Assembly: GCF_026571515.1 (NCBI RefSeq)
Contig: NW_026861937.1
Coordinates: forward strand, 1-64,000
Length of the DNA stretch: 64,000 bases
Reading direction: 5' to 3'
From: Ruditapes philippinarum
Lineage: Eukaryota
A program made the translations under genes and the position numbers. How positions within the stretch are numbered: position 1 is the stretch's first letter; each line of letters starts with the position of its first letter. Of this stretch, positions 1-64,000 are shown piece by piece. The notes below the pieces were generated by a model that did not search any database, was not told the origin of the DNA, and was given only the letters and a program-made list of their open reading frames with translations.

Positions 1-830
1 AAAGGACTTTTTTTGTCCAAAAATGTCTTCATCCACAAAATAATGAATCAGAAGATTTTTAATTTCTTGTTTACGCATTGAAGATTTAATTTCTGATAAA
101 TTATACTTTTTGCAAGATCGAGCAAATCAGTTTTCTTAGCCAAATCTAATACCTCTTGGGAAGGTTCAGCTACAATTTTTTCTAAATTAAAAGACATGAC
201 TGCTTGCTGCTGGTTTTAAACTCAGAAAGTGATGTGTTTCAAAAATATCAAAATGAAAGGTACACTTAATAGAACAACTATGATATCAACTCAGATGAGT
301 AAATACGGTAATAATAAAATGTAAAATAAACGGTAATAATTTCCAATAATGTAGCCAAAAAGAAATATTCAAATCCCGGACGAGCCCCCAATTTCTGTTA
401 CGAGCCAGGCGTAACGAGAAAGAAAAGCCAGCAACAAACTTGTAACAATAACAAATTTATTACAGAAAAATTATTAAAGAAAAATAAAATAACAAATTAT
501 GTGTACAAATACCTGAAGTCCAAATATAAATGTAAATTACAAATGTGTAGTCTGATCCTGGAATGATCCTTTTTTTATAGCACAGTTAAATCCAAGTTAA
601 ATCCAAGAACACTTTAGAATAAATTCCCACAATAAAATCCACAAGAATAATTTTAACTATTTTAAAATAATCCAAGCTCCAATAAATCACTTAATTTCCA
701 AGTTGAATAATACTCCAAGGTAACTGATGACTTAAAAGATCACTGATGACTTGAAAGGTAAGAGTAATGAAAAATGTCTCCTTATATATATTAACTAAGA
801 AGTTTCTAGAATAGTCTTCCATTTACTACA
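1..830 (-). mobile_element. Degenerate Ty3/Gypsy (Gmr1-like) LTR retrotransposon 5' end: LTR, tRNA-Pro PBS and gag start, running off the left edge; outer LTR boundary unresolved
   Basis: 373-390 reads TGGGGGCTCGTCCGGGAT on the minus strand, the canonical tRNA-Pro PBS. It lies 5 nt from an LTR terminus (TGTTAC on plus at 396). The minus-strand ATG at 197 gives MSFNLEKIVAEPSQEVLDLAKKTDLLDLAK, then after a frameshift YNLSEIKSSMRKQEIKNLLIHYFVDEDIF, resembling Gmr1-type Gag N-termini. There is also a TATA-like TATATATAAGGAG (minus, ~780-790). Confidence 0.7.
373..390 (-). promoter_or_regulatory. Primer binding site complementary to tRNA-Pro 3' end
   Basis: Perfect 18-nt TGGGGGCTCGTCCGGGAT; the match to the tRNA-Pro 3' end extends to TTCAAATCCCGGACGAGCCCCCA (368-390). 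Confidence 0.85.
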
Positions 831-1552
831 GTAATCATAATCTAGCAACTTCAGCCGTTTTGAATAAAAAATCATATTTCAGCGTCTATAATAATACATG
901 ACCGTGTATTTTAATTTATGGTCACAGGTATTGTAAATAAGCTTTGTCAAAAATTAGGAACTTTTCAAGAGGATGAAATATTTTACTTAGAAGTTTTTTT
1001 TATGGCCCAAGCACTTTGAAGAACTGTTCTATTTTATAATTATTTTGTTGATAAAAAAAATTATTCTAAAATCATTGATTCGGAAATTTGCAACTTGTAA
1101 TTGGAAATATAATTTGACCCACAGAGATTCAGTAATAAATACAAAAATTGATTAAATCGTTTTGTATATATGTTAACCTTATTTCCTCCATAGTGGAAAT
1201 GTAAATTTTCAAAACAAAGGGACGTAACTTGGTAATCTGAATCAGAACCGCAATACGGACTTTACCGAGAATATAACTGTACATAGCGCCACCTGTTAAC
1301 ATAATTTGGGTGTCACACATTATTACACCAGATGTCACGTCGTATTATGCTTGCTGCATTCGGCTTTCGGCTATGAGTCATTCTACCTTATGACATTCGT
1401 CATTCAAGCTGAGTAAATAGACCCAAATATAAACAGTTGCAGGTCGAGTTATTGAATTAATATACCAGATCAACAAATGAATAATTATTGATAGTTAAAT
1501 AACGATATCAACATACATTTACGCAAGACGCACACAGCGAAAGCATAATGTG

Positions 1553-1657
1553 CATGTAAGAAAGCAAGATGTAAAAGAAAGAATGCAAGATGTACAAGTA
1601 AGAAAGCACGATGTACAAGTTAGAAAGCACGATGTAACGTAAGAAAGCAAGATGTAA
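1553..1657 (+). repeat. Short ~21-24 bp tandem repeat (about 5 units), probably the subterminal repeat of an old non-autonomous DNA element
   Basis: Repeated AAGAAAGCA(A/C)GATGTA(CA)AGT units. Confidence 0.55.
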
Positions 1658-2543
1658 TTTTGGCATAAATAACCATCCATAGCTTATGCCTGACCAGATA
1701 CTAGGATAGGGGCACCTATGTTTGTTGCAGACACATGTTCACCGCTCCTTTGAATGTTCCCACAGTTAAATAAATCGGAATAAATGAAATCGTTTGAAAA
1801 TATACACATAGTCAGTGATTGTCTGTCTAGGTGTACAACTCTTGTACCAGACCGAACCGGCGATATTGTTTCCGGAAAGCCACTTTATTAAGAAACAGAA
1901 AGCAAAAATATTATGGAACAATAACAAGATTATAAGGTATATACTGCATGAGGCTGGTATGAATGCTAGAAGTCAAGCAAAAAAGGAGACGAAATAATCT
2001 ATTTTATGACATAAAAGAAAAATGTCTTCATAAATGAGACATTGTTCATAAAAATGATATTTTATTTTTGCATATTTTCCAGGCATCTCATAACATTTTA
2101 ACTTGTAGATACACAAAACGATTTATTTGTACTTTTTTCTAGCTTCATTGTTCACATCATATTTATATGAGTAATCCAAGAATGATCACTACTAAATTGG
2201 ACAAAATGTACTATTACCAATAAAGTGTAGTTAAATTATTTATAATAAAATCATTAAAGATCTGAATTCCTTGTCAAAATGATAAGAATCATTTTAATTT
2301 AATTGTTTTTTATATCAAAGTTTAAAGTAAAATACATGCATAAGTAAGAGAAATATTTAAAAATAGATTTTAAGTCTCTATATTTTTTAGCATCCAACAA
2401 TTATAATTTCATCCTCTGAAAATAGCCACCATAGAGCGATTATTACTTTTGAATTGTCTATGTAAGGTTAAATTAACGAGTAAGATTTAATTTACAAGTA
2501 AGGTTTAATTTCACCTTAATTTAGTACTTTATTGATTCATTAT

Positions 2544-2741
2544 TGTTGTATATTGTAAACATATGTTTCATCTTAATAATATCTTATACTGTAATGCGCA
2601 TGTCCATTATCTTCCCGCCACTTATATACTTGGGATATTCAGTTATCATTAAACGATAGAACTAGTAACACGTGTCTGTGTTATATATATTACAAGTGCA
2701 CGCTCTGTGTACATATTAATAAATATACCCATAATACAACA
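2544..2741 (+). repeat. 5' LTR (198 bp)
   Basis: Direct repeat of 7084-7281 with TG...CA ends; contains TATATATA and AATAAA. Confidence 0.97.
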
Positions 2742-2754
2742 TGGTGTCAGAAGT
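2742..2754 (+). promoter_or_regulatory. Primer binding site (tRNA-Leu)
   Basis: TGGTGTCAGAAGT immediately after the 5' LTR, complementary to the tRNA-Leu(CAA) 3' end ACTTCTGACACCA. Confidence 0.85.
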
Positions 2755-2820
2755 TAACGGATTATAATTTTACAGTAAAACGCTTTATAATTGTATGTTT
2801 ATAACGGAGTTATAAGAAAT

Positions 2821-3625
2821 ATGGAAAATAATCATCAACAAAATCCGCGTATGGACCGGGATTCGAAGGACTTAAACAGTGCGTTTAAGAGATTCAAAGA
2901 ACATTCAGAATTCATGTTTAAAGGGCCGTTGGCAAGTAAAACGGAAGAAATTCAATGTAACTATTTGATGTTATGGGTCGGTGAAAAGGGCCGACAAATA
3001 TACTAAACATGGGACTTATCAAACGATCAGAGAAAGAAACTTAAATCATATTATGATAAATTCGAAGAATATTGCAAACCAAAAGTAACATTATATACAA
3101 CAAATATCTTTTTAAATCAAGAGCACAACGGGAAAACGAACCGTTTGAACAATTCGTTACAGAACTGAAAACGCTAATCAAAGATTGTGATTATCCTGTG
3201 GGCATGCAGCAAGATCTTATTCGCGACCATATTGTTTTTGGAGTAAGATCTAGCAAAGTCAGAGAAAAACTGATTGTGGAAGGCTCAGATCTAACACTTG
3301 AAAAATGCGTAGATGTTGCTCATACGTACGAATTGAGTCAGTCTCAGGCACAAGCAATCGCTAGCGGATCTACGACATCTCAACAGTCTGTTGATGCGAT
3401 AAATCGACATTGGAGACGCGAGGCAACAGAAGAGATGCACACCAGAGAGACCGGAAGATGCCACCTCATCAGCAACAACAACCACGACGACAACAACGAT
3501 TTGAAGATTATAGAAAAAAATGTGACAGATGTGGAAATAAACATTTCAATTCTAGTGAATGTCCAGCACAGGGACAAACATGTTTCAAATGTGGACGATT
3601 AAATCATTTTTTCAAAACAATGTAA
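2821..3625 (+). pseudogene. gag: Gypsy gag, broken by one in-frame stop (3004) and frameshifts (~3075, ~3400, ~3612)
   Basis: ORF pieces 2791-3006, 3072-3602 and 3410-3625. They include the motif RAQRENEPFEQFVTELKTLIKDCDY...IRDHIVFG and the Mag-type double zinc knuckle CDRCGNKH....CPAQGQTCFKCGRLNHF. Confidence 0.85.
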
Positions 3626-3768
3626 ATTTAAATCTGTGCACGAGTTACATTATGAAGGTGACACTGTGGATTACGTGTGTGAATCTGACGGCGAGAATGG
3701 CCAAGAATTCTTTGTTCACACGGTAAATTCTTTTTTCATCTTCTCCTGATCAAGTTTTTGTAAATGTT

Positions 3769-5718
3769 TTGATTGGCACACAAGATAAATTTACCAATAT
3801 TTATTGCAAAATTGATACAGGTTCACAAATAAATTGCCTCCCAAATCACATATTTAGGCAACTGAAAATAAAACACCCTTTGGAAGCCTCCAAGGCAAGG
3901 TTAACTTCGTACACAGGTGACCGATTACCAGTGCTTGGAAAATTATGGTTACACTGTAAATACAATAACAAATCAGTGTGTTCCGAATTTTATGTAGTTG
4001 AGAGTTCTGCTACCCCGCTGTTAAGCCTCAAAACATCTATAGATTTAGATCTGTTAAGATTAACGTATTCGGTCAATAAGATTGAGTCTATTGACGCATC
4101 TGACCTTAGTAAGGACACTGTACTTAGAGAGTACAAAGAATTGTTTCATGGGATAGGGTTATTTCCTGGAACATGTTCATTGCATTTGAAGGAAAATGCT
4201 GTACCAGTTGTTTGTCCACCTAGAAAAGTACCATTTGGACTCAGAGATAATCTTAAAAAAGAGCTCGACTCAATGGAGTCAAAACAAATTATTTGTAAGG
4301 TTACAGAACCTACAAACTGGGTTAATTCACGAGTATGTGTTGAAAAACCTTCAACCGGTAAGCTTAGAATCTGTCTTGACCCCAAAGCATTGAATGAAAA
4401 TATACAAAGGCCGTATTATCCATTACGTACTATTGACGACATTACGTCAAAATTGCATGGCGCTAAATACTTCAGTGTATTAGACGCGACCAAAGGTTAC
4501 TGGTCAATTAAATTAGACGACCACTCATCGTCACTAACGACATTTAACACGGTATTTGGACGGTACAAATATTTAAGACTTCCTATGGGCATAAGAAGTT
4601 CTCAAGACATATTCCAACGGAAAATTGACGAGACATTTGAAGGTTTACAGGGTGTGACGTCAATAATTGACGACTTATTAGTGTTTGGAAGCACACGCAC
4701 AGAACATGATAGAAACCTTAAGAACGTACTCGACCGAGCAAAGGCAGCCGGTTTACGATTTAACCCTGACAAACTGAAAATAGGTCTAACGGAGGTTAAA
4801 TATTTCGGTCACGTGATCAGTGCTGATGGACTGAAACCTGACCCTGAGAAAATTAGCGAAGTTATCGAAATGAAAAATCCTGCAAATCGTGCTGACCTTG
4901 AAACCCTGCCGGGTATGATTACATACTTGACAAAATTCTCACAAAATCTCTCGGAGATAACTAGCCCGATGCGAGAGTTATTACGCAATGACGTAGAGTT
5001 CAGATGGGATTCAGCCCAATCTGACACTTTTGACAAGGTTAAACAAGTGATTACACAAGCACCTGTCCTCAGTTACTATGATTCATCGAAGCCTGTTAGA
5101 TTACAATTGGATGCTTCGTCCAAAGGTCTTGGTGTTTGTTGCTTACAAAATGGTAAACCAATTGCATACGCTTCAAAAACACTGACATTGACCGAGACAG
5201 GATACGCACAAATAGAAAAAGAGATGCTGGCAATATTATTTGGATGCACTAGATTTAAGCATTCTATTTACGGACGGCGCACGGTTATCGAATCTGACTG
5301 TAAACCGATAGTATCTATTATGAGAAAACCACTTTATAGTGCCCCGCCTAGGTTACAACGGATGTTATTACAACTTCAAGATTTTGACCTCGATGTTATT
5401 CACTGTAGAGGTAAAGATATTCCGCTTGGAGATGCTCTCAGCCGGAATTACGTAACTGACACTTTTCCTAATCTGATTGACGGCTTAGAAACACATGTAC
5501 ACACTGTACTGAAATCACTACCGATAAGTGATTTAAAATTGCAGGAAATTCAAACAGCAACGCAAAATGATGCTCAGTTACAAACGCTTATTAGTGTCAT
5601 TTCTAACGGATGGCCTGAGGACAGACGAAATTGCCCTACGACTGTATCAGAATACTGGAATCATAGAGACGAATTGGCTTTTGAAGACAATATTGTGTTC
5701 AAGGGTCAAAAATTGTAA
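3769..5718 (+). CDS. pol: Gypsy pol: aspartic protease, reverse transcriptase, RNase H (continues via a frameshift into integrase)
   Basis: Protease KIDTGSQIN; RT motifs LRICLDP, FSVLDATKGYW, RLPMG and IIDDLLVFG; RNase H LQLDASSKGLG, YAQIEKEMLAI and DALSR. Confidence 0.92.
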   Translation: MIGTQDKFTNIYCKIDTGSQINCLPNHIFRQLKIKHPLEASKARLTSYTGDRLPVLGKLWLHCKYNNKSVCSEFYVVESSATPLLSLKTSIDLDLLRLTYSVNKIESIDASDLSKDTVLREYKELFHGIGLFPGTCSLHLKENAVPVVCPPRKVPFGLRDNLKKELDSMESKQIICKVTEPTNWVNSRVCVEKPSTGKLRICLDPKALNENIQRPYYPLRTIDDITSKLHGAKYFSVLDATKGYWSIKLDDHSSSLTTFNTVFGRYKYLRLPMGIRSSQDIFQRKIDETFEGLQGVTSIIDDLLVFGSTRTEHDRNLKNVLDRAKAAGLRFNPDKLKIGLTEVKYFGHVISADGLKPDPEKISEVIEMKNPANRADLETLPGMITYLTKFSQNLSEITSPMRELLRNDVEFRWDSAQSDTFDKVKQVITQAPVLSYYDSSKPVRLQLDASSKGLGVCCLQNGKPIAYASKTLTLTETGYAQIEKEMLAILFGCTRFKHSIYGRRTVIESDCKPIVSIMRKPLYSAPPRLQRMLLQLQDFDLDVIHCRGKDIPLGDALSRNYVTDTFPNLIDGLETHVHTVLKSLPISDLKLQEIQTATQNDAQLQTLISVISNGWPEDRRNCPTTVSEYWNHRDELAFEDNIVFKGQKL

Positions 5719-5741
5719 TACCAAAATCATTAAGACAGGAC

Positions 5742-6860
5742 ATGACTAACGCAGTACATGTGGGTCATTTTGGTGTAGAAAAGACGACAAGACTGGCTAG
5801 GGATATAATGTTTTGGCCATCAATGTCAAAACAAATTACAGATTATGTACTTAAGTGCCAGATTTGTTGTAAATATAGAGACTCAAATAAAAAGGAACCA
5901 TTACATCCTCATGATATACCCCAAAGACCATGGCAATATTTATCATGTGATTTATTTACGTGGAATGGTCAAGATTTTATGGTTCTTGTTGACGCTTACA
6001 GTCGATATTTTGAGTTCGACCTATTGACTAGCACTTCTAGTACTTGTATTTTAAGAAAACTTAAGGTACATCTCAGCAGGTTTGGTATCTGTGAGAAGTT
6101 AAAAACTGACAATGGGACATGCTTTACTAGCGAACAATTTCAGAACTTCCTTAAACAATGGAACATTAAACACGAAACTTCAAGTCCCACGCATGCAAGT
6201 TCAAATGGACTTAGTGAAATATATGTTAAAATTGCAAAACGCATTCTTCAGAAAGCTAAGGATGATAATAAAGATCCTGATTTGCCCCTTTTAGAATATA
6301 GGAATACACCACTTAAATGTGGATGGTCACCCGCTCAACTTTTAAAGGGCAGACGCCTCAAGTCGCTTCTCCCAACAACTAACAATCAGCTTCTGCCACA
6401 AAAAGTAAATCATTGTGAAGCAAGAAAGAAAATGGAAGAATTACAATTTATTAGCAAGAATCATTACGATAAAACTGCGCACAAAATGAGACCTCTAAAA
6501 ATCGGAGAATCTGTCAGAATTCGAAAAGATAAGAACTGGGAACCAGCCAAGGTTATAACCCAGCATAATGAACACTCATTTCACGTGCAGACCCCTGACA
6601 GTGCTGTTTATCGTAGAAATCGCCGTTTCCTAAACAAAGCTCCTGAACTATCTGACCTGTCAAAACAAACACAGCAACCATCTAAAGTCGATGAACACCA
6701 GGAATCTATTTTAAGTGAACAAACAAGTCAAAATACCCCTACAGAGTCCCCACTATCTCTTGCAAATGTGCCAGGTAAATCGAAACCATTCGCAATCACT
6801 AGGTCAGGTAGAGAGGTGAAACCGAATAAGCTTTACTGTGGAAAAGACTGGACAAAGTGA
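5742..6860 (+). CDS. Gypsy integrase (C-terminal part of pol)
   Basis: HHCC zinc finger (HVGHFG...CQIC) and DDE core (SCDLF, KTDNG, SNGLSE). The frame joins the RT-RH frame at an A-run at ~5708-5712. Confidence 0.92.
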   Translation: MTNAVHVGHFGVEKTTRLARDIMFWPSMSKQITDYVLKCQICCKYRDSNKKEPLHPHDIPQRPWQYLSCDLFTWNGQDFMVLVDAYSRYFEFDLLTSTSSTCILRKLKVHLSRFGICEKLKTDNGTCFTSEQFQNFLKQWNIKHETSSPTHASSNGLSEIYVKIAKRILQKAKDDNKDPDLPLLEYRNTPLKCGWSPAQLLKGRRLKSLLPTTNNQLLPQKVNHCEARKKMEELQFISKNHYDKTAHKMRPLKIGESVRIRKDKNWEPAKVITQHNEHSFHVQTPDSAVYRRNRRFLNKAPELSDLSKQTQQPSKVDEHQESILSEQTSQNTPTESPLSLANVPGKSKPFAITRSGREVKPNKLYCGKDWTK

Positions 6861-7083
6861 TAACAATTGTTAAATTGTTGAAATAGCCATTAGTAAAACT
6901 GTAAATCAGTGACATTTAGAAAGGATTAAATTTTTTGCTTGTATATATTAATAATACATGTATATTTCAATGTCATTATTAAAAGATCATCAATTATATT
7001 TGATGTACTTATTATAAATAATTGTTTTTTTACAGATTAATTTGAAGTATACTAAATGTGCTTATATTTTTAAACAAGGGGAA

Positions 7084-7281
7084 TGTTGTATATTGTAAAC
7101 ATATGTTTCATCTTAATAATATCTAATACTGTAATGCGCATGTCCATTATCTTCCCGCCACTTATATACTTGGGATATTCAGTTATCATTAAACGATAGA
7201 ACTAGTAACACGTGTCTGTGTTATATATATTACAAGTGCACGCTCTTTGTACATATTAATAAATATACCCATAATACAACA
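7084..7281 (+). repeat. 3' LTR (198 bp) preceded by polypurine tract AAACAAGGGGAA
   Basis: 196/198 identical to the 5' LTR. Confidence 0.97.
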
Positions 7282-7324
7282 ATTATTTAGTATCATTCAA
7301 CCTGTCAAATTAAGGTGTGAAGCA

Positions 7325-7350
7325 TTGGAAATTCTAACTTTCGTTTTCGT
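7325..7350 (+). promoter_or_regulatory. Composite NF-kB-like + IRF-E/ISRE motif, cGLR copy 1 (kB half altered to GGAAATTCT)
   Basis: TTGGAAATTCTAACTTTCGTTTTCGT, at a conserved position ~260-300 bp upstream of the ATG in 6 paralogs. The reverse strand reads GAAAACGAAAGT = GAAANNGAAA. Confidence 0.55.
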
Positions 7351-7371
7351 ATTGTACAATTTCAATGTAAG

Positions 7372-7606
7372 GTTAATATATATATAACTTCATTTCCATT
7401 TTATATTTGAATTTATAATCCTTTATAAATAGTTATATCACTTATAAAATTTATGCTTTATAAAAAAAATGTAAATTCCGTGTTTTGCGGGGATTTATAT
7501 CGAAGTATTAATTGTTGTTTATTTATCGTGAATACATATTTTTTTAATGAATTGTATTAAAATACCAGAACTTTTTATGAATTAATGAATTTCTGTGTTA
7601 TTTTAG
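7372..7606 (+). other. Putative 5'UTR intron of copy 1 (paralogs: 30076-30324, 37887-38120, 49518-49756, 59876-60115)
   Basis: Conserved AAG|GTAA donor (AAG|GTTA here) and a pyrimidine-rich ...TAG| acceptor exactly 1 nt before the ATG in these copies. A conserved GTCACTTCCGTG (ETS-like) motif lies inside the intron in several paralogs. Confidence 0.6.
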
Positions 7607-7607
7607 A

Positions 7608-9701
7608 ATGTCGACCATACCAGATTACGCTCACAATTTGTCACTTCTAATGTCTCAAGTGATGGATATGATTGGTGTAAACGAGAAGATAGTGATGAAA
7701 AGAAGAAGATCAATGCTACTGAATGAATCACTATTTACGATAACTCGACATCTACTCGGTAGGGAAGGGAATGCGTTCATCTTCGGTAGTCAAATAGAAG
7801 GTACAACAACTCTAGGATTACAGTCTGACACAGATTGTCTTATATCTATGAACAAATTTAATGTGATACAAGACTGGAGTGAATGGGAATATGGTAAACA
7901 TAATTTGTTGATGATACAAGATGAGTATGTCTCACCAGGATATTGTTTGTTACAAATATTAAGAGATGATGCTCCACTACCACACGTAGATGAAGTTAAT
8001 GACCATTCATATAGAGACAGAATGGGGAGAATATTGTTAAAAAATACATTCTTAAATAATTTTGGAAATAATGAATTTATAAGACACGGTCCAGCCCATT
8101 CACAACAAGATGTTCCTGGGGTCAGTGATAATGATTATGTTTTTGCCTTTCCCTGTCATTTAAGACCAATTCAAGCAGGGCATTGGTTAAATCAACATAG
8201 AGAAGAGCATTGGCCTACAAATGATATGATACAGTACTGTAGTAACACGCGATGTTTTGTTGTTGGCGTAGGAAAAACAGGAAGTGTAAATGAAATACTT
8301 GAATGGAGAACATCAACACCATTTGCAGAGAGATTTTTAATGTTTAATCTAAACATAACACAAATTCGATGTTTTGTTTTGATGAAAATGATTTTGAAAA
8401 CATTTGTAACTCAAAGATTTCCTGACAGCATTTCAAGTTTCATGTGTAAAACCGTTTTGATACATTGTATTTCATATACAAGATCTGACGCATGGGAGGA
8501 AAATTCCCTCTTTACCTGTCTATCATTTTGTTTATCAACACTTTACAACTGTGCTCAAAATGAATATTGTCCCCATTTCTTCATCACACAAAATAATTTG
8601 ATGAGCGGACGATATTCTCCGGAATTGAAACCGTTAATACTTGAAACTCTCCGTTATGTAATCGAAAGTAATGGAAGGGCATTGCTTCAAATTGAATGTG
8701 ACAACTTTGGTTTATATCTTCAGCCAAGTTTATATGGTTTTCCACCAATAAATCCACATTTTATACCAACTATCATTGCTGGGCAAATACAAAAATATAC
8801 TGCCTGTGATATAAGCTCACAATTTCTGTTAAGTTTAATGAACGATTTGTCACCAAGACTTGCGATGCAAAAACTTTTAACATTTATGTCATATCACCAT
8901 ATTGAGAATTACACAAACATAGATAGAAAAGCTTACCGTTTGATAGCACGATATTTATGTAGTACACTTGGATCTATTCTAGCATCTTTAAATATTTACC
9001 AACAAGACCATTTAACATACAAAAAGGCTCTTTCATTCCTGTCATTAGGACTTGACTCCGATGTAGCATCTGGTAAACTGAAACTAGCATCTGTTTTCTA
9101 TTGTACCGGAGATATTGAGAGGACTGAAATTATCCTGAAAAATATTGAGGAGTGTTATGATCTAAGTGTTGTTGAACCAGTGTGTGGGTGTTACATTTTT
9201 AAAATGTCACCACGAAGAGATAAATTCAACAGATTATGTTATCAATCAAATGAAGAATGCACACTGCTTAAATATATAACAGCATCATGTGTCTATTTTA
9301 TACGATGTGAAATAAACTGTTGTCCACTAGAACTTCAACATGAAATGTTTAGATCAACACAGGAAGATCTTGCTTACAGAAGTGAAAAAGATAAATGGAT
9401 GAATATGGCTGTTGTAGATTCTCTCCCTTACCTCTACTTCTTGCAGTACAAGACATATTCCCGACTTGGAAGACAAGATGATAAACAGAGGGCTCTCAAT
9501 AACATTGCCAGAACCATGGATGTTGAACCAAATCTCGGACATAGGGACACAGCACTCAATCTTCTCGGCCAATGTATGGAAGAAGAGAATAATCTAGAAA
9601 ATGCTTTCAAATGTTATGCGCGTTCCCTTCAGATAAGAGGACGAAATAATTCGGCAAAAATCCATATTTGTAAGCTGTTACACAAATTGATCAATAATTA
9701 G
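7608..9701 (+). CDS. cGAS-like receptor (cGLR, Mab-21 nucleotidyltransferase) with Cys-rich/TPR-like C-terminus, copy 1, 697 aa, type-A tail
   Basis: NTase signature FGSQIEGTTTLGLQSDTD with third acidic residue in DNDYV. Mab-21 motifs WP, VGVG, EWRxSxxFAER, LMK, SSFMCKT and CPHFFITQNNL. TPR-like ALNLLGQCMEEENNLENAFKCYARSLQI. Confidence 0.9.
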   Translation: MSTIPDYAHNLSLLMSQVMDMIGVNEKIVMKRRRSMLLNESLFTITRHLLGREGNAFIFGSQIEGTTTLGLQSDTDCLISMNKFNVIQDWSEWEYGKHNLLMIQDEYVSPGYCLLQILRDDAPLPHVDEVNDHSYRDRMGRILLKNTFLNNFGNNEFIRHGPAHSQQDVPGVSDNDYVFAFPCHLRPIQAGHWLNQHREEHWPTNDMIQYCSNTRCFVVGVGKTGSVNEILEWRTSTPFAERFLMFNLNITQIRCFVLMKMILKTFVTQRFPDSISSFMCKTVLIHCISYTRSDAWEENSLFTCLSFCLSTLYNCAQNEYCPHFFITQNNLMSGRYSPELKPLILETLRYVIESNGRALLQIECDNFGLYLQPSLYGFPPINPHFIPTIIAGQIQKYTACDISSQFLLSLMNDLSPRLAMQKLLTFMSYHHIENYTNIDRKAYRLIARYLCSTLGSILASLNIYQQDHLTYKKALSFLSLGLDSDVASGKLKLASVFYCTGDIERTEIILKNIEECYDLSVVEPVCGCYIFKMSPRRDKFNRLCYQSNEECTLLKYITASCVYFIRCEINCCPLELQHEMFRSTQEDLAYRSEKDKWMNMAVVDSLPYLYFLQYKTYSRLGRQDDKQRALNNIARTMDVEPNLGHRDTALNLLGQCMEEENNLENAFKCYARSLQIRGRNNSAKIHICKLLHKLINN

Positions 9702-12090
9702 TATTCACATACTTTGCAAGAAAAGAATATTGTATCATCATCAATCAAAAGGATAAAGTACTCTACATTTTGAAACAGTTTTTAGAAAATAAAATACATG
9801 TTGAAAGAAGGCTATGTTTTACTTTTAACTGTTTGTATGATACATGCTGGACTCTATAAATTGTGATTTTAAAATTTTATTTGAATTGCTTTGTGTATGA
9901 AAAAACTCCTCGAACTTGCAATCATTAGTACACATACAAAGGACACTCTCCTTTTTTAATCAAAGAATTTGGAGGATTTTTGTATGCTGTATACATGTTT
10001 GTTTATTTTTACATCAGATGATTGACCATAGTGAATGACACAATATATAAACGTATTGAGCGTAATGCGATACTACACAATACAATATATATAAGCGTAT
10101 TGAGCATAATATGGAACTACACAAAACCACTTTAAACGCAGTTAATAGCTTGAAGTCCTTTTTATGTGTACATTCTATGTACGGTGGTTATATTAAGGTA
10201 TAACACTGCTACATTTTAATTTTTGAAGTAAATCTAAGTTGTAAGCCTAAAAGAAAAACAAAGATTTGTTTAAAAAAAAAACTCCTTGTGAATAATTTGA
10301 AATGTTTTTCTCAATAATTGTGATTAGAATTGTGAAACTTGGTGTGAAACGATATGAGACGTGTCCTTGTTTTTGCCAAATAAAAGTAAACAAACAAACT
10401 GCGTCACTCTTTTTTTACTTTACCAAAGGTATGAGTGAATGCTATTTATTCCAGAAATGATACTTTAATCTTTTGAATTAAATTTTATTCGATAATTAAC
10501 GAAACAAAATTTACGATATAGATTATAAAAATGCGTTTTTTTTTTGTTTGTTTATTTGTATATTTGTAAATAAACAGTTTTCTATTTTTTTATTTTATGA
10601 ACCTGTCAATTCCATACTGATTACACAATCAATGCACACAATATGTTCATATTTGATAAACGTTCGGCAAATTCCGTGAGATGTACGAAGTGAGAAATGA
10701 TTGAATTTAATTTGTTTCTATGATATAGTTACGCTGACTGTTATAGTGTATGGATTTATAATTTCTAAATGCCTTACGTGTTGTAAGATCGAGACCGCGT
10801 ATGTCAAGTTTTTTTTCCTTATTTATAACTATTTTCAATATTTTTGAAGCTATGGTTTTCTTTTTGTTTTTGATATGTTTTGCACTTATTTTGTAAATAT
10901 TATCCTTTTTTAAATAACATTGTTTAAGAGTAAATATGCCAAATTTTAATTTAACTTTCTGATTAAAATCAATACATGTCATTTTAGTGCCGTAAATCAC
11001 AATACAAAACGAGACAATTCCGTGCTAGAAGTTGTTTCATATCCGTGTGGATAATTTTGCAAGTGTTTGGCCATACAAATAAAGAAAGAATATGATTTTA
11101 AACAATGGCAAAGGACGAACCACAGACCTCTCGTATACTGGGTAATCACTTAACCGACTGTGCTATTGCAGATGCTATGAATACCTATACATTAAGCTAT
11201 TGTGACTTTTCCAAACGTTAGTTAATACTACATATTAAATCCGTACACTATACGGACAGAACCGAAGTGGAATCGAATATTAAAATGAGCGTTATAATGT
11301 ATTCATTATTGACAGGTCAATAACATCAGACTATAAAATGTATTAAAGTATTTCGCTATTCTTTGCTAATATTTATGGAACGATAAAAATGTCACATATT
11401 GATTAATAATCATGTTGCATAACAAGACTGGTAAATGTCAATACATATAACTTATTTAATCTCCATTTTCTCCCTCACAATCACATTTTTTCGCAGCTTC
11501 GTGGCGTCATTAAATGTTTCAATAGTTGTTTTAGTTTATATAACAAATAAATTTAAATCATCGAAAGTATCAATTATCTACGGGTATTTTAACACCGACA
11601 TAATTCATAATTTCTAATTTATACATTTGAATGTTTATGAAGATATGTAGCCGTGTACATGGGCTTGTTGTACATTTTACAATAAATTTATAAAATATGC
11701 CTGTATGATAAAGGGAAAGTAATGGTATTTAAAAAACGAAAACGTTGCCTCCCTTTTAAATCATTTTTATTTCCTGATTTAAGGAAAATTTTCTACTTTT
11801 GGTTTCGTTTTTCATTTGTTGATGATCTACTTCGAATTAAGGAATAAGATAAAAGCATTATTCTTATTTTTCTTCAAATAACATGAGGCATAAATCTTAA
11901 TTGAAAATATTTCACACAAAATACGTATACAGGTTTTATGATTTCTTCTTATTTATAGTTTTCTTAACTGTATTAAAAGTTTTTGAATTCGTGGAACAAT
12001 GAAAATACTGCATTCATAAGCCATTATATGCGTATTTTCGGTTAAATTGTATCCTTAATGTTTCTATATGTCAAACAAAATACGAGAATT
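9702..12090 (+). repeat. Duplicated 3' flank shared with copy 6 (51852-53420)
   Basis: Collinear high similarity (e.g. TAGTATTCACAT...AAAAGGATAAAGTACTCTACATTTTG and GTTGTAAGATCGAGACCGCGTATGTCAAG). The copy-6 version lacks ~10075-10700 and ~11170-11420. Confidence 0.85.
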
Positions 12091-14442
12091 AAAATCTATT
12101 TATTTATATTGTTATAAGTTTTTAATTTATTTATTTAATTATTTTTTATTTTAATAGCTAACGAATATTGTACGTGTCATAAAATTAAAATATGTTAATC
12201 TTAAACACAAACCAATGATCGATACGATTGTTTTGTGTATTAAATCAAAAGGTGAACTATGTAGTACAATAAGATATTTGAAACGAGCGATTCAGTCGTT
12301 CAATAATTTAAGTATTTAAACCCATTTAACTACAAGTAAAAGATAGCTAGTCCGATGTAATGATATTTTATTTTATAAATGTTAGCACGCAACTATGATG
12401 TATCTTCAATGCAGATTTAAGTACCACTATTATTAAGCCTTTTGTCTATAGTTGTTATCAATAACATACTGATTTGTTTCAGTTCTTTCTTGTATGAATT
12501 ATAAACAAATATGATTTTAACAATTGGTTAAATAAACACTTCAGGTCATGGGAGGACGCTACTTCAGTTAATTTAATCTATTAGACTGACAAAACATCGT
12601 AATATTAGACACTGTAGAATATAATTTATGGTTAACAGGTTTAATCTGATTGGGTATTTAACAGTTAAAAGTTGTGACTACAAAACATCATTTTAGTTGT
12701 AAAAAATAACAATAAACTTGAAAGAATTGAGTAGCAATAAAGTTATGTATTTCAAATATATCAAATATCATATGTGATATGTCATAAAAGCGGGAATATT
12801 TGGTCAAGGTAAACAAAAACAAGGTAATTATTTTATATGTAAGTCATTTTTGAACGGAACGGAATTAAAATTACAATTAAGAATTCGCGATATAAATAAG
12901 TATATTTATCTATTTCATAATAAAGTGTTGTTTTAAGTTAATATTTATTTTTCTTCCATATTGATGGTATAATAAATTATTTAGATATCAATATTTCTGA
13001 AAAATAGCCATTCTAATACCTCAAGATGGACAACTGTCGACGGCATATCAAATGAATCCACTTTATTTATTTCACAAAGCAAACTTAAAAATAAATGTAA
13101 AAACAAAAACATTTATGATGTATGTATACACATATATAAAACAGAATATTGCTTAAAAATGCAATGAAGTTACTGATCTGTACATGCATGACGACAGGTG
13201 AAGCACGTGGACTTCGTGGACCTCAAAAATAAAGAATATGACGACATTTATATGGGTGTATATTTCTGAATTTCCTTGCTCTTTTGTAGCATTTTTATTT
13301 TATCGTAGAGTAAAAATCATGAATCAAAATCTTAGAAGGCGGCTTATTCCTGAATTATAGATGAATGAGGGAGGGGATAGAAATGTTGCAGACAGGCATG
13401 TCTCAGAGACTGGTTGTCCGCACATTGAATGCTTCCTATAGTGTTTTAAAATAAATGTGGAAACAATTTCCAAATTGAAGGAAGTATAACACATATACAC
13501 AGTGATGATTGTTCTAGGTGCACAATGTTTGCACATGACCGATATATTGTTGATTACGTCCGGTGGTATTGTTTATGTTTAGCAACTTCATAACGAAACA
13601 GATAGCAGAAGGCAAAAATTTAAGTCAACAATATCACAATAAGGGATAGATTTAATAATGCTGGTATAAATGCTAGAGGTCCTGACAAAAAAGAAACAAA
13701 TAAGCTGCTTTGTGAAATACAAGAAAAAATATCATGAAAATGAAACATTGGTCATAGACAAGCTATTTAATTGTTACATGTTTTTTTCATGCATCTCAAG
13801 AATGAATGACCACTGAATATAAAAATGCAGCAATAAAGTGTAGTAAAATTATTTATAATTAAAGCCTTATAGGTTTGACATGCTTGTCAAAATGATAAGA
13901 TAGAGAAAATAAGAATCCCTTAAAAAAGCACAACACGGCAAAATTGAAAATGTTGCAGCCTAGGTTTGATTGAGCCTGTTCATGGACGGTACTGCCAAGT
14001 GCAAACTGCCGTCCTAGCCCACCTAGCACCGGCTAAAGTAGAATTCAGCATCTAACACGACAAAATTGAAAATGATGCAGGCTCGGTTTGATTGAGTCTG
14101 TTCATGGAGTCATTCTTATATTTGATAATCTGGTTTCTGTGACCAAAGTTAAAATAAAATACACCTTTTAATAATTAATAATAAATAAAATATATGTCTA
14201 TATATGTTTAAGAGATATGATTGTAATCACTAAATATATCACTTAGTGTCCAACAAGTATAGTTTGATCTTCCACTAGAGGACGATTATTACTTTCAAAT
14301 GTTCTATGAAAGATTGTAAGATAAGAATCAATTTACAAGTACTGTTTAATTCAGCTCCAAGAAGAATTAATATTTAGTACCTTTTTAGATTGAAATAATG
14401 CCCTTAGTTGATTTGTTAAGTCCCTGATTAAATTTAAACATA

Positions 14443-15281
14443 CGATGGGTTATCCAAAAATTCGTTGACTTTTTAAATATCTTTTGAACATCCACGTGTA
14501 TTGTCATGAAATTGTATCAGCATACAGTGTAGAATATAATTAATACGTTTTGATACGAACATTTAAGTGCGTCAAAAAATAATGGTTTCATATTGCTTTT
14601 AAATAAACACATACACGGCACCCGGCGCTCGGTAGAAAAGCGCAGTTAGTCATCGTATATTTTTTGCTAAAAAACTACTTACTAACTTAGAAAACCCGCT
14701 AAACATCGCATATGTCTTCTGTGATGTCATTTAAGTAATTCTCTAAAATTATGGACGTCATTTCCGTTAATTTTTGTTGAAATCGCCAGAAACGCCGGAC
14801 GACGAAATTGTTTACACCGGGAAAATGACGGAAATGCAGAAATAAGAAAATAGCGTGATCATAAAGTTTTGTTGTAATATGGGAATGACACTAACAAAAA
14901 AAATTGAAAAAGTAAAAAAAAGAAACAGCAGGCGAACAGAGAAAATAAAATTTTACTATCATTAGTGCTTAAGTGTCATCAAATTTAGTGACAAAACATT
15001 ACTTCGTGAAGCAGTAATTGTTATTGAGTGTGTAACGTCGAAGCAGAAGTTGTACGTTAAATATTATGACATTAACGTCAATAACTGTTTGGAGTGCGCC
15101 GCACTCTCTGACATGTGTTAATGTAAAATTAAATATTGTTGTAATATAAGGAGCTACTAACATGCATTTTTCTGTGTTTATTTGTTATTTATTCTTCTAA
15201 GCAGAGTAAGAATTTCAAATCAATATCTCAAATACATTTTACGCAACAAAGAAAGTCCATGAATTTTTGGATAACCCCTCG
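14443..15281 (+). mobile_element. Mariner-derived non-autonomous DNA transposon (839 bp), TA TSD
   Basis: 30-bp TIRs with 27/30 match (CGATGGGTTATCCAAAAATTCGTTGACTTT / AAAGTCCATGAATTTTTGGATAACCCCTCG), flanked by TA. The internal remnant MTEMQK*ENSVIIKFCCNMGMT (~14825) resembles a mariner transposase N-terminus. Confidence 0.85.
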
Positions 15282-15457
15282 TATTTATAACGTGTTTGAA
15301 GGCGTCACTTCCGTGTTGTACTGGGAAAATTTCGCTCGATTTGTATCAAGATATAAAAAGTGTAAAATAAAACAACTACTTTTCTGGTGTTATGAAGAAT
15401 TGTATTAGGGAAAACAGAACATTTTATAAATTATATGAATTTCTATTTTTTCTAAGA

Positions 15458-17554
15458 ATGTCGAGGATACCAGACTACTCTCCTAATTTATCACTTAAAA
15501 TGTCTCAAGTGATGCATGGACTTGGTGTAAATGAGAAGATAGTGATGAAAAGAAGAAGATCATGGCTACTGAATGAATCAATATTAACGTTAATTCAACA
15601 ACTTCTCGGTCATGATAGAAATGGGTTCTTCTTTGGTAGTCAAATAGAAGGTACAACAACTCTTGGATTACGGTCTGACACGGATTTTCTTGAATCTTTA
15701 AACAATATTAATGTGATACCAGACTTGAATGAATGGGAATATTGTAAACATAATTTGTTGATGATACAAGATATTAATGTCTCACCAGGATATTGTTTGT
15801 TACAAATATTACAAGATGATGCTCCACTACCACAAGAAGTCAAAGTTAATGACCATTCCTACAGAGACAGAATGGGGAGAATATTGTTAAAAAATACATA
15901 TTCTTATGGATTGGGAAATAGTGAATTAATAATTAGGAACGGCCCGGCTCATTCTGTACAAGATGTCCCTGGGGCCAAAGATAGTGATTTAGTTATTGCC
16001 TTTCCTTGTAAATTAAGACCAGTTCAAGCAGCGCATTGGTTAAATCAACATAGAGAAGAGCATTGGCCTACAAATGATATGATACAGTACTGTAGTAACA
16101 CGAAATGTTTTGTTGTAGGCGTTGGTAAAACAGGAAGTGTAAATGAAGCATTTGAATGGAGAATATCTACATCATTTGCAGAGAGATGTTTAATGTTTAA
16201 TCTTAACATAACACAAATCAGGTGTTATGTTTTGATGAAAATGATTTTGAAAACATTTATAAATCAAAGATTTCCCGACAGCATTTCAAGTTTCATGTGT
16301 AAAACAGTTTTGTTACATTGCATTTCATGTACAAGATCTGGTGCATGGAACGAAAAAGCCCTCTTAACTTGTCTATCATTTTGTTTATCAACACTTTACA
16401 ACTGTGTTCATCAAGAATACTGTCCTCATTTCTTCATCACACAAAATAACTTGATGGGTGGGCGATTTACACCGGAGACTAAGTCGTTAATACTTGAAAC
16501 TCTTCGATATGTAATCGAAAGTAATGGAAGGGCATTGCTCGAAATTGAATGTGACTGCCTTGGCTTATGTCTTCAGTCAAATTTAAACGGTATTGAACAT
16601 TTTGTACCACCTATAATTTCTGGGCAATTACTAAGAGAAACAGCCCTTCATATAAGTTCAGATTTCAAAGATATCTTATGTGAAATGAATCATTTATCAC
16701 ATCAACCCACGATGCAAAAAATTTTAACAATTATTTCAAATTACCATAATGACAATTTCACAAACATAGATAGAAAAGCTTACCGTTTGATAACATGGTA
16801 TTTATGTAGTACACTTGGATCTGTTCTAGCATCTTTAAACATTAACCAACATGACCATTTTACATACAATAAGGCACTTGAATTCATGGCATTAGGATTT
16901 AACTCCGATGTAGCATCTGGTAAACTGAAACTTGCATCTTTCTTCTATTGTGACGGAGATATTGAGAGGACTGAAATGATCTTGAACAAAACTGAGGAAT
17001 GTTATGATGTTAGTATCGTTGAACCAGTATGTGAGTGTTATAATTTCGAACAGGCAAAAAGAAGAGACAGATTTGACAGGAACTGTTTTGAATCAAATGA
17101 AGAATGCTCTCTGTTTAAATATATAATAGCATCATGTGTCCGGTTTATACGATGTGAAATAAACTGTTGTCCATTAGAACTTCAACATGAAATGTTTAGA
17201 TCAACACAGGAAGACTTTGCTTACAGAAGTGAAGATGATGAATGGATGGACATGGCTGTTGTAGATTCTCTCCCTTACCTCTATTTCATGCAGTACAAGA
17301 CATATTCCCGTCTAGGAAGACAAGATGATAAACAGAGGGCCCTCTCTAATATTGCTAGAACAATTGATGTTGAACCAAATCTCGGACATAGGGAAACAGC
17401 ACTCAATCTTCTAGGACATTGTATGGAAGAAGAGAATAATGTAGAAAATGCATTGAAATGTTATGCGCGTTCCCTTCAGATTAGAGGGAGAAATAATTCG
17501 GCAAAAGTCCATATTTGTAAGCTGTTAAACAAATTGATCAATAACTTGTTGTAA
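15458..17554 (+). CDS. cGLR copy 2, 698 aa, type-A tail followed by a silent in-frame type-B module
   Basis: FGSQIEGTTTLGLRSDTD, DSDLV, EWRISTSFAER, SSFMCKT. Start set at the ATG homologous to the paralogs rather than 15392. Confidence 0.9.
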   Translation: MSRIPDYSPNLSLKMSQVMHGLGVNEKIVMKRRRSWLLNESILTLIQQLLGHDRNGFFFGSQIEGTTTLGLRSDTDFLESLNNINVIPDLNEWEYCKHNLLMIQDINVSPGYCLLQILQDDAPLPQEVKVNDHSYRDRMGRILLKNTYSYGLGNSELIIRNGPAHSVQDVPGAKDSDLVIAFPCKLRPVQAAHWLNQHREEHWPTNDMIQYCSNTKCFVVGVGKTGSVNEAFEWRISTSFAERCLMFNLNITQIRCYVLMKMILKTFINQRFPDSISSFMCKTVLLHCISCTRSGAWNEKALLTCLSFCLSTLYNCVHQEYCPHFFITQNNLMGGRFTPETKSLILETLRYVIESNGRALLEIECDCLGLCLQSNLNGIEHFVPPIISGQLLRETALHISSDFKDILCEMNHLSHQPTMQKILTIISNYHNDNFTNIDRKAYRLITWYLCSTLGSVLASLNINQHDHFTYNKALEFMALGFNSDVASGKLKLASFFYCDGDIERTEMILNKTEECYDVSIVEPVCECYNFEQAKRRDRFDRNCFESNEECSLFKYIIASCVRFIRCEINCCPLELQHEMFRSTQEDFAYRSEDDEWMDMAVVDSLPYLYFMQYKTYSRLGRQDDKQRALSNIARTIDVEPNLGHRETALNLLGHCMEEENNVENALKCYARSLQIRGRNNSAKVHICKLLNKLINNLL

Positions 17555-18734
17555 CTTATTTTAGAACAAGAATACCGCAAGGAAGATACTTCAAAATGCT
17601 TTCAGATGTCCTTTAATATACAAAGTTGACACAATTCTGCAAAGTGTCAAATATTTAGACTGTTAGCATCCGTTTATGATTAGAACCAAAACATATATGT
17701 TTAAGGGCATACACGGCTTACCTATATAACAACAGCGTAGGTATGGTTACGATAAACTATTCATAACAAAGCAAATGCTTTGATTGCCTAAAAAGGACTT
17801 TACCTTCAACAGGAAAGAAACCTTTTGGAAATACTTGACCATTGTAAAATAGTTCATTTATTTTTATGTTTTGCAAACAAGATATCTTGTAAGATATTAG
17901 GAATATATAACAATACACAGAGAAACAATAAACCTTTAAATAGACATGGAGGACAGATTAAAAAAGCACCGAATATTCATGTACAGTATATATTATGCAT
18001 TGTCATTTTGATACTCGCAATGTTTGCCCAGTAATTATCTAGTATGAGTCACTTGTTATATAGTTTTGAACATTATAAGTTTAAATTGAAATTATCTATC
18101 AGTGTTTAATCTTGCAACACCAGAGTGTTTTGCTTATGGTGGGGTATTTTGCCAATTAACTGTCATCTCAAACACAATGTAATTTCAAGAGTGTCATGTG
18201 TCATATCAGATACGGTAACATTTTTAACCGTGTGAAAGTATAAACATAATACGTGTCTATTTAGATGAATAACAAAACGTTTCATTGTTGCATTTCGAAT
18301 AATATTAGATGAATATTTTCACTTTATCAAGAAACTGGCATTGTAACGGATTTCTTACAAAAAATAGTTCAAAACGTTACACATAATAGATGATTACTAA
18401 TATTATATTATAGTATTTTGTACGAACATGCTTTAGATTTTCACAATTTTATCAATTCATAACTTGTGGATGAAGGTGATCACTTAACAGTGTTGATTTT
18501 TCAGATACATCATAAAACTGAAAGTTACTTTTGCCCCAGTCAAAAATGATCCATTTTATTTATTTAATATATTATGTATGTATATTTTTCTCTGGATCTC
18601 TAATAAATATAATACATAAACTGCTGCATTTGTGTTTGTTTAATGGATTTGCCTTGCTTTAAATATTAAACAATTCATTTGAAACTAGATGAAATGCAAA
18701 CATAATAGAGGTTGGTCATTCACCACGGATGTGC

Positions 18735-21540
18735 AGACTGGCCTGTCTTTACATTCGTGGCAAAAGCTGACCACTTTCGATTTCAGCAGGCTGGCTAAGC
18801 TCTATACTTGTGGTAGAGGCTGACAACTTTCGGTTTCAGCAGGCTGGCCAGACTCTATACTTGTGGTAGAGGCTGATCACTTTCGATTTCAGCAGACTGG
18901 TCAGGCTCTATACTTGTGGTAAAGGCTGACTATTTTCGGTTACAGTTTGCTTGCCTGGTTCTATACTTGTGGCAGAGGCTGATTACTTTCGGTTTCAGCA
19001 GGTTGACCTTACTCTACACTTGTGGTAGAGGGTGACCAATTTCAGTTTCAGCAGGCTGGTCAGGCTCTTTTATTGTGGTAAATGCTAACCACTTTCGAAT
19101 TCAGCAGTCTGGCCTGGTTCTATACTTGTGGCAAAGGCTGACCACTTTCGGGTTCAGGGGGCTGACCTTGCTCCATACTTGTGGCAAAGGATGACTAATT
19201 TCGGTTTTAGCAGGCTGGCCAGGCCCTATACTTGTGCCAAAAATTGACAACTTTCGGTTTCAGCAGGCTGGGCTGGCTCGATACTAGCGGCAAAGGCTGA
19301 CTACATACGGTTTCATCAGGCTGGCTTGGTTCTATACTTGTGACAAAGGCTGATCACTTTCGATTTCAGTAGACTGGCCAGGTTCTATTCTTGTAGGAGA
19401 GGCTGACCACTTTCGGTTTCAGCAGGCTGGCAAGGCTCTATACTTGTGGTAAAGGATGACCACTTTCGGTATCAGCAGGCTGGCCAGGCTCTATACTTGT
19501 AGCAGAAGCTGACCACTTTCGATTTTAGCGGGTTTGTCAGGCCTTATAATTGTGGTATAGGCTGACCACTTTTGGTTTCAGCAGGCTGGCCTGGCTCTAT
19601 ACTTGTGGTTAAGGCTGACAACTTTCCGTTTTAGCAGTTTGGCCATATCTATTCTTGTAGCAGAGGCTGACAACTTTCGGTTTCAGCAGGCTCGTCAGGC
19701 TTTGAAATTGTGGTAAAGGCTGACCACTTTCGGTTTCAGCAGGCTGGCCAGGCTCTTTACTTGTGGCAGAGGCTGACCACTTTCGGTTTCAGCAGGCTGG
19801 TCAGGCTTTTGATTGTGATAAAGGCTGACGACTTTCCATTTCAGTAGGCTGGCTAGATTCTATACTTGTGGCAGAGGCTGAGCACTTTCGGTATCAGCAA
19901 GCTGACCAGGCTTTATACTTGTGGTAACGGCTGACCTCTTTCAGTTTCAGCAGGTTGGCCAGGCTCTCTACTTGTGGCAAAGGCTGACAACTTTTGGTTT
20001 CAGCAGATTGACCTGGTTCTTTAACAGTTGCAAAGAATGACCAATTCCCATCTCTTATTTAAACAGGCTGACTTGGCTCTTTACTGGTGGTAAAGGCTGA
20101 TAACCTTCGTTTTCAGCAGGCTGGTCAGGCCTTATACTTGTTGCAGAGGGTGACCACTTTCGGCTTCAGCAGGCTGGCCAGGCTCCATATTAGTGGCAAA
20201 GGCTGACTCCTTTCGGTTTCAGCAGACTGACCTGGGTCCATTCTAATGGCAAAGGCTGACTACCTTCGGTTTCAGCAGGCTGGCCTGGCTCCATAGTAGT
20301 GGCAAAGGATACCTATCTTTGGTTTCAGCAGGTTGGCTGGCCCCATATAAATGGGAAAGGCTGGACTATCTTGTTTAGCAGCAGGCTGGCCTGGTCCTAC
20401 TTGGGAAAGATATTATTTTGGTTTCAGCAGGCTGGCCAGGCTTTTATACTTGTGGCAAAATTGACTACTTTCGGTTTCGGCAGGCTCCCCGGTCGATATA
20501 GAGGGAAAGGGTGACTACTTTCGGTTTCAGCAAAGGGTGCCCGGCTCCTTTCTAGGGAGCAAAGGGTGACACTTTTCAGTGGATCAGGCTGGCCTGGTTC
20601 TATACTTGTGGCAATGGCTGACCATTTTCGATTTCAGTAGCTAGGCTGGCCAGGCTCTATACATGTTGCAGAGGCTGACCACTTTCGGTTTCAGCACGCT
20701 GGCAAGGCTCTATACTTGTGGTCAAGGATGACCACGTTCGGTTTCAGCAGGCTGGCCACTCTCTAAACTTGTAGCAGAGGCTGACCAATTTCGGTTTCAG
20801 CAGGCTGGTCAGGCCTTATATTTGTGGTACAGGCTGGCCCACTTTTGGTTTCAGCAGGGCTGGCCCAGGATCTATACTTGTGTAAAGCCGGCAACTTCGG
20901 TCTCAGCAGGCGGCCAGGCTCTTATATACTTGTAGGGCAGAGACTGGACCACTTTCGGTTTCAGCAGCCTGTCCTGTTCTATACTATTAGCAAAGGCAGA
21001 CACTTTCAATTTCAGCAGACTGCCAGGCTCTAATTATACTTGTGGTAAAGGCCGCAACTTTCGGTTTCAGCAGGCGGCCAGGATCATATACTTGTGGTAA
21101 AAGGGCCGGCAACTTTCGGTCTCAGCAGGCTGGCCAGGCTCTATACTTGTTAGCAGAGACTGACCACTTTCAGGTTTCCAGCAGCCTGTCCTTGTTCTAT
21201 ACTTAGCAAAGGCAGACACTTTCAATTTCAGCAGACTGCCAGGCTCTAATATACTTGTGGCACGAGGCTGACCACTGTTGGTCTCAGCAGGCTGGTACAG
21301 GGGCTTTTTAATTGGGAAAAGGCTTATCCACTTTCGATTATAGTAGGCCTGGCAAGGTTCTATAAACTTGTGGCAGAGGTCATTCCTTATTCAAAGCAGA
21401 ATGACTTGCTCCCTTTACTGGTGGTAAAGGCTGGATCACATTCGCTTTTCAGCAGGGCGGGTCAGACTTTTATACTTGTTGGGGCGTTGAGTGACCTTTT
21501 TTTTTTTTTCAGCATGGGCGGGGGGGTGGCTGGGGTTTTA
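18735..21540 (+). repeat. 53-bp minisatellite array 1 (~53 units) with ISRE-like core
   Basis: Consensus GGCAAAGGCTGACCACTTTCGGTTTCAGCAGGCTGGCCAGGCTCTATACTTGT; period verified at 18781/18834/18887. The array is noisy after ~20300. Confidence 0.95.
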
Positions 21541-22667
21541 TACTTTTGGAGGACTTCGTTGTGCCTCAAAAATCAAGAAAATTTTGGCCGGATGCATTAC
21601 GCACTTGTAACATGGTCAAATGATTGGGTTTTTTAAAATTTCAATTCAACTTTTGAAAGGCATTCAATATAAAATTAATCAAGACCTTAGAAGGCGGCTT
21701 TTGCCTGGGCCAGATGAATAGGGGGATACTGTAATTTATTTCAGAAGGCATTCTCAGAGGGAGGTTGTCAGCACCCTTGAATGTTTTTCCCCTGTTTAAC
21801 AAAAAGGATTTTCAAAATAAAAAAAATTTTAGGGGAGATCTGGGACGTTTTGTTTACAACTCTTGGGATAATCCGATATATTTTCGATTTAGTTTCCAAA
21901 TGATATTGGTTTTCCCGGGAAAACTACTTTTTTTACGAAAAAGCTTTTCAAAAAAAAAATGCAACCCCGAAAAACCCAAAACCCAAAAAGGGAAAATTAT
22001 GATTTTGGGATGAATGCCCAGATGTCCTACAAATAAAAAAAACAAATTATTTTTTTTTGTAACATAAAAAGAAAATGTCATCAAACTCATCATAAATAAA
22101 ATGTTTCATCATTGACGTGATATTATATTTTTACATATTTTCCAAGCATCTCATAACATTTTGCTTTGTAAACTACAGAATGATCTTTTAACTTTTTCTA
22201 GTTTCGTTGTCCATCATACTTATCTAAGTAATTTTATACAAGAATGATCACTGCCAAATTAAAAACAAAATATAATATTACGGGGTAACAATTAAGTGTA
22301 CAGCTAGTAAAAAGTCTATTTATAATTAAAAGCTTTAAAGACATTTTGTCAAAATGATAAGTAACATTCCTTTTTTAATCCGGTTTCTCTGATAAAAAGT
22401 TCAAAATTAAATATATGTATAAGTAAGAAATAAAATACGTCTACATGGATATATGTATAAGGAATATTTTTGAAGCCTCTATATATATTTTAGCGTCAAA
22501 CAATTATAATTGCCCATACTATAATTTACCCACCACAAAGCGATTTTCTTTTCAATTGTTCTGTGTAAGAATTCAATTTACAAATAAGGAAACAAGGATT
22601 TATAGAAGCACTTTGTTGATTTACTATTTAGTACCATTCAAAACCTGTCCAATTCAGGTGTGATGCA

Positions 22668-22694
22668 TTGGAAATTCCAAACTTTTCGTTTTCG
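22668..22694 (+). promoter_or_regulatory. Composite NF-kB + IRF motif, copy 3
   Basis: TTGGAAATTCCAAACTTTTCGTTTTCG, followed by an AAG|GTAAGT donor at 22718. Confidence 0.5.
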
Positions 22695-22970
22695 GTTTTG
22701 TACAATTTCAATTTAAGGTAAGTATATTAACTTATTTCCCGTTTTTTTATTTGAAATGTTGAGCCCTGATTTTTAAATAGTTTAAATCATTTATAAAAGT
22801 TGCAATTTATAAATATTTTGGGTTTAAATGTGTCACAATCCATGTTTTACAGGGATCCATTTCAAAGTATAAATTGTTTTTAATTTTTATCGTGCAAATC
22901 TAATCTATTGGTATTAAGAAATACAGAAAATTCTATAAAACAAATGGAAATTTCTGTTTTATTTTTAGGC

Positions 22971-25101
22971 ATGCGAGATACCAGATTACGCTCACAATTA
23001 CTTAAAAAATGTTTCAAGTGAGAGATGGGACTTGGTTTAACGAGAAGATAGTGATTTGAAAAGAAGAAGATCCCAGCTACTGAATGAAAATCACTAATGA
23101 CGGGTTAACTCATCAGGCTACCGGTTGAAGATAAATAAATTTTTTCAAACTTTGGTAGTCAAATAGAACGTATACCAACAACTCTTCGGATTACAGTCTT
23201 GACGCAGATAGTCTTATACTCTATAAACAAATTTAATGTGATACAAGACTGGAGTGAATGGGAATATGGTAAGCACAATTTGTTGATGATACAAGGATGA
23301 AAATGTCTCTCCAGGATATTGTTTTTTACAAAAGTTTAAGAGATGAGTGCAGCCACTTACCGCTCCTAGTTGAAACTTGATAAATACATACCCAGGGAAG
23401 GGAATGGGGAGAATAATTGTTAAAAAATACAAAGTTTTTAATGTTTTACCTAAATTAGTACAAATGGCCCTGCTCATTCTTTTCAGATGTTCCTGGAGTC
23501 GAGGATAATGATATCGTTCCTCCTTTTCCATGTTAATAAGGACATTCCAGTTAGGCATTGTTAATTCAAATAGAGAAGAGCGTTTGGCCTCCAATTGATA
23601 TATACATACTGCACAGCAACACCACGAATGTTTTCTGTTGGTGTTGGAAAAAACAGGGGAGTGTAAAGGGAAGCATTTGAATGGAGAATATCTTCATCAT
23701 TTGCCAGTGAGGATTTTAATGTTTTTAATCTTAAATAACCACAAATTAGAAATTTTATGGGTGTTTGATGAAAATGATTTTGAAAAAACATTTTTATAAC
23801 TCAAACATTTCCGACAGCATTTCAAGTTTCATGTGTAAAACGTTTTTGTTACATTGTATTTATATACAGATCTGGTGCAATAGGAAGGAAAATATCCTTT
23901 TTACTTGTCGTATCATTTTGTTTATCAACACTTTACAGTGTGGTTCAAATGAATATTGTCCTCATTTCTTCATAACACAGAACAACTTGATGAGCGGGAG
24001 ATTTTTCTCGGAAACGAAGTCCGTTGATACTTGAGACTCTTCGTTATGAATCGAAAGTAATGGGAGGGCATTACTCGAAATTGAATACGATCTCCTTGTG
24101 GTTTATTTCTTCAGTCAAGTTTAAGCGGCATTGAACTAATAGATGCACATTTTATACCAACTTTATGTGCTGGGAAGTTTTCTAATTGAACTAGCGCTTA
24201 ATATAAATTGTGAAATTTCAAAAAATATATCTTAGGTGAAATGAATAATTTATCACATAGACCTACGATACAAAAACTTTTAACATTGATGACACATCAC
24301 CAAAATGCAAATTTTACAAACATAGATAGAAAAGCTTACCGTTTGATAACACGATATTTATGTAGTACACTTGGATCTATTCTAGCATCTTCAAACATTT
24401 ACCAACTAGACTATTTAACATACAAGAAGGCACTTGAATTCATGTCATTAGGACTTGACTCCGATGCAGCATTTGGTAAACTGAAACTAGCATCTTTCTT
24501 CTATTGTACCGGAGATATTGAGAGGACTGAAATTATCCTGAAACATATTGAGGAGTGTTATGATCTAAGTGTTGTTGAACCAGTGTGTGGGTGTTACTCT
24601 TTTGAAAAAGCTCCAATAAGAGAAAGTTTCAACAGATTATGTTATGAATCAAATGAAGAATGCACACTGCTTAAATATATAACAGCATCATGTGTCTGTT
24701 TTATACGATGTGAAATAAACTGTTGTCCATTTGAACTTCAACATGAAATGTTTAGATCAACACAGGAAGACCTTGCTTACAGAAGTGAAGATGATACATG
24801 GATAAATATGGCTGTGGTAGATTATCTCCCTTACCTCTATTTCATGCAGTACAATACATATTCCCGTCTAGGAAGACAAGATGATAAACAGAGGGCTCTA
24901 TCAAATCTGGCCAGAACCATTGATGTTGAACCAAATCTCGGACATAAGGAAACAGCACTCAACCTTCTCGGACAGTGTATGGAACAAGAATATCGCAAGG
25001 ACGATGCTTTGAAATGCTTTCTGATGTCCTTAAAGATACGAAGTAGGCATAATGCTGCAAAGTTTCATATATTTAGATTGTTAGCGTCATTTAATAATTA
25101 G
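22971..25101 (+). pseudogene. cGLR copy 3: 5' half heavily frameshifted (pseudogene or low-quality assembly), 3' 286 codons intact, type-B tail
   Basis: Collinear homology to paralogs from the ATG at 22971. The fragments ISSFMCKT and EYCPHFFITQNNL are present, and ORF 24241-25101 is clean, ending MEQEYRKDDALKCFLMSLKIRSRHNAAKFHIFRLLASFNN. Confidence 0.85.
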
Positions 25102-26569
25102 AATTGTAGGTTATATGTATACCCCAGATAACAGCAGCGTGGGAATGGTTGTGACCAGTAAAAATGATCAGATTGACACAAAAAGATCTTCAGTACAGAA
25201 CGATTGAGCCTTTTGGATGTGCATGGACACTGTGAATTAGTTCTTTTATTTTATTTTCTGCAAAACAAGTTGTCTTTGAAGATACTACGAATATACCGGT
25301 ATAACAATAAACAGAGAAAACATTAGCCTTTAAATAGATATGGAGGACAGATGACAAAAGCACTGAACATTTGTGTACAATGTATATTATGCATTGTCAT
25401 TTTAATAGTCACAATGTTTGCCAAATTAGTTTCTGGTAAGAGTCACTTATTCTATAGTTTTAAACCATATTAGTTTAAATAATAACTAGCTATCAGTGTT
25501 TAATCATTGCAAACCCAGAATGCCTTATTAGTAGTGGGGTATTTTTCCAATGAACTGTCAATTCAAAGGTCCCAAAATGTAATTTTAAGTGTCATCGGTG
25601 TCATTTCAGATACGGTAACATTTTTATCTGTCTTACAAAATACGTATCCATCTAGATGAATAACAAAAAGTTATATTGTTTCCTTTTAAATTACTATGTG
25701 TAAATAAATAATATTAGATGAAGATGTTCACTTTATTAAGAATCGCACTGGCATGGTAACGGATTTCTTACAAAGAAGAAAGCAAAATTTTACATATAAT
25801 AGATGATAACTAATATTCTAAGCAACGGAAGATTTAGGACAAAAAAATGAAATAATTTGCTATAAGAAGTGCCAGGCCCAGGGAAACATGAAATTCAAAT
25901 AATGAATGTTAGTAACCAATTTATTGTCAGTATTTGTATTTGTTTCAGATGTTGACTATGGAATCATATAAAATTGCTAATATACTTTTATATTGTCTGT
26001 GTTTTACGAACAGTTCAATCTAATTTTTTCAGTAGTGACATTATTCAGCCTGTATGTTGACAGTATTTTTACTTTTTGTTATAATATAATTGTACATGCT
26101 TTTTTAAATTTATTTTATGTTTGATAGTACAATATTAGCACTTAAATTATCATGTATTTTAAATGTAAGGAACACAACTTGTACTGTTGTATAATGTTTT
26201 CATGTACTCAAGAGTTATCTGTTTAAGATTATCTGTGCGACTCTATAGTTAAGTAATTTGTCCGAATATGCTTTAGATTTTCATAATTTCATCATATATT
26301 TCTTTACGTGTCGGTGTAAGTAAACACTTAACAGTGTTGATATTTCAGATACATCATAAAACTGACAGTTACTTTTGCTCCAGTCAAATGTGGCCCGTTT
26401 TTTCGTTTTAATATTGTGTTATGCATATTTTCTGGTTCTCCAATAAATATAACACTTAAACTGCCTAATTTGTGTTTGTTTAATGGTTTTGCCTTGCTTT
26501 AAATATTGAACAGTTTATTTGAAACTTAATGAAATATCAACAGACTAGAGGTTGGCAATACACCACGGA

Positions 26570-26880
26570 TGTGCAGGGTAGCCTAACTCTATACTTGTAG
26601 CGGAGCTGACCTCTTTCAATTTCAGCTGGCTTCCCTTTGTTCTATCTGTTGGAAAAAATGATCACACTCATAAAAAAGGGTTTGGGCCTGGCCTTACGGG
26701 TCAAAGGCTGTTTAAAATTTTTGGGTTTCAGCGGGCACCGGGCTCCAACGGGGGCGAAGGGCTGTCACATTAGAGTTTTCAGCAGGCTGCGTGGCTCTGT
26801 TCTGGTGAAACAGGCTAATCACATCCGATAACAGCGAGCTGGCCTGGTTATATACTGATGACAAAGGTTGATCACTTCGA
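26570..26880 (+). repeat. 53-bp minisatellite array 2 (~6 degraded units)
   Basis: Follows the same CACCACGGATGTGCAG entry sequence; degenerate GCTGA..TTTC..TTTCAGC units. Confidence 0.7.
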
Positions 26881-27637
26881 CGGTAAGGGTTAGATAGCAT
26901 TTGAACTTAAACAGTGTAAAAGCCGTTGTAACGAAGAAATATGACCCGTGTTAAATAAAGGTTACCTTATTTCATAAAATACACAGGTACTAACTCGACT
27001 AGACTACCTTCGAAGAAAAATCCTTTCCCTGAGAAAGCTGTTGAGTATTCACCCAGTCAATCTCGAACTGACTTTTAACAGAGAAAGCTGCTGCTGTTGT
27101 CATAACATAAGTGTTGTGTTCTGTATGCATTTTATGTATGCATATGACAAATAAACAAGACTTTAGGCTCGAACTCATGATCTCTAGGTTGGGGATGTCA
27201 TAATACTTTGACCGGTATGTCATTATATTAAAACTAAGTAGTTTATATATTTATAAAAGGATAATGATCGGGTGTGTTAATTTCATGATGTTCTCTTTTC
27301 TTCTTACATACAAAGCAATGGTTGGGAAAGGTATTGAAAGGTTTGTCATCCTATATGTACAAACTTACTAGACGTCCACTTTCCCAGGCCCTCTGCAAAA
27401 ATATGTTTAATAACAGAGAAATGTTATATTTAAACTCTTCCTAGAAACCACCATTACAGTATGTAAACAACATATCATCATATTTGTTTCGTCTATAAAT
27501 TTTGTTTAAATGTGCATTGAATATAGTCTTTCAACCTTTGACCTTTTACTTCATGAGCATTTTGTGAAACAAATGGCTGTTTTCATTGAAAAACCTCCTG
27601 TTACAAGTTTAAACTGCTATGAAACTATGAAAAATGA

Positions 27638-27840
27638 CATTGATGTTGAGCCAAATCTTGGACATCTGGAAACAGCATTCAACCATTAAAGACAGTTCAT
27701 GGAAGAAAAAAATAAAAACAAAATGCTTTCAAGTATTATGCGCTTTCGCGTCAGATAAGAAAACGAAATAATTCGGCAAAACAAATTGATCAATCATTAG
27801 TATTCAATAATTTTGCAAGAGAAATATCTTTGTATCATCT
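27638..27840 (+). pseudogene. 3' remnant of an eighth cGLR gene (type-A tail plus copy 1/6-type 3' flank)
   Basis: ATTGATGTTGAGCCAAATCTTGGACAT (IDVEPNLGH)...CGAAATAATTCGGCAAAA...AAATTGATCAATCATTAGTATTCA. Downstream, 28670-29350 matches the copy-1 flank at 12200-12860. Confidence 0.8.
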
Positions 27841-28088
27841 TAAATGAAAGACGTTCTAAAGATATTCGTTTATCATTTTTGATCTGATCAATGGCCAGAA
27901 CCATTATTTAAACCCAATTTTGAATAAAGAAATGAATCTATTTACATTCTCAAAGAGTGTATTAAAGAAAATTCTTCGCTAGAGGCTCGCAATATATAAT
28001 TTCATTCAATTCGTTCAATAAATTATATATTGAAATTACACTAAATCAATATCCTCTAGTTATCGTCTGAGCAAAAAATTTTGTTGTA

Positions 28089-28528
28089 CAGTCGAACTTT
28101 GTTAGCTCGAATTCGGAGGACCTGTAATTTGTCCGATTAAACGTCAATTATTTTTTGACTTTTGCATATTTTTCTGATTTTACGGGTTATTTTCTTTAAT
28201 CGTTACTAAAGATTGGAAATAAACAATATTATCATAACAAACAAATCGGTTACACTACCTTTAATTTTATATCAATTTAACTGTCTTTATCACGATCACA
28301 AGGTGCTAAAACATGTCTCGCCGGGAACATGTTGACCCGCAACTTTTGTTGTCTTTTTTGTTCGACCGAAAAGGTGTGATGTTCATTATATTTCTACCGA
28401 AGGGACCAGACACCAGGTTCGAGAGTTAGATGGATTGGTGTTCAAGCGATCCGAGGTAGACTGGGCGATGAGTTCGAGCGAAGAGAGGTATTCGAGCGAT
28501 CCGAGTTAGAGCCACCGAAGTTAAACTG
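28089..28528. mobile_element. Tc1/pogo(Tigger)-type MITE (~440 bp), TA TSD
   Basis: TA-CAGTCGAACTTTGTTAGCTCGAA ... TTAGAGCCACCGAAGTTAAACTG-TA (17/23 TIR match), with repeated subterminal TTCGAGCGATCCGAG motifs. Confidence 0.7.
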
Positions 28529-30028
28529 TAGTGTAAAGGGACAAAATAAGTTGTATTTTAGTATTAAGGAATAATTTATAAAGCTGTCTCTCTTAAATTC
28601 ATTAAATAGTCAACAGCAACAAACTTTCTTCTTTTTTGGAGATGAAATGCTATAAATTAAAAGTATATTAATCTTCACGCACAAAACTGTGTTCAATAAA
28701 AATCTATTTTTGTTATTTAATCAAGAGGTGAACTATGTAGTTCAATTAGATATTTGAAAGAAACGATTCAATCATTCTATAATTCAAGTTTTAAGGCCTT
28801 TAAGTGCAAGTAATATAATAGCTAGTCCGATGTAATGATATTTCTTTTATAATGTTTGCACGCAACTATAAAGTAGACTTAAGATCCGCTTTTCTTTTAT
28901 TAAGATTTTTGTATGTAGTTATTATCAATAACATAGTTCTTTGGTCTCTAAGGTCTCTTTGGTGAATTACAAACAAATATGTTGTCAACAACGGTTTAAG
29001 TAAATACTTCAGGTCTTTCTTCATTTTAAATTCATTTATTTGACAGACTCAAATCATTATACAAAACGTCGATGCCAAAATATCAGACACTGAAGAATAC
29101 AGGTTTGATAGGTTTTAATCTGGTGGTGTCGGGGTATTGAAAAGTTGGCGAATACAAAAAACAATAATTCAATTGTAAAAATATATCACACTGAAAGTAA
29201 CGGAATTTTGCAGGAATAAAGTTATGTCTTTTAAATATTAGATGTAATATGTGATATCAGCGGTGAATATTTTGTGAAGATAAACAAAAGCAAGGTAGTT
29301 ATTTAATGCTATGTAAGTCATTTTAAATTTTCAAGCAACGAAATTCAAAATAAAATAAAAAAAATTATTTCAGGTGTAAATTGATATGTTTAGTTCCTTA
29401 GCATCTTTGAAAACTAAATTTTGCAGTTTTCAGGTGTTCATGAAGCATTATACTTTCTCGAAATAACAAATGTAGGTTTAAAATGGATTGGTCTTCAGGT
29501 ATTTCAAATATTGATCAAAACAACAAAAATTATCATTGGATATTATTATAAATATTTGTTTAAAAGTGATGATATAGTTCTCAGTGATTTAGTTTATATA
29601 ATGAATTTGACTATTTTGTTATAGAATAATTTAAATATTATATTACCAATAAAGTGTATATGCAGTTAAGTTGTTTATAATAAAAGCCTTAAAGAGTTGA
29701 CTTCCTTTTCAAATTGATAAGAATCATTCTTAAGTGAAATAATCCGGTTTCTTTAATCAAAGTTCGAAAGAAAATACATAAATAAGAAATAAAATACATG
29801 TCTATATGTTTAAGAAATCGTTTTGAAATCTCTATATATGTAAGCGTCCATTAATTTAAATTCCATCCTCTAAAAATAGTCACCATAGAGCAATTATTAA
29901 TTAATTATTAGTTTTAAAGTGTCTGTGTAAGATTCAATTTACAAGTAAGGTTTAATTTCACCAAAAATTAGTTCTTTGATGATTTACTATTTAGTACCAG
30001 TCAAACTGTCCAATTAAGGTGTGAAACA

Positions 30029-30054
30029 TTTGAAATTCCAACTTTCGTTTTCGT
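30029..30054 (+). promoter_or_regulatory. Composite NF-kB + IRF motif, copy 4 (kB half altered to TGAAATTCC)
   Basis: TTTGAAATTCCAACTTTCGTTTTCGT. Confidence 0.55.
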
Positions 30055-30325
30055 ATTGTACAATTTCAATGTAAGGTAAATATGTATATATAACTTTATT
30101 TCCCTTTTTTTTGAAATTATAAGCTTTTATAAATAGTTAAATCATTTATAAAGTTTACACTTTATTAATATATTGTTTAAATGTGTCACTTCCGTGTTTG
30201 ACAGGGCTTTATTTAAAAAAAATCAGTGTCGTTATTTATCGTAAAAAACTTATGTTCTAAAGTATTGTATTAAAAAATAAAAAAAAACTTGTTATGAACT
30301 TAATAATTTTCTGTTGGATTATAGA

Positions 30326-32422
30326 ATGTCGAGGGTACCAGATTACGCTCACAATTTATCACTTAAAATGTCTCAAGTGATGGATAGGATTTGTGTTAGC
30401 GAGAAGATAGTGATGAAAAGAAGAATATCAGGGCTACTGCGTGAATCACTATTTGCGTTTAATCATAAGCTACGCGATAAAGATTTGAATGTATTCTTGT
30501 TCGGTAGTCAAATAGAAGGAACAACAACTCCAGGATTACAGCCGGACGTAGATTGTATTATATCTATAAAGAATTATAATGTGATACAGGACTTGAGTGC
30601 ATGGCAAAATGGTAAAGTTAATTTGTTGATGATACAAAATGAGAATGTCTCACCAGGATATTGTTTGTTACAAGCGTTAAGAGGTGATGCGCCTCTACCA
30701 CAAGAAGTTGAAGTTGATGACAATTTCTATAGAGACAGAATGGGTAGACTATTGTTAAAAAATACAATGTTTGATGGTTTACATGACGCAGTAAGAAACG
30801 GCCCTGCTCATTCTTTTCAAGGTGTTCCTGGACTCGAAGATAGTGATTTCGTTGCTGCCTTGCCCTGTGATTTAAGACCAGTTCAAGCACAGCATTGGTT
30901 TAATCAGCATGGAGAAGAGCATTGGCCTACAAGTGGTATGATACAGTACTGCAGTAACACACGATGTTTTGTTGTAGGCGTTGGAAAAACAGGAATTGCA
31001 AATGAAAAGTTTGAATGGAGAATATCAACATCATTTGCAGAGAGATTTTTAATGTTTACTCTAAACATAACACAAATTAGATGTTATGTTTTGATGAAAA
31101 TGATTTTGAAAACATTCATAAAACAAAGATTTCCTAACAGCATTTCAAGTTTCATGTGTAAAACCGTTTTGTTACATTGTATTTCAGATACAAGATCTGA
31201 CGCATGGAAGGAAAATACCCTCTTTACTTGTCTATCATTTTGTTTATTAAGACTTTACGACTGTGTTCAAAATGAATACTGTCCTCATTTCTTCATCACA
31301 CAAAATAACTTGATGAGCGGGCGATTTACTCCAGAAACAAAGCCGTTAATACTTAAAAATCTTCGATATGTAATCGAAAATAATAGAAGGGCATTACTCG
31401 GAATTGAATGCGACTACTTTGGTTCATTTCTTCAGTCAAGTTTAAACGGTATTGAAATTTATATACCAACACATTATATGCCAACATTCATTGCTTGGGA
31501 TATACTAAAAAATTCAGCCCTTGCTATAAGCATAGAAGTCAAAGTTCTGTTACGTGACGTGAATAATTTATCACCAAGACTTGCAATGCAAAAACTTTTA
31601 AAATTTATTTCAAATCACTATTTTCAGAATTTCATATTCGAAAATAGAAAAGCTTACCGTTTGTTATCAAGATATTTATTTAGTACTCTTGGATCTATTC
31701 TAGCATCTTTAAACATCAACCAACAAGACAATTTAGCATTTAAGAAGGCGCTTTCATGCATGTCATTAGGACTTGACACCGATGTAGCATCTGGTAAACT
31801 GAAACTAGCATCAATGTTCTATTGTACCGGAGATAATGTGAGGACTGAACTTATCCTGAAAAATATCGAGGAGTGTTATGATCTAAGTGCTGTTGAACCA
31901 ATGTGTGGGTGTTACTTTTTCAAGTATGCCCAACCAAGAGAAAAATTCTACAGATTATGCTACGAGTCAATCAAAGAATGCGCACTACTTAAAGATATAA
32001 CAGCATCATGTGTCTGTTTTATAAAATGTGAAAGAAACTGTTGTCCATTAGAACTTCAACATGAAATGTTTAGATCAAAACAGGAAAACATTGCTTACAG
32101 AAATGAATATGAGTATTGGATGGACATGGCCGTTGTAGATTCTCTCCCTTACCTCTATTTCATGCAGTACAAGACATATTCCCGTCTAGGAAGACAAGAT
32201 GATAAACAGAAGGCTCTCTCTAACATTGCCAGAACCATTGATGTTGAACCAAATCTCGGACATAGGGAAACAGCACTTAATCTTCTAGGACAGTGTATGG
32301 AACAAGAGAATAATGTAGAAAATGCTTTCAAATGTTATGCGCGTTCCCATCAGATTAGAGGACGATATAATTGGGCAAAAATCCATATTTGTAAGCTGTT
32401 AAACAAATTGATCAATAACTAG
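30326..32422 (+). CDS. cGLR copy 4, 698 aa, type-A tail followed by a silent in-frame type-B module
   Basis: FGSQIEGTTTPGLQPDVD, DSDFV, EWRISTSFAER, SSFMCKT, CPHFFITQNNL. The ATG at 30326 follows a TATAG acceptor. Confidence 0.9.
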   Translation: MSRVPDYAHNLSLKMSQVMDRICVSEKIVMKRRISGLLRESLFAFNHKLRDKDLNVFLFGSQIEGTTTPGLQPDVDCIISIKNYNVIQDLSAWQNGKVNLLMIQNENVSPGYCLLQALRGDAPLPQEVEVDDNFYRDRMGRLLLKNTMFDGLHDAVRNGPAHSFQGVPGLEDSDFVAALPCDLRPVQAQHWFNQHGEEHWPTSGMIQYCSNTRCFVVGVGKTGIANEKFEWRISTSFAERFLMFTLNITQIRCYVLMKMILKTFIKQRFPNSISSFMCKTVLLHCISDTRSDAWKENTLFTCLSFCLLRLYDCVQNEYCPHFFITQNNLMSGRFTPETKPLILKNLRYVIENNRRALLGIECDYFGSFLQSSLNGIEIYIPTHYMPTFIAWDILKNSALAISIEVKVLLRDVNNLSPRLAMQKLLKFISNHYFQNFIFENRKAYRLLSRYLFSTLGSILASLNINQQDNLAFKKALSCMSLGLDTDVASGKLKLASMFYCTGDNVRTELILKNIEECYDLSAVEPMCGCYFFKYAQPREKFYRLCYESIKECALLKDITASCVCFIKCERNCCPLELQHEMFRSKQENIAYRNEYEYWMDMAVVDSLPYLYFMQYKTYSRLGRQDDKQKALSNIARTIDVEPNLGHRETALNLLGQCMEQENNVENAFKCYARSHQIRGRYNWAKIHICKLLNKLINN

Positions 32423-33719
32423 TTATAACTTATTTTGGAACAGGAATACCGCAAGGAAGATTCTTCGAAATGCTTTCTGATGTCCTTAAACATACGAAGT
32501 AGATATAATTCAGCAAAGTTTCATATCTTTAGACTGTTAGCATCCAATCATAAGTTATATGTTTAAGGGCATACACAGATTACTTACATTGCAACAGCGT
32601 AGGTATGGTTACGACAAACGTATCATAACCAAGCAAAATGCTTTGATTGCCACAAAAAGTCTTTACATACAGAAGGGAAGAAGCCTTTTGGATGAACATG
32701 GCCATTGTGAATTAGTTTATTTTATTTTCTGCAAAACAAGATATCGTGGGATATAATAGGAAATATAACAATAAACAGAGAAATAATAATCCCTTGAATA
32801 GATATCGAGGACATATGACAAAAACACTGAACATTCGTGTACAGTGCATATTATACATTGTCATTGTAATGAAGTAACAATGTTTGCAAAAGTATCTTAC
32901 ATCAGTCACTTATTCTATAGTTTGAACGTTATTAGTTTATATAGAAATTGGCCATCAGTGTTTTATGATTGCTATACCAGAGTTCTTTATTAATGGTGGG
33001 GTGTTTTGCCAATTAACTGTCAATTCAAACACAATGTTATTTCAAGTATGTCATCGTTGTTATATCAGATACGGTAACATTTTTATCCGAGTGAAAGTAT
33101 AATCTTGGTATTTGTGTCAGATGTTGAGTAATAAATCATATAAAATTGCTAATATACTCTTATGGTGTCTGTGTTTTACAAACAGTTCTATTTTTTCAGT
33201 AGTGACATTGTTAAATCAGTATTTTGACAGTACTTAAACATTTTATAACAATATAATGGTACATACTTTTTTCAACTTATTTTCTGTTTGATAGTTTGTC
33301 AGCAATTAAAATATCATGTATTTTAAATGTAAGGAACACAACTTGTATTGTTATATAATGTATTCACGTACTTCAGAGTTATCTGTTCAATGTTATGATT
33401 AAATATTTTGTCTGAATATGCTTTAGATCTTCATAATTTTATTATAAATTTCTTCACGTGTAGGTGAAAGTGAACACTTAACAGTGTTGATATTTCAGAT
33501 ACATCATAAAACTGAAGGTTACTTTTGCTCCGGTCAAAAGTGGCCCATTTTTTCATTTTAATATTATGTATGTTTATTTTTCTGGTTCTCAAATAAATAT
33601 AACACTTAAACTACTGAATTTGTGTTTGTTTAATGGATTTACCTTGCTTTAAATATTGAACAATTCATTTGAAACTAAATGAAATGCAAACATAATAGAG
33701 GTTGGTCATACACCAGGGA

Positions 33720-34478
33720 TGTGCAAGCTGACCTGGCTTTACATTCATGGCAAAAGCTGACCACTTTCGATTTCAGCAGACTGGTCAGGCTCTATACTTG
33801 TAGCAGACGCTGACTACTTTCGGTTTCAGCTGGGTTGCCTGGTTCTATACTTGTGGCAGAGGCTGATAACTTTCGGTTTCAGTAGGCCGGCCAAGCTCAA
33901 TACTTGTGGCAGAGATGGACCACTTTCGATTTCAGCAGGCTGGCTAGCCTCTATACTTGTGGTACAGGCTGACTACTTTCGGTTTCAGCTGGCTGACCTG
34001 GTTCTATACTTGTGGCAGAGGCTGATCATTTTCGGCTTCAACAGGCTGGCCAGGCTCTATACTTGTGGCAGAGGCTGACCTCATACGGTTTTAGCAGGCT
34101 GGTCAGGCGGTATACTTGTGGCGAAGGCTGACCTCTTTCGGTTTCAGCAGACTGGTCAGGCTCTTTAATTGTGGAAAAGGCTGACCACATTCTGTTTCAA
34201 CAGCTCTTTAATTGTGGAAAAGGCTGATCACTTTCGGTGTCAGCAGGCTGCCAGGCTCTATACTTGTGGCAGAGACTGACCACTTTAGGTTTCAGCAGGC
34301 TTGTCAGTCTCTTTAATTGTGGTAACGGCTGACCACTTTCGTTTCAGCAGGCTGGCCTGGTTCTATACTTGTGGCAAAGGCTGACTACTTTCGGTTTCAG
34401 CAGGCTAGCCTGCTTCTATACTTGTGGAAGAGGCAGACCACTTTCGGTTTCAGCAGGCTAGCCAAGCTCTTTACTTGG
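33720..34478 (+). repeat. 53-bp minisatellite array 3 (~14 units)
   Basis: Same consensus as array 1. Confidence 0.95.
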
Positions 34479-34789
34479 CAGATATCACACTAGTGTAAAA
34501 ACACTTTGACGTGACATATTTTGCGCTATATATAAACATAGCTTTAAAGCGCGCTAATGTTAGCGTAACACTATAGGCGCGTCATTGAAATATTGCTCAT
34601 TTTAACAGTTCACTGTTCTTATTTCATATATGTGATAATTAGAATATTTTATTTGTGTAGATTCAATACTAAATTTATTGAACTCGTTTGATAAAACAAT
34701 GTAATGCTCGCCAGATGCTCGCATAATATGATTTTATTCAACTTGTTCAATAAATTTAGTATTAAACTCCACTCATTTAATATCCTCTA

Positions 34790-36500
34790 TATACATGATA
34801 ATGTAAGTAACTGTTTATCTACTGAGGTGCCTGCTTGTGCATAAAAGCATTGGCACTATTCTTTATTTTCGATAAAATACTAGTAGATACCAAATACCAA
34901 GCCTTTTGCACATGCAGTATCAGTAAACAACTGTTTTTCTTTACTTGATAATGAAAAACTCTAACAACGACATTATACCCACATATGCAAATTACATACT
35001 CTTATATCCACATATGTAAATTACTGACTAGGTTTAATAAGAGATTATTTAAAAATGCAACATCTCTCACAATCTTCCAACACTAACATGCTCAAATCAC
35101 TTATCTCGCAAGACCATTTTAGAATTGACTAATTGACATAGTACTGACTATAAGAGATTTGTTAAATGAAATATAATTGTAATGTTTATTTGCAGAATGA
35201 AAAACCGAAGAGAAAATACACGCCCAAGAAGTTACAGAAAGCCGAGATAAAGAACAATACTGGATAATGTATCATACTATTTTATAGAAATATTTTTTTG
35301 AAAATAAACACTCAACTTTTGTGTCTTCATTTAGAGGAGTGTGTAGTTTTACCTATAATTTAATGCTTGTGTTATAGCAGCCTTAGTTCTCATTAAGCTA
35401 CAAAAACTGCTTAGAACATGTGTCAGAAGTACATTTAAAATTGACTATTATAGTCGTGCTCTATATTTTTGCCAAATCATTTAACTTGGCAACACTCGGG
35501 GTCATTCAGTCTCCATAGGATTATAAAGGATAAGACGTTAAAGACTGCAATGCCTAGAGCGTGTATGCTTGGCATGTTGCATTGTAAAGTAAATCTGTAT
35601 AAAAAGAAATTATATCATGCCCCTTGAGTTAAAATTGATCTTATCTACGGAGTCACACAGTATACAAGACTAGTATAGTAAAAATGACCCTAAAGATTCC
35701 TCAGAAACTGAATTGTCTAAAGGTCGGATATTTGGAATGTTGCATCATATTGTGGTATTTTACAAAAGTTATTGTCTAAATTGACCCCGCCCCGGGGGTC
35801 ACTTATTTTATATAGACTTGTTTAGTAAAATACATTCAAGACTCCTTTGGTAAAACAAAAATGAATTAACAAATTTTTCGTTTAAAGTACAACTCGAAGA
35901 GATAAAGCTCATGTAACTATTATAGGACAGAACATTTATGTTTTCAATGCCTAGATTAGATATTTGTGAGGAATCATTTGTAGTGGCAAATATGTACATA
36001 TTTTTTTTAATTATATTGCTTTAGTAAAAAATGACAACCCCAATATGACATAACTAAAAGTGTGGCTTTGTCTAGTGATGCAGCTCAGGTAAGCGATCCA
36101 CGGGGTCATCGTGGTCCTCTTGTTGTTACATAGAATCATCCGGAATTACAGCAGCTTAAATGAACTCTGCTGTGTTTTTTTTGCCATAAAATGAATCAAA
36201 ATATTGTAATTTGTGTGTAGGCTTTGGCAAAACACTTTATTCCAAAATTTCAGATAGTTCACTGCCTTTGTTTTCCAGAATATTCCTTTGTATTGTAAAA
36301 ACCATCCAAAATGTGTGTTTTTAAGTAAAGGTGAGTGTTATGTGCTTAGTAAGTAAACATTTACAAAATTAAATTGGTCAAGACCGGCGCAACACTTTAC
36401 AATTATTTTAAGTGTTTTACATTATTTTTTTACACTGTCGATTTACTAGATTAATTAAATTTACCAAATTTACCCACATACTGCAATTATACTGGACTCA
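34790..36500 (+). repeat. Segmental duplication of 45890-48200, including a truncated HINE-like element (~35480-36126)
   Basis: Collinear similarity (TACTGAGGTGCCTGCTTGTGCATAAAAGCATTGG; GCTCAGGTAAGCGAT...GGTCCTCTTGTT end). Confidence 0.8.
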
Positions 36501-37839
36501 AACATTATGATGAGCAAATGAAGTTTAAAGCGATTTTTGTTAAAAGACGAGAATAAAGATCAACAAGGCAAAGGCAACGATAACAGTACCAGCTCCTGAC
36601 ACACCCAAGCCACCACAGCAGGGCACCCAGAAGGCACAAAACCGGAAGTGGACATAAGGGCGGCGAAGAGAGGAGATAGACAAGTTATGTGAGCTTATTA
36701 TAAAAAAACTACAAAAAACTGGAACGGGCCCATATGGGAACCAAAGCGACAAGGGCTATAACGGAGGGGGTATTTGAACACGTATGGCGACAAATTAAGC
36801 CTGAGGACTTCGTGAGCCTCCAAAATCAAGATTTTGGCCGTATACATACTACGTGTACATGTCATAATTGTTATGTTTTTGTTTAAATTTGCAATTCAAC
36901 GTTTGAATAGGCATTCAATATAATTAATCAAGATCATAGAAGGCGGCTTATGCCTGACCAGATGAATAGGGGGTAATTTATTTCAGACAGGCATGTCTGA
37001 GAGGTAGGTTGTCTGCACTCTTAAATGTTTTCCTCTGTTAAATCAATAGGAATAAAATGAAACCGTTTCAAAATTAAAAGAATTGTAGCAGATACACTCA
37101 GTAAATGTCGTTCTAGGTGTACAACTCTTGCATAATACCGATATATTGTCGATTCAGTCCAGTGATATTGTTTCCGGGAAGCTACTTACTTCATTACGAA
37201 ATAGCTTGCAGAAAACAATACAACTACGAGAACAATAATACAATAAGTAATATTATGATGCTGGTGTGAATGCTACATGTCCTCACAAAAATAAAATTCT
37301 TTTTTTTTGTAACATAAAAAAACTGTCATAAATGAAATGTTCTTCATGGACGTGATATTATATTTTTGCATATTTTCCAGGCATCTCATAACATTTTGCT
37401 TGTACAACCACAGAATGATATAAACTTTTTCTTGTTTCGTTGGTCACATCATACTTATCTGAGTAATTTGATACAAAAATGATGACTGCCAAATTGAACA
37501 AAATATAATATTACGTAACGAATTAAGTTTACATCTAGTAAAGTTATTTATAATAAAAGCTTTAAAGACTTGTCAAAATGATAAGTAACACTCTTTTTAA
37601 TCCGGTTTCTCTGATAAAAGTTCAAAATAAAATATATGTATAAGTAAGAAATAAAATGTCTACATGTCTACAGTCTATGTATAAGAAATATTTTTGAAGC
37701 CTGTCAAACAATTATAATTTCATGCTATAAAATACCCACCATAGAGGATTATTTCTTTTCCATTGTCTGTGTATAAAGAGGATTTATATTTAGTACTTTG
37801 TTGATTTACTATTTAGTACTATTCAACCTGTCTTATTTA

Positions 37840-37865
37840 TTGGAAATTCCAACTTTCGTTTTCGT
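37840..37865 (+). promoter_or_regulatory. Composite NF-kB + IRF motif, copy 5
   Basis: TTGGAAATTCCAACTTTCGTTTTCGT. Confidence 0.6.
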
Positions 37866-38121
37866 ATTGTACTATTTCATTTTAAGGTAAATATATAACT
37901 TTATTTCCCTTTTTATTTGAAATGATAAGTTTTTATAAATAGTTAAATCATTTGTAAAATTTACACTTTATAAATATATTGTTTTTAATGTGTCACTTCC
38001 GTGTTTTACTAGGATTCATTTCAAAGTATAAATTGTTGTTTATTTATCGTGAAATCTAATCTATTGTTTGAAGAAATACAGAAAATTTTATATAACAAAC
38101 GAATTTCTGTTTTATTTTAGC

Positions 38122-40218
38122 ATGTCGAGAATACCAGATTACGCTCACAATTTATCACTTAAAATGTCTCAAGTGATGGATGGGATTGGTGTTAGCGAGA
38201 AGATTGTGATGAAAAGAAGGAGGTCATGGCTACTGAATGAATCACTATTTACGTTACCTCATCAGCTACTCGGTAATGATGTGAATGCGTTCGTCTTCGG
38301 TAGTCAAATAGAAGGTACAACAACTATAGGATTGCGATCTGACGCAGATTTTCTTATATCTTTGAACACATATAATGTGATACAAGACTGGAGTGAATGG
38401 GTATACGGTAAAATTAATTATTTGATGATACAAGATGATTATGTCTCACCAGGGTACTGTTTGTTACAAGAGTTAAGAGATGATGCTCCACTACCGCTCG
38501 TAGTTGAAGTTAATGACCATTCATATAGAGACAGAAAAGGGAGAATATTGTTAAAAAATACATTCTTAAATAAGTTTGGAAGTAATGAATTAATAAGACA
38601 CGGTCCAGCCCATTCACAACAAGATGTTCCTGGGTTCAGTGATAATGATCATGTTTTTGCCTTTCCCTGTCATTTAAAACCAATTCAAGCAGGGCATTGG
38701 CTAAATCAACATAGAGAAGAGCATTGGCCTACAAGTGATATGATACAGTACTGTAGAAACACGCGATGTTTTGTTGTAGGCGTTGGAAAAACAGGAAGTG
38801 CAAATGAAATATTTGAATGGAGAATATCAACATCATTTGCAGAGCGATTTGTAATGTTTAATCTTAACATAACACAAATCAGATGTTATGTTTTGATGAA
38901 AATGATACTGAAAACTTTTATTACTCAAATGTTCCCCAACAGCATTTCAAGTTTCATGTGTAAAACCGTTTTGTTACATTGTATTTCATATACAAGATCT
39001 GACGCATGGAAGGAAAGTACCCTGTTTACTTGTCTATTATTTTGTATATCGACACTTTACAACTGTGTTCAAAATGAATACTGTCCTCATTTCATCATCA
39101 CACAAAATAACTTGATGAGCGGACGATTTTCTCCGGAAGCGAAGCCGTTAATTCTTGAAACTCTTCGCTATGTAATCGAAAGTAATGGGAGGGCATTACT
39201 CGAAATTGAATGCGACTGCCTTGGTTTATTTCTTCAGTCAAGGTTAAACAGTTTTGAACCGGTACATGCACATTTGATTCCAACTCTTATTGCTGGACAT
39301 TTACTAAAACAAATATGCCATATTATAAGTGAACAATTTCAAATGATCCAATTGAAAATGTATGATTTATCACCAACACTTACAATTCAAAAACTTTTAA
39401 CATTTATGTCAAATCACCATAATGAGAATTTCACAACTATAGATAGAAAAGCTTACCGTTTGTTAACACGACATATATGTAGTACACTTGGATCTATTCT
39501 AGCATCTTCAAACATTTACAAACAAGACCATTTAACATACAAAAATGCTCTTTCATTCATGTCATTAGGACTTGACTCCGATATAGCATCTGGTAAACTG
39601 AAACTAGCATCAATATTCTATTGTACCAGAGACATTGAGAGGACTAAACTTATCCTGAAAAAAATCGAAGAGTGTTATGATCTAAATGTTGTTGAACCAG
39701 TGTGTGAGTGTTACAGTTTCAAACATTTTCCACTAAGAGATAGTTTCAACAGATTATGTTATGAATCAAATGAAGAATGCACACTGCTTAAACATATAAC
39801 AGCATCATGTGTCTGTTTTATACGATGTGAAATAAACTGTTGTCCATTAGAACTTCAACATGAAATGTTTAGATCAACACAGGAAGACCTTGCTTACAGA
39901 AGTGAAGATGATAAATGGATGGACATGGCTGTTGTAGATTCTCTCCCTTACCTCTATTTCTTGCAGTACAAGACATATTCCCAGCTAGGAAGACAAGATG
40001 ATAAACAAAGAGCTCTCTCTAACATTGCCAGAACCATAGATGTTGAACCAAATCTCGGACACAGGGAAACAGCACTGAATCTTCTAGGACAGTGTATGGA
40101 ACAAGAATACCGCAAAGACGATGCTTTAAAATGCTTTCTGATGTCGTTAAAAATACGAAGTAGACATAATGCTGCAAAGTTTCATATATTTAGACTTTTA
40201 GCGTCTATTTATAATTAG
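38122..40218 (+). CDS. cGLR copy 5, 698 aa, type-B tail
   Basis: FGSQIEGTTTIGLRSDAD, DNDHV, EWRISTSFAER. Ends MEQEYRKDDALKCFLMSLKIRSRHNAAKFHIFRLLASIYN. The ATG at 38122 follows a TTTTAG acceptor. Confidence 0.9.
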   Translation: MSRIPDYAHNLSLKMSQVMDGIGVSEKIVMKRRRSWLLNESLFTLPHQLLGNDVNAFVFGSQIEGTTTIGLRSDADFLISLNTYNVIQDWSEWVYGKINYLMIQDDYVSPGYCLLQELRDDAPLPLVVEVNDHSYRDRKGRILLKNTFLNKFGSNELIRHGPAHSQQDVPGFSDNDHVFAFPCHLKPIQAGHWLNQHREEHWPTSDMIQYCRNTRCFVVGVGKTGSANEIFEWRISTSFAERFVMFNLNITQIRCYVLMKMILKTFITQMFPNSISSFMCKTVLLHCISYTRSDAWKESTLFTCLLFCISTLYNCVQNEYCPHFIITQNNLMSGRFSPEAKPLILETLRYVIESNGRALLEIECDCLGLFLQSRLNSFEPVHAHLIPTLIAGHLLKQICHIISEQFQMIQLKMYDLSPTLTIQKLLTFMSNHHNENFTTIDRKAYRLLTRHICSTLGSILASSNIYKQDHLTYKNALSFMSLGLDSDIASGKLKLASIFYCTRDIERTKLILKKIEECYDLNVVEPVCECYSFKHFPLRDSFNRLCYESNEECTLLKHITASCVCFIRCEINCCPLELQHEMFRSTQEDLAYRSEDDKWMDMAVVDSLPYLYFLQYKTYSQLGRQDDKQRALSNIARTIDVEPNLGHRETALNLLGQCMEQEYRKDDALKCFLMSLKIRSRHNAAKFHIFRLLASIYN

Positions 40219-41560
40219 ATTTGTTAGTTACGTGTATAAACCAGTATGGACATACAGAGCTATCCTTTATAACAACAGCGTGGGTATGGTTTTGTTAAAC
40301 TTTTCATAACAAGGCAAAAATGCTTTGATTGACACAAAAAGATCTTAAGTACAGAACGAAAGAAGCCATTGGATGTACATGGCCATTGTGAATTAGTTTA
40401 TTTTATTTTCTGCAAAACAAGATATCGTGGAAGATAATAGGAAGTATAACAATAAACAGACAAACAATAATCCTTTAAATAGATACCGAGGACATTTGAC
40501 AAAAGCACTGAACATTCATGTACAGTGTGTTTTATGCATTGTCATTGTAATAAAGTCACAATGTTTGCCCAGAAACTATCTTATATGAGTCACTTATTCT
40601 ATAGTTTTGAACATGATCAGTTTAGATAGAAATAAGGTATCAGTGTTTAATCATTGCAGTTCCAGAGTGCTTTATTAATGGTGGGATATTTCGCCAATTC
40701 ACTGTCAATTCAAACACAATGTTATTTCAAGTATGTCATCGTTGTAATATCAGAGGCGGTGTGTGAAAGTATAATCTTACATAATACGTGTCCATTTAGA
40801 TGAATAATAAAACGTTACATTGTTGCATTTTGAATAATATTAGATGAAGATATACACTTTATCAAAAAACGCACTGACATTGTAACGGATTTCTTACAAA
40901 GAAGAAAGCAATATTTAACACATAATAGATGATTACTAATATTCTGACCAACGAAGGATTTAGGACAAACCAATTTGTAATAAGTAGCTTTAAGAAGTGT
41001 CAGGCACTGGGAACATGTGAAATTCAAATAATGAATGTTATTTACCAATTATTGTCAGTCTTTGTATTTGTGTCAGATGTTGAGTATGAAATCATATAAA
41101 ATTGCTAATATATATATATACTTTTATATTGTGTCTTACGAACAGTTCAATCTATTTTTTTCAGTAGTGACAGTTAAGCCAGGTTGTTGACAATATTTTA
41201 ACATTTTGTTATAATATAATTGTACATTTTTTTTTTCATTTTATTTCATGTTTGATGTTAGTTTATCAGCACTTCAAATATCATGTATTTTAAATGTAAG
41301 GAGCACAACTTGTATTCTGTATTCCAGATTTATCTGTTACTGAATTTCTATGTGAGTCTATTAAAACAGTTACCCACAATTAAGAGTTGTTGTATACTTT
41401 ATGCATGTACTCCAGAGTTATATGTTTAAAAGTATCTGCGTGGCTCTATGATTAAGTATTTTGTCCGAAAATGCTTTAGATTTTCAAAAAAATTTCATTT
41501 ATTTCATTACTTGAGGATAAAAGTCTTGATATTTCAGATACATCATAAAACTGAAAGTTA

Positions 41561-43555
41561 CTGGCCTGGCTTTATACTTATGACAAAGGCTGACAACTTT
41601 CGGTTTCTGCAAGCTGGCCTGGCTCTATACCTATAGCAAAGGCTAACAACTTTCGGTTTCAACAAGCTGGCCTGACTTTATACTTATGGCAAAGGCTGGT
41701 CACTGTCAGTTTCAGCAAACTGGTCTGGCTCTATACTTATGGCAAAGGCTGGCAACTTTCGGTTTCTGCAAGCTGGCCTGGCTCTATACCTATAGCAAAG
41801 GCTAACAACTTTCGGTTTCAACAAGCTGGCCTGACTCTATACTTATGGCAAAGGCTGGTCACTGTCAGTTTCAGCAAACTGGCCTGGTTCTTTACTTGTG
41901 GCAAAGGCTGACAACTTTCAGTTTCAGCAAGCTGGCTTGACTCTATACTTATGGCAAAGGCTGACAACTTTCGGTTTCGGCAAGCTGGTCTGACTCTGTA
42001 CTTATGACAAAGGCTGATCACTTCCGGTTTCAGAAAACTGGCCTGGCTCCATACTTATGGCAAAGGCTGACAACTTTCGGTTTAAACAAGCTGGTCTGAC
42101 TCTATACTTATGGCAAAGGCTGACAACTTTCGGTTTCAGCAAGCCGGTCTGACTCTATATTTATGGCAATGGCTGATCACTTTCGGTTTCAGCAAGCTGG
42201 CCTGGCTCTATTATTATAACAAAGGCTGTCAACTTTCGGTTTCAGCAAACTGGTCTGGCTCAAAGGCTGACAATTTTCGGTTTCAGCAAGCTGGCCTGGC
42301 TCTATACTTATGGCAAAGGCTGACAACTTTCGGTTTCAGCAAGCCGGTCTGACTCTATGCTTATGGCTTAGTCTAATCACTTTCGGTTTCAGCAAGCTGA
42401 CCTGGCTCAAAGGCTGACAATTTTCGGTTTCAGCAAGCTGGCCTGGCTCTATACTGGTGGCAGAGGCTGACAACTTTCGATTTAGGCAATCTGGCCTGCC
42501 TATACTTATGGCAAAGGCTGACAACTATCGGTTTCAGCAAACTTGTCTTAATCTATACTTATGGCAAAGGCTGACAACTTTCAGTTTCAGCAACCTGGCC
42601 CGATTCTATACTTATGGCAAAGGCTGATCACTTTCGGTTTCAGCAAACTTGCCTAACTCTATACTAATGGCAAAGACTGACAACTTTCGGTTTCAACAGG
42701 CATGCCTGGTTCTATGCCTGTGGCAAAGGCTGATAACTTGCGGTTCCGATGGGCTGGCCTGGTTCTATATGTGCGGTAAGTACTGATCATTTTCGGTTTC
42801 TGAAAGCTGGACTGGCTCTTTACTTGTGGCAAAGGCTAATCACTTTCGGTTTCAGGAGGCTAGCCTGCCTTTATACTGGTTGCAAAGGCTGATCATTTTC
42901 TGTTTCAGGAGGCTAGCCTGCCTTTATACTGGTGGTAAAGACTGATCACTTTCTGTTTCAGGAGGCTAGCCTGCCTTTATACTGGTGGTAAAGGCTGATC
43001 ACATTCGTTTTCAGGAGGCTAGCCTGCCTTATATACTGGTGGTAAAGGCTGATCACTTTCGGTTTCAGGAGGCTAGACTGCCTTTATACTGGTTGCAAAG
43101 GCTGATCACATTCGTTTTCAGGAGGCTAGACTGCCTTATATACTGGTTGTAAAGGCTGATCACTATCGGTTTCAGCAGGCTGGACTGGCTCTTTACTGTT
43201 TGCAATAACTGATCACTTTTTTTTTTTGAAAAGTCAAACCTGGCTCTATCGTAATGTAAATAATTCATCACTTTTGGTTTTGACTAAAGGTTGGACTGGC
43301 TCTTTACTGGTGGCAATAAGTGATCACTTTTTGTTTCAGAAGGCTTGTCTGTCTCTTTCTAAATGGCAATGGCTAATCTATTGCGGTTTCAGCACGCTGT
43401 CGTGACTCAATACTGGTGGCAAAGGCTGGTAACACTTGATTTCAGCAGGATGACTTGTTTCAATACTATTAGAAAAAGCTGATCACTTTCGGTTTCCACA
43501 GGTGGGCATGCCTCTATCCTGGTGAAAAAGGTGGATCACTTTTGGCTTTAGTAGG
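41561..43555 (+). repeat. 53-bp minisatellite array 4 (~37 units, with internal variant subfamilies)
   Basis: Same period and core as array 1. A 159-bp (3x53) duplication is visible at 41607/41766. Confidence 0.95.
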
Positions 43556-46500
43556 TTAAGGCTTAAATAACATATCAATTTGTGCATTGTTAGAATCAAT
43601 GAACTCGAGGAACAAATAAATATAACAACATAGAAATGATGAATGTGGCCTTATTTTACAGCTGCCAGATTTTATTTCTGTCATCTTGTTCAATGGTATT
43701 CCCTATTCAAATAATCCGCAAAGTTTTCAAATGCATACTCTTTAATTTTTTGTTGAATTGAATATACAATACTCAGTGCTGTCTTTGAATTTTCTGAAAA
43801 TGTTTTAATCGTTTTTGGTAATCAACAACGAATATATTATACGCTCCCCATCCATTAATTACAACAATATCTGAGGTAACCGACAATGTGTCTCCACCTT
43901 CTCTAACACTGGTGTAATGTTTACTCCGAAATAAACATATACAAATGTATCGCTTTCTTATGAAGAAAGCTGACTTAGTTGAAACATATTTATTCAAACA
44001 ACTTGAAGTTTATTTATACCACTCTCAAGTCGATTCCTGGAACTATTTTCTATCTGGGTCATATGACGACATATAAGCGAGACCCCATTTAGGCTCAAAC
44101 CCATGATCTCAGGATTCAGAATGTCAGAATTCTCATAAGAATATGTCATGTTTAAGGGAAAAGGGCCAAAGGTTTGGAGAAGAATGGAGCCAATCCGCTC
44201 TTTTTTCGTACATTTACTCTGAAGTGAACAACATGAAAATAAGAAAAACTCAGGTATTGTTTACCTTTATTGTGAATTATCTGTCCTTGAATGAAGTAAA
44301 AAAACTCGAATTAATATACAGTGAACTCAATGACGAGAACGGTGACCCTTATTTTGTTTCGCTTAAAATGTTTCTATTATCATATTCTAACAACATGATA
44401 AATTTTAAGGCATATTCTAACAACATGCCGCATTTCCTTGTTGATCTTTTTCATCATATTTTTAGAAGTTCTATTAAACAGTTTTAATTTGGCCTATATG
44501 TTCATATGAAAACTTCCGAAAACGACATTTTAACAGCAATGTTCTGTAAAAAAAAATATAGGCTGGTTCCATAATTTCATGGTGTTCACTTTACTTTCAA
44601 GGTAAGAATCAATGGCCAGTAAGTACACAGAAAGTATTGAAAGTTTTGTCATCTAACACGTACAGACTTAGATCTACTAGATTTCCACTTCCCTCGGCCC
44701 TCGTCAAGAACATATAACACTAGTATAAAATCGTACAGTTGTTTTTGGTAATATAATTAATGTACATGTAACCAGATGAAAATGAGTTTGAAGTGTGTTA
44801 AGGCATCATTTATGACACCGCGCCTGAACACAGTATTTTGTTTGTTGTTGTTGTGGCTGATAATGTTGTTGTCGTTTTTAGCTGAGTACTACACTAATTT
44901 AATATGCTGTTATAATCTGTTGCTATAAAATGGTTGTAAACTTCTAGTTTTTAAAAGTCATTTATAATTAGATTTCACAAATGCTTTAACTGCAATGTTC
45001 AAATCCCTAAAAAGGACTAAGCAATACACTTGATAAGACTTTCATTTTGTTAGATTTTTAGTTTTTCCACTTCAAGAAGATGGTAAGAGAAGCTGGTAAA
45101 GGTACATTACGACATTTGAAAATTTCAAAAGAAGATGTTAAAAAAGAGATAAACAGAATCCCTAAAGAAGGTCCAACACAACACAATTGAAAATGTTGCA
45201 GGCTCGGTTTGATTGAGCCTGTTCATGAACGGTACTGGAAAGTGCAAGTGACCGTCCACGTCCCCTAGCACCGACTTAAGCAGAATTCAACATTTAACAC
45301 GAAAATGGTGAAATTTTGAATTAAGAATCATCCGCAGATGTGTTCATAACCATTACTACCGAAATATGAAGAAACATTACAACAGCTTAGTGATACTATA
45401 AAGGTTTTAGCTTCTTGTGCCAATATATTTTTTTATATCATATTTAAATACGTCTGAGAACATGTTAGATGCACGTGACCTGAAGAAAGCACTGAATGTG
45501 TAATTATTTAATCATTGAAATGTAATGAAGTAGTGTTTTAACTTTAATACAAAATAAAAATACTACATCACTATAACTGCACTAATTGCCAGAGCAACAT
45601 AAGTCATTAAGTAACTATAGTCAACAAGATATACTAAAAAGAAAAGAATGTCTGAGGCATAATGGGCATTTAAATATTTATAAGGTGTTTACAAATAATA
45701 AAGTAATAATGTGGCATAGATGCATAGGCTAAACAAAAACATTCAATTTTCAGTTGTAAAAAAATTATGATTAATTACTTTAATCTTTAAGACATCAGAT
45801 AAATGTTGTTAAAGGCACAAACAGTTATATGTACAGGAATATATTTATGTTTATTATATCTTTTATGATAATTAATAATGATATACATGATAATGTAAGT
45901 AACTGAAAGGTTGTTTATCTACTGAGGTGCCTGCTTGTGCATAAAAGCATTGGTACTTTTCTTCATTTTTTGGCAAAATACTAGTAGATACCAAATTCCA
46001 GGCCTTTTGCACCTGCAGTATCAGTAAACAACTGTATTTCTTTATTTGATCTCGGAAAACGATCATGAAAAACTGTAACAATGACATTAAACCCACATAT
46101 GCAAATTACAGACTCTTATACCCACATAATTATACAGACTCGGTTTAATTGTTCTCTTTATGAGAAGTTATGTAAAAATGCAACATCTCTCACGCTCACT
46201 AGCACCCGCTAAATTGGTATCCAATCCTTATACACTAACATGCTCAAATTACTTATCTCGCAAGACCATTTTAGAATTGACTTATTGGCATAGTACTGAC
46301 TATAAGAAATTTGTTAAATAAGATATATGTATATTTATTTGCAGAATGAAAAACCGAAGAGAAAATACACGCCCAAGAAGTTACAGAAAGCCGAGATAAA
46401 GAACAATACTGGATAATACATTATACTATTTTATAGAAATAAAGTTTTGAAAATAAACATTCAACTTTTTTTGTCTTCAATTAGAGGCTTTTGTGTCCTC

Positions 46501-46899
46501 GTGATGTGTAGTGTGTCTATAATTTGATGTTCGTGTGATAGCACCCTGAGTTGAAAATCAAGTTGAACAATTCTGCTTAGAACTTACAATCAGAAGTACA
46601 TTTTAAATTGGCTATTTTAATCATGCCCTACATTTTGGTCAATGAAGGTATAGCAACCAATGCACTTTCTCAGGCATTCATAAAGCTGATTTTACTTAAT
46701 TTGAACCAAACCTGTTGTATCAAAAACGGCCTGATGTCAATTTAAGGCCACTGAAACGGCCAAAAGGGCATACAGTTTGGCGTAAACTATATGGACAATA
46801 ATATAAAAAAATAAATTTACCAGTTTACACTGTAGATATTTGGCTTCCGGCACTAGCCAGTATTTTTTAATCGTAATGACTTCAGTGCCTGGTTTTCAT

Positions 46900-47865
46900 T
46901 TGTTAACCTGAGCACGTTGTGCTCAAATGTGAGCTTTTGTGATGGCAGTTTTCCGTCGTTTGTAGTCCGTCGTCAACAATTTCTCTAAACAAAATCTCCT
47001 AAACAACTTGATTGATATTGACCAAATTCACGGGAGTGATACTTGGGTCCTCTACATATGTTATATATTTAATGGTTCCAGTCTGATGCATAAGTGGGTC
47101 CCAGGTAAATGAAAATAACTTAAAATAAAAATCTCCTCAGAAACTACACAGGTCGGGGCTTAGATATTTGGCATGAAACATCACCGTGTGGTTCTCTAAT
47201 AGAATGAAATAATTCATGTCGCTTGGCAACACTAGAGGTCATTGAGGGGTCAATTCAGTCTACATAGGATTATAAAGGATAACACCTTACAGACTGCAAT
47301 GCCCAGAGCTTAGATATTTGGCATGTTGCATTGTAAAGTAGATCTGTACAAAAAATATATATCATGTCTCTTGAGTTAAAATTGGTCTTACCTTCGGGGT
47401 CACTTCTACAAGACTTGTATAAGAAAAATGACCTTAAAGATTCCTCAGTCTAAAGGTCGGATATTTGGAATGTAGCATCATATTGCGTTTTTTTACAAAA
47501 GTTATTGTCAAAATTGAACCAGCCCCGGGTGTCACTTATTTTATGTAGACTTGTATAGTAAAATACATTCAAGACTCCTTCGGTAAAACAAAAATGAATT
47601 AACAAATTTTTCGTTTAAAGTACAGCTCGAAGACATAGCTCATGCAACTATTTTAGGACAGAACATTTATGTTTAACTCTGTAAACTTTCAATGCCTACA
47701 GATTAAATATTTGTCATGAATCATTTGAAATGGCAAACATCTACAAAATTTTTAAATTTATGATACTTTAGAAAAAGATGACAGACCCAATGAGACATTA
47801 CTAAAATTGTGGCTTTTTCTAGTGGTGCAGCTCAGGTAAGCGATTCATGGTTATCATGGTCATAC
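46900..47865 (+). mobile_element. Helentron-associated non-autonomous element (HINE-like)
   Basis: 5' ACCTGAGC with hairpin TGAGCAC-GTT-GTGCTCA, degenerate (GTCC/GTC)n microsatellite, degraded internal repeats, and 3' subterminal GCTCAGGT followed by a palindrome remnant. Confidence 0.65.
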
Positions 47866-49469
47866 AGCTTAAATGAACTCCGCTGTTGTTTTTGCCATGA
47901 AAATGAATATACATATTGTAATTTGTCTGTAGGCTTTGGCAAAACACTTTATTGCAATATTTCAGATAATTCGCTCACTCTGTTTTCCAGAATATTCCTT
48001 TGTATTGTGACATCGATCCAAAAATGAAAGCGTTTTGATGTGAATATTGGTAAGCATTTACGAAATTAAATTTGTCAAGAGCAGCGCAACACTTACCAGT
48101 TAAGTATTTGATATAACATTTTTTAAAACTGTCGATTTACATGATTGATTTAATTTAGCCGATAAACCAAAGTAAATGTTATTTTAAATGCTACACTTCT
48201 ATTGGAAAAATGATTTTCAAACACTTAGTGTTTTATATTGATTAGTACGTATTTACAAAATTAAATTGGTCGCCCCGCTGAGTCGCGCTTGACCAATTTA
48301 ATTTTGTAAATAGGTAATAAACTTTAACCTATACTTAGATGAGCATGGGTATGTGCATACAAATAAAGTTAAAATCATGCAACGAATTTTTTTTATAAGG
48401 AAATGTATTTCGACATATTTAAGAACGAGGTCTTCGTGAACCTCGAAGATCAAGATTTTGACGGAATGCATACAAAGTATGTGTTTATCTATGAATTTCT
48501 GTGATTTTGTTTAAATTTGCAATTCAACGTTTGAAAAGGCATTTAATTTAATAAATCAAAATCATAGAAGGCATTTTAACTCTGAAAAGTTAAATAGGAG
48601 GTATAGTTGCAGACAGGCATGCCTCAGTGGCAGATTGTCAGAAATCATGAATGTTTCCCACAGAATAAAATGGAACTGTTTCAAAATTGAATGAAATGTA
48701 GCAGATACACACAGTGATTGTCGGTCTAGGTGTACAACTCTTGCACAAGACCGATATATTGTTGATTCGGTCCGGCGATATTGTTTCCGGGACGCTACTT
48801 CATTAACAAACAGCTGACAGAAAGCTAAAGTGTACGGGAACAATAACACAATAAGGAATAGATCGCATGATGCTGATGTGAATGCTTAACATCCTGACAA
48901 ATAAGAGGCGAAATTAGTTATTTTGTAAAATAAAAGAAAACATATCATTATAAAGGATACATTGTTTATAGACATTATATCTTATTTTTACATATTTTCC
49001 AGGCATCTCATAACATTTTACTTGTAGAACCACGGAAATGATTTATTTGATTTTTTCTATCTTCGTTGTTCACATCATCCTTATCTGAGTAACCCAAGAA
49101 TAATCACTGCCTAATTGAAAAAAAAAATATTTTACCAATAAAGTGTACATGTAGTTAAGTTATTTATAATAAAAGCATTAAAGATTTGACTTTCTTGTCA
49201 AAATGATTAGAAACATTCCTAAATTTACTAATCTGGTTGCTTTAATCAAGTTCGAAATATAGAGATAGTTTCAAAGTCTCTATACATGTATATGATAGCG
49301 TCCAACAATAATTTCATCCTCTGAAAATAGCCACCAGAGACCGATTATTACTTTTAAAATGTCTGTGTAAGAGTCAAGTTTTAATTAATCTACAAGAAGG
49401 ATTAAAATTTAGTTCTTTATTGATTTACTATTTAGTACCATTCAACCTGTCTAATTAAGGTGTGTACCA

Positions 49470-49495
49470 TTGGAAATTCCAACTTTCGATTTCGT
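49470..49495 (+). promoter_or_regulatory. Composite NF-kB + IRF motif, copy 6
   Basis: TTGGAAATTCCAACTTTCGATTTCGT, plus a second partial ACTTTCGATTT at ~49504. Confidence 0.6.
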
Positions 49496-49757
49496 ATTGT
49501 ACAACTTTCGATTTAAGGTAAAGATAAATAACTTTATTTTCCCTTTTTCTTGACATTTTAAGCTTTTATAAATAGATAAATCATATATAAAATTTACACT
49601 TTATAAATACATTGTTTTAATTTGTCACTTCCGTGTTTGATAGGACTTAATTTCAAAGTATTAATTGTTCTTATTTATCGTAAAAACTTATGTTCTAAAG
49701 AATTGTATTAAAAACTTAACAACTTTTTTTTAAAATAATTTTCTGTTTGATTATAGA

Positions 49758-51851
49758 ATGTCGAGAATACCAGATTACGCTCACAATTTGTCACTTAGAA
49801 TGTCTCAAGTGATGGATGGGATTGGTGTTAGTGAAAAGATAATGATGAAAAGAAGAAGATTAATGCTACTGAATGAATCACTATTTACGTTAACTCATCA
49901 GCTTCTCGGTAAAGATAGGAATGTGTTCTTTTTCGGTAGTCAAATAGAAGGTACAACAACTATAGGATTAAATTCTGACTTAGATTGCCTTATATCTATG
50001 AACAATTATAATGTGATACAAGACTGGAGTGAATGGGAATATGGTAAACATAATTTGTTGATGATACAAGATGAGTATGTCTCACCAGGGTATTGTTTGT
50101 TACAAGAGTTAAGAGATGATGCTCCATTACCACTCGTAGTTGAAGTTAATGACAATTCATATAGGGACAGAATGGGGAGAATATTGTTAAAAAATACAAT
50201 GTTTAATGTTTTAGAAAATGCAGTAAGAAACGGTCCTGCTCAATCTGTTCGAGATGTTCCTGGAGTCGAAGATAATGATTACGTTCTTGCCTTTCCTTGT
50301 CACGAAAGACCAGTTCAAGCAGGGCATTGGCTAAATCAACATAGAGAAGAGCATTGGCCAACAAATGATATAGTACAGTACTGTAGAAACACGCGATGTT
50401 TTGTTGTTGGCGTTGGAAAATCAGGAAGTGTAAATGAACTACTTGAATGGAGAATATCCACATCATTTGCAGAGAGATATTTAATGTTTAATCTTAACAT
50501 AACACAAATCAGATGTTATGTTTTGATGAAAATGATTTTGAAAACATTTATAACTCTAAGATTTCCCGACAACATTTCAAGTTTCATGTGTAAAACAGTT
50601 TTGTTACATTGTATTTCATATACTAGATCTGACGCATGGAAAGAAATTACCCTCTTTATTTGTCTATCATTTTGTTTATCAACACTGTACAACTGTGTTC
50701 AAAATGAATACTGTCCTCATTTCTTCATCACACAAAACAACTTGATGAGTGGACGTTTTCTCCCGGAAACAAAGCCGTTAATACTTGAAAATCTTCGATA
50801 TGTAATCGAAAGTGATGGAAGGGCATTACTTGAAATTAAATGCGACAACATTGATAAATATCTACAGTCCAGTTTAAATGGTTTTGAACCAATTCATCCA
50901 CATTTTATACCAACTCTCATTGCCGGGCAATTACTAAAATATATTACCCGTGATATAAGCTCATTCTTCAAATGTCTGTTAAGTGAAATGAACGATTTGT
51001 CACCAAGACTTGCGATGCAAAAACTTTTAACATTTATGTCATATCACCATATTGAGAATTACACAAACATAGATAGAAAAGCTTACCGTTTGATAACACG
51101 ATATTTATGTAGTTCACGTGGGTCTATTCTATCATCTTCAAATATTAACCAACAAGACCATTTAACATACAAAAAGGCTCTTGAATTCCTGTCATTAGGA
51201 CTTGACTCCGATGTAGCATCTGGTAAACTGAAACTAGCATCTTTTTTCTATTGTACCGGAGATATTGAGAGGACTGAACTTATCCTGAAAAATATTGAGG
51301 AGTGTTATGATTTAAGTGTTGTTGAACCGATATGTTGGTGTTACAGTTTCAAACACTATTCAATAAGAGACAAATTCAAAGGATTATGTTATGAATCAAA
51401 CGAAGAATGCAGACTGTTTAAACATATAACAGCATCATGTGTCTATTTTATACGATGTGAAAGAAACTGTTGTCCATTAGAACTTCAACATGAAATGTTT
51501 AGATCAACACAGGAAGACCATGCTTACAGAAGTAGAGATGATAAATGGATGAACATGGCTGTTGTAGATTCTCTCCCTTACCTCTACTTCTTGCAGTACA
51601 AGACATATTCCCGACTAGGAAGACAAGATGATAAACAGAGGGCTCTCAATAACATTGCCAGAACCATGGATGTTGAACCAAATCTCGGACATAGGGACAC
51701 AGCACTCAATCTTCTCGGCCAGTGTATGGAAGAAGAGAATAATATAGAAAATGCTTTCAAATGTTATGCGCGTTCCCTTCAGATAAGAGGACGAAATAAT
51801 TCGGCAAAATTCCATATTTGTAAGCTGTTACACAAATTGATCAATAACTAG
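49758..51851 (+). CDS. cGLR copy 6, 697 aa, type-A tail
   Basis: FGSQIEGTTTIGLNSDLD, DNDYV, EWRISTSFAER, SSFMCKT. The C-terminal ~90 aa are nearly identical to copy 1. Confidence 0.9.
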   Translation: MSRIPDYAHNLSLRMSQVMDGIGVSEKIMMKRRRLMLLNESLFTLTHQLLGKDRNVFFFGSQIEGTTTIGLNSDLDCLISMNNYNVIQDWSEWEYGKHNLLMIQDEYVSPGYCLLQELRDDAPLPLVVEVNDNSYRDRMGRILLKNTMFNVLENAVRNGPAQSVRDVPGVEDNDYVLAFPCHERPVQAGHWLNQHREEHWPTNDIVQYCRNTRCFVVGVGKSGSVNELLEWRISTSFAERYLMFNLNITQIRCYVLMKMILKTFITLRFPDNISSFMCKTVLLHCISYTRSDAWKEITLFICLSFCLSTLYNCVQNEYCPHFFITQNNLMSGRFLPETKPLILENLRYVIESDGRALLEIKCDNIDKYLQSSLNGFEPIHPHFIPTLIAGQLLKYITRDISSFFKCLLSEMNDLSPRLAMQKLLTFMSYHHIENYTNIDRKAYRLITRYLCSSRGSILSSSNINQQDHLTYKKALEFLSLGLDSDVASGKLKLASFFYCTGDIERTELILKNIEECYDLSVVEPICWCYSFKHYSIRDKFKGLCYESNEECRLFKHITASCVYFIRCERNCCPLELQHEMFRSTQEDHAYRSRDDKWMNMAVVDSLPYLYFLQYKTYSRLGRQDDKQRALNNIARTMDVEPNLGHRDTALNLLGQCMEEENNIENAFKCYARSLQIRGRNNSAKFHICKLLHKLINN

Positions 51852-53844
51852 TATTCACATTCTTTGCAAGAAAAGAATTATTGTATCATCATCAATCAAA
51901 AGGATAAAGTACTCTACATTTTGAAACAGTGTTTAGATAATAAAAAACATGTTGAAATAAGGATATGTTTTACTTTTAACTGTTTGTATGATACATGTTG
52001 AACTTTATAATTGTGATTTTAAAATTTTATTTAAATTGCTTTGTGTATGAAGAAAATCCTCGAACTTCGCTGCAATCATTAATACACATACAAAGGACAC
52101 TCTCCTTTTTAAATCAAACAATTAGAAGGATTTTTGAAACATTGCAGTTGTACGCTGTATACATGTTTGTTCATTTTTTACATCAGATAATTGAGCATAG
52201 TGAGTGTCACAATATATAAACGTATTGAGCGTAATGCGATAAAATATATTATTAGATTTAATTTGTTTCTATGATATAGTTACGCTGACTGTTATAGTGT
52301 ATGGATTTATAATTTCTAAATGCCTTACGTGTTGTAAGATCGAGACCGCGTATGTCAAGTTATTTTTTCTCTTATTTATTACTTTTTTCAAATTTTTGAA
52401 GCTATGGTTGTGCTTTTTGTTTTTGATATGTTTTGCACTTATTTTGTAAATATTATCTTTTTTTTTGATAACATTGTTTAAGATTTACTATTCAAAATTC
52501 AAATTTAACTTTCTGATTAAAATCAAAACATGTCATTTTAGTGCCGTAAATCACAATACAAAACGAGACAATTCCGTGCTTGAAGTTGTTTCATATCCAT
52601 GTGGATAATTTTGTAAGTGTTTGGCCATAAAAATAAAGAAAGAATATGATTTTAAACAATAGCAAAAGATGAGATCGAACCACATACCTTTCGTATATAT
52701 ATTAGGTAATCACTTAACCGACTGTGCTATTCCTTAACAAGACTGGTAAATGTCAATACATATAACTTATATAATTTCAATTTTCTCCCTCACAAGCACA
52801 TTTTTTTCGCACTTTCATGGCGTCATTAAATGTTAAAATAGTTGTTTTAGTTTATATAGCAAATAAATTTAAATTATCGAGAGTATCAATTAGCTACGGT
52901 ATTTTTAGACCGACATAATTCATACTTTCTAATTATACATTTAAATGCTTATATAGATATTTATCCGTGTACATGGGCTTATTGTACATTTCAAAATGAA
53001 TTTATAAAATATTCCAGTATGATAAAGGGAAAGTAATGGTATTTAAGTTCATAAGGAATAAACGAAAATGTTTCCTCCCTTTTAAATCATTTTAATTTCC
53101 TGATTTAAGCAAAATGTTCTACTTTTGGTTTCCTTTTTTATTTGTCGATGATTTACCTCGAATCTAGAAATAAGATAATGGATTATTCTTATTTTACTTC
53201 AAATAACATAAGGCATAAATCTTAATTGAAAAATATTTTACACAAAATACGTATACAGGTTTTATGATTTCTTCTTATTTAAAGTTTTCTAGTATTAAAG
53301 GTTTTTGAATTCATAGAACAATAAAAATATTGCATTCAAAAGCTAATATATGCGTATTTTCTATAAAATTGTATCCTTAATGTTTCTATACGTCGAAGAA
53401 AATACGAGAATTAAAATCATAAATTTCTATACATCAACCAGATTGCAAACTGTCCATACATGCATACATAAATTTATTTATAGAGTACCGAACCCCTGTA
53501 CTGAAGGACATCTCCTTTCGCTTTAAACGTTTTAATTATTTTTGCGTCTTTTGATTTTCATAATAAGTTTATTTTCATAACAAGTCAATTTCCGTCATCT
53601 GAAGTTTCTGTTATCTACGGGTATATACAATAGTCTAAACTTAAACTTATTCATAACTTTCTATGAAATGTAGTGCATTTATTGTAGGATATACATATAC
53701 ATATACATTTCTTAAACGATTTAAAACCAGTAGCTTTTCGTGACACAAGCGGTTTTCCCAAGAAGCTACTTTGTAGAAAAATTTAATACTAACAGAAGAT
53801 GCGCATATTACTTGAGTTAAAGCCCCCGATTAGGTATGTTTTTA

Positions 53845-54057
53845 TTTTATTTTTTGTTTCATTTAACGCCTTTTCCTAACAGTATTTCAGTCATATAGGC
53901 GGGTAGTTTCCTAACCATCGTTCCTGGAGAGTTACACCAGTACTAGACTACCTTCCTCCGTGCTAAACTACCAAAACATCTCCGGGGGATCCAACCAACG
54001 CCAGAGAGGTAACTGAATTAGAAGTCATCGACTCAAACCTCTCGACCACGAAGGCGG
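53845..54057 (-). mobile_element. Degenerate tRNA-derived SINE
   Basis: Minus-strand A-box-like TGGTCGAGAGG and B-box-like GGTTGGATCC. The 3' part TTTAACGCC...AACAGTATTTCAGTCATATA (plus strand) with a T-rich tail resembles mollusc SINEs. Confidence 0.5.
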
Positions 54058-55034
54058 TAGGTATGTTGTATAGAGAACATAAAAACAATTTCAACACTAT
54101 TTCTTTGCAGTTGCTGACTGATTTTACCACAGCTAAGTCTTTCTAGAAATCATTCAATCGCATATCCTCCACATATCATAGTATCACCATTCAACACATT
54201 CAGATGTTATAGTTCCTGATTATTATTTTTTCTCAATTTTTGTATAGAGTAAAATTTGTTCTTGCGCTATTTCTCGGCTACATCTTGCTGAAATTCAACG
54301 AAATTTATGGGAACAATAAACATGAAAGACAGATATACATAACATTTACCTTAATTTCGAATTTTATGTTATATTAGCTCTATACAAAATTTTACTATAC
54401 TACTTAAGTTCTGATGAACTTAATCCCTTAGGACTGTGTTACTTGTTTTGCATTTAAATTAAACAAAAATTACAATTTCATTTTTAATTCTCACTTGTCG
54501 AGCAATAATATTCTTGTGTCCTTGAATATTGTTAGCTCTGCCTAGATAAAGGCAGTCATTTTCATTCACACTTGCTTTTAATTTACTACCTATTCAGTTA
54601 TCTACAATATTACCTGCTAAATTTTCGAGTGATTTCGTATGAAAGGAATATGTCAAGTACTTAAGAAATGTTGTGCCTAATGTTTTACCGATATTTATTT
54701 GTTCTTGTATGCGTGTGTTCTTTTGATATTTTGTAAGTTCATATAGTTCATTCATTTATGAATGCATTTATTCATTAATTCATTCATTTATTTTTTCATT
54801 TTGATATTTAGTGTACTCATTTTTTTCACGCATACACAAAAGCATCGTAAATAAAATTATTTCTAAGATTTCTAAACAAATTTTAAATAACGGCTCAGTA
54901 CATCTCAGTTCTGTTTGTATGCGGAATTACACCGATGCGAAGCTAAAACATTTAATTACAATAATTCACGAAAAGTAACTTATAAGTGTAACGGGCAGTT
55001 GAGGGTAATTTTCTTAATCTACTTTTCCACATTC

Positions 55035-56203
55035 TTTATTATGCTCCCCAAAAAAATTCGTTGGAGCATACAGTCGTCGGGTTTTCCGTCCGTCAGTCAG
55101 TCAGTCCGTCCGTACGTCCCGATTTCGTGTCCGGCCCATACCTTATTATCATTTGAAGTCGGATTTTACAACTATTTCACAGAAATGATCACTATATTAA
55201 AACGACATGTCGTGCGCAGCATTTGGGTCGCTAACTTGAAGGTCAATGTCACAGCATGACCATGCAGTAAAATCGTGTCCGACCCATAACTTTGTTATTT
55301 GACGTAAGATTTTACAACTATATCACAGAAATGATCACCATATTTAGGCGATATGTTGCACGCAACATTTAGGTCGCTACATTGAAGGTCAAGGTAACAG
55401 CATGACCTTGCAGCAAAATTATTTCTGGCCCATAACTTTGTTATTTTAAGTCGGATTTTACAACTATTTCACAGAAGTGATCACCAATTTAACACAACAT
55501 TTTGGTCCCTACCTTGAAGGTCAAGGTGACAGCATGACTTTGCAGCGAAATCGTCTCCGGCCAATAACTTCGTTATTTCAAATTGGATTTTACAACAATT
55601 TAACAGAAATGATCACCATATTAAGATGACATGTCGCACGCAACATTTTGGTGGCTACCTTAAAGGTCAAAGTCACATCATGACCTTGCAGCAAAATCAT
55701 GTCCAGCCCATAACTTTGTTATTTGAAGTCGGATTTTACAACTATTTCACAGAAGTGATCACCAATTTGAGACGCCGTGTTGCGTTCAAATTTGGGTCGC
55801 TAACTTGAAGGTCAAGTACACAGCATTACCTTTCAGCAAAATCGTGTCCGGCCAATAACTTTGTTATTTGTAGTTGGATTTTACAACTATTTCACAAAAA
55901 TGATCACCATAATGAGACGACGTGTCGCACAAAACATTTGTAGGGCTACCTTGAAGGTCAAGGTCACAGCATTACCTTGCAGCAAAATCGTGTCCGGCCC
56001 AAAACTTCGTAATTTCAAGTCAGATTTTATAACTATTTCACAGAAAATGATCACCAAATTGATACGATGTATCGCGCGCAACGTTTGGGTTGTTTGTTCA
56101 TTTTGAACTTTGTCTGTGACATAACTGACACTACAAGAGGTATACCAGATTCCTGTGTCCAAAATCTATTCTGGGAGCATCACCCGTTTCAATCAGTATT
56201 TTG
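55035..56203 (+). mobile_element. HINE/Helentron-type element carrying ~7 units of a 146-bp satellite
   Basis: ATGCTCCC (55041) with local inverted copy GGAGCATA (55063), (GTCC/GTCA)n microsatellite, 146-bp units (55133, 55281, 55427, 55559, 55705, 55850, 55996) containing TTGAAGGTCAAGGTCAC, and 3' subTIR GGGAGCAT at 56173. Confidence 0.85.
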
Positions 56204-56414
56204 TAAAAATATACATATTGTTCCAACACAATATGTAACAATAAGATATACTTATTCAAATTCTATAAAGCGTTTGTAACAGTCAAGCAGTTTCATATCA
56301 TTAATCATAAAACGATAAACATGTTTTTTTTAAATGAATTTTGAAAAACGTCTGAAACGTTTACATTATATTTGTATCTCAACTGTAATTGATTTAAGAA
56401 GCATTTAATATTAA

Positions 56415-57199
56415 GGTAGTACACCCCTAATGGGCACTATAAGGAACTGTAAAATTGACAACATAGGACAGTTATATGCCTTAAATGTCACCTGTATGCA
56501 AAATTTAAACAAAATTTACCGTGGTTTAGGAGTTGTTGACATTTTTTGGAACTAAAACTTTGCCATAAGAAGGGCCTTTTTTCAGAAATAAGGAAACTCT
56601 AAATAATCTATAATAACATCATTATGAAAAATGTTTTCCTACTGCTCATTGTTAAGAAACAAATAATGACATTTAGGTAACAAATTAAACAAGCAAGCAG
56701 ATTGTTTTTAAACAAAATGTTTTTAACCTGTAAAAAATGTAACCCCACCCCATCCTGTTTTAACACTTATTTGACAATTTCCCTGTGTAAAAAGCCTTAT
56801 TTAAAATATCCCTTAACTGTTCAACAATGAGGGGCTGTTTTCAACGTTTGCCTAAATTTTCTTAGATATATATGGTGGTCTTGCAAAATATAAAATACTT
56901 TTACCGTGTAGTTTTTATTTTATTAAACTTTGAAAATATCTGGTATCATATTTGCTATTAAAGTTGGCATTATTCTGTAAATAAATACCTACAAAAAATA
57001 TGTAATTAAATTGAAACACTTTTTCTTCCATTAGGGATCTGAGAAATTAATAAAAAGTGTTAAAAAGAAAAAAAGAAAGTAAAAAAATTGCCACTTCTGG
57101 GGTCGAACCCACGCCCCTCAGTTTCAATACACTTTAAAGTGATTCTAGCCTATTTGAATACTCTTTAAAGTAGAGATAGTGCATTAGGGGTGTACTACC
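56415..57199. mobile_element. Kolobok-type MITE (785 bp), TTAA TSD
   Basis: Perfect 18-bp TIR GGTAGTACACCCCTAATG / CATTAGGGGTGTACTACC flanked by TTAA on both sides. RR...YY termini fit Kolobok rather than piggyBac. Confidence 0.85.
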
Positions 57200-59827
57200 T
57201 TAAGAGGGCTTAATGGTATTGTGGATAGTGTTATATATACTCGTATACATGTATCTATCTTAAATAACATACACGAAAGATATCCGTTTTATATCATTTT
57301 TTTGATTAATCCTACTTTCTTTTTTCTGTACTTACCTACCTACCAACTCACCTGTCACACTTTACACAGATTTTCTTTACCTTACTTAATTAACTAATTT
57401 AAATACCGTAACTAACTAACTAATTTACTATTATAATAGTATTATTGTGCTTTCCTTGCTGCTTGTCTGCATATTATTATTTATTCTCATATGTGTTGAA
57501 TATATGTACTTGTACCGTACATGTTGTTTAAATATCTATGTAATTTATACCGAAATTAATCTATTTATCTATGGAAAAATGCCAAGTGTCTGTTTACTTA
57601 AAACTTCACTGATATCGGTGAATAAAACATGTCAAAAACAATTTCACAAACTTGTGATAAATGATTTTGATTATACAGAATGTTTGCTTAAGATTCATTA
57701 CGAACATTTATAAAGGAAGTCAAAGAAACCCAATGCACTTAATGTGAGTTTAAAGCAATACATTCCTTTTTTTAACGCAGTTATCTTTTTGAAAAACATT
57801 CGTAATCCATCGCAATTGCTATGCTAAATGACGTCGATATTTTCTAGAAAAGGTCCATAAACTGATAGATGAGCTAAAACTATGTAAATGTTTAATTTTA
57901 TATGTGTTTTGAAAATTAAAATATTTATAAACTTTATATTGTTCCAAATGGGAATATTTTACACATTCGTTACCAAAATTAAGTACTTTTGACAAGACCT
58001 TCAAGTATATCAGAATAAACTTAACCTTTTTTATTCATACATGACCATGACCTTCAGTGTCAAATTTTTCAGTTTGCTTGAAATTATTTTCTATAACAGA
58101 CTTAAGCTTTCATATTTATAGATGGGTTGTCTTTGTACTTGGAAACAATAAATGAATAAAACAAAAAACAACAAAAAAAAAACGTAGTTTATTTTAACTT
58201 TTATTTGACCTTGACATTTTAGGTCAAAAAGTGAATTTCGATGAACTGACCAAGTCTTATTTGTGGATTTGATTTGTGATTGAACTAAGAACATTTAAAA
58301 TATAGTGTTATGCATCTTATAAGTGTGCAAATATGACACCACACCGGGGTCACTTATTTGTATATGAAAATATATTTAAGTCGCTTTTGTTTTTCTCAGC
58401 TGTTTGAATGGACACTGCTGTGAATTTTTGATATTCTACTTATTGTATTAATTTTGTATTCAAACACTTTCTTGCGAGATTTCAGATCATTTTTACACCC
58501 TCAATTTCCAGACGTATCTTTTGTTTTGTTACAACGATTCAAAAATCAAAAAGCATTTAGAGTAAAGGTTAGTGATACATGTAAGAATTTACAAATTAAA
58601 AGTGGTCAAGAACGGCGCAACATTAATCAATTAAGTGGTTAATATCATTTTTATAAACTGTCGATTAATAACACTGATTAAATTTAGCCGATTTACCAAA
58701 ATAAAGATGAGCAGGAGCATTTGAACCCAAATTAAGTTTAAAGCGTTTTGCTATAATCATGCAAGGGATTTCTTTATTTTAACACGTATGGAGACAGATT
58801 TAAGAACGAGGACTTCGTGAACCTTGAAAATCAAGATGTTGGCGGAATGCATACAAAGTATGTTTTCATGTATGAATTTATGTGCTTTTGTTTAAATTTG
58901 CAATTTAACGTTTTAAAATGCAATTCGATATAATTAATCAACATCATAGAAGGCGGCTTATGTCTGACGAGCTAAATATGGGAGTATTAATGTTGCATAC
59001 AGGCATGTCTCAGTGGCAGGTTGTCTGCGCCTTTGTGTGTGTCTCACAGTTAAATAAAACTCTTGCACATAACAGATATATTGTTGAGTCGGTCCGGCGA
59101 TATAGTTTCCGGGAAAGTATGCCTAATTTATTAAGAAACAGCTTGCAGGAATATACGAGAACAATAACACAATAAGGAATATATCACGTGATGCTGGTAT
59201 GAATGCTAGCCGTCCTGACAAATAAGAGACGAAATAAGCTATATTGTGAAATAAAAGAAAAATGTCGTCATAAATGAGACATTGTTCTTAGACATGATAT
59301 TTTAGTATTACATAATTTTTATTTTCCATGCATCTCATAACATTTAATTTGTAGAACCACAGAACGATTTATTGAACTTTTTTCTAGCTTCATTGTTCAC
59401 ATCATACTTATATGAGTAATCCAAGAATGATCACTACCAAATTTGACAAAATGTATTATTACCAATGAAGTGTAGTTAAATTATTTATAATAAAATCATT
59501 AAAGATCTGAATTCTTTGTCAAAATGATAAGAATCATTTTAATTTAATTGTTTTTTTATATGAAAGTTCAAAGTAAAATACATGTATAAGTAAGAGAAAT
59601 ATTTAAGAAATAGATTTGAAGTCTCTTTATTTTTAGCATCCAACAATTATAATTTCATCCTCTGAAAATAGCCACCATAGAGCGATTATTACTTTTGAAT
59701 TGTCTATATAAGGTTAAGTTAACAAGTAAGATTTAATTTACAAGTAAGGTTTAATTTCACCTAAATTTAGTACTTTATTGATTCATTATTTAGTATCATT
59801 CAACCTGTCCAATTAAGGTGTAAAGCA

Positions 59828-59853
59828 TTGGAAATTCCAACTTTCGTTTTCGT
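59828..59853 (+). promoter_or_regulatory. Composite NF-kB + IRF motif, copy 7
   Basis: TTGGAAATTCCAACTTTCGTTTTCGT, followed by an AAG|GTAAAT donor at 59876. Confidence 0.6.
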
Positions 59854-60116
59854 TTTGTACAATATTCAATTTAAGGTAAATGTAAATAACTTTATTTCCC
59901 TTTTTATTTGAAATTTTAAGCTTTTATAAATAGTTAAATCATTTATAAACTTTACACTTTATAAATACATTGTTTTAATGTGTCACTTTCGTGTTTGATA
60001 GGACTTAATTTCAAAGTATTAATTGATCTTATTTATCGTAAAAATTATGTTCTAAAGTATTGAATTAAAATCTTAAAAACTTTTTATTTTTAAATAATTT
60101 TCTGTTTTATTTTAGC

Positions 60117-62216
60117 ATGTCGAGAATACCAGATTACGCTCACAATTTATCACCTAAAATGTCTCAAGTGATGGATGGGATTGGTGTTAACGAGAAGATA
60201 GTGATGAAAAGAAGAAGAGCAATGCTACTGAATGAATCACTATTTACGTTACCTCATCAGCTACTCGGTAATGATAAGAATATATTCTTATTCGGCAGTC
60301 AAATAGAAGGTTCTACAACACTAGGATTAAAGTCTGACACAGATTGTCTTATATCTGTGAACATCTATAATGTGATACAAGACTGGAGTGAATGGGAATA
60401 TGGTAAACGTAATTTGTTAATGATACAAGATGAGTATGTCTCACCAGGATATTGTTTGTTACAAATTCTTAGAGATGATGCTCCACTACCAGAAGTAGCT
60501 GAAGTTGATGACAATTCATATAGAGACAGAATGGGGAGAATATTGTTGAATAATACATTTTTAAATGATGTTGGAATTAATGAATTTATTAGACACGGCC
60601 CAGCCCATTCTATACAAGATGTTCCTGGTGTCAGTGATGATGATTTTGTTTTTGCCTTTCCCTGTCATTTAAGACCAGTTCAAGCACGGCACTGGTTAAA
60701 TCAGCATAGAGAGGAGCAATGGCCTACAAATGGTATGATAAAGTACTGTAGTAACACGCAATGTTTTGTTGTTGGAGTTGGGAAAACAGGAAGTGTAAAT
60801 GAAGCGTTTGAATGGAGAATATCCACATCAATTGCGGAGAGATATTTAATGTTTAATCTTAACATAACACAAATTAGATGTTATGTTTTGATGAAAATGA
60901 TCTTGAAAACATTTATAACTCAAAGAATTCCCGACAGCATTTCAAGTTTCATGTGTAAAACAATTTTGTTACATTGTATTTCATTTACAAGATCTGATAC
61001 GTGGAAGGAAAATACTCTCTTTAGTTGTCTATCATTTTGTTTATCAACACTTTACAACTGTGTTCAGAATGAATTCTGTCCTCATTTTTTCATCACACAA
61101 AATAACTTGATGAACGGGCGAATTTCTCCGGAAGCGAAGCCGTTAATACTTGAAATTCTTCGTTATGTGATCGAAAGTAATGGAAGGGCATTACTCGAAA
61201 TTGAATGTGACAACTATGGTTCATATCTACAATTAAGATTAAACGGTTTTATACTACAAAATGCCCATTATATTCCCACTATAATTGCTGGGACATTACT
61301 AAGAGAAACAGCCTCTCACATAAGCGCAAATATCAATCATCTGTTATGTGACATGAATGATTTATCACCAAGACATGCGATGGAAAAACTTTTAACAATC
61401 ATTTCAAATCATCCTAATGACAATTTCACAAACATAGATAGAAAAGCTTATCGTTTCTATACAAAATATTTATGTAATACACTAGGATCTGTTCTAGCGT
61501 CTTTAAACATTAACCAACAAGACCATTTAATTTACAAAAAGGCACTTTCGTTCATGTCATTAGGACTAGACTCCGATGTAGCATCTGGTAAACTGAAACT
61601 AGCATCAATGCTCTTTTGTGCCGGAGAAATTGAGATGACTGAACTGGTCCTGAAAAATATCGAGGAGTGTTATAATCTTAGTGTTGTTGAACCAATATGT
61701 GAGTGTTATGTTTTTAAACAGCCTTTACGAAGAAAAATATTCGACAGATTATGCTTTGAATCAAATGAAGAATGCACACTGCTAAAACATATAACAGCAT
61801 CATGTGTCTGTTTTATACGATGTGAAATAAACTGTTGCCCATTCGAACTTCAACATGAAATGTTTAGATCAACACAGGAAGACCTTGCTTACAGAAGTGA
61901 AGATGATAAATGGATGGACATGGCTGTTGTAGATTCTCTCCCTTACCTCTATTTCTTGCAGTACAAGACATATTCCCGTCTAGGAAGACAAGATGATAAA
62001 CAGAGGGCTCTCTCTAACATTGCCAGAACCATTGATGTTGAACCAAATCTCGGACACAGGGAAACAGCACTCAATCTTCTAGGACAGTGTATGGAAGAAG
62101 AGAATAATGTAGAAAATGCTTTTAAATATTATGCGCGTTCCCTTCAGATAAGAAGACGAAATAATTCGGCAAAAGTCCATATTTGTAAGCTGTTAAACAA
62201 ATTGATCAATAACTAG
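60117..62216 (+). CDS. cGLR copy 7, 699 aa, type-A tail followed by an open in-frame 44-codon type-B module
   Basis: FGSQIEGSTTLGLKSDTD, DDDFV, EWRISTSIAER, SSFMCKT, CPHFFITQNNL, TPR-like tail. Confidence 0.9.
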   Translation: MSRIPDYAHNLSPKMSQVMDGIGVNEKIVMKRRRAMLLNESLFTLPHQLLGNDKNIFLFGSQIEGSTTLGLKSDTDCLISVNIYNVIQDWSEWEYGKRNLLMIQDEYVSPGYCLLQILRDDAPLPEVAEVDDNSYRDRMGRILLNNTFLNDVGINEFIRHGPAHSIQDVPGVSDDDFVFAFPCHLRPVQARHWLNQHREEQWPTNGMIKYCSNTQCFVVGVGKTGSVNEAFEWRISTSIAERYLMFNLNITQIRCYVLMKMILKTFITQRIPDSISSFMCKTILLHCISFTRSDTWKENTLFSCLSFCLSTLYNCVQNEFCPHFFITQNNLMNGRISPEAKPLILEILRYVIESNGRALLEIECDNYGSYLQLRLNGFILQNAHYIPTIIAGTLLRETASHISANINHLLCDMNDLSPRHAMEKLLTIISNHPNDNFTNIDRKAYRFYTKYLCNTLGSVLASLNINQQDHLIYKKALSFMSLGLDSDVASGKLKLASMLFCAGEIEMTELVLKNIEECYNLSVVEPICECYVFKQPLRRKIFDRLCFESNEECTLLKHITASCVCFIRCEINCCPFELQHEMFRSTQEDLAYRSEDDKWMDMAVVDSLPYLYFLQYKTYSRLGRQDDKQRALSNIARTIDVEPNLGHRETALNLLGQCMEEENNVENAFKYYARSLQIRRRNNSAKVHICKLLNKLINN

Positions 62217-63786
62217 ATTTCACTTGTTTTGGAACAAGAACACCGCACGGAAGATACTTTGGAATGCTTTCTGGTGTCCTTAAAGATACAAAATAGACAG
62301 AATTCCGCAAAGTGTCATATATTTAGACTGTTAGCACCCGTTTATAATTAGAATCATAAGTTATATGTTTAAGGGCATACACAGCTTACCTACGTAACAA
62401 CAGCGTAGGTATGGTTATCATAAACTATTCATAACCAAGCAAAATGCTTTAATTACCACAAAAATACTTTACATACAGAAGGGAAGAAGCCGTTTTGGAT
62501 GAACATGGCCATTGTGAATTAGTTTATTTTATTTTATTTTCTGCAAAACCAGATATCGTTGAAGATGATAGGAAATATAACAATAAACTGAAAAACAATA
62601 ATCCTTTAAATAGATATCGAGGACATATGACAAAGCACTGAACTTCCATGTACAGTGTGTATTATGCTTTGTCATTGTAATAAAGTCACAATGTTTGCCG
62701 AGTAACTATCTAATATGAGACACTTATTCTATAGTTTTGAACATGATCAGTTTAAATAGAAATTATCTATCAGCGTTTAATCATTGCATAACAGAATCTT
62801 TTATAAATGGCGGGGTATTTTGCCAATAAACTGTCACTTCAAACACAATGTAATTTCGTTGTCATATCAGATACGGTAACATTTTTATCCGAATGAAAGT
62901 ATAATCTTACATTATACGTGTCCATTAGATGAACAACAAAACGTTATATGCATTTTGAATAATATTAGATGATGATATTAAATCTATCAAGAAAGGAACA
63001 GGTATTGTAACGGATTTCTAACAAAAAAGAGAACACAATTTTACATAATTATAATAGATGATAACATATATTCTGAGCAACGAAGGATTTAGGACAAACT
63101 AATTTGGAATAAATAGCTTTAAGAAGTGTCAGGCACTGGAAAACATTTAGATTAAATATGGATGTTATCATGACAATCATCATATAAAATTGCTAATATA
63201 TTTTATGTTATCTGTTTTTTATGAACAGCTCAATCCAATATTTTCAGTAGAGACAATAATTGTTAAGCCAGTATGTTGACAGTGTTTTAACATTTTATAA
63301 TAATATAATTGTGCACATACTTTTTCAATTTATTTTCTGTTTGATAGTTTATCGGCACTTTAAATATATTGTATTTTAGATGTAAGGAACACAACTTGTA
63401 CTGTTGTATAATGTATGCATGTACTCCAGTGTTATCTGTTCAATATTATCTGTGCGATTCTATTTATAAGTATTTTGTCCGAACATGCTTTAGATTTTCA
63501 CAATTGTATCATTTTGTTTTCATTACTTGTGGATGAAAGTGACGACTTAACAGTGTTGATATTTCAGATACATCATAAAACTGAAAATGAATTTTGCTCC
63601 GGTCAAAAGAGGCCCGTTTTTCATTTTGATATTGTGTATATATATTTTTCTGGTTCTCTAATTAATATAATACTTAAACTGCTGAATTTGTATTTGTTTA
63701 ATGGAATCGCCTTGCTTGATATATTGTACAATTCATTTGAAACTAAATGAAATGCAAAAATAATAGAGTTTGGTCATACACCATGG

Positions 63787-64000
63787 ATGTGCAGGCTGGC
63801 CTGGTATTACATTCGTTGCAAAAGCTGATCACATTCGATTTCAGCAAGTTGGCCAGGCTCTATATATGCACTTTCGGTTTCAGAAAGCTGACATTACTCT
63901 ATACTAGTGGCAATGACTGATCACTTTCGATTTCAGCAGCAGGCATGGCTTGATACTTATGGCAAAGTTTGACCACTTTCGATTTCAGCAAGTTGGCCTG
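63787..64000 (+). repeat. Start of 53-bp minisatellite array 5 (runs off the window)
   Basis: GGATGTGCAGGCTGGCC entry followed by ACTTTCG(G/A)TTTCAG units. Confidence 0.85.

Follow-up and report, generated by a model that had tools for sequence, protein, structure and literature searches.

A tandem array of cGAS-like receptor genes with a fused helical half in Ruditapes philippinarum

A 64,000-nucleotide stretch of the Ruditapes philippinarum genome (contig NW_026861937.1, positions 1 to 64,000; hereafter, the window) contains an array of genes for cGAS-like receptors (cGLRs) that retain the catalytic residues, show an excess of amino acid replacements at about 30 sites, and are accompanied by 53-bp minisatellite arrays bearing ISRE sites. 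The encoded proteins are predicted to combine a cGAS fold with a TPR-like solenoid that holds a ~90-residue insert and docks on residues 20-50 of the nucleotidyltransferase (NTase).

The expansion of cGLRs in bivalves, invoked in the sequence-only reading of the window, is well documented: Li et al. (2023, PMC9980059) described 247 cGLRs and 9 STING genes in Mercenaria, within a bivalve radiation of more than 200 cGLR genes that includes some TPR fusions. Mercenaria relatives of the clam proteins, with the same fold and catalytic triad and 53-60% identity, are already catalogued as cGLRs in Table S1 of that work (four of the six locus ids were searched for), so that neither the family nor its expansion is new. 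In Table S2, the three relatives consulted are annotated as Mab-21 only; hence, the C-terminal half went unrecognised there. Mercenaria and Dreissena proteins are absent from the screen table, and three bivalve proteins of 676-707 aa in its rows 81-83, which may share this C-terminal half, carry no activity note. Lid docking, selection and regulation of bivalve cGLRs are not treated in the sections of Li et al. considered here, and no earlier account of the spine docking, the ~30 selected sites or the ISRE minisatellite was found in the literature searched.

Gene array and catalytic core

The array comprises six intact paralogs of ~700 aa (reading frames of 697-699 aa), one disrupted copy and one remnant, all on one strand, exactly as read earlier (Table 1). 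The other five intact copies share 74-85% identity with g1, and a quick, unfinished version of a tree of 30 proteins is nearly star-like. A pyrimidine-rich ...AG acceptor-like site ends one base before each ATG, so the single coding exon proposed for these genes fits; mapping the N-terminal extension of a RefSeq isoform in search of a 5' exon yielded chance-level matches only. The last ~45 aa of g5 are of a second, divergent type, which is also present in g3.

The disrupted copy, g3, does contain frameshifts, but its status as a pseudogene is doubtful. In an alignment with the nearest paralog, 45 indels of 1-2 bp fall in the first 1206 bases of g3 and none in the last 859, as against 0 and 6 per ~2090 bases in intact pairs, and 20 in 1267 and 9 in 1011 bases in two non-coding comparisons. 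Because the indels are crowded in the 5' stretch, a poorly polished assembly appears a better explanation than pseudogenization; we rejected a confident pseudogene call on this lopsided load, and g3 is probably a seventh gene.

Table 1. Features of the window
Feature	Position	Strand	Remarks
kB-like + ISRE block before g1	7326..7349	.	~260 bp before ATG
g1, intact cGLR with helical C-terminal half, 697 aa	7608..9701	+	NTase ~10-369, TPR-like half ~381-697
g2, intact paralog, 698 aa	15458..17554	+	uninterrupted ORF and Pfam
53-bp array, 51 units, 23 ISRE cores (GAAANNGAAA)	18740..21480	-	1.2 kb behind g2, directly before g3 upstream block
kB-like + ISRE block, further copy	~22669..22694
g3	22973..25101	+	frameshifts in 5' 1.26 kb, 3' 0.86 kb clean; probably assembly error in seventh gene
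decayed 53-bp array behind g3, 4 units, 1 ISRE core	26590..26900	-
remnant of eighth copy, last TPR-coding part	27638..27781	+	C-terminal piece
kB-like + ISRE block, further copy	~30030..30053
g4, intact paralog, 698 aa	30326..32422	+	uninterrupted ORF and Pfam
53-bp array behind g4, 14 units, 8 ISRE cores	33720..34477	-
GAS-type site (putative) TTCCGGGAA	37172..37180	+	~0.95 kb before g5
kB-like + ISRE block, further copy	~37841..37864
g5, intact paralog, 698 aa	38122..40218	+	uninterrupted ORF
53-bp array behind g5, 37 units, 22 ISRE cores	41561..43555	-
kB-like + ISRE block, further copy	~49471..49494
g7, intact paralog, 697 aa	49758..51851	+	uninterrupted ORF and Pfam
GAS-type site (putative)	59107..59115	+	~1.0 kb before g8
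kB-like + ISRE block, further copy	~59829..59852
g8, intact paralog, 699 aa	60117..62216	+	uninterrupted ORF and Pfam
start of 53-bp array behind g8, 4 units, 3 ISRE cores	63790..64000	-	cut by window end

Almost certainly, these proteins combine a cGAS fold with an intact catalytic site. The GS, DxD and third-Asp motifs, which had been cited exactly, are kept in all six intact copies (G60-S61, D74-x-D76, D176), and the set is complete in 116 of the 120 aligned family members. The earlier assignment to the Mab-21/cGAS NTase family is borne out in several ways: Pfam Mab-21_C scored above the curated cut-off in 6/6 copies, a profile search of the PDB matched Sp-cGLR1 (8gjy) at E 4.5e-29, and the AlphaFold model of full-length g1 (pLDDT 95.5, pTM 0.94), the copy on which structure modelling and fold comparison were carried out, matched cGAS/cGLR structures in Foldseek (E 9.5e-11, target TM 0.64). 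In this predicted model, the N-terminal 370 aa adopt the cGAS/cGLR fold, with residues 12-369 aligning to human cGAS at Z 27.3 (rmsd 3.5, 309 residues aligned), to MB21D2 at Z 25.6, and to Cv-cGLR1 at Z 25.4. Judging by the Mab-21_C matches, the Sp-cGLR1 profile and this alignment, homology to cGLRs extends over the NTase core as well as the C-terminal helix bundle. The caged cGAS architecture is kept, with K260 and K281 invariant in 120/120 members; whole-gene dN/dS is 0.51, and dN at ten active-face positions is 0.014. Going by the motifs, the paralogs are likely to be catalytically active, and a cyclic dinucleotide is the probable product.

In the clam copies, the residue before GS is F, and ~99 residues lead to the third Asp, a spacing of mostly 97-103 residues across the 120-member alignment, compared with 50-90 in the published cGLR motif, h[QT]GS-X8-20-[DE]h[DE]h-X50-90-h[DE]h (PMC9980059). 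Given that Mercenaria relatives of the same layout are included in Table S1 of the same work, the written pattern was not applied literally. An assignment to cGAS proper was rejected: the family profile has a gap opposite the Zn-ribbon segment of cGAS, and the pI of the NTase is 5.7-8.2 in the six copies, all below 8.5, the value above which nucleic-acid-sensing cGLRs lie (PMC9980059). Among the 120 family members, 22 have an NTase pI above 8.5.

The C-terminal half and its predicted docking

The C-terminal half (317 aa) is predicted to form a helical solenoid resembling TPR proteins such as TSK/BRU1, OGT, Tom70 and PlcR/Rap (Z up to 12.1, rmsd 4.1, 199 of 317 residues aligned); TPR-type solenoids make up most of the top rows in the fold search, and the shared topology is generic, Z values up to 12.1 being in the usual range for helical repeats. 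A consensus TPR was matched over the last repeat in the profile search of the PDB. Foldseek with this half returned nothing at E 0.001 or better, and its weak rows include IFIT5 and IFIT1 (E ~0.075). For the fused TPR half that had been proposed, the best TPR score in Pfam, for one repeat only, is 17.2 bits, short of the cut-off of 27, and we therefore call this half TPR-like, not TPR. The description "Cys-rich" was dropped because the C-terminal half is hardly richer in Cys than the NTase (3.7% vs 3.6% across the 120 members; 4.5-4.8% vs 3.6-4.5% in the six copies). The ~90-residue insert, which includes C526-x-C528, C561, C571, E568 and E579, is without a named counterpart; its four Cys residues might form a metal site. 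The architecture is common to venerid, myid, dreissenid and unionid bivalves; the ESM Atlas contained only unnamed or Mab-21 mollusc clusters, and the C-terminal half of a unionid member used as a query retrieved six proteins, all from the same species.

The models suggest that, very probably, the C-terminal half docks on the spine helix, which serves cGAS as a DNA-binding surface. Folded as separate chains, the two halves scored 0.77, compared with 0.01 for the best of three controls; the score expresses model confidence for a pair made of halves of one chain, a type prone to pass. The runs shared at least 35% of contacts, with a partner pLDDT of at least 81. Among solved pairs, 51 of 78 microbial and 39 of 65 eukaryotic ones attained the docking mark; among mismatched pairs, 2 of 108 microbial and 2 of 126 eukaryotic ones did so. 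The predicted interface sets residues 20-50 against 383-409, 426-446 and 545-551, and hydrophobic residues predominate at the C-terminal positions that face the spine in the 120 members (position 390, 97%; 394, 86%; 442, 87%; 446, 97%). In cGAS, the ligand groove sits at the spine helix (Slavik et al., PMC8410604), and K187 and L195 of the human enzyme belong to DNA site A (PMC9896928). At an offset of 150 residues, these two map to model residues 37 and 45, both inside the predicted interface, presuming a gap-free alignment between model residues 12 and 45.

The clam copies share the caged NTase core with cGAS and with the oyster Cv-cGLR1 and Cg-cGLR1. In those proteins, the basic spine groove is open for dsDNA, whereas the clam copies have a groove that is predicted to be filled, a nearly neutral NTase and no Zn-ribbon segment. 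Human MB21D2 (PDB 7lt1; PMC8410604) is likewise an orphan cGLR without a Zn-ribbon, in which the C-terminal helix touches the spine. In MB21D2, however, the extension described is a single helix, whereas the large, fast-diversifying clam family carries a TPR-like solenoid of 317 aa that includes an insert.

Alternatively, these proteins could be ordinary nucleic-acid-sensing cGLRs, with a TPR-like half that holds an RNA end or scaffolds partner proteins and a basic spine still in contact with nucleic acid. IFITs bind RNA ends, and two of them are among the weak Foldseek rows of the C-terminal half. The basic KRRR stretch (31-34) on the spine is conserved, K31, R32 and R33 being K or R in 64-78% of the members, and g4 as a whole is basic (pI 8.5), so that these proteins may bind nucleic acid; furthermore, 9 of the 15 active cGLRs in the screen of Li et al. 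answer dsDNA or dsRNA (PMC9980059). We nevertheless consider this explanation unlikely: K31 and R32 are predicted to be among the residues that contact the C-terminal half most closely, the NTase pI is below that of nucleic-acid sensors in all six copies, the Zn-ribbon segment is missing, and a sequence-independent ligand would ill explain paralog-specific diversification.

Diversifying selection and a candidate mechanism

About 30 sites, many of these near the junction, are under diversifying selection. Chosen from 15 non-window paralogs and then measured on the six window copies, 30 sites have a dN of 0.78 (95% bootstrap 0.62-0.95), compared with a dS of 0.25 overall and 0.31 locally, in a test that consists of pairwise counts on six sequences with shared history and mosaic ends. 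None of the 160 simulations with omega of at most 1 attained both the dN of 0.777 and the ratio of 2.5. In sliding 40-codon windows, dN/dS never exceeded 0.92. For structural site sets named after the variability had been seen, dN is 0.69 at back-facing positions of the catalytic strands and 0.79 on the lid helix face. Variable sites 148-157, 166 and 168 fall outside the predicted interface. Together, the predicted spine docking, the non-basic NTase and the selection near the junction lend support to the earlier suggestion that the C-terminal half may detect a ligand beyond bare nucleic acid, and we lean towards a trigger that is neither plain dsDNA nor plain dsRNA.

The variation could instead concern the output: there would be one shared trigger, or transcriptional switch-on only, and the paralogs would differ in the product made for different STINGs. 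Several variable sites (72, 75, 166, 168, 173-179) are indeed on or beside the catalytic strands, and Mercenaria has 9 STING genes, with cGLRs yielding several products (PMC9980059). Yet positions facing the active site hardly diverge, in contrast to the back-facing and lid-face sets compared post hoc, and we rate this possibility as quite unlikely.

TPR solenoids commonly capture protein substrates, and the proteins might accordingly be effectors, that is, NTases that capture a pathogen protein or small molecule with the TPR half and modify it, with no second messenger involved. The triad spacing, long relative to the published motif, would be in keeping with such a role, as would the extra trypsin-like domain of the Mercenaria relative P0133 (E 1.4e-5, below the curated cut-off). 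The caged architecture with its two invariant lysines speaks against it, as does the predicted interface, located on the spine side rather than on the catalytic strands, and we deem an effector role very unlikely.

We favor, with about even chances, lid-gated synthases with a paralog-specific trigger. Under this model, the fused TPR-like lid would keep the enzyme off or bar nucleic acid from the spine, and a pathogen-derived protein or small molecule would bind a variable patch made up of one side of helix 385-409, the spine end, the rear of the catalytic strands, and loop 527-541. Binding would shift the spine and order the active site, much as DNA acts on cGAS. The product would then signal via one of several clam STINGs, followed by TBK1 and IRF. 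The model predicts a change of activity once the lid is removed or loosened. Li et al. singled out unknown non-nucleic-acid ligands as the main gap and left the 200-gene bivalve radiations unexplained (PMC9980059); in the lid on the ligand groove, the few selected residues and the closely similar paralogs, the cluster offers a concrete candidate answer. Doubtful, at this stage, is the broader picture of a large, positively selected clam cGLR repertoire in which the solenoid swaps the nucleic-acid groove for a variable site for pathogen proteins or metabolites, NLR-like with a cyclic-dinucleotide output, and in which IRF-site minisatellite enhancers duplicate with each gene.

ISRE-bearing minisatellites and upstream blocks

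The 53-bp arrays lie behind five copies (g2, g3, g4, g5, g8), with none behind g1 and g7, and contain 57 of the 66 GAAANNGAAA cores of the window; the canonical ISRE consensus was taken from PMC6954429. Shuffled units carry the core in 34 cases per 100,000. Divergence in the arrays is 7.3% in the motif columns, 17.1% elsewhere and 19% in the spacer, and the ISRE mask ranks first among 35 placements, that is, it marks the best-kept part of the unit. The permutation p is 0.012 (0.003 without an error-rich stretch), for arrays that all descend from one and after several motif types had been looked for; in the g4 array alone, the signal is not significant (p 0.14). It consists of two C columns and the absence of a dimorphic column in the motif, whose T columns are kept no better than non-dimorphic T columns elsewhere in the unit. 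No terminal inverted repeats were found around the arrays, leaving a MITE origin without support. Rfam gave no matches, a 22-base pattern of the unit had none in metagenome contigs, and the cGLR family alignment yielded no confirmed loci among 595 pattern matches there. Among the sequencing runs listed as matches, none is recorded as RNA, which speaks neither for nor against expression.

Upstream, the proximal ISRE core is present before 6 of 7 copies (absent before g2), and the proximal block is 95% identical vs 80% for its 330-bp surroundings in five of the seven copies, g2 and g3 being left out. The strict kB pattern had no matches in the upstream scan of the window copies. The putative GAS-type site TTCCGGGAA is altered in g1, g3 and g7, and lost in g2.

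In the proposed model, IRF would bind the ISRE block before each gene along with the ISRE minisatellites, causing a feed-forward rise in cluster expression. Bivalve IRF1 binds ISRE (PMC13524488), and oyster cGAS is inducible by poly(I:C) (PMC8218723); given the motifs, the cluster is likely to be IRF-inducible. Whether the arrays themselves would contribute is evenly balanced. With a probability only slightly short of even, the repeat matches the ISRE incidentally, the minisatellite having been passively copied with the 3' flank: the arrays hold a fixed place in this co-duplicated flank, the conservation signal is modest and limited to few columns, and most ISREs are unoccupied in vivo, with less than 1% of the canonical sites bound by IRF3 in mouse cells (PMC6954429). 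Against passive copying stand the rarity of the core in shuffled units, the first rank of the motif mask with a spacer free to vary, and the separate ISRE block as the best-kept upstream sequence. If the arrays do work, an interferon-like feed-forward loop would have been built from a minisatellite in an invertebrate. Such an arrangement recalls the MORC3-repressed IFNB1 enhancer, a tandem repeat full of one immune transcription factor motif (45 PU.1 sites) beside an immune gene (PMC13373173); there, the sites are for PU.1 and their function has been shown, whereas the clam motif, read from sequence, is of IRF type, occurs in a mollusc, and is co-duplicated with each gene.

Gene array and its relatives

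The tandem array of cGAS-like receptor (cGLR) type genes proposed in the sequence-only reading holds: the window (GC ~32%) contains six uninterrupted ORFs of 697-699 amino acids, a frameshifted copy and a remnant, all on the + strand, the catalytic motifs quoted in that reading are exact in the copies, and self-comparison showed that kilobases of flank were copied along with the genes.

Features of the window discussed in the text
Feature	Positions	Strand	Description
g1, g2	7608-9701, 15458-17554	+	intact copies
g4, g5	30326-32422, 38122-40218	+	intact copies
g7, g8	49758-51851, 60117-62216	+	intact copies
g3	~22973-25101	+	frameshifted copy
Remnant copy	27638-27781	+	
Error-rich stretch	~20300-24240		crowded with indels of 1-2 bp and with homopolymer runs, abrupt end
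Second-type last TPR segment	24960-25101, 40080-40218		in g3 and g5
LTR retrotransposon	2544-7281		330 bp before g1
146-bp tandem repeat	55125-56090		6.7 copies, between g7 and g8
Long imperfect palindrome	34662-34766		46-nt arms, between gene units
Long imperfect palindrome	48242-48320		between gene units

The frameshifts of g3, previously called disrupted, are there, with 45 short indels in the first 1206 aligned bases (the 5' part), but the damage stops abruptly, and the final 859 are free of it; between non-coding stretches, there were 9 in 1011 bases and 20 in 1267. Because pseudogene decay should strike the whole length, damage confined to one part is read as quite likely an assembly error, not a decayed gene, and this error would conceal a seventh intact gene. 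The error-rich stretch is likely unpolished assembly. The last TPR segment of g3 and g5 is of a second type, also present in two of the listed relatives (P0018, P0019); its dS against the other copies is near-saturated, and an old segment exchange would account for this end.

In the search for relatives, 330 of 5276 candidates passed; among the best 120 of these, which were listed, the closest named proteins belong to Ruditapes philippinarum (<=84%) and Mercenaria mercenaria. A profile of the six copies matched 2855 cluster representatives at E <=0.001 and 417 at 1e-30, the named ones among 20 representatives checked coming from Mercenaria, Mya, Dreissena, Sinanodonta and Potamilus. These relatives make a venerid clam the likely source of the window. 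According to the animal cGLR survey of Li et al. (PMC9980059), some bivalves carry >200 cGLRs, Mercenaria has 247 along with 9 STINGs, and some cGLR TPR fusions are described. Four of the six Mercenaria relatives sought appear in Table S1 of this survey, so that the family and its radiation are already known. The three relatives checked in Table S2 bear the Mab-21 annotation alone. Neither Mercenaria nor Dreissena is represented in its screen table; three scallop/oyster proteins of similar length were screened and carry no activity note there. A literature search covering few subscription journals returned nothing on the NTase plus TPR-like architecture, its selection, or a minisatellite with ISREs beside genes for cGLRs; the TLC figures of Li et al. 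may bear on the screen outcome. The copies are real members of a catalogued cGLR family, a variant with three new leads, namely, the predicted docking of the C-terminal half (the lid), selection, and the ISRE minisatellite.

Two features of the relatives deserve mention. Residues 772-968 of P0133 (Mercenaria LOC123547583) form an extra trypsin-like peptidase domain (E 1.4e-5, just under the curated cut-off). Clearly distinct paralogs (P0001/P0011 and P0005/P0010/P0019) are entered by RefSeq as isoforms of a single locus, which reflects either mis-joined models or alternative coding exons that are each joined by splicing to a common 5' exon.

Catalytic core and docking of the C-terminal half

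AlphaFold on the 120-sequence alignment (pLDDT 95.5, pTM 0.94) predicts the cGAS-like fold: residues 12-369 superpose on human cGAS with a Z of 27.3 (rmsd 3.5, 309 aligned), with Foldseek concurring, MB21D2 at Z 25.6 and oyster Cv-cGLR1 at Z 25.4. The catalytic set is complete in 116 of the 120 members, K260 and K281 are invariant, and the cGAS Zn-ribbon segment is absent from the copies. Such an intact core would likely supply STING with a cyclic dinucleotide; it appears unlikely that these enzymes instead modify a substrate that they have captured.

The C-terminal half, folded by itself (pLDDT 95.7), consists of helical hairpins broken by a mixed insert at ~515-605. In structural comparison, TPR-type solenoids come out on top, with scores that are generic for helical repeats (best Z 12.1, rmsd 4.1, 199 of 317 aligned), and Foldseek found nothing at E 0.001. 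Of its repeats, the last is the only one with a likeness to Pfam TPR. "Cys-rich" was not borne out, with 3.7% Cys vs 3.6% in the N-terminal half across the 120 members. C526, C528, C561 and C571 are retained in 69-85% of them; together with position 645, these Cys/His of g1 are conserved in 69-94% and could form a metal site.

Two-chain folding of the halves gave a docking score of 0.77, vs 0.01 for the best of three controls, with at least 35% of contacts common to the runs and partner pLDDT of at least 81; of the microbial pairs, 51 of 78 solved and 2 of 108 mismatched ones reached the docking mark, as did 39 of 65 solved and 2 of 126 mismatched eukaryotic pairs. Given that halves of a single protein tend to pass this test, the place of contact is what counts. 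In the predicted interface, residues 20-50 (the long second helix, the spine) face helices 383-409 and 426-446 and residues 545-551. The ligand groove of cGAS is made by the spine helix and Zn-ribbon (PMC8410604), and its site A residues K187 and L195 (PMC9896928) correspond to residues 37 and 45, both inside the predicted interface, provided that the fold-alignment offset has no gap. The predicted docking can be compared with MB21D2, where the C-terminal helix touches the spine (PMC8410604). In the resting protein, the lid is, quite probably, seated on the spine, as modeled. The NTase pI of 5.7-8.2 is below the 8.5 of nucleic-acid-sensing cGLRs (PMC9980059); a conserved basic KRRR on the spine counts the other way. 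Sensing of nucleic acid via the basic spine or via the solenoid seems doubtful.

Evidence for diversifying selection

Across the whole gene, dN/dS comes to 0.51 and stays at or below 0.92 in every 40-codon window. Variability among 21 close paralogs clusters on one face of helix 385-409, in loop 527-541, at the end of the spine and at 148-168. We chose the 30 most variable sites within codons 1-650 from 15 non-window proteins only; at these sites, the six copies of the window show dN of 0.78 (0.62-0.95) vs dS of 0.25 overall and 0.31 locally, and with 20, 45 or 70 sites the ratio is 3.1, 2.7 or 2.2. None of 160 null simulations (same tree, omega either 0 or 1, codon rates uniform or varying) attained dN 0.777 together with the local ratio of 2.5; high dN by itself arose under strong rate variation, always alongside higher dS. 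As far as six sequences with a mosaic past allow (g5 has a divergent C-terminal end in common with g3), this supports diversifying selection on the chosen sites. The variable junction would, somewhat more probably than otherwise, bind a paralog-specific trigger, probably other than plain dsDNA or dsRNA. Alternate catalytic-strand positions (54/56/58, 75, 173-179) are variable in the 21 paralogs too. Diversification in product, not ligand, seems unlikely.

Putative regulatory DNA and mobile elements

Behind g2, g3, g4, g5 and g8, at 1.2-1.6 kb and within the co-duplicated flank, lies a 53-bp minisatellite (110 units); the flank behind g1 and g7 is of a different type. The unit consensus contains GAAACCGAAA, a match to the canonical ISRE GAAANNGAAA (PMC6954429). 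The arrays hold 57 of the 66 ISRE cores of the window; the core is kept in 57 of 99 fully covered units and occurs in 34 of 100,000 shuffled ones. The motif columns diverge by 7.3%, compared with 17.1% for the other columns and 19% for the spacer; p is 0.012 and falls to 0.003 with the 22 units of the error-rich stretch removed, while for three arrays taken singly it is 0.024, 0.015 and 0.14. This signal is based on two C columns and the lack of dimorphic columns, in arrays of common descent. Most ISREs are unoccupied in vivo (PMC6954429); a MORC3-repressed tandem-repeat enhancer with 45 PU.1 sites controls IFNB1 (PMC13373173). The sequence-only reading had not seen this putative regulatory DNA, neither the minisatellite nor the upstream sites.

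A second ISRE, fused to a word that we take to be kB-like (the strict kB pattern gave 0 matches), is located ~260 bp before the ATG in six of seven copies, g2 being the one without it. Among five copies compared, this block is the best-kept 24-bp stretch of the region (95% vs 80%), and a candidate splice donor follows ~20 bases past it. Upstream of g5 and g8 there is an intact site, presumably of GAS type; before g4 (29362-29633) it is missing along with the rest of the distal portion of the common upstream block. Judging by these sequences, the paralogs may be regulated differently. Bivalve IRF1 binds ISRE (PMC13524488), and poly(I:C) induces oyster cGAS (PMC8218723); there is about an even chance that the IRF sites let infection signalling raise expression of the cluster.

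The LTR retrotransposon is a young insertion: its two 198-bp LTRs, bounded by TG...CA, differ at 2 positions, the target duplication is 5 bp long, and the ORFs for RT, RNase H and integrase each have their own reading frame. It lies between g1 and the distal upstream block of that gene, whose expression it may change. The 146-bp tandem repeat is, presumably, similar to bivalve transposon-associated satellites.

What the first reader, a model, noticed from the sequence alone, without database searches (positions are those of the whole stretch)
18735..21540. Minisatellite made of ISRE/IRF sites: candidate tandem-repeat immune enhancer (or decoy) system inside a cGLR cluster
Seen: five arrays of one 53-bp unit (~53, ~6, ~14, ~37 and >=4 units, at 18735, 26570, 33720, 41561, 63787) each begin ~1.2-1.6 kb after a cGLR stop and lie upstream of the next gene; array 1 abuts the conserved upstream block of copy 3. 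The most recognisable part of each unit is ACTTTCGGTTTC. Common variants change the two central bases (GA, AG, TG, GT), although motif-breaking variants also occur. Known: the reverse complement GAAACCGAAAGT fits the IRF-E/ISRE consensus GAAANNGAAA(G/C)Y, and cGAS/cGLR-STING-TBK1 signalling converges on IRF/NF-kB. The same motif occurs singly in these genes' upstream modules (ACTTTCGTTTTC). 53 bp is about five B-DNA turns, which would put all sites on one helical face. Inference: roughly 110 phased IRF sites could act as a copy-number-tunable enhancer giving feed-forward induction of nucleic-acid sensors, or as an IRF sink. I know of no description of this arrangement.
Basis: partly seen in the sequence, partly recalled or inferred. 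Interest (0 to 1): 0.9.

Follow-up and report, generated by a model that had tools for sequence, protein, structure and literature searches.

The report
Transposon-derived minisatellite beside cGLR genes
The 53-bp repeat is real, but it is a stretch of a common small transposon (a MITE) that expanded in place and was then copied along with a duplicating immune-sensor gene, so its interferon-type binding motif is largely inherited and its proposed enhancer role is untested.

Summary
There are five same-strand arrays of one 53-bp unit (51.8, 5.8, 14.2, 37.6 and at least 3.9 units), each 1.2-1.6 kb after a Mab21/cGLR-TPR gene.

The origin is ordinary. The unit is the segment between two GCAGG microhomologies exactly 53 bp apart in the 3' part of a roughly 205-bp MITE. 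This MITE has TTAA target duplications and CCC...GGG inverted ends, and at least about 2,000 candidate copies genome-wide. In the window the arrays still sit between the MITE's 5' part and its 3' inverted end. Two other loci expanded the same MITE with 33- and 42-bp units that lack the ISRE-like core.

The array flanks are paralogous, and the ISRE-bearing form occurs only on contigs carrying this gene subfamily. One insertion, expansion and co-duplication therefore explain the link to cGLR genes.

Only 57 of about 110 window units keep GAAANNGAAA, and their phasing drifts. CpG decay is symmetric, array length is erratic, and RNA contigs barely touch the arrays.

The ten motif columns are the best-conserved in the unit (rank 1 of 53; p about 0.005-0.05), and an aligner artefact does not explain this.

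Verdict: a MITE-derived minisatellite. An exapted IRF enhancer remains possible (about 0.12).

The parts
18733..21479 (+). Array 1 of the 53-bp unit: 51.8 units, 23 intact TTTCNNTTTC cores. The right end lacks the MITE 3' end and joins the upstream block of pseudogene copy 3.
18611..18732 (+). Decayed 5' part of the progenitor MITE (5' inverted-end remnant, body, left arm of the internal hairpin), immediately left of array 1. Equivalent remnants lie at about 26451-26572, 33601-33722 and 63669-63790. It is deleted before array 4.
26573..26877 (+). Array 2: 5.8 degenerate units with 1 intact core, followed at 26878-26893 by a remnant of the MITE 3' inverted end.
33723..34477 (+). Array 3: 14.2 units with 8 intact cores. 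It is truncated on the right by another repeat (34478-34900).
41561..43555 (+). Array 4: 37.6 units with 22 intact cores. It ends in unit column 34 (..AGG) and is followed by the MITE 3' end.
43556..43566 (+). Remnant of the MITE 3' inverted end plus TTAA (TTAAGGCTTAA), bounding array 4.
   Evidence: compare the dispersed copies
63791..64000 (+). Array 5, cut by the window end. It continues on the contig (L033 25-125 and 408-690, the latter ending in the MITE 3' end).
15392..17554 (+). Mab21/cGLR-TPR gene copy 2: intact 720-aa single-exon ORF. Array 1 lies 1.18 kb downstream.
22978..25098 (+). Copy 3, a pseudogene. Homology is spread over three reading frames and only a 286-aa ORF is left. It lies between arrays 1 and 2.
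30326..32422 (+). Copy 4 coding exon, followed by array 3. Other copies: 7608-9701 and 49758-51851 (no array downstream), 38122-40218 (array 4) and 60117-62216 (array 5).
30031..30052 (+). Promoter or first-exon module: a kB-like site directly followed by ACTTTCGTTTTC, just before a GTAAGG donor. Equivalents lie at 7327-7348, 37842-37863, 49472-49493 and 59830-59851. An RNA contig joint 30075>30326 supports the 5'UTR intron.

Best explanation
The repeat is a transposon-derived minisatellite.

Origin. A roughly 205-bp non-autonomous DNA transposon of piggyBac type inserted about 1.2 kb downstream of a Mab21/cGLR-TPR gene. It has TTAA target-site duplications, 13-14-bp inverted ends reading CCC...GGG, and a long internal hairpin.

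Expansion. Two GCAGG pentamers lie exactly 53 bp apart in its 3' part. Slippage or unequal exchange between them duplicated the intervening segment. That segment comprises the right hairpin arm, the subterminal ACTTT(C/T)GGTT(C/T)C and the inner half of the 3' inverted end. Further unequal exchange built arrays.

Spread. The gene, its 3' flank and the expanded MITE were then amplified together as a duplicon of about 7.5 kb. This placed paralogous arrays after many members of this one gene subfamily. The arrays have since drifted in length (2 to 82 units) and in sequence (about 17-20% from consensus).

The ISRE-like dodecamer. It is the MITE's own subterminal sequence, with two positions different from today's common MITE form.

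Shown: repeat structure, MITE identity and boundaries, the 53-bp microhomology spacing, paralogy of flanks, and genomic distribution.

Inferred: the order of events, and that the arrays are mainly neutral passengers (possibly substrates for unequal recombination) rather than a selected IRF-binding system.
For: Half the unit is a dispersed element.
- A 34-mer covering half the unit hits 315 places on over 100 contigs, on both strands (174 and 141). The ISRE-bearing 30-mer hits 151 places (148 and 3), only on cluster contigs.
- The 5' part of the MITE alone gives 2188 first-look candidates; all 40 that were scored lie on different contigs.

MITE structure.
- Full-length copies are 201-209 bp with TTAA on both sides and CCCTTAACCTGCT / CAGCAGGTTAAGGG ends.
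- The element folds into a strong hairpin, z = -7.2.
- The two GCAGG are 53 bp apart in every sampled copy that keeps both and has no indel.

Arrays lie inside a MITE copy.
- The window arrays are bounded on the left by the decayed MITE 5' part and hairpin arm.
- On the right they are bounded by the MITE 3' end plus TTAA.

The same MITE expanded elsewhere.
- There are independent arrays with other registers: 33 bp x 22.8 (L049) and 42 bp x about 12 (L059). Both lack the core.
- Dispersed copies mostly read ACTTTTGGTTCC (22 of 37).

Co-duplication.
- Flanks of the arrays are 77-83% identical paralogues.
- 12 of 13 other array loci have the gene or a pseudogene no more than 3.6 kb upstream on the same strand.

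Decay.
- CpG decay in the core is symmetric, and only 49% of 437 units keep the core.
- RNA-type contigs cover the coding sequence at depths of tens to thousands, but the array bins at 0-30.

Known mechanism. The slippage-between-short-repeats model for TE-derived minisatellites is established (review PMC6947457).
Against: - The ten ISRE-defining columns are the most conserved of all 53 circular shifts of that mask. They exceed other columns of the same base class by 0.078 (permutation p 0.005; rare variants only, p 0.05). The two N columns are less conserved.
- A neutral simulation shows the aligner does not create this pattern. It is what weak constraint on IRF sites would give.
- The amplified unit differs from the common MITE form at exactly the two positions that complete the second and first TTTC half-sites.
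- The neighbouring genes carry a kB-plus-ISRE module in their promoters, so IRF regulation of this locus is plausible.
- The piggyBac assignment lacks an identified autonomous partner.
Confidence: 0.75

Rival explanations
1. Exapted enhancer. The MITE-derived array is a multimerised ISRE. After nucleic-acid sensing it is bound by IRF proteins and boosts transcription of the flanking cGLR paralogues (feed-forward), with array length tuning the response.
For: - The consensus core fits GAAANNGAAA(G/C)(C/T).
- The motif columns are the best conserved and the NN columns are looser.
- The array form is restricted to one cGLR subfamily whose promoters carry kB plus ISRE.
- A cGAS/STING-TBK1-IRF axis is reported in oyster (PMC8218723).
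- Multimerised ISREs drive reporters (my own knowledge).
Against: - The association is fully explained by co-duplication.
- Half the sites are broken and CpG decay is symmetric.
- Array length ranges from 2 to 82 units without relation to gene intactness. Two of seven window genes lack an array, and the longest faces a pseudogene.
- Same-MITE arrays elsewhere lack the motif.
- There is no clear RNA signal over the array.
- The conservation signal rests on about a dozen high-frequency variant columns and is marginal for rare variants.
Confidence: 0.12
2. IRF decoy or sink. The arrays titrate IRF proteins away from promoters and so damp or buffer the response.
For: There are many clustered consensus-like sites.
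Against: - About 213 intact cores were found in all arrays examined.
- Against that, the genome holds an estimated 2x10^5 GAAANNGAAA matches. This is a crude extrapolation from 39.5 kb of unrelated loci and from the non-array window, and it makes the arrays about 0.1% of sites.
- No evidence of accessibility.
- The co-duplication and decay arguments given for the enhancer rival apply here too.
Confidence: 0.03
3. Recombination substrate. The kilobase-long direct arrays recurring every 7-8 kb mainly matter because they promote unequal crossing-over and gene conversion. That would drive copy-number change in this cGLR cluster. It is compatible with the best explanation rather than exclusive of it.
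For: - Arrays lie in direct orientation after many paralogues.
- One rearranged junction type (array column 2 joined to the next gene's upstream block) is shared by array 1, L031, L032 and L035.
- The gene family is very large, with 863 first-look candidates.
Against: - Units within an array are as diverged (72-80% matches) as the duplicons are from one another (77-88%). Recent exchange is therefore not evident.
- Duplicon boundaries were not mapped to the arrays.
- More distant subfamilies of the gene expanded on contigs where no hit to the array was listed.
Confidence: 0.1

Closest known systems
Tandem-repeat-containing MITEs of bivalves (e.g. DTC84 of Donax trunculus, PMC3879986; MITE-linked BIV160 and HindIII satellites listed in PMC6947457)
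   Same: A short non-autonomous DNA transposon carries an internal array of tandem repeats, in a mollusc genome. There is a continuum between the dispersed element and the tandem array.
   Different: - In DTC84 the repeats are a regular module of the mobile element (up to five 156-bp units). Here normal copies carry one unit-equivalent, and the long arrays (up to 82 units) are locus-specific expansions.
- The element here has TTAA duplications and CCC...GGG ends (piggyBac type).
- The unit here is 53 bp and contains an ISRE-like core.
Minisatellites born from SINE/Alu or LTR elements by slippage between short direct repeats (Haber and Louis model, as reviewed in PMC6947457)
   Same: A 5-bp direct repeat (GCAGG) flanks exactly the segment that became the unit. 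The array stays embedded in the progenitor element. The same element seeded several arrays with different registers.
   Different: The progenitor here is a DNA-transposon MITE in a mollusc. The array was afterwards propagated by segmental gene duplication.
Helentron-borne satellite-like arrays dispersed in Crassostrea gigas (PMC7492417)
   Same: Short tandem arrays scattered in gene-rich DNA of a bivalve, linked to a non-autonomous mobile element.
   Different: Those arrays travel with the mobile element throughout the genome. The 53-bp array here is confined to one gene cluster and its paralogues, and the element shows inverted ends with TTAA duplications, not Helentron ends.
Transposon-derived interferon-inducible enhancers of mammals
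   Same: A mobile element supplies IRF/STAT-type sites next to innate-immune genes. It is the closest precedent for how the array would work if it is functional.
   Different: Those are dispersed single copies, with binding and enhancer function shown by ChIP and genome editing. Here the sites are multimerised in tandem, no binding or activity data exist, and the link to the genes arises by co-duplication.

Membership tests
piggyBac-type MITE | TTAA target-site duplication flanking the element | tested here: met
   TTAA (or a one-base variant) on both sides of the full-length copies L050, L055, L056 and L057; TTAT on the 5' side and TATA on the 3' side of L044. The array right ends are followed by TTAAGG(G/C)TTAA.
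piggyBac-type MITE | Short terminal inverted repeats beginning 5'-CCC and ending GGG-3' | tested here: met
   CCCTTAACCTGCT at the 5' end and CAGCAGGTTAAGGG at the 3' end. The ends pair in the DNA fold.
piggyBac-type MITE | Small, non-coding, high copy number, both orientations | tested here: met
   201-209 bp. 2188 first-look candidates; all 40 that were scored lie on different contigs. 174 forward and 141 reverse hits of a 34-mer.
piggyBac-type MITE | An autonomous partner encoding a piggyBac transposase with the same ends | not tested
TE-derived minisatellite (slippage between short direct repeats) | The progenitor carries short direct repeats flanking exactly one unit | tested here: met
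   GCAGG...GCAGG are 53 bp apart in L046, L048, L056 and L057 (54 in L044, which has an indel).
TE-derived minisatellite (slippage between short direct repeats) | The array is embedded between the progenitor's own flanking parts | tested here: met
   Left: MITE 5' part and hairpin arm. Right: MITE 3' end. Seen in window arrays 2 and 4 and in L033, L034, L037, L038 and L041.
TE-derived minisatellite (slippage between short direct repeats) | Recurrent, independent arrays from the same element | tested here: met
   A 33-bp array on C979 (L049) and a 42-bp array on C964 (L059).
ISRE / IRF-E regulatory element | Sequence fits GAAANNGAAA(G/C)(C/T) | tested here: met
   The consensus unit fits. Of 437 complete units, 213 keep the 10-nt core and 163 fit the strict form. 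In the window, 57 and 46 of about 110.
ISRE / IRF-E regulatory element | Motif positions evolve under constraint relative to neighbouring positions | tested here: inconclusive
   For: the motif mask ranks 1 of 53, +0.078 within base class, p 0.005 (rare variants p 0.05). Against: symmetric CpG decay, TG 41 against CA 34. No unbiased neutral control from dispersed MITE copies could be obtained.
ISRE / IRF-E regulatory element | Bound by IRF proteins and confers stimulus-dependent transcription | not testable with these tools
   Needs EMSA or CUT&Tag, ATAC and reporter assays.
cGAS-like receptor (cGLR) genes, for the flanking genes | Mab21 fold with similarity to characterised cGLR/cGAS | tested here: met
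   Pfam Mab-21_C PF20266, E 3e-12. The best solved relative is 8gjy 'cGAS-like receptor 1', E 1.1e-8, followed by many cGAS chains.
cGAS-like receptor (cGLR) genes, for the flanking genes | Catalytic GS ... [D/E]x[D/E] nucleotidyltransferase motif and nucleotide-signal synthesis | tested here: inconclusive
   A GS followed 12 residues later by DTD is visible in the 720-aa ORF (read by eye). The Pfam nucleotidyltransferase-core model was not matched. Enzymatic activity is not testable here.

The most novel reading that the evidence does not exclude
A MITE's subterminal sequence was multimerised into arrays of dozens of near-consensus ISREs. These arrays were retained next to a rapidly duplicating cGLR subfamily as IRF-responsive, length-tunable enhancers. 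This would be a tandem-repeat form of transposon-driven wiring of an invertebrate interferon-like response, acting with the kB-plus-ISRE promoters of the same genes.
Probability: 0.12. Interest if true: 0.75.

Novelty: new member of a known kind. Interest (0 to 1): 0.3.

Why it matters
As it stands, this is a clean, well-bounded example of how a minisatellite is born from a transposon. A 5-bp microhomology sets the unit, the array stays inside the element, and the whole is then carried along by gene amplification.

It also shows why a transcription-factor motif repeated a hundred times near immune genes is not in itself evidence of selection.

If the residual possibility proved true, it would show that tandem expansion of a mobile element can create a dosage-tunable immune enhancer in a mollusc. 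It would also give a handle on how the very large cGLR families of these animals are regulated.

Tried and rejected
- Coding repeat: rejected. 53 is not a multiple of 3, and no ORF of 90 aa or more lies in arrays 1-2, nor of 150 aa or more in any array.
- Structured RNA family: no Rfam match over 17500-22700.
- SINE/LINE tail or Helitron 3' hairpin as the source of the unit: this was my first reading of the dispersed copies. I dropped it once inverted ends and TTAA duplications were seen.
- Aligner or T-run artefact as the cause of the conserved core: rejected by a neutral simulation (difference -0.003, sd 0.009).
- An older MITE subfamily already carrying the full core: an exact-pattern search found only 8 hits, 7 of them in arrays, so this stays unresolved.
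- Unbiased neutral control from dispersed MITE copies: not obtained. 
- Expression: the runs available are assembled contigs, three of them only guessed to be RNA. They show where contigs lie but not transcript ends or levels.
- Complex prediction, structure prediction and the large protein searches were not used, because they would not bear on the repeat.
Full report
**Observation**

Tandem Repeats Finder reports a 53-bp period at 18757-21379, 33748-34477 and 41561-43197. A wrap-around alignment to the consensus unit delimits five arrays:
- 18733-21479 (51.8 units)
- 26573-26877 (5.8 units)
- 33723-34477 (14.2 units)
- 41561-43555 (37.6 units)
- 63791 to the window end (at least 3.9 units)

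All lie on the + strand. ACTTTCNNTTTC occurs 51 times against 0.25 expected.

**Gene context**

The window holds seven tandem paralogues of a gene whose coding sequence lies in a single exon. An example is 15392-17554 (720 aa). It matches Pfam Mab-21_C at 3e-12. Its best solved relative is 8gjy, 'cGAS-like receptor 1', at 1.1e-8, followed by many cGAS chains, and it has a TPR-like C-terminus.
- Copy 3 (22978-25098) is a frame-shifted pseudogene.
- Five copies carry a kB-like site directly followed by ACTTTCG(T/A)TTTC just before a GTAAGG donor.
- A contig joint 30075>30326 supports a 5'UTR intron there.
- The whole genome (1.41 Gb) gives 863 first-look candidates for this protein.

**The arrays are paralogous, not independent**

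A self-comparison of the window shows a duplicon of about 7.5 kb. The sequences immediately left of the arrays are homologous at 77-83% identity: 18399-19499 with 33389-34477, 25933-26626 with 33105-33777, and 33135-33944 with 63179-63997. Copies 1 and 6 have a different downstream region and no array.

Genome-wide, three searches agree:
- A 161-bp piece of array 1 matches only contigs C10424, C10764, C4899, C5951, C13895, C12943 and C399.
- A 30-mer containing the ISRE-like core, with up to 3 mismatches, hits 151 places (148 forward, 3 reverse). All listed hits lie on six of those contigs.
- The same contigs, C5951 excepted, carry the closest relatives of the gene, at 65-77% protein identity. 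More distant relatives (50-56%) lie on other contigs, none of which is among the listed array hits. C5951 holds only pseudogene fragments of the gene.

In 12 of 13 further array loci, the gene or a pseudogene lies no more than 3.6 kb upstream on the same strand.

**What the unit is**

RNA-type contigs laid on array 3 had loose ends that continued into a sequence unlike the window. This prompted a search with the other half of the unit. A 34-mer hits 315 places on more than 100 contigs, 174 forward and 141 reverse.

Eighteen of these loci were fetched. They show:
- a dispersed element of 201-209 bp
- TTAA on both sides
- inverted ends CCCTTAACCTGCT and CAGCAGGTTAAGGG
- a long internal hairpin (DNA fold z = -7.2)

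A reference copy is L057:854-1062. The 5' part of this element alone gives 2188 first-look candidates, and all 40 that were scored lie on different contigs. These are the hallmarks of a piggyBac-type MITE. An autonomous partner was not sought.

**How the array arose**

In the MITE, two GCAGG pentamers lie exactly 53 bp apart (L046, L048, L056, L057; 54 bp in L044, which has an indel). The segment between them is the minisatellite unit.

In the window the arrays are still embedded in a MITE copy:
- To the left lie the decayed 5' inverted end, the body and the left hairpin arm (18611-18732 and equivalents).
- To the right, where the junction is preserved, the last unit stops at ..AGG and is followed by TTAAGG(G/C)TTAA. 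This is seen in array 4 and in L033 and L037, and in decayed form in array 2, L034, L038 and L041.
- Array 1, L031, L032 and L035 share a secondary junction that removed the 3' end.

This is the classical route to a minisatellite: slippage or unequal exchange between short direct repeats flanking the future unit, as reviewed in PMC6947457.

The same MITE made other arrays elsewhere with other registers: 33 bp x 22.8 on C979 (L049) and 42 bp x about 12 on C964 (L059). Neither includes the ISRE-like core. The 53-bp period is therefore set by the microhomology spacing, not by helical geometry.

**The ISRE-like core**

- Dispersed MITE copies mostly read ACTTTTGGTTCC at this place (22 of 37 exact-pattern hits). 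Some CpG-containing or CA variants occur, and 2 of 37 have TTTCNNTTTC. The array consensus differs at two positions.
- Among 437 complete units from all arrays examined, 213 (49%) keep TTTCNNTTTC and 163 (37%) fit the strict consensus.
- In the window, 57 units keep the core and 46 fit the strict form.
- The central CpG has decayed to TG (motif-breaking) in 41 units and to CA (motif-sparing) in 34. There is no asymmetry.
- Only 24 of 52 neighbouring intact sites are exactly 53 bp apart. At 10.5 bp per turn the phase drifts, so only about a quarter of sites in arrays 1 and 4 share a helical face with the first. At 10.6 bp per turn the nominal period would be in phase, but indels still break the register.

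- The ten specified columns have mean conservation 0.89, against 0.82 averaged over all 53 columns of the unit.
- Their mask ranks first of 53 circular shifts. In four subsets it ranks 1, 6, 3 and 1.
- Within base classes the excess is 0.078 (permutation p 0.005).
- The two N columns are lower, at 0.78 and 0.72.
- Counting only rare variants, the excess is small (-0.016 in variant load, p 0.05). Most of the signal therefore comes from about a dozen high-frequency variant columns that happen to lie outside the motif.
- A neutral simulation with uniform rates shows that the aligner does not create the effect.
- Sequence-context effects on mutation (T runs) and amplification history remain possible causes.

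**Expression**

Contigs from one recorded RNA run and three guessed RNA runs were laid on 29700-35699.
- They cover the coding exon at summed depths of tens to thousands.
- They fade through the 3' flank to about 33500.
- They give 0-30 over the array bins 33700-34299.
- The high depth at 34300-34899 belongs to dispersed repeats. Contigs there continue into the MITE hairpin arm rather than into the array, and an unrelated repeat lies at 34478-34900.
- Contigs cannot show transcript ends or levels, so this is weak evidence that the array is not part of a mature transcript.

**Sink hypothesis**

GAAANNGAAA occurs 7 times in 39.5 kb of unrelated loci and 9 times in 58 kb of non-array window. That extrapolates crudely to about 2x10^5 sites genome-wide. 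The roughly 213 intact array sites are about 0.1% of that.

**Verdict**

The structure is a MITE-derived minisatellite that rode a gene amplification. This is a known kind of event, here with unusually clear boundaries.

The enhancer idea is not excluded. The core is a good ISRE, a cGAS/STING-TBK1-IRF axis exists in bivalves (PMC8218723), the promoters of these genes carry kB plus ISRE, and there is a weak conservation signal. I put a selected or physiologically relevant IRF-enhancer role at about 0.12, a decoy role at about 0.03, and a role as a recombination substrate at about 0.1.

Noticed in passing
window 7327-7348, 30031-30052, 37842-37863, 49472-49493, 59830-59851: A kB-like site (GGAAATTCC) is directly followed by an ISRE-like ACTTTCG(T/A)TTTC, about 20-30 bp before a GTAAGG splice donor, in five of seven paralogues. 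A contig joint 30075>30326 supports the 5'UTR intron. No such module was found in front of copy 2 (intact ORF) or pseudogene copy 3.
   Followed up: partly
window 3072-6860 (+): Three consecutive ORFs with reverse transcriptase, RNase H and integrase domains: the pol region of an LTR retrotransposon, just upstream of gene copy 1. Observed only.
   Followed up: partly
window 55125-56090; also L047 (C14865:79231-84045): A 146-bp tandem repeat (6.7 copies). By eye, the reverse complement of its unit also flanks two MITE copies on contig C14865, so it appears to be a dispersed, possibly element-borne, satellite-like repeat.
   Followed up: no
window 34478-34900: A repeat with an internal inverted repeat abuts the right end of array 3. 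It is very highly represented in all four laid runs (summed contig depth up to about 11,000), so it is probably another abundant small mobile element.
   Followed up: no
L038 4833-5051 (C4899, about 54332-54550) and L041, minus strand: A tRNA-like sequence (resembling a SINE head) is inserted into the 53-bp array and splits it in two. The same insertion is present in two loci, which are therefore paralogous or allelic.
   Followed up: no
L049 278-1031 (C979) and L059 875-1400 (C964): Independent minisatellites made from the same MITE's hairpin arm, with 33-bp and 42-bp units and 88-95% matches. They are younger-looking than the 53-bp arrays.
   Followed up: partly
window 22978-25098: Gene copy 3 is a pseudogene. 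Homology is spread over three frames, with low identity in the middle. It nevertheless keeps the full duplicon layout, with arrays on both sides.
   Followed up: partly
whole genome: The Mab21/cGLR-TPR family is very large: 863 first-look candidates, with dozens of intact single-exon copies in tandem clusters on many contigs.
   Followed up: no

What the first reader, a model, noticed from the sequence alone, without database searches (positions are those of the whole stretch)
59828..60116. Conserved kB + IRF composite element directly before a 5'UTR intron in six paralogs
Seen: TTGGAAATTCCAACTTTCGTTTTCGT, or a close variant, at 7325, 22668, 30029, 37840, 49470 and 59828. About 22 bp later comes AAG|GT, then a 234-249 bp intron ending 1 nt before the ATG in the intact copies, with an ETS-like CACTTCCGTG inside in several. 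The IRF half is kept in all six, while the kB half is altered in copies 1 and 4. Known: GGAAATTCC is a Rel/NF-kB-type site and GAAANNGAAA an IRF site, and adjacent kB/IRF sites typify antiviral promoters. Inference: these sensors are ISG-like inducible genes with paralog-specific tuning, and the TSS lies at or near the module.
Basis: partly seen in the sequence, partly recalled or inferred. Interest (0 to 1): 0.7.

Follow-up and report, generated by a model that had tools for sequence, protein, structure and literature searches.

The report
Interferon-type switch on clam sensor genes
Six of seven side-by-side clam genes for cGAS-like immune sensors carry the same short DNA element beside a spliced leader exon; it matches a vertebrate interferon-response site and likely lets antiviral signals switch the sensors on, but induction is untested.

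Summary
The window is a tandem array of seven Mab21/cGLR-TPR genes, most likely of the Manila clam. Six carry the module 21-22 nt before a GT donor and a 234-249 bp intron. The seventh (g2) has lost module and donor to a TIR element but keeps its ORF. Contigs of one RNA-like run support the intron in paralogs or alleles, place the IRF half inside the spliced leader exon, and show a second, distal leader exon. The start is therefore upstream of the module and is unmapped. The IRF half is conserved above background (1 of 14 columns variable against 40%, p=0.008). The kB half is not (2 of 9, p=0.23), so paralog tuning by kB changes is unsupported. The whole-module signal falls to p=0.17 after scan correction. 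Two additions: the IRF-kB spacing equals the IFN-beta PRDI-PRDII junction (14 of 16 bases), and a 53-bp minisatellite 3' of five genes holds 59 intact ISRE cores in 116 units. Best reading: an ISG-like, IRF-responsive proximal promoter, as in vertebrate cGAS or mouse Irg genes. Induction and binding are untested.

The parts
59828..59853 (.). kB-like + ISRE module of g7
   Evidence: 3 of 26 columns variable over five clean copies
59830..59838 (.). 9-bp Rel/NF-kB-like site, centre of a 6-1-6 palindrome (59828-59840)
   Evidence: intact in 4 of 6 copies; not conserved above background; Rel assignment is from recalled consensus plus the IFN-beta match
59840..59851 (-). ISRE, GAAANNGAAA plus GT
   Evidence: 0 of 10 critical columns vary over five copies
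59794..59875 (+). Proximal untranslated leader exon; 3' end supported, 5' end unknown (a conserved TTTAG ends at 59793, so it could be an 82-nt internal exon)
59876..60115 (+). 240-bp 5'UTR intron ending 1 nt before the ATG
   Evidence: X1 joints 59861>60111 and 59863>60110; X1 depth 1.26 in 59920-60111
59412..59475 (+). Region homologous to a distal alternative leader exon that one paralog contig splices straight to the coding exon (3' end inferred)
   Evidence: X1 joint 59443>60114, one contig, depth 12.1, side 32
60117..62216 (+). g7: single-exon ORF, 699 aa, Mab21/cGLR NTase plus helical TPR-like C-terminus
7325..7350 (.). Module of g1 (kB altered); ORF 7608-9701
15458..17554 (+). g2: intact ORF without module or proximal donor
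22668..22696 (.). Module of g3 with homopolymer insertions; 5' half of g3 frameshifted, probably assembly error
30029..30054 (.). Module of g4 (kB altered); ORF 30326-32422
37840..37865 (.). Module of g5; ORF 38122-40218
49470..49495 (.). Module of g6 (ISRE spacer change); ORF 49758-51851
18757..21379 (.). 53-bp ISRE-bearing minisatellite 3' of g2: 51 units, 24 intact cores; ends 1.3 kb before the g3 module
26590..26880 (.). Degenerate remnant of the minisatellite 3' of g3: 7 units, 1 intact core
33748..34477 (.). Minisatellite 3' of g4: 14 units, 9 intact cores
41561..43530 (.). Minisatellite 3' of g5: 39 units, 22 intact cores
63790..64000 (.). Start of the minisatellite 3' of g7, cut by the window end: 5 units, 3 intact cores
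2544..7281 (+). LTR retrotransposon (198-bp LTRs 99% identical, 5-bp target duplication) inserted 43 bp upstream of the g1 module
14434..15290 (.). TIR element (39-nt arms, 87%) standing where g2's module, donor and 5' intron would be

Best explanation
The module lies at the spliced leader exon of six cGAS-like receptor genes, matches an ISRE, and is likely an IRF-binding site that would make these genes inducible by the clam's interferon-like antiviral response. Shown: sequence, position, conservation of the IRF half, a cGAS-like fold with the GS/DxD/D residues, and splicing of the leader in paralogs or alleles. Inferred: a clam IRF, activated by dsRNA, virus or cyclic dinucleotide signalling, binds the two GAAA half-sites at the proximal promoter, at or within some tens of bases downstream of the start; a Rel dimer may bind the abutting palindrome as an optional co-input; more sensor is made, closing a positive-feedback loop as for vertebrate cGAS. 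A distal leader exon about 400 bp further up offers a second route that bypasses the module and may explain how g2 keeps an intact ORF without it.
For: IRF half: 1 of 14 columns variable and 0 of 10 critical ones, against 0.40 in intron and flank and 0.38 at 4-fold sites; p=0.008 and 0.006. The only change is in the free spacer. The module is the most conserved 26-nt window (0.954; best of 614 overlapping windows elsewhere 0.923). The extended ISRE occurs 5 times outside the minisatellites, always in the module (expected 0.8 in 57.8 kb); the composite arose in 0 of 40 simulations. Two X1 contigs join the module exon to the coding exon, and intron depth is near zero. The IRF-kB junction equals IFN-beta PRDI-PRDII in order and spacing, 14 of 16 bases (compared by eye). 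Oyster and scallop IRFs bind or activate ISREs. An oyster cGAS is induced 13-fold by poly(I:C). Human cGAS has two ISREs and is an ISG.
Against: No induction or binding data. Corrected for picking the best window, whole-module conservation has p=0.17; five related copies give little power, and gene conversion is not excluded. The kB half is not conserved above background (p=0.23). No outgroup promoter could be fetched. RNA support rests on single contigs of one run, from paralogs or alleles laid at 86% identity, not from g7 itself; no start site was seen. g2 lost the module yet keeps an intact ORF. Under 1% of canonical ISREs are IRF3-bound in mouse cells. In Nematostella single IRF knockdowns did not reduce cGAMP-induced genes.
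Confidence: 0.55

Rival explanations
1. No special function: the module recurs only because the genes are recent tandem duplicates, and an ISRE-like string happens to sit in a slowly diverging patch.
For: Non-coding flanks are about 80% identical throughout. The best-window correction gives p=0.17. Other motif-less AT-rich blocks reach 0.91-0.92. g2 lost it with no visible ORF decay.
Against: The chance of an extended ISRE is about 0.8 per 57.8 kb, yet it sits 24 nt before the leader donor. All 10 critical columns are invariant while the spacer varies. Same junction geometry as IFN-beta.
Confidence: 0.2
2. The site binds an IRF-family or similar factor but sets basal or cell-type expression, or represses (IRF2-like or Blimp-1-like, the latter recalled), with no antiviral induction.
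For: Contigs of the family are abundant in X1 (depth 127-638 over the ORF, summed over paralogs), and nothing shows that run was stimulated. Oyster IRF1 and IRF8 also act in haemocyte proliferation, and IRF2 competes at ISREs.
Against: Abutting kB-like site in IFN-beta geometry. Precedent of inducible cGAS in oyster and human.
Confidence: 0.15
3. The module lies in an internal 82-nt cassette exon (59794-59875) of transcripts that start further upstream; its conservation reflects splicing or RNA-level constraint.
For: A TTTAG with a T-rich upstream stretch is kept in 6 of 6 module copies, 24-36 nt before the module. One X1 contig covers 59822, upstream of the module. A distal exon exists and can join the coding exon directly.
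Against: No listed joint enters 59794 from upstream (15 rows of the joint table plus table 5c; 4 rows and 385 loose ends not shown). Exon sequence 5' and 3' of the module varies at 0.30 and 0.29 per column, against 0.07 in the IRF half. An exonic ISRE could still act as DNA.
Confidence: 0.1

Closest known systems
Human cGAS promoter (two adjacent ISREs; cGAS as an ISG; PMC5934468 passage)
   Same: ISRE at the 5' end of a cGAS-family sensor; predicted positive feedback.
   Different: One ISRE abutting a kB-like site; animal without known type I interferon; tandem array; induction not shown.
Mouse Irg (p47 GTPase) clusters (PMC1297648 passages)
   Same: Tandem paralogs, ORF on one long 3' exon behind untranslated exons, alternative leader exons (Irgd, Irga6), ISRE near the leader.
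   Different: Irg promoters pair ISRE with GAS, vary in arrangement and had no kB sites; their induction is shown. Here the pairing is with a kB-like site at fixed spacing.
IFN-beta enhanceosome PRDI-PRDII junction (probe table of PMC10308904; PMC4743414 abstract and passages)
   Same: GAAAGT followed directly by a 10-bp kB-type site, same order and spacing, 14 of 16 bases equal.
   Different: One IRF dimer site instead of four IRF sites, no ATF-2/c-Jun site noticed, kB half altered in 2 of 6 copies, located at or inside the leader exon. No homology is implied.
cGLR family with TPR fusion (bioRxiv 2023.02.22.529553 passages)
   Same: Mab21 fold, acidic triad, bivalve expansion, C-terminal TPR-like helices.
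   Different: Ligand and product untested; nothing in the passages seen concerns promoters.
Oyster CgcGAS (PMC8218723 passages)
   Same: Bivalve Mab21 protein; induced 13-fold by poly(I:C), as predicted here.
   Different: Zinc-finger architecture, 590 aa; no cis-element described in the passages seen.

Membership tests
ISRE-driven (ISG-like) promoter | Canonical GAAANNGAAA | tested here: met
   6 of 6 module copies; consensus as in PMC6954429
ISRE-driven (ISG-like) promoter | Site conserved above neutral background | tested here: met
   1 of 14 columns variable, p=0.008 with the site taken as given; five related copies only
ISRE-driven (ISG-like) promoter | Close to the transcription start | tested here: inconclusive
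   Inside or at the spliced leader exon; no start seen; a distal leader also exists
ISRE-driven (ISG-like) promoter | IRF binding and induction by dsRNA, virus or cytokine | not testable with these tools
   Run labels are coded; no treated/control pair available
kB/IRF composite element (IFN-beta PRDI-PRDII type) | IRF site directly abutting a kB site in fixed order | tested here: met
   Spacing identical in five clean copies and equal to IFN-beta
kB/IRF composite element (IFN-beta PRDI-PRDII type) | Both halves under constraint | tested here: inconclusive
   kB half 2 of 9 columns variable, p=0.23; low power
kB/IRF composite element (IFN-beta PRDI-PRDII type) | Cooperative IRF and Rel action | not testable with these tools
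   Needs EMSA and reporters
5'UTR intron | GT-AG ends and spliced RNA | tested here: met
   5 of 5 intact copies; two X1 contigs from paralogs or alleles and near-zero intron depth; not shown for g7 itself
cGLR (Mab21 nucleotidyltransferase sensors) | cGAS-like fold | tested here: met
   PF20266; profile hits to cGAS and cGLR1, E 1.5e-14; model pLDDT 89.5, Foldseek top hits cGAS and cGLR
cGLR (Mab21 nucleotidyltransferase sensors) | GS plus acidic DxD...D active-site residues | tested here: met
   D74 and D76 invariant, G60, S61 and D176 at 90% or more in 68 sequences; present in the six intact ORFs
cGLR (Mab21 nucleotidyltransferase sensors) | Ligand-activated cyclic dinucleotide synthesis | not testable with these tools
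   Needs biochemistry
Homotypic ISRE-cluster enhancer (minisatellite) | Core conserved above the rest of the unit | tested here: inconclusive
   Substitution rate 0.065 against 0.150, rank 1 of 53 rotations, p=0.006; distinct alleles p=0.05; singletons p=0.16, rank 13
Homotypic ISRE-cluster enhancer (minisatellite) | Confined to immune loci; enhancer activity | not testable with these tools
   No whole genome held for this window

The most novel reading that the evidence does not exclude
The duplicated unit carries two IRF inputs: an IFN-beta-type IRF-kB junction at the leader exon, and a copy-number-variable 53-bp ISRE minisatellite (7 to 51 units in the complete arrays, absent behind g1 and g6) just past the transcript end that acts as a dosage enhancer on flanking paralogs. 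Enhanceosome-like grammar and a tandem-repeat 'volume knob' would then tune an expanded cGLR family in an animal without known interferon.
Probability: 0.15. Interest if true: 0.75.

Novelty: new member of a known kind. Interest (0 to 1): 0.45.

Why it matters
Bivalves mount an interferon-like response without a recognised interferon, and their IRFs have mostly been tested on mammalian ISRE reporters. This locus offers a candidate native target element with built-in natural variants: intact copies, two with an altered kB half, one without the module, and one with a retrotransposon 43 bp upstream. It makes the question of how the bivalve cGLR expansion is regulated directly testable. The principle itself (an ISRE on a cGAS-family gene) is known from vertebrates.

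Tried and rejected
No whole genome is held, so no genome-wide counts. Run search: no RNA holder listed on record; this is no evidence either way. Runs X22 and X23 are labelled RNA but behave like proximity-ligation DNA (74-76% of laid reads run on unlike, loose ends begin or end with GATC at about 0.45 agreement, intron and intergenic DNA covered); I dropped both as RNA evidence. X24 gave 29 reads, none over the leader. Only g7 (58000-63750) was laid; the other genes and the minisatellites were not. Outgroup promoters: the metagenome scan gave 1 locus from 491 pattern matches, a bacterial-looking false positive; viral and prokaryote scans gave none. g3 was left out of the conservation statistics for its indels and g2 for lacking the module. 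ETS-like site: intact in 3 of 6 module copies, rejected as a core part. No conserved TATA box upstream of the module (by eye). NFAT5/TonE, STAT/GAS and HSF readings of the palindrome were rejected by eye against recalled consensus. RefSeq isoform P0005 has an N-terminal extension whose three best matches fall on the module (scores 32, 31, 27; two control extensions reached 26-28): a weak hint that the module is in an annotated mRNA, not counted as evidence. Four look-ups in earlier findings returned nothing. The mussel poly(I:C) paper does not mention cGAS or Mab21 in its main text; its supplements were not read. The shrimp STING preprint was not relevant.

Full report
Locus. The window holds seven head-to-tail paralogs with single-exon ORFs of about 698 aa: g1 7608, g2 15458, g3 about 22970 (5' half frameshifted), g4 30326, g5 38122, g6 49758, g7 60117. 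All six intact ORFs hit Pfam Mab-21_C. The nearest named relatives are Ruditapes philippinarum proteins at 77-80% and Mercenaria proteins at up to 59%; the window's paralogs are 71-85% identical to each other, so the source is probably the Manila clam (inference). A profile of 68 family members hits cGAS and cGLR1 structures at E 1.5e-14. The AlphaFold model (pLDDT 89.5) matches cGAS and cGLR folds, with a helical C-terminal part. The GS/DxD/D residues are conserved. TPR-fused cGLRs and their bivalve expansion are known (bioRxiv 2023.02.22.529553, passages). The TPR label for the C-terminus rests on the helical pattern and on JGI names; Pfam gave no TPR hit.

Observation. The module is at all six stated places, followed 21-22 nt later by a GT donor and an intron of 234-249 bp that ends 1 nt before the ATG in five of five intact copies. 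GAAANNGAAA is kept in 6 of 6; GGAAATTCC in 4 of 6. The odd copy at 22668 lies in a stretch with 72 indels (32 of homopolymer type) that stops near 24360, against 10-11 in other pairs, which suggests assembly error. In g1 an LTR retrotransposon with 99% identical LTRs sits 43 bp upstream of the module.

Conservation. Over the five clean copies (g1, g4-g7; g2 and g3 left out), 3 of 26 module columns vary, against 0.37 in the intron core, 0.42 in the upstream flank and 0.38 at 4-fold sites: p=0.0017, base-matched 0.0004. The module is the best 26-nt window (0.954; best of 614 overlapping windows elsewhere 0.923). If it was picked as the best window, the corrected p is only 0.17. Split in two, the IRF half varies at 1 of 14 columns (p=0.008), that one in the free spacer, and at 0 of 10 critical columns (p=0.006). 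The kB half varies at 2 of 9 (p=0.23). So the IRF site shows constraint and the kB site does not; two changes in nine columns are compatible with drift, and 'paralog-specific tuning' has no support. Outside the minisatellites the extended ISRE occurs five times, all in modules, against 0.8 expected; an ISRE-kB composite arose in 0 of 40 Markov simulations. These five are one evolutionary event. No outgroup DNA could be obtained.

RNA. I laid four runs on 58000-63750 at 86% identity, so paralogs and alleles also count. X22 and X23 look like proximity-ligation DNA and X24 has 29 reads; none of these informs on the leader. X1 (contigs, RNA by guess) has depth 127-638 over the ORF, 14.1 in 59728-59919, 1.26 in the intron bin and 0 in 59536-59727, the pattern of spliced RNA. 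Two contigs join the module exon to the coding exon: 59863>60110 (depth 6.1), whose five extra letters fit a g5-like exon end and the predicted junction, and 59861>60111 (depth 28.3), whose 13 extra letters are a variant of the exon end, with an acceptor perhaps 5 nt upstream. In the second, the 25-letter short side most likely spans 59837-59861, which puts the ISRE inside the spliced exon. Another contig (17.8) covers 59822, upstream of the module. A third joint, 59443>60114 (12.1, one contig), links a distal exon ending near the equivalent of 59475 straight to the coding exon. Thus the intron is supported for the family, the start lies upstream of the ISRE, and there are two leader routes. 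Each joint is one contig of one run, none is provably from g7, and contigs cannot show starts. A TTTAG kept in 6 of 6 copies ends at 59793, so the module exon could be internal; no listed joint enters it from upstream, but 4 joint rows and 385 loose ends were not shown.

Geometry. On the minus strand the ISRE's final GAAAGT is followed directly by a 10-bp kB-type site. The human and mouse IFN-beta probes in PMC10308904 (Table 1 passage) have GAAAGT followed directly by GGGAAATTCC; 14 of 16 bases agree with the clam copy (compared by eye). I recalled the likeness first and then checked it. Both motifs were chosen for resembling these consensus sites, so only the equal order and spacing is informative, and it is a single coincidence.

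Minisatellite. Of 51 extended ISRE matches in the window, 46 lie in a 53-bp tandem repeat that starts 1.2-1.6 kb after the stop of g2, g3, g4, g5 and g7, beyond the X1 coverage for g7; none was found behind g1 and g6. Arrays hold 51, 7, 14, 39 and at least 5 units, with 59 intact cores in 116 units. The eight core columns change at 0.065 per unit against 0.150 elsewhere and 0.178 in the spacer, rank 1 of 53 rotations, base-matched p=0.006 (three ungapped frames gave p=0.0002-0.019). Measures less inflated by array amplification are weaker: distinct alleles p=0.05, singletons p=0.16. This is suggestive only, and the repeat's genome-wide distribution is unknown.

Mechanism. Most likely the ISRE binds a clam IRF at the proximal leader and makes the genes inducible, with the kB-like palindrome an optional co-input (0.55). 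Background from papers, all seen as passages: oyster IRF2 and IRF8 activate ISRE and IFN-beta reporters (PMC5557890); oyster and scallop IRFs bind ISRE (PMC13524488); oyster cGAS rises 13-fold after poly(I:C) (PMC8218723); human cGAS has two ISREs (PMC5934468); oyster ISG homologs respond to virus and dsRNA (PMC5869526); mouse Irg genes share the architecture (PMC1297648). Against: under 1% of canonical ISREs are bound by IRF3 in mouse cells (PMC6954429), and single IRF knockdowns did not blunt the cGAMP response in Nematostella (PMC8713801). Rivals are plain paralogy (0.2), basal or repressive IRF action (0.15) and an internal exon under RNA-level constraint (0.1).

Novelty. An ISRE on a cGAS-family gene is a known kind; this is a new member. 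I found no description of cis-elements at bivalve cGLR genes in the listings of nine searches. The one search for an ISRE minisatellite required all five terms and returned 0. The library lacks most subscription journals, where bivalve promoter studies often appear, and no supplements were read. Interest 0.45.

Noticed in passing
window 18757-21379, 26590-26880, 33748-34477, 41561-43530, 63790-64000: 53-bp minisatellite with an ISRE-consensus core in each unit, 1.2-1.6 kb 3' of five of seven genes; copy number differs between paralogs; core modestly more conserved than the rest.
   Followed up: partly
window 2544-7281: Young LTR retrotransposon with RT, RNase H and integrase ORFs in different frames, inserted 43 bp upstream of the g1 module; it separates the module from its distal flank.
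   Followed up: partly
window 14434-15290: 857-bp TIR element replacing g2's module; it contains overlapping ETS-like and CRE-like motifs near 14750-14835 (recalled consensus), a possible substitute promoter.
   Followed up: partly
window 22960-24360: Dense homopolymer-type indels confined to the 5' half of g3; probably an assembly artefact, not a pseudogene.
   Followed up: partly
window 62091-62340: After g7's stop lies a second copy of the last TPR-like coding stretch; a 138-nt skip 62091>62230 in reads and a contig matches paralogs (g3, g5) that use the other C-terminus.
   Followed up: no
window 27638-27849: Isolated fragment of the family's 3' coding end, a remnant of a further copy.
   Followed up: no
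window 55125-56090: 146-bp tandem repeat, about 7 copies, probably part of a common repeat family.
   Followed up: no
window 59917-59955 and 59474-59506: Two AT-rich blocks nearly as conserved as the module (0.92 and 0.91), one in the intron and one just after the distal exon end; no motif assigned.
   Followed up: no
window 60113: Some paralogs or alleles carry three extra letters before the acceptor, giving tandem acceptors.
   Followed up: no
runs X22, X23: Labelled RNA-seq but behave like GATC proximity-ligation DNA libraries.
   Followed up: no
window 13889-14107 and 45132-45313: A short repeated insertion inside g2's upstream flank that recurs between g5 and g6.
   Followed up: no
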